Assembly: GCA_000934665.2 (NCBI GenBank) | Contig: JYFJ02004329.1 | Coordinates: 1-33,147, forward strand | Length of the DNA stretch: 33,147 nt | Direction: 5' to 3' | From: Catajapyx aquilonaris | Lineage: Eukaryota | Shown: piece after piece, positions 1-33,147 of the stretch | Layout of the letters: every line of letters starts with the position of its first letter | Position numbering within the stretch: the first letter of the stretch is position 1 | Translations under genes and position numbers: made by a program | The notes under the pieces: generated by a model | Seen by the model: the letters and a program-made list of their open reading frames with translations, nothing else | The model's database searches: none | Told to the model about the DNA's origin: nothing

Positions 1-837
1 GTACCAGCACCCCCCTTTTATCCAAGAGGTGGGGGCGCCACCATCACAGGCAACCCTAACCAAAAACGGCGCGGCGGCGCCACCGTCACGGGTTACACAA
101 GTATGTTCAAGTAACATATTTTAGTCTGATTAAGTCAATGATAACCGGTTTACACATGTAAATATATTATTTGAACATATTAATATCACTGTAATATTTC
201 CCTGTGTGTATATATAGGGCTCGTATTAAAAATGCATTCTTATGCTATTTTATTATAATTTACTTTAAGGGCGCTATACACTGTTTGGTCATGTACTACG
301 ACTAACAAAATAAGCTCTCCTAAACAGGATATGGAATTACATAGTCCACAGTCCGAGATGACCTTTTCATACGATAACATAAAATCTACAATCGATGCCG
401 ATTGCTCTGTGAGTCGAAATTATTGCAAAATTCAAATTTCTGTACAAGGTGCAAAGGAATGTATGTATTAGAAAACCTGTGAGTCTCGCAGTCTGAATCA
501 AAGTTGAAAGAATTTGTATCATCATCTTCCAACTGATCTTAGTATATCGACTTTTTTACAGTACGTTTCATACAAGGTTTCATAGCTCTGACGTTCATAA
601 TGTGGTGAATCAAATGGAGCTGTTTGTAATGGGGACAAAAACTTGCAGTCCTTCCTCTTGTAGTTAGGTAATCTCATTGACAAGTAATTAACAGAAGTAT
701 TACGTAACAGCGCGTTTGGGGGAGGGGGGGGATGTCTTTATAGAACAACAAAATAATAAAATCTTATCATATTCTTACAACGCACTACCAACCAAAGGAG
801 ACTCGCATTTGCACAATAAGACATCAAGAATTGCCAG

Positions 838-840
<3 letters not shown>

Positions 841-913
<73 letters not shown>
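841..913. repeat. (AAT)n microsatellite, the SINE tail
   Basis: About 24 perfect AAT units; these produce the spurious poly-Ile ORF 716..919. Confidence 0.95.
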
Positions 914-1259
914 GGGTAGTGCAGACCTTCTCGGCATCGCACGGACCTTTATTTATTTTGTGGTTTTTATTACATACACTTTATAATGTCGTCGTAACGC
1001 CCTGGCCCACGGGCGTGGGAGGTTCCCAAGGGAGGGCACTCTGTAGTTTCCAGTCAGTGCAGACCCTCTTTTTCATACCAGACCTTTTCTCTTGGCCCCG
1101 GGCAGAGTGGCGAGTGCAATTCTGCCCCGGCATGTCGGGTGAAAAGCGGAAAAAGACCCCCGGCCAAGCGGAGGTGACGGGGACGGGATTTGAACCCCGG
1201 TCCCCCGCTTGGCTGGCCAACGGCGTAACCGTTGGACCACCATGCATCCATGCCTCCCC
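842..1259 (-). mobile_element. tRNA-derived SINE with (TTA)n tail
   Basis: Minus-strand head has A-box TGGTCCAACGG and B-box GGTTCAAATCC. The 3' tail is the (AAT)n run at 841-913. A 14-bp target-site duplication GAATTGCCAGGTTA lies at 828-841 and 1260-1273. Confidence 0.88.
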
Positions 1260-2079
1260 GAATTGCCAGGTTATTAGTTTTCAGAGTGATCGTAAATATT
1301 CAACAATACTTTCCTCTTGAGGTGGATGCTTTGAAGTGCACTTCTTTGTATAACAACCCTCGTGCACACTAATGGGCTTTCTTTCCCTTCATATTAGATA
1401 ATACGGTAGTATATATTATACTGTATAGCAATATATAGTACAGTAGCCTATCTAATTGCTGTCATTCACCAGAAGTGTGCATTAAATTCGAGCGTACAAT
1501 CTTCCTGCAATGGTCTGATGCTTGATATGACGCCAATTCAAATGACTATTTTAAGGGCGGTGGTCCTTAAGACCGTAGCATAGCGTTTCAACAACGAATT
1601 TTTTCTGTTTCTTCTTCTTCTTCTTGTTGTTGTTACGTTTTTTTCAATCGCACTAACTCAGATTCTGCTGTAGGTAGAGCTTCCAAATTTTGAACACAGA
1701 TCCCCACCATCGTGAATTGATTTCCTACCATTTACACTTTTACTTCATTCCTCTTCAAAACGCCGGAAAAAATTCGAGACCACTGAAAAATACGTTTTCA
1801 TTTTTTTTTGCTCAATAACTATTCGGAATACGGTTTCATCGTCAAGGGGCCGAAGGTGCAGTGGGATGGTGCGGATCTGCGTTCAAAATCTCACAGTTCC
1901 CACTGCCACAGGATTGGAGCTGTGATTTTTTTTACCTCTTATTTTTTCTGTCATTACTTCATTTGTTCATGAGGCCATCACCTAGAAACGTCAATACTTA
2001 TTTACCACCTCGCCATATTGTTATTAGCCTGATGTTACCCTGCCGCTGGTGTGAACGCATTGCACTTATTACAGATTTA

Positions 2080-2515
2080 CAGTTGAATCCGGATATAACA
2101 GCCTCGGGTATAACATACTTGGTTATAAAGGCCGTCCCGGCGGCATGCTTCCATCAGGCACTGTGTATTTTCATTCCTGATATAACAGACTCATTTTCAC
2201 CTCACCTCGGGTATAAGAGACCATTTCTTGGACCCTCGGTGGGAAAATATTGTTTTCAAGGTATAAAATTTGCAAAAAGGAGACGGCAGAAGGAAATTTC
2301 GCCTATTTTGGTCCTGCATAATTTTCGGGTGAGCCAGCAATATTGCATTTGTGACAGATTTCATTAATCGGTATGTAGTCTAGTATAGTGCATAGTACAG
2401 CCATATTGAAAGTAGAAATTTATGTTTACTTTGCGTGACGATTCGGCTATAACGGACCTCGGTTATAACAGACTTTTTCCGCAGTCTCTTGAAGTTTGTT
2501 GTATCCGGATTCAAG
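2080..2515. mobile_element. Tc1/mariner-pogo (Tigger-like) MITE
   Basis: Left end TA|CAGTTGAATCCGGATATAAC; right end GTTGTATCCGGATTCAAG|TA (imperfect TIR, TA flanks). Several subterminal G(G/A)TATAAC repeats. Confidence 0.6.
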
Positions 2516-3097
2516 TAAATGCGTCTGGTATAGGGTTCTCAATGTAGATAATTGAAGGGTTGCCCCGAATAATGTACGTGACATTGGTGACAGTTGTCTA
2601 TAGTTTTGGTGTCCGCGGGTCCGGGAATTGGAAAAGATACATGTCCTGGGCATATACACAGACATACTGTCCGTTCGTTACGCAGGTTTTGCAGACATGT
2701 ACTTGCGTATTTTATTATAACGTGCCAGACGAACTGATTTGCTGAAATCGTCGCATTTCGCAAAAATTAAGTACGGTTGGGAGTTTTCAGATGTGACGGA
2801 GGCAAGCCGCAGATAAGTATTGATTGAATTCTTGCAAAGTACCACGATTTCAGCAAATTCGTCTGGTACAGTTCTCAATGTATATATTCCGTATATTTTA
2901 GCGTATAGGCTATTTCATAATAATTAAATCAGACTAACCGTTGGCTGGTAGCACTCGACTTTCGTTTTTTTTTACGACTGGTGAAAATAATTTTAGGGAC
3001 TTCTAAGCGACGAAAATCGCCTCCAATGCATTCATAGTGCAGACTGTATAGTGTAGAGCAGAAGTTACGTGCACTGTCAAAAAAGAACTGAAATTAT

Positions 3098-3873
3098 ATC
3101 AAAAACTTTCCCTTCAGTAAAAAAAAGAGAAGTAAGACCTCCGCGGCGGAATAAAAGTACTGAAACAAGGCAGGCGCACGTAAGACCTTCACCAATTGAT
3201 TTAAGCTGTACCATAGGTCTTACTCAAGCAATTCTCAAGTACGGTTCGTAAAATGACTGCTGCAAACTACTCAGAGCAGTATAGGTAGGATTTTATTATG
3301 AAAAGAAAAAAATGGGGGAAAAACTAAACCCATCCTAACAGACTTGGTCCAATCGAAAAAGACCCTCTAAAATTCACCAATTAACGTTTATATGTTAAAA
3401 ATTAAACGTTAGAGTTAAAATCAGCATCTAAAAGAGGTGACGATTCTGCATGAATGTTTCATGGCAATAATTCGCACTAATCGCATAGAAATTCAATGTG
3501 CTTAATATTGAAGTTCCTAATTATTTCATAAAACGCTAATATGGAGTGGCTCATGGAAAATTAATGGGTGGAATTTTCGTCGTACTACTATTAACTATAG
3601 GTCTGTAGTTACTGCTAACTTAGCAGTACCATTGCGCTGCACTGGTACTGCTAAGTTAGAAGTAACTAGTAGTACTACAGAAATTCCACAAATTTGTTTT
3701 CAGAAAGGAGACTTCATGAGCAGTGAATTGGAAATTGCTTGAGTAAGACCTATGGTACAGCTTAAATCAATTGGTGAAGATCTTACGTGCGCCTGCCTTG
3801 TTTCAGTACCTTCATTCCGCCGCGGAGGTCTTACTTCTCTCTCTTTTTTTTTACTGAAGGGAAAGTTTTTGAT
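3098..3873. mobile_element. Foldback/MITE with ~135-bp inverted repeats and an internal hairpin
   Basis: 3098-3233 is a near-perfect reverse complement of 3733-3873. Internal ~30-bp stem at 3606-3668. Possible outer ends CACTGT (3072) and ACAGTG (3892); no clear TSD. Confidence 0.75.
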
Positions 3874-4095
3874 CTAATACTTCAATACAGTGAAAATTTT
3901 TGACATTAGTAGAATTTTTTTTTTGCGGAGTTACCGGTACTTTTATGCTGCTAAGCGTCACTGATGGGGTAGAAATATACCCCACGCCATAGCCAATGTA
4001 CATAATTTTTTAGAGAGCACATCACAGCAAATTGTTCTTTCGAAAGTGTGTGTGTTGTTATTCAGAAATAATTATTGCTTGGAACTTAAGGTATA

Positions 4096-4213
4096 TAGTC
4101 TGGTGACCCAGGGTAGCTTGCCCCCTGGGGTAACTGGTTGTTTACTGCTATCCTTTTACGTATGCTGCCATGGTGATTGCCCCCGGGATAGCTTACCCCG
4201 GGTCATCAGACTA
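4096..4213. mobile_element. Small MITE (~118 bp)
   Basis: Inverted termini TAGTCTGGTGACCCAGGGTAGCT ... AGCTTACCCCGGGTCATCAGACTA. Confidence 0.55.
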
Positions 4214-4715
4214 GGGGCCTAAATCTTGCAGACCCTGCAGCTGGGAATGTTTACGCGTTATAAGTCATTACTTACCGCATCGAGCTGGAAGGCTACGAAG
4301 GTGCGATAACGGAGTCTCTGGTCCCTTATGACTCAACTAATGGTCACAGGAGATCAATTTTTTTTACACATACAGATGAGAATACAGGCCGAATTTAGCG
4401 CGGAAGAATGGCTTTAGTGCTATTAAGGCAAATTTTAAAAAAAAAGAAATGAAAACCGCGTGTGGTAGAAAAATACCCCACGTCGTAGCCAATGTATGGC
4501 AGATTCACGTTGGCGGTGTGTTTAAAGGGTAGTACACTATTGAGCAATAAACCAGACTGGAGTGAGCCATGATTACTTCACTTGCCCCTAACCTCCAGCG
4601 TGACTAACTAGCATATGGCACTTGTCTCCTTATGTATGATGCACAACATGGAAATTACACATGCAGAATGTTGCAATCAAGACTTCCGTACGTCTCATCC
4701 ATGACTCGTTTGCCT

Positions 4716-7700
4716 TCAGTCTTGATCTAATGTTATCATCAGAACCTGCAAGCAACAATACCGATCATTGTTCTATTCGGCTATTAACTAAAAGAGAAAT
4801 GTAATAACAAATTTCTACAACTTATTGATGCCTTTCTACCCTTCCATCACAGTCTGATTTGTATCGTATACACTCTGAAGTGCAGTCCACAAGCATTGCA
4901 CACCAGCTTGCCTTAGTTCCCCTGCCATTGGAATGCGGTACTTGTTTTGCAGTTGGAGCAGCGCAATGTTTTTCCCTGTTGTTGCAAGCACACAGGATAA
5001 TCTTTTTCCATTTCATTACAAGACTTTTTTTGACCTACCAACTCTATGGATTAAGCTGTTGGTGTACGTACAGTACTACGGCACTGCATTTTAAAAATTA
5101 TCATTACATTAACCTTGCTGGCAACACATAAAAGGGAAAATGCAATTCTAGAATATCTTGGGGAAGCCAGCATCCCTGCAGTGAGCACAATCCTACACTG
5201 ACAGGAAATATCATCAGTGGTATCGAACCCTCACCCTCAAGTAGCTTATTTTCATTAGTGTGTTCAGTAATTTCTCCTCACCTTCGTTCCGTCATTCCTC
5301 CTTCCATCTGAGTCCTGATTTGGTGGATTCATCTGACTCTTGGAGAGGAGGTGGGGTCGAATGTATCTGATCCAGTACCACACTGTGGTGGTGCTGAGAC
5401 AGAATTTCCTGGCAGTTGCTTCCAGGTTGTGACGACACGAGGAATCTCCAAACTCGAATGCGTCCAGCACCTTCCTCTTCAAGTCCATCGACTGGGTGAG
5501 GGACCCAGAGGGTTCCGCTTCCCTCTGGGGAGGCTGAACGGGAAGAGGAAAAAAAAGTAATTTATTAATCACATAAGTTTGCAGTTGGCAAGTATCCGAA
5601 TCCTTCCTGCATATAACTCTGCAGCATGTTCAATGTTAATCCTTCAGAGTGGTTAGCAAACCTTCTTTTGCATTATAAGCCGTGACTTTGGATCAGTTAC
5701 ATTTAAATGTTATCACATTTAATGAGCTGCAAATGTTAGGTGGAATATGTGCATCATTCTATTGTCTTGCAATCTGCATTTTGCACCCCCATCACCGAAT
5801 AATATGATGATTCAGTTTCTTACCATTGTTTCATCGCTTGTTCTTTCCTCAGCTTTTCGCCTTGGTTGGCACGTCTGACTTTGGGCTGGGGAGGCCAGGA
5901 GATGTGGTCGGAGGAGCTTCACCCAACCCCACACTGTCACTTGTGGTAATCCAAACTTCCTTGCAGTTGACCTCATGCTGTGACGACACTTGGAATCACC
6001 AAACTCGTAGGCATCCATCACTTTCTTCTTGAAATCCAGTGACTTGCGTCCTCTCACTCGCCCTGAAGTAGGCTGCACAGGTGAGGGAAGAGACAAGATT
6101 GTTTCTCACTAATGAGGCACTTGTTGGACCAAGACATTTTAAAAATGTAGTGAGGAGGAACGTCGAGTACGCTGATGGCCGGATAGGCAGCTAAGTGTTT
6201 ATTACAACATCACAGTATCCTTGGACCGTCACCTGAAGAGGACCACTGGTCCCTGCCAACTCTTGCTTTATTACCTTCTTTCCTGCTCCCTTCTGTTTCA
6301 ATCCATCATCAGGCAAGGTGGATCCATGTTCCCCATCATCAGGCGGGAAGACATCCGAATTGGCATTAACACATCTCGTCTCCTTCTGCAACCAAGCATC
6401 AATAACACGTGAGGATTTTGATTGATTTGCATCCGAAGCATGACTTCATGAATTCTGCAGGCAGCCTCAGATAGAAAGTCTGCAGGTTTCAATATACTTC
6501 CTCAATACACTCGACTACACAACCCACAATAAGTGCCCAGCTTCAGCTTATTGTTTTCAATGGAAGAGATTGGTGCAAAAACTGGATATAAGGCCACATT
6601 TGGCCGAAGATGACTTATGGGTGGTGCTGCCCACGTGGGGCCATTCTGCATCTTTTGGTAAAAAAATCAGGTCTGTGAGGCCATCCACTGAGGAAGTACA
6701 GACCTTCCCGAAATTTTATTAGGACCACCCCACATCCAAAGGTTTTTAATTTCTACCGGCCCCTTTGACAAAGTTTGTCAAAGCGGCCAGTCCAAACCAA
6801 ATCTCTTCATGTTCGTGACAAACACAAACAAACAATGACATCATACGTTTGGCGAAGAAGTCATGCCTGAATGTGACATGCATTGATGTAAGTCATTAAA
6901 GTGGAGCAGGACGTCTGAACAGAGTGATGAGGTGTCTGATAATGAATGATGTGATGATTTTGTAACACTAAATATGCCTATAACTCAGAAAAAAAGTTTG
7001 TTGATGTTCATAGCATACACAAATATATTTTATTTGGACATGTCTGGTTCTCTCATCCGGTGCAAAAACAAGACATGCCCACATTATATTGTACTGTAGA
7101 ATGTGTAATACGCATCGTACAAACTTCATATTTTGGTGCGGATTGACTTTGGAATCATCCTATTCAACAAAAAAAATATCCTACGAAAAACTCTTTAAAT
7201 TTGTCAGAAATCCAGTTTTTATTTGTTTACTTGAAGTGCTGTACTCAAAAATCACGTTTATTTATCAGTTACCTCATTGAGTGTAACATCCTCTTTGCTG
7301 AATGATCCGATATACCTTTTTCCTATTCCCTAACATCCGATGAGCATCTTCCTTTCGTCTGCAGGCACGGAGGTGAGGTCGCATGGATTTCACCCAATGC
7401 CTCACAGTCCATGTGCTTACTCCAAACGTATTTGCAGTTGCTCCTACATTGTAACGACATTTGGAATGGTCAAACTCGTACGCATCTAGCACCTTTTCCC
7501 TGAAAGCCAGTGAGTAGGTGCGTTTCTTGTTCACAGAGATTGGCTGCAATAGAAAAATGTCAGTGATCAGTGATATGGTAGGCCTGTACCATATATATTT
7601 TTAAAGGCATAATTCCTACCAGTTAATGATGGGAAATGAGACTTACCATTGGTTTTGGCTCCTTGTCCTTTGCACTGGACATCTTGAGGTCATCAGGAAG

Positions 7701-9457
7701 GATCTTGTCCTCACTGCCTCCCTGGCTAATAAGTTCCGTCATCTTGACCAGAGCAACCAGTTTTGACTTCCTTACTCTCGCTGGCACCTCCTCCTAACAA
7801 AGTACGGATTTTACTTTAACCTTGCAAAGGGAAATGCAACTGTGGAATATCACAACAAGTCATTCCCGAAGAAGTGTGTTCTTACCTTTCGCAAACTGAG
7901 ATTTGAATATCCTCGAGATGCTTTTGAATTGCTTGTACCGTACTCATCTTTTTCATCGTTCATCTGAAGAGGAACAGTTATAAAATTTGTCTCGTGCTGC
8001 AAAATTTCCTTTTCACCTTTCTTTGCGTCCTCTTCCTTCCTGATCTCTTGTTGGGAGTGGTGTGTTTGTGTGCAGGTTCCACACCAGCCTGGATGTCACT
8101 CCTGTCATCCAAGTCGAAGTCACTCCCACACGTGTCTTCAACTACTGTTTCCATCACTTCAGGCTGCTCTGCTCTTATACCTTGGACTCCCTGAAATACC
8201 ACAATGATGCTTAAAATAGGTTCAGTGAACATTTCTGTGCATTTGCATTGCCCTAGCATTTCTTGACATCAAAAACTATGCAGCTCCAGTTCAATGTGTT
8301 GCTGGATTAGCTTCAGCTCACATCACAATAATTATTTCTAATGAGGTTGTTTACTCTACATTCAGTTGAGTTCCATAATGTTCATTAATAATTAGGGTTC
8401 ATATTTACACAGGCAAGTGACACGAACACACAGTATATTGAATGGTTGCCAATTTTGTGTGTCTGTAATTAACTGATGACCCTTACGTCCGCACGTGCTC
8501 CGTTCCGTCCAGGCCAGCCGTCAATGGAAATAAATTCGAATGAAGGTTCAGAGTCTCCTGGCAGGCCACCATCACCACCACAGTCCAGGCTGGAGCCTTC
8601 CTTCCTCTCAGGCGACTGCACTTCCTGAAACCAGGCAGCAACTGTTACGACATCTCTATGCAAAGAAGGGCATGGCCTAAACACTGCAGGATTAATCCCA
8701 CGTGGGCCATTGCCGGGAGATTTGTTGCATGAAGCTGCGCAACTGCAAGAGATAGTTGCTCACCACAATGACTTGCTCAGAGATTCCTTGTCATGAGTGA
8801 TGGCCACCCCCTGTGGCAATTTATTGTTCCAGGACACAGAAGGATGGGCCTAGTGCATCCAGCCTTCAATCTTTTTTGCTGTAACAGTACTCTTTGTATT
8901 CCTGCACAAATCTTTGTGAAATCCATTCAATAATACCCCAATTCTTCAACATGACTGCTTGTCTAACGCATACACTTGAATTCGGGATCTCAATAATTAT
9001 TGTGACGCCTGGCGTGTTGATCCTCCCATTCCGTTGATGATAATAACGGGTTCAAGGATGAAAGCCCGACCCTTTGGATATCGGACTTACAAAACTGGGC
9101 CACAACCCTCCATGCATTACATGCAATAGCTCTACAGAACCCTGTGGTCCCAAGGAATGTGGTGGGCCATCAAGCAGGAAAATGGGATTAAACCTGCTGG
9201 CCGTGTACCTGATCCCCTGTACGTCTCTCGTCCGTCTCTGTCTCCTCCGTTGTTACGACCACCCTTCCACCGGTCCATCCTTCCTCTTCCTCCTCCTGAG
9301 GCTCGACCTTCACAATGTCTGAAGGGCCATGGATGAACTGGTGGGCCCTCAGCTGGATCCTGGTCCTGAAGGTGGCGTCCAGGCAGTACACGCACCTGAA
9401 CTGCCCTTCTTCAGTGACCATGCGGCTTGGTCCATGCTGTGGCTGGTGGAGGCTCAT
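4716..9457 (-). CDS. Gene A: C2H2 zinc finger + 3 Brinker-type HTH domains (~550 aa if all exons are joined)
   Basis: Predicted exons, all AG/GT bounded and phase 0: 9457-9209 (MSLHQP..CVYCLDATFRTRIQLRAHQFIH), 8624-8487, 8190-8017, 7963-7886, 7793-7647, 7543-7316 (HTH), 6385-6275, [6232-6191 stop exon], 6072-5824 (HTH), 5533-5282 (HTH), 4745-4716 (tentative last exon VLMITLDQD*). A 5'UTR exon donor GTGAGT is at 9547-9542. Confidence 0.8.
5282..5533 (-). CDS. Gene A HTH exon A3 (constant terminal Brinker-type domain)
   Basis: 252 nt, cag|CCT..AAG|gtgagg; SMDLKRKVLDAFEFGDSSCRHNLEATARKFCLSTTTVWYWIR. Confidence 0.85.
5824..6072 (-). CDS. Gene A HTH exon A2
   Basis: 249 nt, cag|CCT..ATG|gtaaga; SLDFKKKVMDAYEFGDSKCRHSMRSTARKFGLPQVTVWGWVK. 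Confidence 0.85.
7316..7543 (-). CDS. Gene A HTH exon A1
   Basis: 228 nt, cag|CCA..AAG|gtatat; YSLAFREKVLDAYEFDHSKCRYNVGATANTFGVSTWTVRHWVK. Confidence 0.85.
9209..9457 (-). CDS. Gene A first coding exon, single C2H2 zinc finger
   Basis: F-x-C-x2-C-x4-F-x5-L-x2-H-x3-H pattern (FRCVYCLDATFRTRIQLRAHQFIH), then VKVEP and an acidic run. Acceptor at 9463, donor CAG|gtacac. Confidence 0.85.
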
Positions 9458-10183
9458 CTTCTCTGCAGGAAGAAGAGGCCTGTGCACATCCAGAACAATG
9501 TATTCAGATGCACATGAGAAGGCAGCGCAGTTGGTTCACACACTCACCAGACAAGAAGAAGACTCTTCAGGTCCAGTGGAGTAGTAAGATGAGATAAGAG
9601 AAAAGGGGGGAAAAAATAGATAAGATAAAGGAAAGTAAAGAGATGCAGATATACCCAGAAATAGCGCAACATATCCCTCCAAATTAAACTGATAGGTCAT
9701 CCACCGATATCAAGGGAAAGGAGGTTCAAAAACAGGCCATCAGCTTCCTCTGCCTTTCAGCTTAACCGCCAGTTATGCCACTATTAATGGCCTAGCCAAT
9801 CTCACTGCCGTCGTTTAAGGCCCCCCCACTTAAATTATTATTACAGAAAACGCTTATTATGACCAACCTTGGTAAAAAGGTTATTGCTCATTGAACCTCT
9901 TCACAAGTTGTCCACAACGCAAATGATGATGACAGTCGGTGTTTACGACAAACCTAACCCCTTCTCAAGAACGGTTTTGATTATTACATAATTATGCAGT
10001 ATATGAAAGTAAAATCATACTACATTTATTTTGTTCCACACGTGTACAGAGAGAGGAGGGATTCAATCAAGTACTCAGGAAAATAAATAAAAAAAACAGT
10101 TGGTTTGCATAGCAAGAATGACACTTACTGGACAAGTGAGCATTTCAGCACAAGTATACCCTTGTCAGGAAGCATCCAAGTCT

Positions 10184-10498
10184 CAACCTCGAAAAAGGTC
10201 TTATGAGGTCCCGGCTGGTTCGCCAGCGACGGTACCGTACTCTCTTCCTCGAGCGGTCCTCGGACCTGACTCGCATTTCTTGGTCGGATGGGGTGCTTGG
10301 GAGAATATCCCACCCCCGTCCCTGGGTTGGACCCGGCATTGCAGTACAGCCGGGGCCAGCCCTCCTCTCCCCCACCCTTCTCACCCACCCCCTACCTTGC
10401 AATCCCACACCTTCCTCTCCTACCCCCGGCTGCCAAGGCTCGACTCAGACAGAGCCATACAAGCTGGGTAACCCTTCCTACCAACCAACCAACCAACC
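10184..10498 (+). mobile_element. 5'-truncated non-LTR retroposon (LINE 3' end or SINE) with (CCAA)n tail
   Basis: 14-bp TSD AAGCATCCAAGTCT at 10170-10183 and 10499-10512; ends in CCAA repeats. The paralogous empty site is at ~11485-11498. Confidence 0.8.
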
Positions 10499-11751
10499 AA
10501 GCATCCAAGTCTTTGTCCTCATAATTAACATCACATCATGATCTGCATGAAATACAAAGGCACGACAGTGGTACAACATTGAACGAGAAACTAACATTGG
10601 AATGAGCAATCAGAAGGGTTCGCACCTTGTTAATATGGTCGACATGCATTTGGTTTATATTGATTCATTCTGTAAAAGGGCTGCACAACTTTTGCGTATA
10701 CTACACATCTAACAATGGTTACCAGCCTTATTTTGTCACGAACCTATCTACCAACCTTTCTTCGACCTGGTGACCTGTATGACCGCTGTTCCCCCAGCCA
10801 TATCTCCATCTTTTTACAAAAAATGTTAATTACCCAATGTTCAACCAGGTACGTTGAACTTCCCCCCAAAATTTCCCTTCTTTGCATTCATTTTTTTCTT
10901 CTCTTTCTTCTTTATTTTTGTCTTTTTCCTGGCCTTCCCTGCAACCCTTAAAAACATGTTGGCGACACAAGGGTTGGGAACCAGTCTAATACGCTAACTC
11001 TTCCAGTGGTTCCATCATTTAAGATTCCCCAGATTAGAAACATGGGCCAATTGTATGGTCCAATTTCGGTCCATGGCACTCTGGAGAACGGACGTTCCAC
11101 AGGCAGTCAAACGACTGGGGTAATTGGGCGCAGTCATCGTCTGTTGATGAATCAGTTTTTCTTTCTTTCCTTTGGACACAGCCCTGGTGGCAGGGCCTCT
11201 CTGGCCGACAACCTGTTTTCATCTCTCTTGTTCGCTGCCTCTTCTCACCATTACAATTATGACGTTTCCCCGCTCCCTTGTCAGAGGGGTTCAAAAAGCC
11301 AATCACAGTTGACCCATTGTGCAAGGAGAAAATTCCATGACTAGGCATGCATTGTTGCACAGGTGTGCAGGCAGAAGAGGCATTCAGGAGTCACATGTAC
11401 GCAGGAAATGCAAAGCAACAGTTTGCAGAGCAAGAGTGACATTTACTGGACATGAAAGCATTTCAGTACACAGCTGCCTTCAGGAAGCATCCAAGTCTTT
11501 GCTCTCGAGATGAAAATAACAGGATCTTTATATAACACAAAGGCATGCAAATGGTAGTACGGTACAATATTGAGCAATAAACGAGACTGGAGTGAGCGAT
11601 CAGTACCTCACTTGCTCCTTGTCAATTCCAGCGTGACTAACTACCACATGTGGCTTGTCTCCTTATGTACGTATGATGCATCACTGGGAAATTATACACG
11701 CAGAATGTGCTGCCAACAAAGACTTCCACCTCATCATGGACTCCTTTACCT

Positions 11752-14700
11752 TCAGTCTTGATGTAGTATCGTCATCAGACCCTGCAAGAAACAACATGGA
11801 TCACTGCTGCATACATGTATAACAATAACTTTCTATAACTTATTGATGACATTCTACCCTTCCATCACAGTCCGTCATTGGAATGCGGTACTTGTTTTGC
11901 AGTTGGAGCAGTGCAATGTTATTCCCTGTTGTTGCAAGCACACAGGGAAATCCTTTTCCATGTCATTACAGGACATTTTTTCGACCTACCAACTCTATTC
12001 ATTAAGCTGTTGGTGTACGTGTAGTACTAGGGCACTGCATTTTAAAAATTATCATTACACATATAAAAGGGCAAAAGCAATTCTAGAATATCTTGGTGAA
12101 GCCAGCACCATTGCAGCTTGCTTGCTTGCAAGTACTTGAGCACAATCCTACCTACACTTGCAGGAAATATCTCCAGTGGTATCGAACCATCACCCTTAAG
12201 TACAGCTTATTATCATTAGTGTGTTCAGTAATTTCTCTTCACCTTTGTTCCGTCATTCCTCCTTCCAGCAGAGTCCTGATTTGGTGGATTCATCTGACTA
12301 TTGGGGAGGAGGTGGGGTCGAATGTATCTGATCCAGTACCACACTGTGGTGGTGCTGAGACAGAATTTCCTGGCAGTTGCTTCCAGGTTGTGACGACAAG
12401 AGGAATCTCCAAACTCAAATGCGTCCAGCACCTTCCTCTTCAAGTCCATCGACTGGGAGAGGGACCCAGAGGGTTCCGCTTCCTTCTGGGGAGGCTGAAA
12501 GGGGAAGGGAAAAAATAATAATTCAAATATCACACATATGTGCAGTTTGCAACTATCCAAATCCTTTCTGCATATAGAGCATGTTCAATGTGAATTCTTC
12601 AGTGGTTAGCGAACCTTCTTTTGCATGATAAGCAGTAACTTTGGATCAGTTACATTTAAATGTTATCACACTTATTAGCTGCAAATTTTAGGTGGATTAT
12701 ATGTGTTTATTATCTGGAAATCTTCATTTTGCTCCTCCATGTCTTTTGTAACAGAGAGTACGCTGATGGCCGGATATGCAGCTAAGAGTTAATGGTAATA
12801 TCATTTCCTCCTTGGACCATCATCTGAAGAGGATCACTTTCTCTCGTTCCTCCCTCCTACAAAATCTGGCCTCACCTTCTCTCCTGTTCCCTTCCGTTTT
12901 GCTCCCTCAGCAGGCAACGTGGACCTGGATGCCTGTTCCCCATCTGGTGCGAGGTCACCTGAGTTGGCATTACCATATCTGGTCTTCTTCTGGAACCAAC
13001 CATCATGAACACATGAGTTATTTGAAGATTAAGTTACAGCTGAAGCATGGTTTCAAGCTCACTTCAGGCAGGTTCAAATAGAAAGTCAGCCAGGAGAGAT
13101 ACGAAAACATGTCGGTAAGGGTTCACTTTAGCCCCGCCAAAACAGTGCAGGTGTCTATACATTTACTTAGTCTACTCAACGAGCTAAGTTGACTGGCACT
13201 ATTCCTAGGGTGGAGAAACCTTTACTTCAAGAGTAATTATTGAGTTGTGAAATTGCACTTAATTAACAATCAAAGAATGACAAGAAACCGGTGTTCCTTT
13301 GTTGAAGCTGTTTACTCCTGTTGTTGCATGAGGGCATCCCCATTGTAATTTGAAAAGTAATTTGCAGGCTGTGCATCCACAACATTGCTGTCGGTCTTGT
13401 GGACAGTGTTGGGTAGGATCTAGATCCCAAACGCGTGATCTATGATCTGATCTAGGTACTTTTAAAACTGAGTATCTGTACTTGTATCTAGATACTTTTT
13501 TTTATGGGATCTACGATCTAGAGATCTGAATTTTCCAGATCATGTCTTTTTTTCGAAATGTTCCTGATGCTCAAGTCATCTTCAAAAGATTATGTCAAGT
13601 CTAGGTAAAAAAAGGGGACCGAAGATGGCAAGTCAATATAATTATGTCAAAATTTGCAAGTTTATATTATTTTTTAAATCACGGAATGTATTTTTAAAAA
13701 GAACTGTGTAGGCCTGGCCTATTAATTGGATAAGCTTGTGTTTTTCAATTATACAAGTTCTCGTCTATTATGTAATTCATGCTTGTCAAAATATAGACTA
13801 ATATGTATGGGACATGCTGGGAATTTCATGATTTATTGACTAGGCCTGTATGTTTCAACTATTTTTATGCGTGTGAAATTATTCTATGTACTTATTCTAA
13901 TATTTTCAATTGCAAGGTCATTATTATTGACACATTCATCAATGGCGGATCTTTTCTCAGTGTTTTCTCTTGCAATTTAGCAATATGCCCCTGGGGCGGG
14001 TGGCAGACAATATTCAAATTCCCTGTATCCCTCTTCACTTGAACTAAACTGCTAATTGACGTAAATCACTTTAGGTTGTGCCGTGATCTGAAATCTGATC
14101 TAGATCCTTTAGAATTGAGAGATCTGAACTGGGATCTAGGTACGAAAACGCTGAAGTATCTGGGATCTGATCTAGATACATTTTTGGGTGATCTTTCCCA
14201 ACACTGCTTGTGGAGCAGTAGATGTTGCCTGAGGTGGCTCTGGCAAGGCCACAACAACGTTTGTTGACTGATTGTTAATTCATTGCAATTTCAGAAGTCC
14301 AAAACTTTTGAACCAAAGGTTTCTGCAACATACGAATAGAATCATTCGACGCAGCTCATCAAGTGGATTCCGGAAATCTATAGAAACGTGTAATAAAATA
14401 TAAAATAATTTATTTGGACATGTCTGGTTCTCATTCAGTGCTAAAACAAGACTTTGTCCCCATTATACTTCACTGCAGAATGTGTAATCGTACAAACGTC
14501 ATATTCCAGTGCATGTTGACTTTGGTATCATCCTATCCAACAAAAAATTATCATTAGAAACATTTTTGAAATTTTCCGGGAATTCAGTTTTTCCTTGTTT
14601 TCTCGAAAGTAACAAAACTGGACTTATCCTGTTTTTCCACCAAACCCTTCAATTCTTACCAGTGGTCCCTTCTTCTTGGCACTGGATGTCTTGCGGTCCT

Positions 14701-17700
14701 CACTTTCTCCCCGACTCTGTCCCATCACATTAACCCAAGCAGCCAGTTTTGATTTCGTCGCTCTCAATGACACCTAAACACGAGAAGATTTTACTCAAGG
14801 GGAAATGGCAACTTTGCAATCACAAGTACTCCTAACCACATTCACCTACATTTTTCAACCTTGGTTTTGAAACGTCTGGAGATGGTTTTGAATTTGATGC
14901 GCTGCAGTCATCTTCTTGGACTCCCACCTGAAAAGGAATACATAGTTTAAAATCCTTTGTCTTGTCACAAACTCTCATCTGACCTTTCTTTGTGCTCTCT
15001 TCCTTCCCGCTCTCTCGTTGGGAATGGCGTGTTTGGGGCCAGGTTTCACACCAGCCTTACCTTCACCCCTGTCGTCCAAGTCAGAGTCACTGCCACACGT
15101 CTCTTCCTGGAAACAGACAACAATGAAGGGAGCCCTTTGAAAAGGAATTGCGACCCATCTTTACAGCCACTTTTCTTCCTCAAGAAAAACTGAATTGAAC
15201 CCACATTTTCCATGGAATTGGCATTTCTGCAAGTCCCAGCATAAGTGCGGTTATTTAAGAAAATAATAGTTAATATACCCTCATTTCATGACATCCTTTC
15301 ACGAGAGCCTGGCCTTGATTGGTACGTACCTGACTCTGGGCTGAACGGGCAAGGCGACTGGGTTGAAGTAACCTCACCCACTTCCACACTGTTACTTGTG
15401 GTAAGCCAAACTTCCTTGCAGTTGCAGTAACATTGTGACTACATTTGGAATCACCAGACTGGTAGGCTTCCAGCACTTTTTTCTTGAAATCCAGTGAATA
15501 AAAAGGTGACGTCCGGATTTCCAGTTCCCCTGACTTTGGCTGTGGAGGAGGTGGACAACAAACATCATGAACATATTATATTGTCAACACAATGTCGCTC
15601 TCTTTCTTCCCAGCACTGATGGGGTATGTGGCAGATTTATTAATTACTAACAGTGATCTTGAATCCATCTTCCTCTTTTCTTAATAATCTGATGAGGCTT
15701 ACCTTTTTCCTATTCCCTAACATCTGATCAGCATCTTCCTTTGGTTGGCAGGCAAGGAGGTGAGGTCGCATGGCTTTCACCCAACGCCTCACAGCAGCTT
15801 CACTTATTCCAAACTTAATTGCAGTTGCATGTAAATTGTGACGACATTTCCCATTGTCAAACTCGTACGCATCAAGCACCTCTTCCCTGAAGGCCAGTGA
15901 GTGGATGTGTCTTTTGTGGGATGTCCCATTTCCAGAGGTTGGCTGCAACAGATATTTAAAAGTAGAGGAAATCTGACATCACCAGTCATTAAGCTAACAA
16001 CACCATTGCCCAAGGTGCTGGCCTGATGCATCGGCTTTAAAAAAAATGTAATGTGCCTGCGATTTGAGACGGATTACTCGAGTTACGTGCCAGTGTACGG
16101 TGGATGCTGGAGGAGGGGGATGTGCCCAGTACACACCCATCACTGTCGCCCACCACCGGAGTGCAAACGCCCGAGTTGGACCCACTTCCTTGGCGCGCCT
16201 CACCCTGCCACTTGCCCGTCCTTCTAGTCCGACATTTTTTTTTTTTTTGACGGAATTATGCACTTGGAGATTAAATCGATTTTTTAGCGCGTTCTGGGCA
16301 CCTTGTGGAGTTTTGTCAGGGTTTGACTATCTACCAAAAGTTTCGGGTAATTTTTGTACAGCCACGCAAAGTTTTAAAAACGGCGTCAGTGAAAACACCG
16401 GAGCTAATACAGCACTTCCTAAACCAGTTTATGATAAAGGGAGGGAGGTGGAAGTGGAAAATGGGGGACGGTCGGGATTACATAGGCCTTGGCGGGATTG
16501 ACAAAGAGATAAGAGCACTTAGTAGGAAAACCAGTAAAAGTAGGTTAAAAATACTAAGAGAAAACTATACAATTGGGAGGAATATCAAAAAATGAAGAGG
16601 ACGGTGAAAGAGACAATAGAACGGGGGGAAAAAAAAACTGAATGTCATGGGGGAATTGTTACAAAGCTAGCCCAGTCAAAGGATCCCAAAGATTTTTGAA
16701 ACCATATTAAAAAATCGAGAGGGCGCAAAACAAATCCAGCTGACACGATCGAGGGGGAGAGGTGGTATGAGCATTTTGGAAAGCTATTCTCGCAGGGGCA
16801 GATCCGAAGCTATTATGGACCGTGGATGAAAGTTTCGAGTAACTATGAGATAGATAAAGCTATTTCAGTACAGGAATTAAAATCGGCACTAGTGGCTCTG
16901 AAAACGAGCTCATCCCCTGGCATCGATAGTATACCAAACGTGCTTTTAAAGAACGCCGGAGCAAAATTCCAAAACTTGATCTTGGAGAATCTTAATTCCA
17001 TATTGGAGAAGGGGAGTGTCCCGGAAAGCTGGGTTCAAATCTGCACAGTACCGATATACAAGAAAGGGAATGTTGATGAACCGGGAAATTATATAGGCCG
17101 ATCAGTTTAACATGCACGCTAGGAAAGATACTAACGAGGGTTCTAGCGAAAAGAATATTAAATCTTCCGAATTTCCCTACGATTATGCCTGAAGAACAAG
17201 CGGCATTTAGGCCTGGATATAGTACGCTGGATCACTTGTTCACGTTAATGACGAGCTCAAAAGAGAAGAGCTTCTTCCTAGCGATGTACACTGTACTCCT
17301 GATTGTCCGTGGTTCGGATAATCCGGGCATCGCCAAAACAAAATAAAACAAAACAATACAAGTCCGGAAAAAGTCGATATTTCTGGCAAACAGAGAAATT
17401 TAACAGACTTTTGTAGAAGGCAAACTAAAGATCTATGGAAAGTTTTATTATTTTTATTTAATCTGATTTAAAGCATCATAGACTGCAGTAGTAGACATTT
17501 AAAGAGTGTAACTTGCATCAAAAACCTATGAATAGCTCATTGTTAAGGTGTCTATGACCATTTTTCGGTTGTTGTCTGATTATCTGGCGACACTCGTGCA
17601 GTCATTAGCCAGGAAAAACGGGAGTACTCGTACACAGTGTAATTTTTAGATTCCATTTTATCAGAAATGAGAGAAGTGTCTATTATATTTTGTTGTTGGA

Positions 17701-20700
17701 ATTACTCAACACAACAACAACATCACGACATTTCCCTATTACAAATTTCCCTAATTTTACAAAAGTAATTTTTACAAATGATGTACTGGATACTCCTCAG
17801 TTTGCAAATATTACTTGTAGTAGAGAGACGCAGTAGTCAATAACATTCAAAAAAAAACGTCAGTGACATAGCAAAAGAGGTGGATGGCAGATGGCGGTAG
17901 ACGACAGCCAGCTCCAATCGGAACTCATGCACTCCGCACAACGATAGTTGGCCTCCGAGGGTTTTGGAAATGTCAGATTTGAGTTCCTCAACCCTGAAGA
18001 CATAGGAAATGACACCCCAACGACTACCGCACCCCCATCAGATACAACGCAAACTCGCGATTTTCACTTACGCCGTTTTTACAACCACGGGTGTGCCAAC
18101 TCTCCAGGCCCTCCAGGAACCGATTTTTGGTGATATGATAAGCACCCTCTCCCAGACAAATGGTCACATCATTTTTGTCAACAATGCCCTTGAACTGGTG
18201 TTGGTGACGTGACTTTTCCACGGATGCGGGTTTAGATGGTGCCACACCCGCTGTACCACCTCGGACAGGCTCCCAGTGACTTTTACCTGTTCGGATCCAT
18301 GAAAACATCCCTTCACCACTGCCATTTCGAGGACATGGTTGAATAGGAAGCCTTGTCCAGGAGTGGACAAGCTGAGCCACCAAAAAGTGGTGCCTGGAGG
18401 GGTGTGGCAGCATAACACCCGTGGTGCCAGTGCATTAGGCTCCATGAGGAATCTCTCGATAATGTGTGCCCATCTGCTGACCTATGAGAGCCCTGTATTT
18501 TTGGCAAAGAAATAAACTCGGCCCGTAGAAAAGATGCCCATAGATTTGGCATTTCAGCAAGTCTGAACGAATGTATGGTGATAATAAAAGGAGTTCCTTT
18601 ACCCTCATTTCATGAGATTCATGATTGCCTCGCCTGGATTGGTCCGCCTGACTCTGGCCTGATCGGGGAAGGAGACGGGGCTGGAGAAAATCGACCCAAC
18701 GCTGCACTGTTCCCTTTGGTAATCCGAACTTCTTTGCAGTTGCCCTCATGTTGTGACGACATGAGGAATCACCAGACTCGTAGGCCTCCAGCACTTTCTT
18801 CTTGAAATCCAGGGAGTATTTAGATGGCGTGCAGATTTGCAGATTGCTGGAGTTTGGCTGCAGAAGAGGTGGAAAACAAACAACTCAGTATATGTCTTTC
18901 CAACATTGATCTCTTTCTTTGCCATCAGGGAGCATATACTACATAAGAGGCGCAAACATTCGATTTTTGCGTCTCTCTGTTTATAGGGCGTTGCCAAGGC
19001 TGGCAGCCATCTTGAAGTGTGTGGTGCGCCAACGAGGTATAAATAGGGTACAGGCAGGCCGTCAAGGTCCGCGGGGTCCGCCATCTTTGATGGTTTTGGT
19101 TGCCATGGCAATACACGGCAATAACAATTTACTTAACCCATTTTCCAATATCGAATTCAAATTCGCGCGTGTTCTTGCCGTGTAGTTGCCATGGCCACCA
19201 AAATCATCAAAGATGGCGGACCCTATTTTTGCCTGTACCCTATTTATACCTCGTTGGAGTACCACACACTTCAAAATGGCCAGCCTTGGCAACGCCCTAT
19301 AAACAGAGAGACGCGAACATCAAAGGCGCCGACAGAAGTTTGCGCCTCTTATGTAGTATATGCTCCCTGTTGCAGTACTCAAGCATGTTGCAGATTTACT
19401 AATTATTCTGAGTGATGTTGAGTCCCCATCATTTTTTGTTTAATAATCTGATGAGGCTTACCTTTGTCCCATTCCCTAACATCCGATGAGCATCTTCCTT
19501 TGGTTGACAGGCAAGGAGGTGAGGTCGCATGGCTTTCAACCAATGCCTCACAGTAGAGTGACCTATTCCAAACTTCTTCCCAGTTGCAGTTGCATTGTGA
19601 CGACATTTGGAATTGTCAAACTCATAGACATCGAGCACCTTATTCTTGAAAGCCAGCGAGTGGGTGCGTTGCTTATGGGTTGTCCCTTTTCCAGAGGTCG
19701 GCTGCAACGGATATTTCAAAGTAGAGGATATATGATCTCATCTGCTCAAGGCAGGCCAGGGGCATATTTTTTAACAGCATAATTTCTTCCTGTTCATGAC
19801 AGAAAACGAGGCTTACCATTGATTTTGGTCCCTTGCCCTTTGCACTAGATGTCTTGAGCTCATCGGCAAGAATCTTGCCCTCACTGCCTGCCTGCCTCTG
19901 TTCCGTCATCTTGACCCGAGCAAGCAGCTTTGATTTCCTTACTCTGGCTGGCACCTCCTCCTAAATAAGCGGGGATTTTACTTTAACATTGCAAAGGGAA
20001 ATGCAACTGTGGAATCACAACAAGTCATTCCTGATGAGGTGTGTTCTTACATTTTGCAAACTGAGATTTGAAACTTCTCGAGATGCTTTTGACGTTCTTG
20101 TACTGTACTCATCTTCTTGGGCAGTCACCTGAAAAGGAATCGTTTTAGAATTTGTGTCTTGCTACAAACTCGCATCTCACCTTTCTTTGCGTCCTCTTCC
20201 TTCCTGATCTCTCGTCAGGAATGGTGTGTTTGTGTGCAGGTTCCACACCAGCCTGGATTTCACTCCTGTCGTCCAAGTCGGAGTCACTGCCACATGTGCC
20301 TTCAACTATTGTTTCCATCTCTTGAGGCTGCTCTGCTCTTACACCTTGGACTCCCTGAACCGTCATGGCCCTGAACAGACGGATGAGGAGTCTGATTGCC
20401 TGATGATGAATTAGGTGATGAGTTTGTTACACTATGGATGACAATAATTGAGAAGAAAAATTGTCCGTGCTCATAACATACACACAAAAATAATTTATTT
20501 GGACATGTCTGGTTCTCATTCGGTGCTAAAACAACACTTTGTCCACATTATACTCTACTGTAGAATGTGTAATATGCATCGTACAAACTTCATATTCCAG
20601 TGCATGTTGACTTTTGACTCATCCTATCCAACAAAAAAAATATCAATAGAAACATTTTTGAAATTTTCTGGGAATTTAGTTTTTCCTTGTTTTCTCGAAA

Positions 20701-23700
20701 GTAACAAAACTGGACTTATCCTCTTATCCCACCAAACCCTTCAATTCTTACCAGTTGTCCCTTCTTCTTGGCACTGGATGTCTTGCGGTCCTCACTGCCT
20801 GCCTGACTCTGTCCCATCACGTTAACCCGAGCAACCAGTTTCGATCTGCTTGCTCTCGACGGCACCTAAACATGACAGGATTTTACTCAAATTTGCAAGG
20901 GGGAATGCAACTTTGCAATCACAAGCACTCCTCACTGTTGTGTTTACCTACATTTTGCAACCTTGGTTTTGAAACATCTCGAGATGATTTAGAATTTGTT
21001 GCGCTGCAGTCATCTTCTTGGACTCTCACCTGAAAAGGAATACATAGTTTAAAATCCTTTGTCTTGTCACAAACTCTCATCTGACCTTTCTTTGTGCTCT
21101 CTTCCTTCCTGCTCTCTCGTTGGGAATGGCGTGTTTGGGGCCAGGTTTCACACCAGTCGTAACTTCACCCCTCTTGTCCAAGTCGGAGTCACTGCCACAT
21201 GTCTCTTCCTGGAAACAGACAACAATGAAGTGAGGCCTTTGAAAAGGAATTGCGGCCCATCTCACAACCAAATTCTCTTCCACAAGAAACACTTCCTTAG
21301 CTGAGAGACTTGAACTTGTTCAAACTGAATTCCTCATAGGGGTTAGCATGTTTTTCAAATGTATAAACAGTATGAACCAGTCACATGGTTATCAGAAATA
21401 TTAGTTGTCAATGTTAGGTCAAACACGCACGTCCCTTGTCAATCTGGGAATCCGTATTTTTTTTTCTGCCATCACTGAGTAATCTTAAGAGTTCATTTCT
21501 TACCCTTGCTTTGTCATTTGCTCTTTCCTCAGCGTCTTGTCTTGGTTGGTGCATCTGACCTTGGGCTGAAAGGCCATGGAGATGGGGTCGGAGCTGCTTC
21601 AGCCATATCCACAACAATCCCTGGCTTAGGCCAAACTTCCTTGCAGTTGCGCTCTGGTTGTGACGACATGGGGAATCACCAAACTCATAGGCATCCAGAA
21701 CTTTATTTTTAAAGTCCAGAGAGTGATTTGATCTCTGTCTTTTCACACTCTCCTTGATTTCCTGTGGAGGTGGTGGAAAATTCAAGGTGTATATTTAGTG
21801 TATGTAATCTGACTAGCAGCCCAAAAGAAGTCAGAAATGTATGGGTGAGAAGTGTGAGCCCAGAGGGATTCAAAAACATGTACTGTACAGTAGAACCCCG
21901 ATTATCCTGGTTCTTCTCTATAACGAAAATAATATAATCTTTAAAAATAAATCCCTTGTGGGCATATCAGTGGCTTCATTATTGTGGTATTAAATTACTT
22001 TGCTTTCAGTCTGCCCTCTTTGGCATTAAAAATTGCTCACATTCTGGGTGCCTTTTCTATTGCTTTGAACTGCCCCCCTAACTGCCCAAGAACAGACTTT
22101 GAATGGATTCTCGTCTCATTCATGCCAAACACAACCTGCCAGCATCCCTTCTTACTCTTAGGGAATCAAAGGAGCAAAGGGCAACCTGCATTTCATGGAA
22201 TTGGCATTTCTGCAAGTCCCAGCAGAAGTGTGGTGATTTAGGAAAATAATAGTTCATTAACCCCCTCATTTCATGACTCGTCCTTTCACGAGTGCCTCGC
22301 CTTGATTGGTACGTACCTGACGCTGGGCTGAACGGGCAAGGCGACTTTGTCGGAGAAACTTCACCCACTGCCACACTGTTATTGGTGGCAAGCCAAACTT
22401 CCTTGCAGTTTCAGTGACATTGTGACGACATTTCGAATCACCAGACTGGTAGGCTTCCAGCACTTCCTTCTTGAAATCCAGTGAATAAAAAGGTGACTTG
22501 CGGATTTCCAGTTTCCCTGACTTTGGCTGCGGAAGAGGTGGAAAACAAACATCTTGAACATAATATATTGTCAATGCAATCTCGCTCTTTCTTTCTTTCC
22601 AGCACTGATGGGGCATGTGGCAGATTTATTAATCACTACCCGTGATCTTGAATCCATCTTAATAATCTGATGAGGCTTACCTTTTTCCTATTCCCTAACA
22701 TCTGATGAGCATCTTCCTTTGGTTGGCAGGCATGGAGGTGAGGTCGCATGGTTTTCATCCAACGCCTCACAGCACTTTCCTGTATTCCAAACTTTCTTGC
22801 AGTTGCAGCCACATTGTGATGACACTTGGAATCACCAAACTCGTACTCATCAAGCACCTCTTCCCTGAAGGGCAGTGAGTGGATGTGTCTTTTGTGGGTT
22901 GTCCCTTTTCCAGAGGTTGGCTGCAACAGATATTTATAAAAGTAGAAGAAATCTGACATCGTCAGTCATCAAGTTAACATCATTGCCCAAGGTGCTGGCC
23001 TGAGGCATCGTTTTTTTTTAAAAAATGTAATTTCTTCCTGTTCATGATGGAAAACGAATTCGAACATATTTCGAATCATTACACCTCAACTGTGCAAGAT
23101 CAATTATTTATAATGATTGTCCCAAACCCTAACTACATCAACACTCTCGCAACCAAGGCAACAGTGCATAAACTCGAAATTCGTACAAAGTACAGCCCTT
23201 TGGTACAGCCAATGTGAGTTCAAGACACTGAACGAAGTACCGAGACCACGTAGAAATTGTTATAACACATGGGGGCCAATCAGCGCGAAGCAGCCGCGTC
23301 ACATCACCCAGATGACGAAATCTCCCGCTCATTATGAAAAGAGGCACGCTGCATGGGGAAACAGGCTTTGTGCCTGCGATTAGAGACGGATTACTCGAGT
23401 TACGTGCCAGTACACGGCAGATGCTGGAGGACAGGGATGTGCCCAGTACTCACCCATCACTGTCGCCCACCACCGGAGTGCAAACGCCCGGGTTGGACCC
23501 ACTTCCTTGGCGCGCCTGACCCCACCGCTTCCCTTTCCTTCTAGTCCGACATTTTTTTTTTTGACAGAATGGGGAACTAGCCTTGGTCTGGGATTTGGGA
23601 TTTTTGTTCATAACTAGCTAGCCCATGCCCGTAAACATACATTCCATCACTCTGTTGCATCAAAATGACATTACTGGATAAATTACGGCACATTTAAAAG

Positions 23701-26700
23701 TGCCTTCAAAATTGGCGGGAAAAACGCGGCGGCCAATCGAAAGGGTACACCGAAATGCCTGGTTGACTGCGAGATATGAGGAATTTGGCTTTGAATTAAC
23801 CGCGGACACGACGGAAAGCATTCGCAAGGCGGCTGTAGGCCATCGACGTGGAGAAGGGGGGCCTTCATGTGCCGAATTCGGGTGACAGATAATTCCGACC
23901 TGGTGGCATCACTGCCACATACAAAGCGGCTTGAGCGACCTGGAATAAATACGCGCCCCGGCCGCTATCTTGCTCACGGAATGGGACGGTTGCTAACAAC
24001 AGCGAAGTATTTTACAACAATGATGGGGCGCGTTCTATAACATCATTTTTGCGTTCATTTCACTTCGCGTGACGTCAATATTTTCCAGGCAAACAGTGAC
24101 GTCACCATTTGCCTACGAAAAAACGCCAATATCTCCGGAACTGAAACTGATATCTTAAAACGGAATATGCCAAAAAAATCCAAAAAATATGGGCGAATTT
24201 ATTATGTAGTTTCCAAAATGAAGGCTACTTCCCCATTATGCACTTTGAGCCTAAATCGATTTTTTACCGCGTTCTGGGCACCTTGTGGAGTTTTGTCAGG
24301 GTTAGACTAACTACCAAAAGTTTCGGGTAATTTTTGTACAGCCACGCAAAGTTAGTGGAAATCGCGTGTTTGCGGCGTATCTGATGGGGTGCGGTAGTCA
24401 TTTCGGGGTCATTTCCTAAGTTTTCAGGGTTGAGGAACCCAATTCTGACATTTCCAAATCCCTCAGAGGCCAACTTTAGTTGTGCAGAGAGCATGATTTC
24501 CGATCGGAGCTGGCTGTCGTCTACCGACATCCACACCTTCTGCGATGATGATGAAATTAAGATGCTTGCACATTTTACCGAGTTATGGTGTTTCAATGAC
24601 CTCATATGGAGTAAATCAAACAGTAACTGACCATCCCCTATCATATTGCATGATTTTGGAATTGCCCCGTATGGAGCAATTCCAACGCTTGCTGGGAACA
24701 ATGGTTACAATGTTTTCTCAGCTATTTTCCTTTTAACATAAAATAAGTAACGAGCTGAGTAGAGAAGAGCTTCTTCCTAGGGATGTATGCACCGTACTCC
24801 CGATTATTCGTGGTTCGGATAATCTGGGCATCGCCAAAACAAAATAAAACAAAACAAGTCCGGAAAATGTCGATATTTCTGGCATACAGAGAAATTTAAC
24901 AGACTTTTGTAGAAGGCAAACTAAAGATCTATGGAAAGTTTTATAATTTTTATTTAATCTGATTTAAAGCAGCATAGACTACAGTAGTAGACATTAAAAG
25001 AGTGTAAGTTGCATCAAAAACCTGTGAATGGCTCATTGTTACGATTCTATGACCATTTTCCAATTATTTTCTGATTATCCGCTGACACCTGTGGTTTGCA
25101 AATATGACTTGTGGTAGAGAGACACAGTAGTCAATAACATTAAAAAAAAAACGTCAGTGACATAGCAAAAGAGGTGGATGGCAGATGCCGGTAGACGACA
25201 GCCAGCTCCAATAGGAACTCATGCTCTCCGCACAACGAAAGTTGGCCTCCGAGGGTTTCGGAAATGTCAGATTTGAGTTCCTCGACCTTGAAAACTTAGG
25301 AAATGACATCGCAATGACTACCGCACCTCATCAGATACGCCCCAAACACTTGATTTTCACTTACGCCGTTTTGTGCCAACCTCTCCAGGCCCTCCAGGAA
25401 TCGATTTTTGGTGATATGATAAGCACTCTCTCCCAGACAAATGGTCACAGTATTCTTGTCAACAATGTCCTTGAAATGGTGTTGGTGACAGGATGTTTCC
25501 ATGGATCCGGGTTAAGATGATGCCACACCCGCCGTACCACCTCGGACTGGCTCCCAGTGACTTTTACCTGTTCGGATCCATGGAAACACCCCTTCCCCAT
25601 TGCCATTTCGAGGACATTGTTGAACAGGAAGCCTTGTCCAGGAGTGGACAAGCCGAGCCACCAAAAAGTGGTGCCTGGAGGGGTGTGGCAGCATAACACC
25701 CGTGGTGCCAGTGCATTAGGCTCCAGGAGGAATCTCTCGATAATGAGTGCCCACCTGACCTGTGAGAGCCCTGTATTTTTGGCAAAGAAATAAACTCGTC
25801 CTGTTGGCATAGACTTGGCATTTCAGCAAGTCCCAACAAACGTATGATAATTAAAAAAATATTTCCTTTACCCTCATTTCATGAGATTCATGATTGCCTC
25901 GTCTTGATTTGTAGGCCTGACTCTGGCCTGATCGGGCAAGGAGACGGGGCAGGAGAAACTTGACCCAACCCCGCACTGTTGGCATTGGTAATCCGAACTT
26001 CCTTGCAGTTGCCCTCATGTTGTGACAACATGAGGAATCACCAGACTCGTAGGCCTCCAGTACTTTTTTCTTGAAATCCAGGGAGTATTGAGATGACGTG
26101 CGGATATGCAGATTGCTGGAGTTTGGCTGCAAAAGAGGTGGAAAACAAACATCTCAGTATATGTCTTTCCAACATTGATCTCTTTCTTTGCAGTACTCAA
26201 GCATGTTGCAGATTTACTAATTATCCTGAGTGATGTTGAGTCCTCATCCTTTTTGTTTAATAATCTGATGAGGCTTACCTTCGTCCCATTTCTTGACATC
26301 TGATGACCGTGTTCCTTTGGTTGGCAGGCAAGGAGGTGAGGTCGCATGGCTTTCACCCAATACCTCAGACCAAATGTGCTTAGTCCAAACTTCCTTGCAG
26401 TTGCATATGCATTGTGACGACATTTGGAATTGTCAAACTCGTAGACATCAAGCACCTTGTTCTTGAAGGCCAGTGAGTAGCTGTTTTGCTTACGAGTTGG
26501 CCCTTTTCCAGAAGTCTGCTGCAACGGATATTTCAAAGTAGAGGATATATGACCTCATCTGCTAAAGGCAGGCCTGTAGCATATTTTGTAATAGCATAAT
26601 TTCTTCCTGTTCATGATGGAAAACGAATTCGAACATATTTCAAATTGTTACACCTCAACTGTGCAAGATCAACTATTTATAATGATTGTTCCAAACCGGA

Positions 26701-29700
26701 ACTACATCAACAGTCTCGCAACCAAGGCAACAGTGCATAAACTCGAAATTCGAACAAAGTACAGCCAATGTGAGTTCAAAACACTGAACGAAGCACTGAG
26801 ACCACGTAGAAATGTTATAACACATGGGGGCCAATCAGCGCGAAGCACCCACCACCGGAGGGCAAACGCCCGGGTTGGACCCACTTCCTTGGCGCGGCTC
26901 ACCCTGCCACTTGCCCGTCCTTCCAGTCTGACATTATTTGTTTTTGACAGAATTATGCACTTTGAGCCTAAATCGATTTTTAGCGATTTCTGGGCACCTT
27001 GTGGAGTTTTGTCTGGGTTAGACTAACTACCAAAAGTTTTGGGTAATTTTTGTACAGCCACGCAAAGTTAGTGGAAATCGCGTGTTTGGGGCGTATCTGA
27101 TGAGGTGCGGTAGTCATTTCGGGGTCATCTCCTAAGTTTTCAGGGTCAAGGAACTCAATTCTGACATTTCCAAATCCCTCAGAGGCCAACTTTCGTTGTG
27201 CGGAGTGCATGAGTTCCGATCGGAGCTGGCTGTCGTCTACCTCCATCCACGCATTCTGCGATGATTATAAAATTAAGACATTTGCACATTTTACAGAGTT
27301 ATGGTGTTTCAATGACCTCCTCTGGAGTCAATCAAACAGTAACTGACCATTCCCTATCGTATTGCATGCGGTTGGAATTGCCCCGTATGGAGCAACCACG
27401 GGTGTGCCAACCTCTCCAGGCCCTCCAGGAACCTATTTTTGGTGATATGACAAGCACCCTCTCCCAGACAAATGGTCACAGCATTTTTGTCAACAATGCC
27501 CTTGAAATGGTGTTGGTGACGGGATTTTTCCATGGATCCCGGTTTAGATGAGTCCCCATCCTTTTTTGTTTCATAATCTGATGAGGCTTACCTTTGTCCC
27601 ATTCCTTGACATCCGATGACCATGTTCCTTTGGTTGGCAGGCAAGGAGGTGAGGTCGCATGGATCTCAACCAAAGCCTCACAGCCCATTCACTTATTCCA
27701 AACTTCTTTCCAGTTGCAGTTGCATTGTGACGACATTTGGAATTGCCAAACTCGTAGACATCAAGCACCTTATTCATGAAATCAGCCAGCGAGTGGGTGC
27801 GTGCCTTATGGGTTGTCCCCTTTCCAGAGGTCGGCTGCAACGGATATTTAAAAGTAGAGGATATATGACCTCATCTGCTCAAGGCAGGCATGGCGCATAT
27901 TTTTTAACAGCATAATTTCTTCCTATTCATAACAGAAAATGAGGCTTACCATTGATTTTGGTCCCTTGCCCTTTGCACTGGACGTCTTGAGGTCATCGGC
28001 TAGTATCGTGTCCTCACTGCCTGCCTGGCTCTGTTTCGTCATCTTGACCCACGCAAGCCGCTTCGATTTCCTTACTCTTGCTGGCACCTCCTCCTAAACA
28101 AGCGGGGATTTTACTTTAACATTGCAAAGGGAAATGCAACTGTGTGGAATCACAACAAGTCATTCCCGATGAGGTGTGTTCTTACATTTTGCAAACGGAG
28201 ATTTGAAACTTCTCCAGATGCTTTTGACTTTCTTGTACTGTACTCATCTTCTTGGACAGTCACCTGAAAAGGAATAGTTTCAATTTTGTCTCTTACTACA
28301 CACTCGCATCTCACCTTTCTTTGCGTCCTCTTCCTTCCTGATCTCTCGTTGGGAGTGGTGTGTTTGGAGGAAGGTTCCACACCAGCCTGGATTTCACTCC
28401 TGTCGTCCAAGTCGGAGTCACTCCCACATGTGTCTGCAACTATTGTTTCCATCACTTCAGGCTGCTCTGCTCTTACACCTTGGATTCCCTGAAATACCAC
28501 AATGACGCTTAAAATAGGTTCAGTGAACATTTCTCTGCTTTTGCATTGCCCTAGCATTTCTTGAGATTAACAACTATGCAGTTCCAGTTCAATGTGTTGC
28601 TGGATTAGCTTCAGCTCACATCACAATAATTATTTCTAATGAGGTTGTTTACTCTACATTCCATAATGTTCCATAATGTTCCATAATGTTCATTAATAAT
28701 TAGGGTTCATATTTACACAGGCAAGGGACACGGACACACAGTATATTGAAGGGTTGCCAATTTTGTGTGTCTGTAATTAACTGATGACCCTTACTTGATC
28801 CGCACTTGCCCTGTTCCTTCCAGGCCAGTCGTCAATGGAAATGAATTCGAATGAAGGTTCAGCGTCTCCTGGCAGGCCACCATCACCACCACAGTCCAGG
28901 CTGGAGCCTTCCTTCCTCTCAGGCGACTGCACTTCCTGAAACCAGGCAGCAACGGTTATCTATCAACAGTCTCTACGCAAAGAAGGCCATGGCCTAAACA
29001 CTGCAGAATAATCACACGTGGCCCAATACCGGGAGATTTGTTGCATGCAGTTGCGCAACAGCAAGAGGTAGTTGCTCACCACAATGACTAGCTCAGAGAT
29101 TCCTTGTCCTGAGAGGCACAGTGGCCATCCCCCCGTGTTGCAATTTATTGTTCCAGGACACAGAAGTGACGATGGGCCTTCAATCTGTTTTTCACTCTAA
29201 CAGTACTCTTTGTATTTCTCCACAAATCCTTGCGAAATCCATTCAATAATACCCCAACATTTAAACATGACCAGCTTGTGTGATTCACCCACTTGAACTG
29301 GAATCTCAATTATTGTCATGGCTGAGCTGTTGATACTCCTGTTTGGGTGATGGGTTCAAGGATGAAAACCTGACCCTTTGGATATTGTACTTATGAAAAT
29401 GAGCCACAACCCTCAATACTTTCCATACTATATTTGGACAGCTCTGCAGAACCTAGTGGTGACTAGGAACAGGCAATAGTGACCTGGACACATGGTGCAC
29501 TGAAGGGTTGCCACTTTTGCGTCTCTGCCATGAAGAGACCCTTACCTCGGCATGTGCCCTGTTCCGTCCAGGCCAGCCGTCAATGGAAATGAATTCGAAT
29601 GAAGGTTCGGCGTCTCCTGGAGGGTCACCACCACCGGAGCTCAATATGGACTCTTCCTCCTTCTGGTGCGACTGATCCCCTCCTCTAGTTGGTCTCTCCT

Positions 29701-29881
29701 GCTCCGCTGCATCCTCCTCTGGCTCCACCTTGACCTTGTCCCTGGGCCCGTGTACGAACTGGTGTGCCCTCAGCTGCAGCCTGGTCCTGAAGGTGGCGTC
29801 CAGGCAGTAGACGCACCTGAACTGCCCTTCTTCGGTGGCCATCAGGCTTGGTCCTGGTTGGGGCTGGTGGAGGCTCATCAT
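11752..29881 (-). CDS. Gene B: C2H2 zinc finger + 11 Brinker-type HTH domains (~1,560 aa if all exons are joined)
   Basis: Predicted phase-0 exons: 29881-29546 (ZF), 28935-28795, 28488-28315, 28263-28186, 28093-27950, HTH B1-B6, linkers 21208-21086, 21029-20952, 20865-20752, 20354-20181, 20128-20051, 19960-19817, HTH B7-B10, linkers 15106-14984, 14927-14850, 14773-14660, 12989-12876, [12823-12782 stop exon], HTH B11 12494-12243, tentative last exon 11781-11752 (GLMTILHQD*). Only one ZF/start exon is present, so I treat this as one gene. Confidence 0.75.
12243..12494 (-). CDS. Gene B HTH exon B11 (constant terminal domain)
   Basis: 252 nt; domain core identical in protein to A3 (..KFCLSTTTVWYWIR). 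Confidence 0.85.
13404..14206. mobile_element. Non-autonomous hAT element
   Basis: TIR CAGTGTTGGG...CCCAACACTG; 8-bp TSD CTTGTGGA at 13396-13403 and 14207-14214; dense subterminal GATCT/TATCT repeats at both ends. Confidence 0.9.
14660..15106 (-). CDS. Gene B linker exon trio (123, 78, 114 nt), second duplication unit
   Basis: EETCGSDSDLDD..RAQRK | VGVQEDDCSASNSK..LKN | VSLRATKSKL..KKKGPL; paralogous to 20752-21208. Confidence 0.7.
15330..15539 (-). CDS. Gene B HTH exon B10
   Basis: 210 nt to donor CAG|gtacgt, or 261 nt to the donor at 15279; YSLDFKKKVLEAYQSGDSKCSHNVTATARKFGLPQVTVWKWVR. Confidence 0.82.
15703..15942 (-). CDS. Gene B HTH exon B9
   Basis: 240 nt; HSLAFREEVLDAYEFDNGKCRHNLHATAIKFGISEAAVRRWVK; donor AAG|gtaagc. 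Confidence 0.85.
16440..17257 (+). mobile_element. Degenerate non-LTR retrotransposon (LINE) ORF2 fragment: pre-RT region and start of reverse transcriptase
   Basis: ISVQELKSALVALKTSSSPGIDSIPNVLLK..VPESW..VPIYKKG..PGNY, a frameshift, then RPISLTCTLGKIL..EEQAAFRPGYSTLDHLFTL; typical LINE RT N-terminal motifs. Stops and frameshifts present; left boundary approximate. Confidence 0.88.
17289..17630. mobile_element. Degenerate pogo/Tigger-like MITE (partial paralog at ~24790-25090)
   Basis: TA|CACTGTACTCCTGATTGTCC...GGAAAAACGGGAGTACTCG|TA imperfect TIRs; internal GGATAATC/GATTATC motifs. Confidence 0.4.
18085..18462. mobile_element. Two inverted degenerate mariner transposase C-terminal fragments
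   Basis: Plus strand carries a frameshifted YSPDLAPSDF-like motif and ..VQEW..WCQCIRL; an inverted, diverged copy lies at 18085-18230. Paralogous to 25375-25745. Confidence 0.65.
18603..18857 (-). CDS. Gene B HTH exon B8
   Basis: 255 nt; YSLDFKKKVLEAYESGDSSCRHNMRATAKKFGLPKGTVQRWVD; donor AGG|gtaaag. Confidence 0.85.
18923..19369. mobile_element. Foldback MITE with ~190-bp arms
   Basis: CAGGGAGCATATACTACATAAGAGGCGCAAAC ... GTTTGCGCCTCTTATGTAGTATATGCTCCCTG, flanked by a TTGC duplication. The paralogous intron at ~26190 is empty (TCTTTGCAGTACTC). Confidence 0.88.
19462..19701 (-). CDS. Gene B HTH exon B7
   Basis: 240 nt; HSLAFKNKVLDVYEFDNSKCRHNATATGKKFGIGHSTVRHWLK. Confidence 0.85.
19817..21208 (-). 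CDS. Gene B six linker exons (123, 78, 114, 174, 78, 144 nt) spanning the internal duplication junction
   Basis: All open, AG/GT bounded and multiples of 3; 20354-19817 repeats 28488-27950. Confidence 0.72.
21504..21761 (-). CDS. Gene B HTH exon B6
   Basis: 258 nt; HSLDFKNKVLDAYEFGDSPCRHNQSATARKFGLSQGLLWIWLK; donor AGG|gtaaga. Confidence 0.85.
22317..22526 (-). CDS. Gene B HTH exon B5
   Basis: 210 nt to donor CAG|gtacgt; YSLDFKKEVLEAYQSGDSKCRHNVTETARKFGLPPITVWQWVK. Confidence 0.8.
22681..22920 (-). CDS. Gene B HTH exon B4
   Basis: 240 nt; HSLPFREEVLDEYEFGDSKCHHNVAATARKFGIQESAVRRWMK. Confidence 0.85.
23571..24234. mobile_element. Non-autonomous DNA transposon, PIF/ISL2EU-like
   Basis: TIR GGGGAACTAGCCTT...AAGGCTACTTCCCC; 2-bp AT TSD, confirmed by the empty paralogous sites GAATTATG at ~26950 and ~16252. 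Confidence 0.8.
24236..25370. repeat. Composite intronic repeat with ~160-bp inverted segments (24361-24524 vs 25191-25355), probably a decayed non-autonomous DNA transposon
   Basis: GTAGACGACAGCCAGCTCC..GGAAATGTCAGA..TCAGATACG occurs on + at ~17897 and ~25191 and on - at ~24524 and ~27240. Confidence 0.7.
25375..25745. mobile_element. Two inverted degenerate mariner transposase C-terminal fragments
   Basis: Plus 25517-25745: PHPPYHLGLAPSDFYLFGSM..HFEDIVE..VQEW..WCQCIRLQ. Minus 25510-25375: GSMETSCHQHHFKDIVD..KNRFLEGLERLA. Confidence 0.75.
25872..26126 (-). CDS. Gene B HTH exon B3
   Basis: 255 nt; YSLDFKKKVLEAYESGDSSCCHNMRATARKFGLPMPTVRGWVK. Confidence 0.85.
26279..26518 (-). CDS. Gene B HTH exon B2
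   Basis: 240 nt, CAGCAG tandem acceptor; YSLAFKNKVLDVYEFDNSKCRHNAYATARKFGLSTFGLRYWVK. Confidence 0.85.
27592..27834 (-). CDS. Gene B HTH exon B1
   Basis: 243 nt, with an in-frame 3-nt insertion (HSLADF); ..VLDVYEFGNSKCRHNATATGKKFGISEWAVRLWLR. Confidence 0.85.
27950..28935 (-). CDS. Gene B linker exons 2-5 (141, 174, 78, 144 nt)
   Basis: Colinear with gene A exons 8624-7647; open frames and canonical splice sites. Confidence 0.78.
29546..29881 (-). CDS. Gene B first coding exon, single C2H2 zinc finger
   Basis: 336 nt; MMSLHQP..FRCVYCLDATFRTRLQLRAHQFVH..VKVEP..EPSFEFISIDGWPGRNRAHAE|gtaagg. Upstream UTR donor GTGAGT at 29955-29950. Confidence 0.85.
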
Positions 29882-31170
29882 CCCCTCTGCAGGTCTCCAC
29901 CTGTGCACATGCCCAAACAATGCAATTCGGAAGCACAAGAGGAAGCCAGACTCACCCGACAAGAAGAAGAAGACTCTTGAGGTCCGGAGGAGGAGAGAGA
30001 AGAATTAAATGATGGAATAAGAAGAGAGACGCTTGGTGGGAAGATCCTATCGACGCGAGACCTACCCGGCAATCGTCTATCGTCACACTCTTCCAAAATT
30101 ATGCCGGTAGGGCGTCCATCGATATCTGGCGGGATATACGTATTCGAACTGTTTGTTGTGGTCATCACTTCTTCTGGGTCACCACCTATTATCCCTTCTT
30201 TTTGGAACCCTTTTGTCTCTGACCCTTTGAAGCTAAGCTGGGGTTCCAGCGTCCGTGGTTCCAGGACCATTGAAACCCAGTGGAATTGAACCGCGCAGTC
30301 ACCTGTCAGTACCTGCCGTGCTCACTCAAGCGGGTTTCTCCTTCCTCTTTAATCGCAGAGAGACATGTCAAGGGGGGGAAAATGGCCTTCCCGATCCACG
30401 GTCATGACCTGGCAGTGTTCAAGGTCAGGTCAAACAGAGCAGTTGTGTCCAGTCATTTAAGAACTGTTCTGCGTGCCTGGTCCAATTTAGGTCCATGGCA
30501 CTCGCTTGAGAACGGACCAGGCAGTTGAAGTGACTGGGGAAATGAGGCTCAGTCATCGTCTGTTGATGAATTAGCTTTTCTTTCTTTCCTTTGGACAGGG
30601 CCTCTCTGGCCGACAACCTGCTTTCATCTCTCTTGTTCACTGCCTCTTCTCACCATTACAATTATGACGTTTCCCCGCTCCCTATAGTCAGACGGGTTGA
30701 AACAGCCAAGCAGAGTTGACCCATTGTGCAAGGAGAAAATTCCATGACTGCTGCAAAGGCATGCATTATTGTTGCACAGTGGTGCAGGGAGAAGAGGGAT
30801 TCAGGAGTCGCAGGTACGCAGGAAATGCACAGGAAGAAAGACAAAAAAAACCATTTAGAAAGTATGATATCTACTGGGCATGAGAGCATTTCAGTACACA
30901 GCTGCCTTCAGGAATCATATCCAAGTCTTTGTTCTCAAGATTAAAATAACAGGATCTTTATAATAATACAAAGGCACTTTCAATGGTAGTACAAAATATT
31001 GAGCAATAAACCAGACTTGATTGAGGGATCAGTACTTCACTTGCTCCTCGCCTACAGCGTGACTAACTACCACATGTGGCATGTCTCCTTATGTATGATG
31101 CATCACTGGGAAATTACACATGCAGAATGTGGCAACAAAGACTTCCACCTCAACATGGACTCCTTTACCT

Positions 31171-32413
31171 TCAGTCTTGATGTAGTATCGTCATCAGACC
31201 CTGCAAGAAACAACATGGATCACTGCTCAAAAATCATTATTAACTAAAAGATGATAATAATAATAACAACAACAACAACAACAACATCTTTCTACAACTT
31301 ATTGATGACATTATACAATTCTATTGCAGTCCAATTTGTACCGTGCATTTTGAGGCGCAGTCCGCAAGCATTGCACACACGCTAGGGGTTGTTCCTTCAC
31401 CATTGGAATGCGGTGCACTACTTGTTTTGCAGATGGAGAAGCAAGTGCAATGTTATTCCCTGTTGTTGCAAGCACACAGGATAATCCTTTTCAGAACAGG
31501 TAACTTTTTTCGACCTACCAACTCTATTCATTCAGCTGTTGTTGTACGTACAGTAATGTCAGTGCATTTTAAAAACTATTGTTACATTAACCTTGATGGC
31601 AACACATACACAGGCAACAGAAATGATAGAATATCTCTGTCAAGACAGGCCTGCTCACAAGTACTTGAGCACTACTCTGCACATGCAGGAAATGTTACTA
31701 GTGGTCGCGATTCATCATACTTCAATTATTTCCTCACCTTTGTTCCGTCAGTCCTGATTTGGTGGATTCATCTGACTCTTGGAGAGGAGGTGGGGTCGAA
31801 TGTATCTGATCCAGTACCACACTGTGGTGGTGCTGAGACAGAATTTCCTGGCAGTTGCTTCCAGGTTGTGACGACACGAGGAATCCCCAAACTCAAATGC
31901 GTCCAGCACCTTCCTCTTCAGGTCCATCGACTGGGTGAGGGACCCAGAGGGTTCCGCTTCCTCCTGGGCAGGCTGAACGGGAAGGAAAACAAAAGCAATT
32001 CAAATATCACACATATGTGCAGTTAACAAATCTTTTTTTTGCATTATAAGCAGTAACCTTGGATCAGTTACGTTTTAATGTTATCACACTTATTAGCTGC
32101 AAATGTTGGGTGGAATATGTGCATCATTTTATTGTCTGGAAATATGCATTTTGCTCCTCCATTTCTTTTGGAACAGAGAGTACGCTGATGGCTGGATAGG
32201 CGCAACTAAGTATTTACTATAATATCATGATCTCCTTGCACCATCATCTGAAGAGGATCACTTTTACTCGTTCCTCCCTCCTACAAAATCTGGTCTTACC
32301 TTCTTTTGCACTCCCTTCCGTTTTGCTCCCTCAGCAGGCAACGTGGACCTGGATGCCTGTTCCCCATCTGGTGCCAGGTCACCTGAGTTGGCATTACCAC
32401 ATCTCGTCTTCTT
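31171..32413 (-). CDS. Gene C, 3' portion of a third paralog (5' part outside the window)
   Basis: Exons 32413-32300 (KKTRCGNANSGDL..VQKK), [32247-32206 stop exon MMVQGDHDIIVNT*], HTH exon from 31972, and homolog of the last exon at 31200-31171. The block 30460-32690 is colinear with 11050-13260. Confidence 0.75.
31748..31972 (-). CDS. Gene C constant terminal Brinker-type HTH exon, ending ..NPPNQD* after a 17-nt deletion
   Basis: Reads PAQEEAEPSGSLTQSMDLKRKVLDAFEFGDSSCRHNLEATARKFCLSTTTVWYWIRYIRPHLL. Not listed in the ORF track. Confidence 0.82.
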   Translation of the reverse strand, partial: PAQEEAEPSGSLTQSMDLKRKVLDAFEFGDSSCRHNLEATARKFCLSTTTVWYWIRYIRPHLLSKSQMNPPNQD

Positions 32414-32592
32414 CTGGAACCAACCATCATGAACACATGAGTTATTTGAAAATTAAGTTACAGCTGAAGAATGGTTTCAAGCTCACTTCAGGCAGCTTCA
32501 GATAGAAAGTCAGCCAGGAGGGATAGGAAAACATGTCGGTAAGGGTGCACTTTATCCCCGCGAATTTATTGCAGGTGTCCATACATTTCCTG

Positions 32593-32674
32593 AATTACTC
32601 TTGAAGGAAACGCTTCTCCACCCTAGGAGTAGTGCCACTCCTAGGGTGGAGAAGCGTTTCCTTCAAGAGTAATT
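32593..32674. repeat. Perfect 38-bp inverted repeat with 6-nt loop
   Basis: AATTACTCTTGAAGGAAACGCTTCTCCACCCTAGGAGT-agtgcc-ACTCCTAGGGTGGAGAAGCGTTTCCTTCAAGAGTAATT. Confidence 0.92.
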
Positions 32675-32698
32675 ATTGAGTTTTGAAATTGCTCTTAA

Positions 32699-33147
32699 GA
32701 GCGCGCTCTAGGCTACGCTATTCATTGTTGCGGGTAGCCCGTCGCGGGCCGGCCCGTGAGTTTGACACTTCTTCCTCTCGATGTCACGGCCGCAAATATG
32801 GAGGTATCGGCATGAAACTGGAGTATCTGGACGCGAAGGAGTTGCACTTTGAGATGGTGCGCTTATTTTTCTCCTGGGGCCATATTTGCGGCCGCCGCGG
32901 CCAGGTACAGTTTTTTATTTTGACCCGCAATTACTCCTTTCCATGTCGGTACCAGTGAAATTCGAGCCTGTCACGACCTTTGCATTGCGAATTACCGTAA
33001 GTGTGTGAAAGGGCACGAGTGTGGCAGTCTTGGTTTGGCCAAACTTTGGGATCGAAAATACCCCCCCTCCATGAACAATAACAACTCGCACGAAGAAAGC
33101 GACGATCTGGCAGCGCCGCGGTGACTGCCAGTTCCGTAACCACGGCG
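32699..33147. mobile_element. Possible GC-rich insertion at a TTAA site (end not in window)
   Basis: Homology with the gene B intron (~13260) stops exactly after TTAA at 32695-32698, and composition shifts to CpG-rich. Confidence 0.3.

Follow-up and report, generated by a model that had tools for sequence, protein, structure and literature searches.

A tandem, apparently lineage-restricted family of genes predicted to encode chains of Brinker-type helix-turn-helix modules in Catajapyx aquilonaris

Introduction

Arrays of fast-evolving DNA-binding modules are, to our knowledge, known almost solely from C2H2 zinc fingers. A 33,147-nucleotide stretch of DNA from Catajapyx aquilonaris (contig JYFJ02004329.1), analysed at its full length and called the window below, raises the question of whether a helix-turn-helix (HTH) domain can be organised in a similar way. 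An earlier note, made from the sequence alone, had described 15 one-exon HTH cassettes downstream of a zinc finger, likened them to the Brinker DNA-binding domain, and proposed a lineage-specific family comparable to zinc-finger gene clusters.

Results

Organisation of the locus

All 15 cassettes were confirmed on the minus strand, one exon each, within positions 4,716 to 32,413 (Table 1). A profile built from them recovered exactly those 15 among the 1,133 six-frame ORFs of the window (20 aa or more), with scores of 118.7–134.4 bits, which are self-scores and so match by construction. The next six-frame ORF reached only 8.0 bits, and thus no decayed extra copy of the cassette was detected in the window. 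The motif first used to describe the cassettes held as a consensus, with 21–26 of its 27 specified positions present in each, and failed as a regular expression (0/15). In a tree, the cassettes formed three alternating types, B, A (including A') and T.

The division into three tandem paralogues was also correct, with 3 modules in the first, 11 in the second and at least 1 in the third. Genes 1 and 2 are each headed by an ATG-containing first exon with a finger pattern of C-x2-C-x13-H-x4-H, the two exons being 66% identical. Conceptual splicing produced proteins of 437 aa with 3 modules for gene 1 and 1,247 aa with 11 modules for gene 2, with no internal stop; module number does therefore vary between paralogues, as had been proposed. 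Both conceptual proteins are basic (pI 9.33 and 9.78, respectively). Gene 3 is represented only by its last cassette, its 5' part lying beyond the window end. No AATAAA or ATTAAA was found within about 950 nt downstream of any of the three stops.

Exons, reading frames and splice signals were observed directly. Both boundaries of every predicted exon, whether cassette, trunk or linker, fall between codons, so that the frame would survive the duplication, loss or shuffling of modules. Acceptors with a pyrimidine tract and CAG, placed between codons, were present in 15/15 cassettes, and a GT donor occurred at the aligned end in 13/15. Cassette 10 has TGA at the aligned donor, and an upstream in-frame CAG/GTACGT donor instead, which is also present in cassette 5; the donor of cassette 10 differs from that of its closest relatives, cassettes 7 and 12. 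Exon 2 of gene 1 has an alternative GTAAGG donor 6 nt upstream, equally in frame. Cassette 1 keeps an AAG/GTGAGG donor at 5281/5282, with the stop codon 6 codons further on. Cassettes 1 and 4 have a short tail stretch, read as 17 bp, that cassette 15 lacks; in the latter, TGA therefore falls directly at 31748-31750.

Internal duplications were likewise observed directly. Blocks 7313-9110 of gene 1 and 27589-29414 of gene 2 are 83% identical, and linker L1 of gene 1 is homologous to both L1a and L1b of gene 2. Gene 2 probably started with about 5 modules and reached 11 through internal duplication of a linker-B-A-B-A-linker unit, together with smaller changes.

Table 1. Predicted exons of the three genes and the adjacent GATA relic; bits refer to the Pfam BrkDBD profile
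Feature	Position	Strand	Type	Bits	Remarks
Decayed GATA zinc-finger exon	4865-4960	-			about 300 nt behind gene 1 stop; in-frame TAA
Gene 1, cassette 1 (last)	5264-5533	-	T	14.0	exon 5282-5533 plus read-through tail; stop 5264-5266
Gene 1, cassette 2	5824-6072	-	A'	20.5	E 4.7e-4, below cut-off; clade A
Gene 1, cassette 3	7316-7543	-	B	25.3	clade B in tree
Gene 1, linker L1	8017-8190	-			acidic Ser/Asp stretch, then basic stretch; boundaries between codons
Gene 1, exon 2	8481-8624	-			conserved motif PSFEFISIDGWPGRN; TTTCAG acceptor, GT donor, between codons
Gene 1, exon 1	9209-9457	-			ATG; C2H2-like finger; CAG/GTACAC donor between codons
Gene 2, cassette 4 (last)	12225-12494	-	T	13.5	exon 12243-12494; stop 12225-12227
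Gene 2, linker L2b	14984-15106	-			93.5% identical to L2a
Gene 2, cassette 5	15279-15539	-	A	27.9	probable donor CAG/GTACGT, last exon base 15330
Gene 2, cassette 6	15703-15942	-	B	29.1	
Gene 2, cassette 7	18603-18857	-	A	34.2 (ORF), 35.5 (exon)	module modelled
Gene 2, cassette 8	19462-19701	-	B	32.2	
Gene 2, linker L1b	20181-20354	-			92.5% identical to L1a
Gene 2, linker L2a	21086-21208	-			short form of L1
Gene 2, cassette 9	21504-21761	-	A'	23.4	long branch in tree
Gene 2, cassette 10	22269-22526	-	A	23.3	probable donor CAG/GTACGT, last exon base 22317
Gene 2, cassette 11	22681-22920	-	B	30.0	
Gene 2, cassette 12	25872-26126	-	A	31.5	
Gene 2, cassette 13	26279-26518	-	B	26.1	
Gene 2, cassette 14	27592-27834	-	B	23.7	one-codon insertion in helix 1
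Gene 2, linker L1a	28315-28488	-			homologue of L1
Gene 2, exon 2	28789-28935	-			inside 83%-identical block
Gene 2, exon 1	29540-29881	-			start codon; C2H2-like finger; own copy of PSFEFISIDGWPGRN motif
Gene 3, cassette 15 (last)	31748-31972	-	T	14.9	exon 31751-31972; stop TGA 31748-31750

Trunk, linkers and flanking sequence

The spacing pattern of the single N-terminal C2H2 finger is present together with the ATG; as a profile match the finger is weak and reached no threshold. Pfam zf-C2H2_4 matched the exon 1 finger of gene 1 with E 0.052 and that of gene 2 with E 0.022, both under the cut-off. The best PDB sequence matches were individual fingers, from ZNF347 (E 0.049) and ZNF224 (E 0.065); of the nine PDB matches, all of them weak, eight were C2H2 proteins. 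The AlphaFold model of the gene 1 exon 1 trunk was uninformative (pLDDT 46), and a search with the trunk exon found no relative. Neither exon 2 of gene 1, which carries the PSFEFISIDGWPGRN motif, nor linker exon L1 matched a Pfam family. The Pfam scan of trunk and linker exons, considered up to E 1, showed no KRAB, ZAD, SCAN, BTB or other effector domain. The brinker protein carries CtBP- and Groucho-binding motifs, as described in the Drosophila literature; a pattern scan of both conceptual proteins for CtBP, Groucho and eh1 motifs, a weak test, returned none.

A working GATA finger behind gene 1 was considered and rejected. With its stop read as X, the exon matched Pfam GATA (PF00320) with E 7.5e-10 and 38.7 bits (cut-off 26.8), but the TAA lies inside the finger, and decay has gone further in the corresponding sequences behind genes 2 and 3, which are truncated or contain several stops; the exon is therefore a relic. 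Among 30 further ORFs of the window, no transposase domain, DDE included, was found at E up to 0.01. One reverse-transcriptase fragment was the sole mobile-element domain in that set, and the introns are rich in repeats.

The cassettes encode Brinker-type HTH domains

The assignment of the cassettes to the Brinker domain was upheld by profile and sequence; in predicted fold the solved Brinker domain ranked first, though weakly in absolute terms. Comparison of the trimmed exons with Pfam, as the earlier note had suggested, matched BrkDBD (PF09607) in 15/15 cassettes at E up to 1, and BrkDBD was the top family in 14/15 ORFs. The curated cut-off of 23.4 bits was reached by 10/15 cassettes (23.4–34.2 bits); cassettes 1, 2, 4, 10 and 15 fell below it, cassette 10 only just. 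Of the other two families named there, CENP-B_N gave a weak secondary match in 4/15 cassettes, and HTH_psq (PF05225) was not one of the 12 Pfam families to which cassettes showed matches with an E of 1 or less.

For cassette 7, the solved Brinker structure (PDB 2glo_A) was the top sequence match (E 1.8e-5). The structure prediction that had been advised gave a three-helix model for this cassette (helices 16-28, 37-44 and 48-58; core pLDDT 79-91), for which 2glo again ranked first. Foldseek placed it at probability 1.00 with a TM of 0.70 on the target, yet an E of only 0.054. VIA-align gave Z 6.3 and rmsd 3.3 over 51/59 residues, which ties 2glo with further HTH proteins scoring Z 5-6.2. The best fold matches were all DNA-binding HTH domains.

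Scaffold residues common to the alignment with 2glo were retained in the cassettes, and B and A' modules keep the basic arm before helix 1. Helix 3 of Brinker (HRRQIQKW in 2glo) was not kept: only the Trp is invariant across the 15 cassettes, and each of the remaining positions in the helix is occupied by 2 to 9 different residues. With the residues HRRQIQK lost, Brinker's own target cannot be assumed for these modules.

Selection on the presumed reading helix and the scaffold

Selection was estimated by pooling five independent pairs of paralogous cassettes. The reading region comprised helix 3 and two helix-2 positions; it was set by homology to Brinker, but after the variable columns had been seen. 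In this region dN was 0.346 and dS 0.235, giving a dN/dS of 1.47 that rests on small counts, 35.7 for nonsynonymous and 7.3 for synonymous change. The rest of the core gave dN 0.087, dS 0.215 and dN/dS 0.40. Fisher tests of reading region against rest were significant for the nonsynonymous rate (p = 3.7e-8) and for nonsynonymous against synonymous change (p = 0.016). In four young pairs, nonsynonymous changes affected 23/102 sites of the reading region, as compared with 78/966 sites of homologous introns (p = 2.3e-5). The presumed reading helix thus outpaces introns in its rate of change, and the scaffold is under constraint.

Amino-acid change, scored in 9-column windows, was densest in columns 33-43, and only 111 of 100,000 random 11-column sets reached the observed change count. 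Columns 35, 39 and 43 vary most and lie four apart, as residues on one face of a helix would. Only 2 indels were found in 1,288 exon bases, where 10.3 would be expected at the intron rate; one comprises a whole codon and the other lies beyond a probable donor. Overall identities in the young pairs were 88.7-91.4% for exons and 89.5-92.9% for introns.

The T module is the last cassette of each gene (1, 4 and 15). Its 49-residue core is identical in all three, with 0 differences in 3/3 pairs, as against 2-3 differences per pair in the 14-residue N-tail. T exons are 96.4-97.3% identical, and their introns 77-91%. Helix 3 of this module is aromatic and hydrophobic. The invariant T module would then serve some function shared by the genes, such as anchoring or the binding of a partner.

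Relatives in the protein library

No orthologue was found when the cassette profile was compared with 1.84 billion representative proteins, and the family does look lineage-restricted, as had been suggested. The nearest matches were brinker proteins of insects, which contain two or three domains of this kind. The three domains of the best match together scored 117.4 bits, and the best single domain 47.8 bits, against 118-134 bits for cassettes within the window. BrkDBD was the top family in 76 of the best 83 matches, in 1-3 stretches, and 70 of those 76 had two; brk-named proteins of damselfly and mayfly had three. The statement that Brinker itself has one copy therefore fails for the family at large. 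Neither a zinc finger nor a DDE domain occurred among the best 83 matches. Orthology to insect brk was considered and rejected, given the low best single-domain score, a trunk without relative and a different architecture. Among 28 matches looked up by name, most of them nameless, no fish protein was identified.

Discussion

We consider it likely, taking the explanation as a whole, that two whole genes and the 3' end of another in the window belong to a tandemly duplicated, lineage-restricted family of modular HTH genes. Each gene would encode a basic protein in which a trunk, made up of a C2H2-like finger, a conserved motif and an acidic/basic linker, is followed by a chain of Brinker-type modules. 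The modules keep their fold-building residues; their variation falls where helix 2 begins and along a single face of helix 3, the parts that read DNA in Brinker. As the variable positions coincide with these parts, each module may read a different short DNA word, and the array could then read one long composite site. The genes would be transcribed, with the 11 modules of gene 2 in one mRNA, and their products may bind DNA and act as repressors or against transposons.

Since all cassettes start and end between codons, splicing may instead include some of them, or one of several, in each transcript, and each gene would then yield shorter proteins with different reading helices. The alternation of three types fits such alternative exons, as do linkers bounded in the same way, and the 3-module gene 1 would represent a viable short form. 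However, B and A cassettes and linkers keep to a set order and were copied together as one block, which fits constitutive units better, and the full-length conceptual frame is open; we regard alternative use of the cassettes as unlikely. A young graveyard of duplicated exons, in which the gene 2 duplication and gene 3 are unexpressed and only the short gene functions, appears less probable again. It would account for the TGA at the aligned donor of cassette 10, the deletion and early stop in the tail of gene 3, the repeat-filled introns with their reverse-transcriptase fragment, and the similar exon and intron identities of young pairs. Yet open frames and splice signals persist in 15/15 cassettes and indels are depleted; a scaffold dN/dS of 0.40 with changes concentrated in helix 3 is unlike neutral decay.

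Binding of protein or RNA rather than DNA, with the variable helix tracking a fast-evolving partner, seems very unlikely. The absence of Brinker's basic residues from helix 3 points that way, as do the aromatic and hydrophobic helix 3 of the T module and its low BrkDBD scores (13.5-14.9 bits), but the predicted proteins are basic, the arm before helix 1 is kept in B and A' modules, and the fold matches were to DNA-binding domains. That the array is debris of pogo/Passer-type transposases is scarcely credible. The BrkDBD is reported in Passer transposases and POGK (PMC7386202), and weak secondary Pfam matches to transposase HTH families were seen; against this, the further ORFs of the window held only the reverse-transcriptase fragment, the best library matches were mostly brinker-like and none carried DDE, and the cassettes have regular splice sites in ordered genes.

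The preferred reading, a family of modular HTH genes, may be compared with known systems, although literature searches turned up no described family with this architecture, in agreement with the earlier note. The modules match Brinker by profile and sequence, and it is their first-ranked though weak match in predicted fold; Brinker-like proteins of non-dipteran insects already have 2 or 3 domains, where the window genes have 3 and 11. The window genes differ in carrying one module per exon with boundaries between codons, an N-terminal C2H2-like finger without counterpart among the best 83 matches, a helix 3 that varies where HRRQ[IV]QKW is conserved in Brinker, and no CtBP or Groucho motif found in the pattern scan. 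ZHX proteins, which are conserved in vertebrates with a fixed domain number, have two C2H2 fingers followed by five homeodomains. They resemble the window genes in having N-terminal fingers before a chain of three-helix HTH-type DNA-binding domains, but their modules are homeodomains, which are not known to diversify there. Pipsqueak has four tandem psq repeats, HTH domains of the psq/CENP-B/pogo superfamily. The window genes would likewise place tandem HTH modules of this broad superfamily in one protein, though with no HTH_psq match, no BTB, far more modules, and module sequences that diversify. Lineage-specific expansions within the psq/CENP-B/pogo family are described in one report (PMC10027918). 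Rapid expansion of the BrkDBD itself has been described in pufferfish, with 42 BrkDBD-coding genes in Takifugu flavidus, 5 in Tetraodon and 0 in T. rubripes; the available portion of that report counts genes and does not mention arrays of several domains, modules of one exon each or a leading zinc finger (PMC4263296).

A further parallel is with zinc fingers. C2H2 clusters of the KRAB and ZAD classes comprise tandem paralogues with variable module number and fast change at DNA-contact residues. The window genes share these features, with fast change at presumed contact residues on a conserved scaffold, and the proposal of an HTH analogue of such clusters gains support from this. The module is, however, an HTH domain and not a zinc finger, each module has its own exon whereas a zinc-finger array lies whole in one, and the scan found neither KRAB nor ZAD nor another effector domain.

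Tandem genes, changing module number and variable contacts on a fixed scaffold would, if this holds, be a design not tied to the zinc finger, and would offer a second natural system for studying how modules linked in a chain read long DNA words. As a tentative and more far-reaching possibility, these genes may represent a third modular, evolvable DNA reader beside C2H2 arrays and TAL repeats, in which up to 11 Brinker-type HTH modules read words through three or four hypervariable helix 3 residues, are rebuilt by exon duplication under conflict with transposons or satellites, and end in an invariant module serving as anchor or effector contact. With every module in a separate in-frame exon, array growth by exon and block duplication can be seen very cleanly at this locus. 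The Brinker domain is usually treated as the single-copy domain of one developmental repressor, and such arrays would alter that picture.

Fifteen cassettes encode Brinker-type modules

Cassettes were located from a stop-to-stop ORF list with targeted translation, and a profile built from them was used to score every six-frame ORF of at least 20 aa in the window (n = 1,133). The profile recovered exactly 15 ORFs at 118.7-134.4 bits (matches by construction), while the next-best ORF scored 8.0 bits; this rules out chance, and the profile picked up no additional, decayed copy among the 1,133 ORFs. By ORF list, translation and profile, the 15 minus-strand cassettes described in the earlier note, numbered here by rising coordinate, were all present with the consensus claimed for them. 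The motif proposed there stands as a fair consensus, with 21-26 of its 27 fixed positions matched per cassette, but not as a strict pattern, which none of the 15 matched.

The Pfam family BrkDBD was the top family in 14 of the 15 cassette ORFs, and its cut-off was reached in 10. Those below it were the three type T cassettes, coding the last modules (1, 4 and 15), together with cassettes 2 and 10. When the exons were trimmed, BrkDBD matched all 15. By sequence, Brinker (2glo_A, E 1.8e-5) was the one solved structure with a significant match. An AlphaFold model of cassette 7, computed from 23 aligned rows, displayed helices at residues 16-28, 37-44 and 48-58, with core pLDDT of 79-91 and disordered tails. 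For this model, 2glo ranked first in Foldseek (E 0.054, prob 1.00) and in VIA-align (Z 6.3, rmsd 3.3 over 51 residues), where other HTH DNA binders came level with it at Z 5-6.2. In the ESM Atlas, cassette 7 retrieved generic transposase-type HTH clusters only (0.88-0.90). The identification of the cassettes as Brinker-type HTH modules, as first proposed from the sequence, is supported. An Rfam scan of the window found no family at gathering score.

Gene structure and the N-terminal finger

The cassettes were assigned to gene 1 (3, 2, 1), gene 2 (14 to 4) and gene 3 (15). A pyrimidine tract and CAG stand before each one, and each starts between two codons; in 13 of the 15 the aligned end also falls between codons and is followed by a GT donor. 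Cassette 10 has TGA at the aligned end; 16 codons farther upstream it has a CAG|GTACGT donor, in frame and common to cassettes 10 and 5. In genes 1 and 2 the first exon is followed by one that carries the motif PSFEFISIDGWPGRN, and linker exons L1 and L2 come after it; each of these exons begins and ends between codons. Conceptual splicing, in which the predicted exons were joined by script, gave frames with zero internal stops: gene 1 would encode 437 aa with 3 modules (pI 9.33), and gene 2 would encode 1,247 aa with 11 modules (pI 9.78). Only the last cassette of gene 3 lies inside the window, the remainder being past its end.

The finger is weak. It matched Pfam zf-C2H2_4 at E 0.022 and 0.052, and its PDB matches included ZNF347 (E 0.049) and ZNF224 (E 0.065), with C2H2 proteins in 8 of the 9 weak matches. 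An exon 1 model based on an alignment of two rows was uninformative (pLDDT 46, zero secondary structure). A pattern scan of both conceptual proteins for CtBP, Groucho and eh1 motifs, a weak test, gave no match, and the PSFEFISIDGWPGRN motif matched no Pfam family. In gene 1 this motif occurs in exon 2 alone; in gene 2 it occurs in both exons 1 and 2, and exon 1 may have taken in a copy of exon 2. G+C content reached 0.48-0.51 in window 9000-10000 and 29000-30000, around where genes 1 and 2 have their first exons, compared with 0.35-0.45 in other parts; both stretches may be promoter regions.

At the gene ends, the type T last cassette retains a good donor, and if this is unspliced the frame stops 6 codons on. 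A poly(A) hexamer scan found none within ~950 nt behind the stops. The tail of the last cassette in gene 3 lacks a short stretch (read as 17 bp) found in genes 1 and 2; this loss puts TGA straight behind the domain, so that the protein would be ~16 residues shorter at its end.

Positions of features in the window
Feature	Positions	Strand	Remark
Gene 1 first exon	9209-9457	-	ATG and C-x2-C-x13-H-x4-H finger
Gene 2 first exon	29540-29881	-	ATG and C-x2-C-x13-H-x4-H finger; motif inside
Gene 2 exon 2	28789-28935	-	motif
Gene 1 stop after unspliced type T cassette	5264-5266	-
Gene 2 stop after unspliced type T cassette	12225-12227	-
Gene 3 last cassette tail	31748-31777	-
Decayed GATA-finger exon	4865-4960	-	~300 nt behind gene 1 stop; in-frame TAA
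GATA counterpart behind gene 2	near 11880-11960
GATA counterpart behind gene 3	near 31330-31450
Gene 2 block-copy match	27549-28493 vs 19419-20359		self-comparison
Gene 2 block-copy match	25094-26191 vs 17800-18922		self-comparison
Gene 2 block-copy match	22191-23031 vs 15207-16052		self-comparison
Gene 2 block-copy match	20487-21293 vs 14402-15191		self-comparison
Gene 2 intron repeat pair	16149-16373 / 26848-27069
Gene 2 intron repeat pair	17251-17584 / 24750-25079
Gene 2 intron repeat pair	24235-24679 / 26952-27395
Reverse-transcriptase fragment	16700-17346	+	between cassettes 7 and 6
(TAA)n microsatellite	840-913		perfect, 24.7 copies

History of the array

A tree of the 15 cassettes resolved three clades: T, B (3, 6, 8, 11, 13, 14) and A (5, 7, 10, 12), the last including A' (2, 9). 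Self-comparison of gene 2 revealed two copies of a block [L1-B-A ... B-A-L2] with 88-92% identity. Gene 2 also has one B more than the copies explain (13 and 14), as well as an A' (9) with no counterpart. From this arrangement, gene 2 probably grew from ~5 to 11 modules by internal duplication.

Behind the gene 1 stop, a decayed GATA-finger exon scored 38.7 bits against Pfam GATA when the break was read as X. Decay has gone further in the counterparts behind genes 2 and 3, which are truncated or carry several stops. The ancestral gene thus probably had a GATA finger at its end.

Several unclassified repeats of 90-92% identity lie inside gene 2 introns. Some of their positions do not fit the order of the block duplication, so they may represent a young interspersed element. 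One intron also holds a fragment of a non-LTR reverse transcriptase, on the strand opposite the genes, that matched Pfam RVT_1, a reverse-transcriptase family, at E 3.3e-6, under its cut-off. Its ORF found nothing in a word-index search against longer proteins; in the ESM Atlas it retrieved clusters without names, plus one RVT_1 cluster with the label Chordata.

Relatives of the modules

A search of 1.84 billion representative proteins with the cassette profile yielded 217 matches at E up to 0.001; 69 of them reached 1e-10, whereas 1e-30 was reached by none. The best were insect proteins, from mayflies, damselflies, whitefly, cockroach and wasps, several of them named brk or Brinker-domain protein (names were found for 7 of the 10 matches looked up). 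For 10 short BrkDBD matches looked up, a taxon was found for one alone, a sandfly protein. The best single-domain score in the library, 47.8 bits, falls far short of the 118-134 bits reached by the cassettes in the window, which indicates that this library holds no orthologue. Word-index searches against longer proteins found nothing for the cassette 7 ORF or for gene 2 exon 1.

BrkDBD was the top family in 76 of the best 83 matches. Among these 76, 4 proteins held three BrkDBD stretches, 70 held two and 2 held one; none held more. The earlier statement that Brinker has one copy is therefore too narrow as a guide to the family. A transposon origin of the cassettes was rejected: at E up to 1e-4 none of the best 83 matches carried a DDE domain, and none of 30 further ORFs in the window matched a transposase domain at E up to 0.01. 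Nor did any of the best 83 carry a zinc finger at E up to 1e-4. The remaining 7 of the best 83 were generic HTH_23/HTH_28 arrays. Library multi-HTH proteins, among them P0038, P0060, P0073, P0083 and P0084, were likewise set aside as relatives, being generic arrays of this kind with a mostly prokaryotic look. P0063 and P0081 look eukaryotic and carry 5-6 generic HTH repeats each; they too were rejected as close relatives. P0081 has a C2H2-like finger near its C-terminus.

Other multi-domain arrangements include Pipsqueak, with four repeats, and ZHX, with fingers and homeodomains. A search of the literature on BrkDBD and the Brinker DNA-binding domain found no paper on arrays. Published work describes pufferfish bursts of BrkDBD genes (PMC4263296), the occurrence of BrkDBD in POGK and in Passer transposases (PMC7386202), the folding of Brinker on DNA (PMC8085671) and lineage-specific expansions of HTH-psq and CENPB (PMC10027918). 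In the protein library and literature searched, 11 modules behind a finger are without counterpart. With the module number at 3 in one gene and 11 in the next, and no orthologue in the library, the earlier proposal of a lineage-restricted array of variable copy number is supported.

Selection on the modules

The 49-residue core of the type T module has the same sequence in each of the three genes, and its codons show 2-3 synonymous differences, while 2-3 residues differ per pair in its 14-residue N-tail. Type T exon identity was 96.4-97.3%, compared with 77-91% in the flanking introns. Helix 3 is aromatic in this module, and the basic arm of the B and A' modules is absent. We infer that the T module has a role common to all genes, possibly a non-reading one.

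Across the cassettes, the 49-codon core has six invariant columns, and entropy peaks at columns 23-24, 34-35, 39 and 43. By alignment with 2glo, these correspond to the start of helix 2 and to helix 3 positions spaced by four. The sliding-window maximum covered columns 33-43, and the observed count was reached by 111 of 100,000 random 11-column sets. Exon indels numbered 2 events in 1,288 bases, against 10.3 expected from the intron rate; one was a whole codon and the other lay past the probable donor.

The presumed DNA-reading residues (the reading region) were taken by Brinker homology as helix 3 plus two helix-2 positions, the variable columns having already been seen when this definition was fixed. 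Rates were pooled over five independent paralogue pairs and rest on small counts: dN was 0.346 and dS 0.235 in the reading region, against 0.087 and 0.215 in the rest of the core. The two regions differed in nonsynonymous rate (Fisher test, p=3.7e-8) and in nonsynonymous versus synonymous counts (p=0.016). In four young pairs, nonsynonymous differences in the reading region (23/102) exceeded differences in homologous introns (78/966, p=2.3e-5). This selection pattern, with dN/dS of 1.47 in the reading region versus 0.40 in the rest, strengthens the comparison of the array with zinc-finger gene clusters that had been drawn in the earlier note.

What the first reader, a model, noticed from the sequence alone, without database searches (positions are those of the whole stretch)
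5824..27834. Hypervariable recognition helix among internal HTH cassettes (signature of diversifying selection)
Seen: the scaffold is conserved but the 7 residues between FG[LIV] and W differ in all 12 internal domains: PQVTVWG, STWTVRH, PQVTVWK, SEAAVRR, PKGTVQR, GHSTVRH, SQGLLWI, PPITVWQ, QESAVRR, PMPTVRG, STFGLRY, SEWAVRL. Recent duplicates with very similar flanks differ here by multi-nucleotide non-synonymous changes (B3 ATG-CCA..CGG-GGT vs B8 AAG-GGA..CAG-CGT; B1 SEWAVRL vs B7 GHSTVRH). Established: these positions align with Brinker's HRRQIQK recognition helix. Inference: specificity residues are diversifying, as in PRDM9 or KRAB-ZNF fingerprints, consistent with an arms race and a modular HTH recognition code. 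Caveat: several helices are poor in basic residues and may bind weakly or bind protein.
Basis: partly seen in the sequence, partly recalled or inferred. Interest (0 to 1): 0.85.

Follow-up and report, generated by a model that had tools for sequence, protein, structure and literature searches.

The report
Fast-evolving reading helix in Brinker-type arrays
An animal (reportedly arthropod) gene cluster strings together many small Brinker-type DNA-binding modules, one per exon, and the few residues at the start of each module's DNA-reading helix have changed faster than neutral DNA while the scaffold stayed fixed, much as in fast-evolving zinc-finger genes.

Summary
The minus strand carries exactly 15 Brinker-type HTH cassettes, each a phase 0-0 exon with intact splice signals. 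The 12 A/B-type cassettes have 12 different heptads between FG[LIV] and W. Three C-type cassettes share STTTVWY.

The heptad aligns with Brinker's HRRQIQK (PDB 2GLO) and is the last turn residue plus the first six residues of helix 3.

In my own codon-model fits on the 12 A/B exons, heptad dN/dS is 2.3-3.2, against 0.5 for the rest of the domain and about 1.1 for the linkers. The p-value for dN/dS=1 runs from 1e-6 to 0.03, depending on how strict the null is.

In four independent recent duplicate pairs, heptad replacement divergence is 0.30 against 0.08-0.09 in homologous introns.

Only 4 of the 7 positions are hypervariable (1, 2, 3 and 7). Others lie outside the heptad, in helix 2, later in helix 3 and in the N-terminal arm.

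The arms race, the recognition code and DNA binding itself remain untested. No RNA, orthologues or whole genome were available.

The scan had already noted this family on other pieces of the same genome. I found no published description.

The parts
27592..27834 (-). Cassette Af (A-type HTH exon), heptad SEWAVRL at 27673-27693
   Evidence: Phase 0-0 exon, acceptor ccgttgcag|CCG, donor AAG|gtaagc. Pfam BrkDBD 23.7 bits. One in-frame 3-nt insertion relative to Ac.
26279..26518 (-). Cassette Ae, heptad STFGLRY at 26360-26380
   Evidence: Splice sites. BrkDBD 26.1 bits.
25872..26126 (-). Cassette Bf (B-type), heptad PMPTVRG at 25968-25988
   Evidence: BrkDBD 31.5 bits. Recent sister of Bc: homologous downstream intron 9.5% diverged.
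22681..22920 (-). Cassette Ad, heptad QESAVRR at 22762-22782
   Evidence: BrkDBD 30.0 bits. Sister of Ab.
22317..22526 (-). Cassette Be, heptad PPITVWQ at 22368-22388
   Evidence: donor CAG|gtacgt. BrkDBD 23.3 bits, just under the 23.4 cut-off. Sister of Bb.
21504..21761 (-). Cassette Bd, heptad SQGLLWI at 21606-21626 (the most divergent B copy)
   Evidence: BrkDBD 23.4 bits.
19462..19701 (-). Cassette Ac, heptad GHSTVRH at 19543-19563
   Evidence: BrkDBD 32.2 bits. Sister of Af: upstream intron 6.8% diverged.
18603..18857 (-). Cassette Bc, heptad PKGTVQR at 18699-18719 (the cassette that was folded)
   Evidence: BrkDBD 34.2 bits. AlphaFold2 model with three helices, core pLDDT 88-91. Top Foldseek match 2GLO.
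15703..15942 (-). Cassette Ab, heptad SEAAVRR at 15784-15804
   Evidence: BrkDBD 29.1 bits.
15330..15539 (-). Cassette Bb, heptad PQVTVWK at 15381-15401 (alternative in-frame donor at 15279)
   Evidence: BrkDBD 27.9 bits.
7316..7543 (-). Cassette Aa, heptad STWTVRH at 7397-7417
   Evidence: BrkDBD 25.3 bits.
5824..6072 (-). Cassette Ba, heptad PQVTVWG at 5926-5946
   Evidence: BrkDBD 20.5 bits, below the cut-off.
5264..5533 (-). Cassette Ca (C-type, invariant heptad STTTVWY at 5375-5395), probably the last coding exon of the downstream gene
   Evidence: Acceptor cccgttcag|CCT. The frame runs through the candidate donor to a stop 5 codons on (..GTKVRRNY*). 0 replacements in the core against Cb and Cc, with 2-3 synonymous differences.
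12225..12494 (-). Cassette Cb (STTTVWY at 12336-12356), probable last coding exon of the long middle gene
   Evidence: Exon 3.6% diverged from Ca, intron 12.6%.
31748..31972 (-). Cassette Cc (STTTVWY at 31814-31834), with a 17-nt deletion after the HTH that brings an earlier stop (..PPNQD*)
   Evidence: The HTH part is intact. It probably ends a gene whose 5' part lies beyond the window.
29453..30004 (-). ORF with candidate start (MMSLHQPQ..) and a single C2H2-like finger (FRCVYCLDATFRTRLQLRAHQFVH); probable first coding exon region of the middle gene
   Evidence: translation. Weak Pfam zf-C2H2_4, E=0.022. Exon limits not settled.
9188..9535 (-). Paralogous ORF with candidate start (MSLHQPQ..) and the same C2H2-like finger; probable first coding exon region of the downstream gene
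   Evidence: zf-C2H2_4 E=0.052. Acceptor cttcctgcag|AGAAGATG.
28315..28507 (-). Acidic/basic 'SDSDLDDR..KRSGRKRTQRK' exon-like ORF (NLS-like). Paralogues lie inside ORFs 7978-8268, 14975-15160, 20145-20426 and 21077-21319.
   Evidence: repeat families D5, D8, D14; phase-0 donors AAAG|gtgag. No Pfam family. Limits approximate.

Best explanation
The window holds part of a tandem cluster of lineage-specific genes on the minus strand. They encode poly-Brinker-type HTH proteins. Each gene seems to start with an exon holding a single C2H2-like finger. Acidic/NLS-like exons follow, then a run of HTH cassettes, one per symmetric (phase 0-0) exon. The cassettes come in two alternating subtypes, A and B, often as A-B pairs split by an intron of about 155 nt. 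Each gene ends in a conserved C-type cassette. My reading (inferred, no RNA data) is one 3-cassette gene (Aa-Ba-Ca), one 11-cassette gene (Af ... Bb-Cb), and the end of a third gene (Cc). The arrays grew by duplication of exon blocks. After duplication, the residues at the start of helix 3 (heptad positions 1, 2, 3, 7), one residue a turn later in helix 3, one at the start of helix 2 and several in the basic N-terminal arm were replaced faster than the neutral rate. The hydrophobic scaffold stayed under purifying selection and the linkers drifted. The most likely meaning (inferred from the Brinker-DNA structure and HTH biology generally) is that each cassette binds nucleic acid through helix 3. 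Selection would then have pushed paralogous cassettes towards different specificities, so the protein reads a long composite site. The invariant C cassette would supply a constant function.
For: Shown here:
- 15 of 15 cassettes are open, with polypyrimidine-AG acceptors and GT donors in phase 0. No decayed copies were found.
- There are no frameshifting indels in 945 exon nt of four recent pairs, against 7 indel events in about 1070 aligned intron nt (one short intron counted from both ends).
- The chance of no stop codon under random substitution in those four pairs is about 0.027.
- BrkDBD is the best Pfam family for 12 of 12 A/B cassettes, and 10 of 12 reach the curated cut-off.
- The profile matches 2GLO at E=8.5e-7, with the heptad on HRRQIQK.
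- The fold model has three helices, and its top PDB match is 2GLO.
- Codon models on the 12 A/B exons: omega is 2.73 for the heptad, 0.53 for the core and 1.13 for the linkers. Omega_heptad=1 is rejected at p=1.2e-6.
- With the heptad's own rate free, omega is 3.15, the relative synonymous rate is 0.87, and p=0.013.
- With multi-nucleotide-hit parameters, omega is 2.28 (p=3e-4), or 3.19 (p=0.034) with free rate.
- Parametric bootstrap: 1 of 150 null simulations reached the free-rate statistic, and 0 of 150 reached the shared-rate one.
- The heptad has the highest omega of all sliding 7-codon windows.
- Approximate M1a versus M2a: 2dlnL=42.8; 16% of sites have omega about 4.4; 4 of the 10 sites with posterior above 0.9 lie in the heptad.
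- Heptad pN is 0.30 against intron divergence of 0.081-0.093 in four independent pairs (Fisher 1e-6 to 8e-6; counting whole codons, binomial 8e-5 to 3.5e-4).
- The C cassettes have 0 core replacements.
- The arm plus HTH of every A/B cassette carries a net charge of +4 to +10.
Against: - All comparisons are between paralogous exons of one genome, on 7 codons by 12 sequences. No orthologues or polymorphism data were available.
The post-hoc column-shuffling test on four pairs is only borderline (p=0.056 and 0.08).
- The free-rate tests would not survive a strict correction for window choice.
- In the B clade alone, omega_heptad=1.9 is not significantly above 1 once the rate is free (p=0.31).
- In the A clade the core itself runs at omega about 0.95.
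- Whole-exon omega is 0.87, and exon divergence in recent pairs equals intron divergence. Overall constraint is therefore weak.
- Multi-nucleotide changes are frequent (the multi-hit model improves lnL by 18).
- A-clade heptads are incongruent with the flanks. Patch conversion could therefore violate the tree model.
- None of the 15 heptads keeps Brinker's RRQ.QK, and several variable positions hold W, F, Y, L or I. DNA binding is not shown.
- Gene models are unverified.
Confidence: 0.6

Rival explanations
1. There is no positive selection. The start of helix 3 would simply be the least constrained, solvent-exposed part of a redundant, recently duplicated domain. The apparent dN/dS above 1 would come from multi-nucleotide mutations, short gene-conversion patches between paralogues and the small sample.
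For: Whole-exon omega is 0.87 and linker omega about 1.1. Exon divergence is about equal to intron divergence in recent pairs. Multi-hit parameters are strongly supported. Af's heptad is 4 nt from Ab and 5 from Aa, but 7 from its flank sister Ac. B-clade omega_heptad is not significantly above 1 with free rate. The post-hoc window test gives p=0.056-0.08.
Against: Omega_heptad stays at 2.3-3.2 with multi-hit terms. The heptad's synonymous rate is not raised (relative rate 0.87, or 0.71 with multi-hit), whereas imported patches from diverged paralogues should raise it. In the B clade the heptad neighbours agree with the flanks. Heptad pN is about 3 times intron divergence. The bootstrap gives 1 of 150. 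Relaxation alone can reach omega=1 but not exceed it.
Confidence: 0.2
2. The variable face is not a DNA-reading surface. The cassettes would have lost Brinker's DNA contacts and would use helix 3 to bind proteins or RNA. Any diversification would then reflect changing partners rather than DNA motifs.
For: 0 of 15 heptads match [HN]RRQ[IV]QK, which is carried by 185 of the 275 motif-bearing domains in the retrieved relatives, including every one of the 57 best-scoring proteins.
Against: The cassettes remain strongly basic (+4 to +10). They keep the T-V-x-x-W-[VL]-[KR] pattern. From my own recollection, not from a call, this pattern is common in DNA-binding transposase and paired-type HTHs. The other fast sites (start of helix 2, N-terminal arm) are the usual secondary DNA-contact regions of HTH and homeodomain folds. 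An NLS-like basic exon accompanies the arrays.
Confidence: 0.12
3. The array is a decaying or non-expressed relic (pseudo-exons), or its exons are used only as alternative cassettes. In that case 'one protein with 11 reading heads' would be wrong.
For: There is no RNA evidence. Overall constraint is weak. Symmetric phase 0-0 exons would allow any combination of skipping. Cc has a 17-nt deletion. Transposon fragments fill the introns (RVT_1 at 17080-17343; repeat families).
Against: 15 of 15 cassettes are open and no degraded copy was detected. Splice signals are conserved at all 15 acceptors. 15 per-site tests show significant purifying selection at scaffold positions. A neutral relic cannot give a local omega above 1. 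Alternative use of exons would not conflict with diversifying selection.
Confidence: 0.08

Closest known systems
Hexapod Brinker (brk; Pfam BrkDBD PF09607; PDB 2GLO)
   Same: The best sequence and fold match. The motif FK..VL..Y....C..N..ATARKFG[IL] is shared, and both are three-helix HTH folds. The best library hits are insect brk proteins with 2-3 DBDs.
   Different: Canonical Brk keeps [HN]RRQ[IV]QK in helix 3 (185 of 275 domains), whereas 0 of 15 cassettes do here. Passages of bioRxiv 10.1101/2025.02.07.637038 say that brk is mostly intron-less, has at most three DBDs and is hexapod-specific. Here each domain is its own exon, there are 3 and about 11 per gene, and no CtBP or Groucho motif (P.DLS, FKPY, WRPW) was found on the gene strand near the cassettes.
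KRAB-ZNF, PRDM9 and insect ZAD-ZNF arrays (named from my own knowledge, not from a call)
   Same: The evolutionary pattern is alike: clustered genes, tandem arrays of small DNA-binding modules, growth by duplication, a conserved scaffold, and dN/dS above 1 at the positions expected to read bases.
   Different: The module is an HTH, not a C2H2 finger. There is one module per exon, not one large array exon. No KRAB, ZAD, SET or BTB effector domain was found in any of the 130 ORFs of 75 aa or more. Targets and any arms race are unknown.
Transposon-derived CENP-B/Brinker-type DBDs (pogo 'Passer' transposases, POGK, JRK)
   Same: The same HTH clan. Passages of PMC7386202 report BrkDBD in Passer transposases and POGK. 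A passage of PMC11601247 says human CENPB/Brinker-type TFs derive from transposons and give long motifs.
   Different: No HTH_Tnp_Tc5 and no DDE_1 domain were found anywhere in the window. The best sequence matches are brk proteins, not transposases.
Poly-Brinker-HTH clusters on other pieces of the same genome (scan notes e1-7597196, -197, -198, -202)
   Same: These notes report the same architecture: 5-18 cassettes per gene, a variable reading helix and an invariant last HTH exon.
   Different: They concern different DNA. The index found no look-alike stretch for cassette Bc, so this is a separate, diverged cluster. Those notes are unchecked AI notes, and I tested only this window.

Membership tests
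BrkDBD domain family (Pfam PF09607) | Match to the Pfam model at or above the curated cut-off (23.4 bits) | tested here: met
   10 of 12 A/B cassettes score 23.4-34.2 bits. Ba (20.5) and Be (23.3) fall below. The C cassettes score only 13.5 bits, E=0.07, so for C the feature is not met by Pfam alone.
BrkDBD domain family (Pfam PF09607) | Three-helix HTH fold superposable on the Brinker-DNA complex 2GLO | tested here: met
   AlphaFold2 on alignment A1: helices at residues 16-28, 37-44 and 48-58; core pLDDT 88-91 (mean 70.1). Foldseek rank 1 is 2GLO: rmsd 1.2 A over 46 columns, 35% identity, prob 1.00, but E=0.029.
Brinker proper (brk orthologue) | Recognition helix [HN]RRQ[IV]QK | tested here: not met
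   0 of 15 cassettes carry it, against 185 of 275 motif-bearing domains in 159 retrieved proteins, including all of P0001-P0057.
Brinker proper (brk orthologue) | Gene organisation: usually intron-less, 1-3 DBDs (as stated in passages of bioRxiv 10.1101/2025.02.07.637038) | tested here: not met
   Here there is one DBD per exon and 15 cassette exons in 33 kb.
Brinker proper (brk orthologue) | Binding of GGCGYY sites and repression of Dpp targets; CtBP/Groucho motifs | tested here: inconclusive
   Function is not testable here. The motif scan for P.DLS, FKPY and WRPW found only 3 P.DLS matches in ORFs unrelated to the cassettes, but the gene models are incomplete.
Rapidly evolving tandem DNA-binding-module arrays (KZFP/PRDM9-like behaviour) | dN/dS above 1 focused on predicted base-contact positions, with a constrained scaffold | tested here: met
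   Heptad omega is 2.3-3.2 against 0.44-0.53 for the core. Site-model sites are 39, 48, 49, 50, 54, 58 plus the N-arm. This rests on paralogues only.
Rapidly evolving tandem DNA-binding-module arrays (KZFP/PRDM9-like behaviour) | C2H2 finger modules and a KRAB, SET or ZAD effector domain | tested here: not met
   The modules are HTH. No such Pfam domain was found in 130 ORFs of 75 aa or more. There is only a single weak C2H2-like finger per gene.
pogo/Tigger-type transposase DBD | A second HTH (HTH_Tnp_Tc5) and a DDE_1 catalytic domain next to the BrkDBD/CENP-B_N motif | tested here: not met
   No HTH_Tnp_Tc5 or DDE_1 hit at E<=0.001 in 130 ORFs.

The most novel reading that the evidence does not exclude
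These genes would be an HTH-based counterpart of KRAB zinc-finger genes. Each would be a modular array of Brinker-type reading heads, each specifying a few base pairs through helix-3 positions 1, 2, 3 and 7 (plus the arm and helix 2). The heads would be shuffled by exon-block duplication and possibly by exon choice. Together they would evolve against fast-changing genomic targets such as transposons or satellites. If so, there would be a decipherable residue-to-base code for a second, non-zinc-finger modular DNA reader in animals.
Probability: 0.22. Interest if true: 0.85.

Novelty: new variant of a known kind. Interest (0 to 1): 0.6.

Why it matters
Fast-evolving modular DNA readers in animals are known almost only from C2H2 zinc-finger arrays. 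This locus shows the same evolutionary behaviour on a different fold, the Brinker-type HTH. The recent preprint read here describes that fold as a hexapod-specific domain with one to three copies per protein and a nearly invariant reading helix. If the cassettes bind DNA, the family offers a natural series of scaffold-identical domains that differ at 4-6 positions. Such a series is well suited to working out how an HTH reads bases, and to asking whether genome-defence-type arms races recruit folds other than zinc fingers. It also bears on where Brinker came from.

Tried and rejected
- Word-indexed protein search with cassette Bc for longer proteins: 22 candidates, none at E<=0.001.
- Whole-genome search of the window's own assembly: no genome is held. 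Other family members could therefore not be fetched to look for conversion donors.
- RNA runs: none was listed for window 18400-28300. Read laying was therefore not used, and expression and splicing stay open.
- Earlier-findings look-up near the window and by sequence: nothing.
- Exhaustive HMMER search of 1.84 billion representatives with the cassette profile: 224 hits at E<=0.001 and none below 1e-30. The best 57 hits are Brinker-type proteins carrying canonical helices, the six looked up by name being insect records or unnamed. This architecture is therefore not represented there.
- ESM Atlas: only weak leads (score 0.90 or less) to BrkDBD, CENP-B_N and transposase-HTH clusters.
- Literature searches: 'Brinker DNA-binding domain'/'BrkDBD'; brinker + recognition helix + HTH + positive selection; tandem HTH/HTH array terms; brinker + expansion + crustacean; brinker + 2GLO; brinker + major groove + GGCGYY. 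None describes multi-cassette Brinker arrays with variable helices. I also found no open text listing Brinker's base contacts, so which heptad residues touch bases is inferred from helix position, not read from a paper.
- Full gene models: the exon limits of the finger, acidic and 'K' exons could not be fixed from sequence alone.
- The pure-decay idea was rejected.
- The transposase-copy idea was rejected.

Full report
WHAT IS THERE

The window is eukaryotic DNA. Earlier notes of this scan on the same genome call it arthropod-like; I did not test that.

A six-frame scan for F[GC][LIVM]x7W gives 15 matches, all on the minus strand. Each lies in an open frame bounded by a polypyrimidine-AG acceptor and a GT donor, both in phase 0. 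Every cassette is therefore a symmetric exon of 210-258 nt.

The cassettes fall into three subtypes (alignment A1; tree):
- Six A-type: Aa, Ab, Ac, Ad, Ae, Af.
- Six B-type: Ba to Bf.
- Three C-type: Ca, Cb, Cc.

A profile of the 15, run over every six-frame ORF of 15 aa or more, finds these 15 and nothing else. There are no decayed copies.

Between the cassettes lie other repeated exon-like ORFs:
- Two copies of a candidate start exon (MSLHQPQ..) with a single weak C2H2-like finger.
- Five acidic/basic 'SDSDLDDR..RKRTQRK' ORFs.
- Three 'K' ORFs.

The C exon runs through its candidate donor to a stop five codons later in Ca and Cb. In Cc a 17-nt deletion brings an earlier stop.

Taken with scan note e1-7597202 (an invariant last HTH exon; an unchecked lead), I read the window as follows:
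- The end of one gene (Cc).
- One long gene: finger exon near 29.9 kb, then Af, Ae, Bf, Ad, Be, Bd, Ac, Bc, Ab, Bb, Cb.
- One short gene: finger exon near 9.4 kb, then Aa, Ba, Ca.

This gene model is inference, because no RNA run was listed.

THE OBSERVATION

The three C cassettes share STTTVWY. The quoted codon differences are exact.

WHAT THE DOMAIN IS

BrkDBD is the best Pfam family for all 12 A/B cassettes. Scores run from 20.5 to 34.2 bits, and 10 of 12 reach the 23.4-bit cut-off. The C cassettes score only 13.5 bits.

The cassette profile matches the Brinker chain of 2GLO at E=8.5e-7. The alignment places the heptad on HRRQIQK.

An AlphaFold2 model of Bc, built with the 15-row alignment, has mean pLDDT 70.1 (core blocks 88-91). 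Its helices lie at residues 16-28, 37-44 and 48-58. The heptad is therefore the last turn residue plus the first six residues of helix 3.

Foldseek ranks 2GLO first: rmsd 1.2 A over 46 columns, 35% identity, prob 1.00. The E-value is only 0.029, and no match reaches E<=0.001.

An exhaustive HMMER search of 1.84 billion representatives gives 224 hits at E<=0.001, none below 1e-30. The best 57 are two- and three-domain proteins carrying the canonical helix. Of eight looked up by name, five are top-ranked Brinker-like hits: three of these have named insect records (mayfly, damselfly, whitefly) and two are unnamed. A sixth, the wasp record (P0016), also carries the canonical helix; the remaining two, P0058 and P0081, are unnamed HTH-repeat proteins of other kinds.

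In the 159 retrieved proteins, 185 of 275 motif-bearing domains carry [HN]RRQ[IV]QK. That includes every one of the 57 best-scoring proteins. None of the 15 cassettes here does. The part that is most conserved in canonical Brinker is thus the most variable part here.

No transposase domain (DDE_1, HTH_Tnp_Tc5) and no KRAB, ZAD or BTB domain occurs in any of the 130 ORFs of 75 aa or more. The only other hit is an RVT_1 fragment at 17080-17343.

IS THE VARIATION MORE THAN NEUTRAL?

(a) Four phylogenetically independent recent pairs: Bc/Bf, Bb/Be, Ab/Ad, Ac/Af.
- Their homologous intron flanks differ by 6.8-15.5% and their exons by 8.6-11.3%. The exons as a whole are no better conserved than the introns.
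- The differences are unevenly placed. The heptad holds 20 of 84 nt differences against 71 of 861 elsewhere (Fisher 4e-5). It holds 14 of 28 replaced codons against 45 of 287 (8e-5).
- It is the top-ranked of all sliding 7-codon windows. A column-shuffling test of the maximum window gives p=0.056 (amino acids) and 0.08 (nucleotides).
- Heptad pN is 0.30, against intron divergence of 0.081-0.093 (Fisher 1.3e-6 to 8e-6). Counting each replaced codon once gives binomial p of 8e-5 to 3.5e-4. Against core synonymous divergence of 0.133, p=0.008.

(b) My own GY94-type likelihood code, run on the 12 A/B exons with the iqtree2 tree built without the heptad.
- Omega is 2.73 for the heptad, 0.53 for the rest of the domain and 1.13 for the linkers.
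- Omega_heptad=1 is rejected at p=1.2e-6, and omega_heptad=omega_core at p=1.7e-15.
- With the heptad's own rate free, omega is 3.15 and the relative rate 0.87, so synonymous change is not raised. Then p=0.013 against 1 and 1.2e-4 against the core.
- Adding double- and triple-hit rates improves lnL by 18. The heptad then gives 2.28 (p=3e-4), or 3.19 (p=0.034) with free rate.
- Parametric bootstrap: 1 of 150 null simulations reaches the free-rate statistic. None of 150 reaches the shared-rate statistic (maximum 7.9 against 32.7 observed).

(c) By clade.
- A only: heptad 3.65 (p=4e-5; free rate 5.7, p=0.023), with the core at 0.95.
- B only: heptad 1.94 (p=0.031; free rate p=0.31), with the core at 0.40.
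- All 15: heptad 2.26 (p=2e-5; free rate p=0.039).

(d) Site models with branch lengths profiled by a scale factor.
- Approximate M1a against M2a gives 2dlnL=42.8 (p about 5e-10). 16% of sites have omega about 4.4.
- Sites with posterior above 0.9 are columns 7, 8, 11, 13, 39, 48, 49, 50, 54 and 58.
- Four of these ten lie in the 7-column heptad (hypergeometric p=0.003).
- Per-site tests show significant purifying selection at S15, L16, F19, V23, E25, Y27, E28, C34, H36, N37, T41, K44, F45, G46 and W55.

(e) The C cassettes. Ca, Cb and Cc have 0 replacements in the core against 2-3 synonymous differences. The Ca/Cb exon differs by 3.6% against 12.6% for the intron.

REFINEMENT OF THE FINDING

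Within the heptad, positions 1, 2, 3 and 7 are hypervariable. Positions 4-6 ([TAGL]-[VL]-[WRQ]) are conserved.

Comparable signals lie at three places outside the heptad:
- One residue a turn further along helix 3 (column 58).
- The second residue of helix 2 (column 39).
- The basic N-terminal arm (columns 7-13; sliding-window omega 2.43). The alignment has gaps there, so this signal is less secure.

CAVEATS

- All tests compare paralogous exons within one genome, on very few codons. The signal is therefore divergence between duplicates, not proven ongoing selection.
- The window was chosen after inspection of the data.
- In the A clade the heptads do not follow the flank tree. Af's heptad is 4 nt from Ab and 5 from Aa, but 7 from its sister Ac. 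In the B clade the heptads do follow the flanks. Short-patch exchange or convergence is possible, and I could not search the rest of the genome for donors.
- Overall constraint is weak: M0 omega is 0.87.

CODING STATUS

There are no frameshifting indels in 945 exon nt, only one in-frame 3-nt indel. The comparison is 7 indel events in about 1070 aligned intron nt, with one short intron counted from both ends. The chance that all four pairs stay free of stop codons under random substitution is about 0.027.

MECHANISM (INFERRED)

The arm plus HTH of every A/B cassette carries a net charge of +4 to +10, and NLS-like exons accompany the arrays. I therefore take the products to be nuclear nucleic-acid-binding proteins. 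Each cassette would dock helix 3 in a groove as Brinker does, and duplicated cassettes would have been driven to different specificities.

A and B cassettes mostly come as pairs with a short intron and were duplicated as pairs: Ab-Bb with Ad-Be, and Ac..Bc with Af/Ae..Bf. This suggests a two-headed unit. What the targets are is unknown.

COMPARISON WITH WHAT IS KNOWN

Passages of bioRxiv 10.1101/2025.02.07.637038 state that brk is hexapod-specific and mostly intron-less, and that it has up to three DBDs. They add that non-insect hexapod homologues differ in genomic organisation. The supplements are closed, so such arrays may be shown there.

A passage of PMC4263296 reports 42 BrkDBD-encoding genes in one pufferfish, without analysing their helices. 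Passages of PMC7386202 and PMC11601247 tie BrkDBD/CENP-B-type domains to pogo transposons.

Six literature searches found no description of multi-cassette Brinker arrays with variable helices.

The scan itself had already noted this family on other pieces of the same genome: e1-7597196, -197, -198 and -202. The index finds no look-alike of Bc, so this window is a separate, diverged cluster that independently shows the same pattern.

VERDICT

- Diversifying selection on the start of helix 3 is supported at moderate strength and refined.
- The arms-race and recognition-code readings are open.
- This is a new variant of a known kind of domain, behaving like zinc-finger arrays.

Noticed in passing
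window 5264-5533, 12225-12494, 31748-31972 (minus strand): The three C-type cassettes are under strong purifying selection (0 core replacements, identical helix STTTVWY). They probably form the last coding exon of each gene. Cc has a 17-nt deletion that shortens the tail but spares the HTH.
   Followed up: partly
window 9188-9535 and 29453-30004 (minus strand): These are paralogous candidate first coding exons (MSLHQPQ..), each with a single C2H2-like finger (FRCVYCLDATFRTR.QLRAHQF.H). Pfam zf-C2H2_4 matches only weakly (E=0.02-0.05). Part of the 29.5-kb ORF (29547-29706) also repeats the 'PGD.EPSFEFISIDGWPGRN' segment found at 8488-8647 and 28799-28958.
   Followed up: partly
window 7978-8268, 14975-15160, 20145-20426, 21077-21319, 28150-28566 (minus strand): Five copies of an acidic-then-basic exon-like ORF (..CGSDSDLDDR..KRSGRKRTQRK) with phase-0 donors. 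The basic part looks like a nuclear localisation signal. No Pfam family matches.
   Followed up: partly
window 16052-17545, 23369-25041, 26584-27276, and 18091-18399 / 25372-25680 / 27403-27561: The introns are filled with repeated elements shared between duplicated blocks (repeat families D7, D9, D10, D17-D20). They include a reverse-transcriptase fragment (RVT_1, 17080-17343, plus strand).
   Followed up: no
window about 820-920 and about 31250-31290: Long trinucleotide microsatellites. They read as runs of N or I in translation, so they are AAT/ATT-type.
   Followed up: no
protein P0058 (644 aa, unnamed metagenome record): An intron-less protein with at least eight HTH-like units (5 stretches matched the cassette profile). 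Their helix-3 starts all differ (for example ..FGVSRNSVLSW....FGVKKTTVRRW....FGVSKDSVYKW..). It is another natural poly-HTH array of unknown origin.
   Followed up: no
protein P0081 (789 aa, unnamed metagenome record): This protein has eleven near-regular repeats of an HTH unit ending ..W[VI][RKH].AGH... It looks like a prokaryote-type HTH repeat protein.
   Followed up: no
window 15279-15330 and 22268-22317 (minus strand): In Bb and Be a strong donor (CAG|gtacgt) lies about 50 nt upstream of the donor position used by the other B cassettes. In Be the longer form runs into a stop. These two cassettes therefore probably carry a shortened linker.
   Followed up: no

Follow-up and report, generated by a model that had tools for sequence, protein, structure and literature searches.

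The 33,147-nt stretch of Catajapyx aquilonaris DNA analysed here (the window) carries many short coding exons that appear to share one symmetric phase. This raises the question of whether such an architecture reflects exon turnover in the germ line, alternative splicing or passive inheritance. A sequence-only reading had described about 35 internal exons, all in phase 0, as interchangeable cassettes and had compared their logic with lola/mod(mdg4)/broad or Dscam.

Gene layout

All gene features lie on the minus strand. In total, 35 coding exons were delimited from the first coding exon to the last helix-turn-helix (HTH) exon, 26 in gene B and 9 in gene A. Two of these, B1 and A1, are first coding exons with an acceptor 5 nt before the ATG, so that the number of internal exons has to be lowered to 33, while the assignment to phase 0 stood for all of them. 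Each exon length given earlier was found among the delimited exons.

In the case of gene B, a predicted 5'-UTR exon end (29956..30000, donor after 29956, score 5.8) precedes B1 (29546..29886; acceptor 29886, ATG 29881, 336 nt coding, phase-0 donor), which holds a single atypical C2H2 finger, the ‘N-module’, and an acidic stretch. Four linker exons follow: B2 (S, 141 nt, 28795..28935), which duplicates the B1 3' end and donor, B3 (D, 174 nt, 28315..28488), B4 (K, 78 nt, 28186..28263) and B5 (E, 144 nt, 27950..28093). The next exons encode the Brinker-type HTH domain (BrkDBD), namely B6 (class Ha, 243 nt, 27592..27834), B7 (Ha, 240 nt, 26279..26518), B8 (Hb-long, 255 nt, 25872..26126), B9 (Ha, 240 nt, 22681..22920), B10 (Hb-short, 210 nt, 22317..22526) and B11 (Hc, 258 nt, 21504..21761). 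Linkers then recur as B12 (D', 123 nt, 21086..21208), B13 (K, 78 nt, 20952..21029), B14 (E', 114 nt, 20752..20865), B15 (D, 174 nt, 20181..20354; acceptor rebuilt at a duplication end, alternative phase-0 AG at 20399), B16 (K, 78 nt, 20051..20128) and B17 (E, 144 nt, 19817..19960). They lead to the BrkDBD exons B18 (Ha, 240 nt, 19462..19701), B19 (Hb-long, 255 nt, 18603..18857), B20 (Ha, 240 nt, 15703..15942) and B21 (Hb-short, 210 nt, 15330..15539). The chain closes with linkers B22 (D', 123 nt, 14984..15106), B23 (K, 78 nt, 14850..14927), B24 (E', 114 nt, 14660..14773) and B25 (L, 114 nt, 12876..12989; 3' end and donor common to L and D) and the conserved last BrkDBD exon B26 (Hz, 252 nt, 12243..12494).

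Gene A is shorter. Its N-module exon A1 (9209..9462; acceptor 9462, ATG 9457, 249 nt coding) is followed by linkers A2 (S, 138 nt, 8487..8624), A3 (D, 174 nt, 8017..8190), A4 (K, 78 nt, 7886..7963) and A5 (E, 147 nt, 7647..7793), the BrkDBD exon A6 (Ha, 228 nt, 7316..7543), linker A7 (L, 111 nt, 6275..6385) and the BrkDBD exons A8 (Hc, 249 nt, 5824..6072) and A9 (the conserved last exon Hz, 252 nt, 5282..5533). Of gene C, an upstream paralog, the window holds the 3' end only, with a linker L (114 nt, 32300..32413) and an Hz exon (31738..31972) in which a 17-nt deletion shifts the donor to phase 1 and a stop lies at +222.

Exon phase

As had been proposed, symmetric phase 0 was observed throughout genes A and B: at the predicted sites all 35 exons have lengths divisible by three, are free of stops and start at codon position 1, with splice dinucleotides intact, and each of the 33 internal exons is of type 0-0. 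In 32 of the 33 introns the length is not a multiple of three or an in-frame stop lies inside, so these must be removed.

A phase-blind test was carried out in which, close to each end of an exon, the AG or GT with the highest score was chosen regardless of phase, using hand-set generic weight matrices and a search stretch centred on the expected exon end. Phase 0 was obtained for 34/35 acceptors and 30/34 donors of the window (predicted sites), and for 153/170 acceptors and 165/178 donors in 12 paralog contigs; the baseline for all AG or GT in the same stretches was 48% and 42% in the window and 43% and 39% in the paralogs. Given this test, the phase-0 observation is free of circularity.

All 33 internal exons go back to copying of about six types and thus represent about 7-9 independent junctions, far below 35 independent events. 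If phase 0 is assumed to hold a share of 0.47-0.5, the chance probability for these junction types is 0.001-0.008, so the pattern still exceeds chance. An excess of phase 0 is stated in PMC3488318.

Two exons deviate in their donors. B8 and B19 have GC instead of GT at +210, the donor position of their sister exons, and would use an in-frame GT at +255 (AGG/GTAAAG), which is weak (score <1) and also phase 0. Of 156 non-first exon matches mapped by homology in the paralogs, 122 are bounded by AG..GT, in phase 0 and open, and the remaining ones are mostly long Hb exons or decayed copies. Length variants among the paralog AG..GT exons are multiples of three, except for one frameshifted Hb (matched twice) and two Hz.

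Identity of the joined domains

Pfam assigned the HTH domain to BrkDBD (PF09607), with 76 matches in the genome (G000). PDB entry 2GLO was matched by profile (E 7.6e-07) and was the top Foldseek match of the modelled HTH, with an rmsd of 1.0 but an E of only 0.024. The nearest library proteins were insect Brinkers with 2-3 domains each. The genome has a separate brk gene on another contig (C1357). The Y..C spacing is 6 residues in the family and in domain 1 of this brk gene, and 5 in 125 of 129 scorable library domains; in the tree the family does not group with the same domain 1. The HTH may have originated from the host brinker gene. Brinker (brk) recognises GC-rich Brinker sites and acts as a repressor of Dpp targets, and its orthologues are expected to carry a PxDLS-like CtBP motif and an FKPY-like Groucho motif. 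Patterns for such motifs matched none of the 36 window exons that were scanned singly; among the top 59 library proteins, looser patterns match 43 for CtBP and 34 for Groucho.

The N-module has 121 matches in the genome. It is an atypical C2H2 finger without clear relative in the library, and Pfam on the first exon returned only zf-C2H2_4 (E 0.022). In 8 of 13 distant contigs fetched, a same-strand poly-C2H2 frame lies downstream of it. The N-module donor is clearly phase 0 in 11 of 19 exons examined; of the others one is phase 2, four have no donor and three have a stronger phase-1 donor. For the downstream array acceptor phase 0 scored best in 9/10. Phase 0 therefore looks inherited, as the N-terminal finger exon also heads poly-C2H2 genes elsewhere with phase-0 joints.

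Additionally, a GATA-type finger exon with a phase-0 acceptor, absent from the earlier description, was found 306-317 nt past the last HTH exon. It is broken in all three window genes: by an in-frame stop within the finger (4915-4913) in gene A (4847..4975; halves matching PF00320 with E 0.031 and 7.3e-05), by a stop after 16 codons and deletion of the second half in gene B (11875..11925), and by a frameshift in gene C (31301..31459). The window genes may thus be decaying. The exon is intact at 8 paralog places. Of the 10 fingers detected, 9 have a phase-0 acceptor and one is without a listed AG. Altogether three unrelated folds are joined at phase 0, the N-module donor, the BrkDBD exons and the GATA and poly-C2H2 acceptors being mostly or wholly of this phase.

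Exon turnover between genes

The expectation that exons can be duplicated, lost and reshuffled without frameshift holds on the evolutionary scale, as exon order differs in all nine complete genes (9/9), which carry 3-18 BrkDBD exons each (counted by hand). Recent exon-bearing duplications, of at least 85% identity, end in introns in 6/6 cases, although intronic alignment ends can also come from later insertions. Whole exons and blocks are thus gained and lost with intronic breakpoints. Single-exon doublings are present (e.g. Hb-Hb, Ha-Ha), and the repeats are mostly multi-exon blocks. Hb follows Ha for 34/42 Ha exons (by hand), which may reflect only the short intron between them. The diversity demonstrated by these sequences is one between genes, not between isoforms.

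Diversification of the putative recognition helix

Among 94 family exons, positions 47-53, the putative recognition helix, show 79 different 7-mers. The library Brinker domains show 5 variants among 109, with a search pattern that required RR. Thus, the family has the domain of a Brinker orthologue but a hypervariable helix in place of the near-invariant H/N-R-R-Q-I/V-Q-K. The omega of positions 47-53, with their own synonymous rate, was 2.02 (LRT 17.0, p 3.7e-05), and that of the scaffold 0.50 (p 1e-14). A counting method gave a helix dN/dS of 1.7 (1.3-2.2) against whole-core dS, which is only about 1.2 against local pS (by hand: pN 0.190, pS 0.163). It is important to add that the helix positions were fixed post hoc, after the entropy table had been seen, that position 57 outside the set also reached an omega of 2.8, and that gene conversion among the repeats can push omega upwards. 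The Hz core showed a pN of 0 and a pS of 0.048. With a helix that would evolve above the neutral rate on a conserved scaffold, the chains probably differ in the DNA that they read, by analogy with KRAB/FiNZ/ZAD zinc-finger arrays.

Proposed explanation and alternatives

We consider it likely, with a probability of about 0.68, that genes A and B belong to a young, tandemly clustered transcription factor family with an inherited phase-0 backbone, exon and block turnover at intronic breakpoints and a diversifying helix. The family plan would consist of an N-terminal single-finger module, disordered linkers, an array of one-exon Brinker-type HTH domains and, in part, a GATA finger. The backbone would stem from a larger superfamily of N-module plus poly-C2H2 genes, which would have restricted recruitment to phase-0 modules and survival to copies of that phase. 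Single exons, and more frequently blocks (D-K-E-Ha, Ha-Hb, D-K-E), would then be gained or lost through unequal recombination and local duplication that break within introns, so that every gene ends up with a chain of its own, on which the putative recognition helix diverges. A transcript probably contains most of the exons, co-inclusion being assumed. Presumably the genes are expressed and spliced as predicted, the chains bind DNA and the N-module acts as a repressor module; as for the targets, transposons are only a guess.

A variant of this explanation, which we regard as unlikely but the strongest of the alternatives, keeps the same germ-line modular family and adds combinatorial splicing of gene B into several HTH chains, where the weak B8 and B19 donors, together with inverted elements, would promote skipping of exons or blocks. 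Every exon skip stays in frame, and a symmetry bias is reported for alternative exons (PMC3632108). The repeated elements of about 180 nt (unstranded) at 27067..27247 (intronic) and 25184..25364 flank B7+B8, and those at 24351..24531 and 17890..18071 (intronic) flank B9-B19; with B7-B19 also enclosed, inverted copies show 88-90% complementarity and duplex energies of -251 to -309 kcal/mol, where shuffled sequences reach -63 to -73. However, most donors are strong and conserved, and the element occurs four times in the window but once in 12 paralog contigs, which points to a recent insertion and no family mechanism.

It is distinctly improbable that the locus is a tract of segmental duplications that decays or evolves neutrally, in which phase 0 is passively inherited and no functional protein is made. 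The broken GATA exons of A, B and C, the Hz donor lost in 5/9 copies, transposon remnants in introns and stops or frameshifts in some paralog exons would agree with this, but the open, splice-intact exons of A and B, the constrained scaffold and the unchanged Hz protein core argue against it.

About as improbable is Dscam-like splicing in which neighbouring HTH exons (B6-B11, B18-B21) exclude one another. These are homologous, in the same frame, 210-258 nt long and exon-flanked, which are the sequence criteria of PMC3228551, and that study found exons of this kind to be constitutive in just 0.35% of Drosophila X genes. Yet symmetric phase is no sign of exclusivity; double inclusion carries no frame penalty; introns of at least 152 nt between HTH exons leave no steric block; genes such as A exist with only three HTH exons, separated by linkers; no conserved docking/selector pairing was found among 19 inverted repeats of at least 30 nt; and most repeats span blocks of several exons, an arrangement that PMC3228551 attributes to tandem duplication or trans-spliced groups. 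Finally, the suggested lola/mod(mdg4)/broad-like splicing, in cis or trans, of a common N-terminal module to one alternative terminal DNA-binding exon is very improbable: there are such a module and many DNA-binding exons, unspliced HTH exons reach a stop soon past the donor and the Hb-long donor is weak, but in-frame donors are conserved in paralog copies (Ha GTAAG 32/36, Hc 13/13), which marks internal and not alternative last exons, the stop after Hb-long copies lies anywhere from +273 to >+600, linker exons are interleaved, and AATAAA/ATTAAA hexamers are scattered in the window with no fixed site behind HTH exons.

Comparison with known systems

With arthropod Brinker (PF09607, 2GLO) the family shares the HTH domain by profile and model. 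It differs in carrying 3-18 domains per gene, one per exon, in its additional N-terminal finger and C-terminal GATA exon, and in its hypervariable helix, which is almost invariant in Brinker.

In pogo/Passer transposases BrkDBD is followed by HTH_Tnp_Tc5 and DDE_1. A domesticated pogo/Passer transposase, of which an ORF exists in this genome (C2235), would share the BrkDBD-class HTH; it was rejected, as Pfam detected neither a Tc5 nor a DDE domain in the scanned exons. Moreover, the family HTH has the Brinker-specific C-R-x-N segment, which the pogo domain is without, and in the midpoint-rooted tree it falls among Brinker domains, far from the pogo domain.

In the case of Dscam clusters and the variable 3' exons of lola/mod(mdg4), there are likewise many homologous exons per locus, but those of the family lie internally, with repeated linker blocks between them, and 3'-terminal variable DNA-binding exons as in lola/mod(mdg4)/broad are not seen. 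The latter genes share a common N-terminal BTB domain, for which Pfam found no match in the first exon. Symmetric-exon proteins (PMC3632108, PMC3488318) resemble the family in same-phase runs, internal tandem duplication and the inclusion of disordered linkers. Mobile animal domains prefer phase 1 (PMC3488318), whereas the family uses phase 0 and consists of nuclear DNA-binding modules.

KRAB-, FiNZ- and ZAD-ZNF proteins bind and silence transposons. Pfam, with zf-C2H2_4 as its only match, gave no KRAB or ZAD domain in the first exon, which probably holds no FiNZ domain either, and the arrays in the window are BrkDBD, tandem C2H2 arrays occurring only in distant N-module relatives. Nevertheless, the family resembles these (FiNZ after PMC10547256) in plan: many clustered genes begin with a lineage-specific N-terminal module that has an exon to itself, followed by a variable array of DNA-binding modules. 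The paralogs are likewise clustered and turn over fast, and their reading residues show positive selection, subject to the caveats of gene conversion and post-hoc sites. The difference lies in the array, which is made of HTH modules each on a separate phase-0 exon, whereas the FiNZ and KRAB arrays lie within one exon.

Exon structure and intron phase

The contig (G000:C2360), which is covered in its entirety, belongs to an assembly of 285.6 Mb. Three exon-array genes are read from its minus strand. Gene B spans 29886-11875 and gene A 9462-4847, and gene C is present with its 3' end only (32413-31301). Exons were delimited by six-frame translation combined with splice-site scans, all sites being predicted, which gave 35 coding exons, 26 of them in B and the other 9 in A. 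The sequence-only reading had described phase-0 exons that start at codon position 1 and have lengths divisible by 3. With the predicted sites this was borne out in 35/35 exons, all of them open, and each of the exon lengths it listed is present among them. Its count of about 35 internal exons holds for 33; the other two are first coding exons, with an acceptor 5 nt before the ATG. A kept intron would break or stop the frame in 32 of the 33 introns, the exception being the 51-nt B3-B4 intron, which can be read through.

B8 and B19 carry a GC at +210, where sister exons have their donor, and must use a GT at +255 that is in frame but weak. The acceptor of B15 is located at the end of a duplication. 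In the case of the HTH class Hb, the short exons (window 22317 and 15330) seem to have acquired an internal donor in phase 0 at +210, after which the tail beyond it drifted out of frame, and the long exons (25872 and 18603) keep the frame to +255.

As a control against circularity, the top-scoring AG and GT near each exon end were picked with any phase allowed. This phase-blind pick fell on phase 0 at 34/35 acceptors and 30/34 donors of the window, and at 153/170 acceptors and 165/178 donors of 12 paralog contigs, against a background in which 39-48% of all AG/GT there are in phase 0. The exons belong to about six types: the zinc-finger N-module, the linkers S, D/L, K and E, and the HTH exons (Ha, Hb, Hc, Hz). 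Linker S duplicates the end of B1, donor included, and linkers L and D have their 3' end and donor in common. Thus, about 7-9 junctions are independent. With phase 0 assumed to make up 0.47-0.5 of introns, the chance that ~7-9 junctions are all in phase 0 is about 0.001-0.008. An excess of phase 0 is stated in PMC3488318.

Altogether, the phase pattern in A and B is real and mechanistically useful, but expected. That all exons of a repeat gene have the same phase is textbook knowledge and by itself unremarkable. It is to be expected since only same-phase copies survive once the phase has been set (PMC3632108). The interest lies in the family that the pattern serves, a zinc-finger-like array system made from Brinker HTH exons.

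Identity and possible origin of the HTH modules

The HTH exons encode Brinker DNA-binding domains (BrkDBD, Pfam PF09607), with 76 matches in the assembly. Their profile matched PDB 2GLO with an E-value of 7.6e-07. 2GLO was also the top Foldseek match of the three-helix model (pLDDT 73.6), weakly so (rmsd 1.0, E 0.024), and Foldseek returned nothing for this model at E up to 0.001. The closest library relatives, as the nearest named proteins, are insect Brinkers with 2-3 domains. A full-library HMM search gave 230 matches, headed by Brinkers that have 2-3 strong domains; none had an E-value up to 1e-30, matches with 4-11 short stretches lying outside the inspection. Word-index protein searches found no family relative, either with the HTH alignment against longer proteins or with a single HTH exon against near-length proteins, each being weak evidence of absence. 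PMC8085671 concerns only the folding of Drosophila Brinker on DNA.

The genome's own brinker gene (brk) has two BrkDBD exons on contig C1357 (6592-6759 and 7581-8234 of the stretch L059). Its domain 1 ends in a phase-0 donor and carries an insertion of one residue, which few library Brinkers have; a loop longer by one residue is common to this domain and the HTH family. The loop has 6 residues in 12/14 HTH exons of the window, the other two being unscorable, and 5 in 125/129 scorable library domains. In a tree of 65 domains and 44 columns, with unsettled bootstrap and library domains only from proteins P0001-P0022, the family forms one clade (100/99) among Brinker domains, distant from the genome's pogo-type domain. 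The same 65-domain tree gave no tie of the family to brk domain 1 and no support for its position within Brinker. Therefore, the common loop is the one feature that argues for an origin of the HTH from brk domain 1.

BrkDBD is also present in Passer/pogo transposases, according to PMC7386202. An intact-looking pogo-like frame of 583 aa, with a BrkDBD, three HTH_Tnp_Tc5 stretches and DDE_1, is found on the minus strand of contig C2235 (L060:3297-5045). As this frame is without the Brinker C-R-x-N segment and distant in the tree, a transposase origin of the HTH is unlikely.

N-module, GATA finger and the probable source of phase 0

The first exon, the N-module, matches 121 places in the assembly (e.g. 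the stretches L063, L066, L068 and L072-L075). In 8/13 distant contigs the N-module is followed, on its own strand, by a poly-C2H2 frame with 5-15 fingers. The N-module donor there is clearly phase 0 in 11/19 exons (one phase 2, four without a call, three ambiguous). For the finger array, the top acceptor falls in phase 0 in 9/10 cases. The simplest reading is that a phase-0 backbone was already in place and took up the Brinker and GATA modules because they fitted it.

The N-module is a single atypical C2H2 finger, lineage-specific, with invariant C, C, F, L, H, H, D, V and E. It heads a large poly-C2H2 gene family as a KRAB/ZAD/FiNZ-like N-terminal domain without clear library relative. A word-index search with its alignment gave one weak generic zinc-finger match among 7999 scored, which is weak evidence of absence, and an Atlas search with the first exon gave only generic C2H2 clusters. 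Some genes repeat the N-module two or three times within one frame (L070:1942-2565, L071:1698-2093). Closer N-module relatives on C3915, C3875 and C5425 (L076-L078) have a linker exon in which motifs resembling those of E and D are combined; the stretches of them that were scanned showed no HTH. Linkers D and E may have a common ancestor. A Pfam scan of linkers D, E, S, L and K returned nothing.

An exon overlooked by the sequence-only reading encodes a GATA-type finger and has a phase-0 acceptor. It lies downstream of Hz, the last HTH exon, by 306 nt in A and 317 nt in B. Its presence there implies that Hz was internal, and the notion of Hz as the ancestral last exon was dropped. The GATA exon is damaged in all three genes: A has an in-frame stop, B has a deletion in addition to a stop, and C has frameshifts. 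It is intact at 8 places on 6 paralog contigs, the copy on C8971 matching PF00320 with an E-value of 6.9e-13. The Hz donor is lost in 5/9 copies. As judged from predicted sites, the phase-0 rule holds as long as a joint is live and decays once the exon downstream of it has died. On C6841 (L025:7255-7540) an HTH exon runs, out of frame, into the latter half of a GATA exon, through a deletion whose breakpoint lies inside exons.

Germ-line shuffling and splicing

Nine complete genes on 6 contigs show nine different exon orders, with 3-18 HTH exons by a hand count in which short K exons may be missed. In the window, 6/6 exon-bearing duplications of at least 85% identity end in introns; they span D-K-E-Ha, Ha-Hb, D-K-E, Ha, Ha and Hb. 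Doublings of single exons are present in the paralogs. The differing orders and the intronic duplication ends uphold the germ-line half of the claim that exons can be duplicated or lost without frameshift. As a refinement, blocks move more often than single exons.

Several remnants and repeats were observed between the exons. The B19-B20 intron holds a frameshifted reverse-transcriptase fragment (16700-17343, plus strand; RVT_1, E 3.3e-06), probably a LINE-type remnant. A duplicated intronic remnant (18100-18530 and 25381-25800), mariner-like by eye, was copied along with the Hb-long exon; a Pfam scan of the two mariner-like-looking frames gave nothing. Nested inverted repeats (I8, I10, I12, I14) form a 450-nt foldback in the B18-B19 intron (18923-19372), probably a MITE. 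A further inverted pair lies at 3093-3878 and an (AAT)n microsatellite at 841-912.

Regarding splicing, plain skipping of B8 and B19 is plausible, and an inserted 180-nt element would pair strongly, inverted, around B7+B8 and B9-B19. However, this element occurs only once in 12 paralog contigs and is therefore not a mechanism of the family. For a Dscam-type, mutually exclusive choice among adjacent HTH exons the picture is mixed. Neighbouring HTH exons qualify under the sequence criteria of PMC3228551, a study which found exons of this kind to be constitutive in just 0.35% of Drosophila X genes. However, the same study attributes recurring groups of several exons to tandem duplication or trans-splicing, HTH exons are separated by introns of at least 152 nt, and double inclusion would carry no frame cost. 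Furthermore, Hb follows 34/42 Ha exons, which would suit a paired unit, although block inheritance explains the pairing too. The proposed comparison with lola and mod(mdg4), where terminal exons are the varied ones (PMC3228551, PMC6237743), fails because Ha and Hc retain a strong in-frame donor, GTAAG, in 32/36 and 13/13 paralog copies, respectively.

In the reading preferred here with moderate confidence, germ-line shuffling on a phase-0 backbone, phase 0 explains how C2H2 arrays, Brinker HTH domains and the GATA finger, three DNA-binding folds unrelated to one another, can replace each other behind one N-terminal module, as well as HTH numbers of 3 to 18 among young paralogs.

Selection on the HTH exons and comparison with known systems

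The analysis used 94 of 96 distinct open HTH exons, two being dropped for gaps; stop-bearing or AG-less exons were excluded. Positions 47-53 cover the turn and the start of the third helix of the predicted model, which, from the 2GLO alignment and general knowledge of HTH proteins, we take to be the recognition helix. These positions hold 79 different 7-mers in the 94 exons, vs 5 in 109 library Brinker domains retrieved with an RR-requiring pattern. Codon likelihood in our own implementation gave an omega of 2.02 at 47-53 with its own synonymous rate (LRT 17.0, p 3.7e-05) and 0.50 for the rest, the sites having been chosen after inspection of the entropy table and the model ignoring gene conversion. 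Over 30 sister pairs, the counting method put the ratio at 1.7 (1.3-2.2) relative to core dS, and at only about 1.2 relative to local pS. Position 57, outside the chosen set, is also fast. Hz is the exception (pN 0, pS 0.048).

Because a single scaffold carries 79 natural variants of the helix, a helix-turn-helix recognition code becomes directly testable. The family could also show if arms races of the zinc-finger kind are possible with a different fold. Among the papers listed by open-access literature searches, none dealt with a family of poly-Brinker genes. We consider it improbable that the KRAB-zinc-finger strategy was re-invented here in full, with Brinker HTH exons behind a lineage-specific effector finger, shuffled modules, a transposon-aimed function and exon skipping that yields many specificities per gene. 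Such a system would be a programmable reader of one module per exon, with the shuffling of exon blocks and substitutions in the helix as its germ-line sources of diversity. If true, a developmental repressor domain would have become a programmable DNA reader in this lineage. The selection pattern of the HTH exons resembles that of FiNZ- and KRAB-ZNF genes (PMC10547256) and of ZAD-ZNF genes (PMC7913770).
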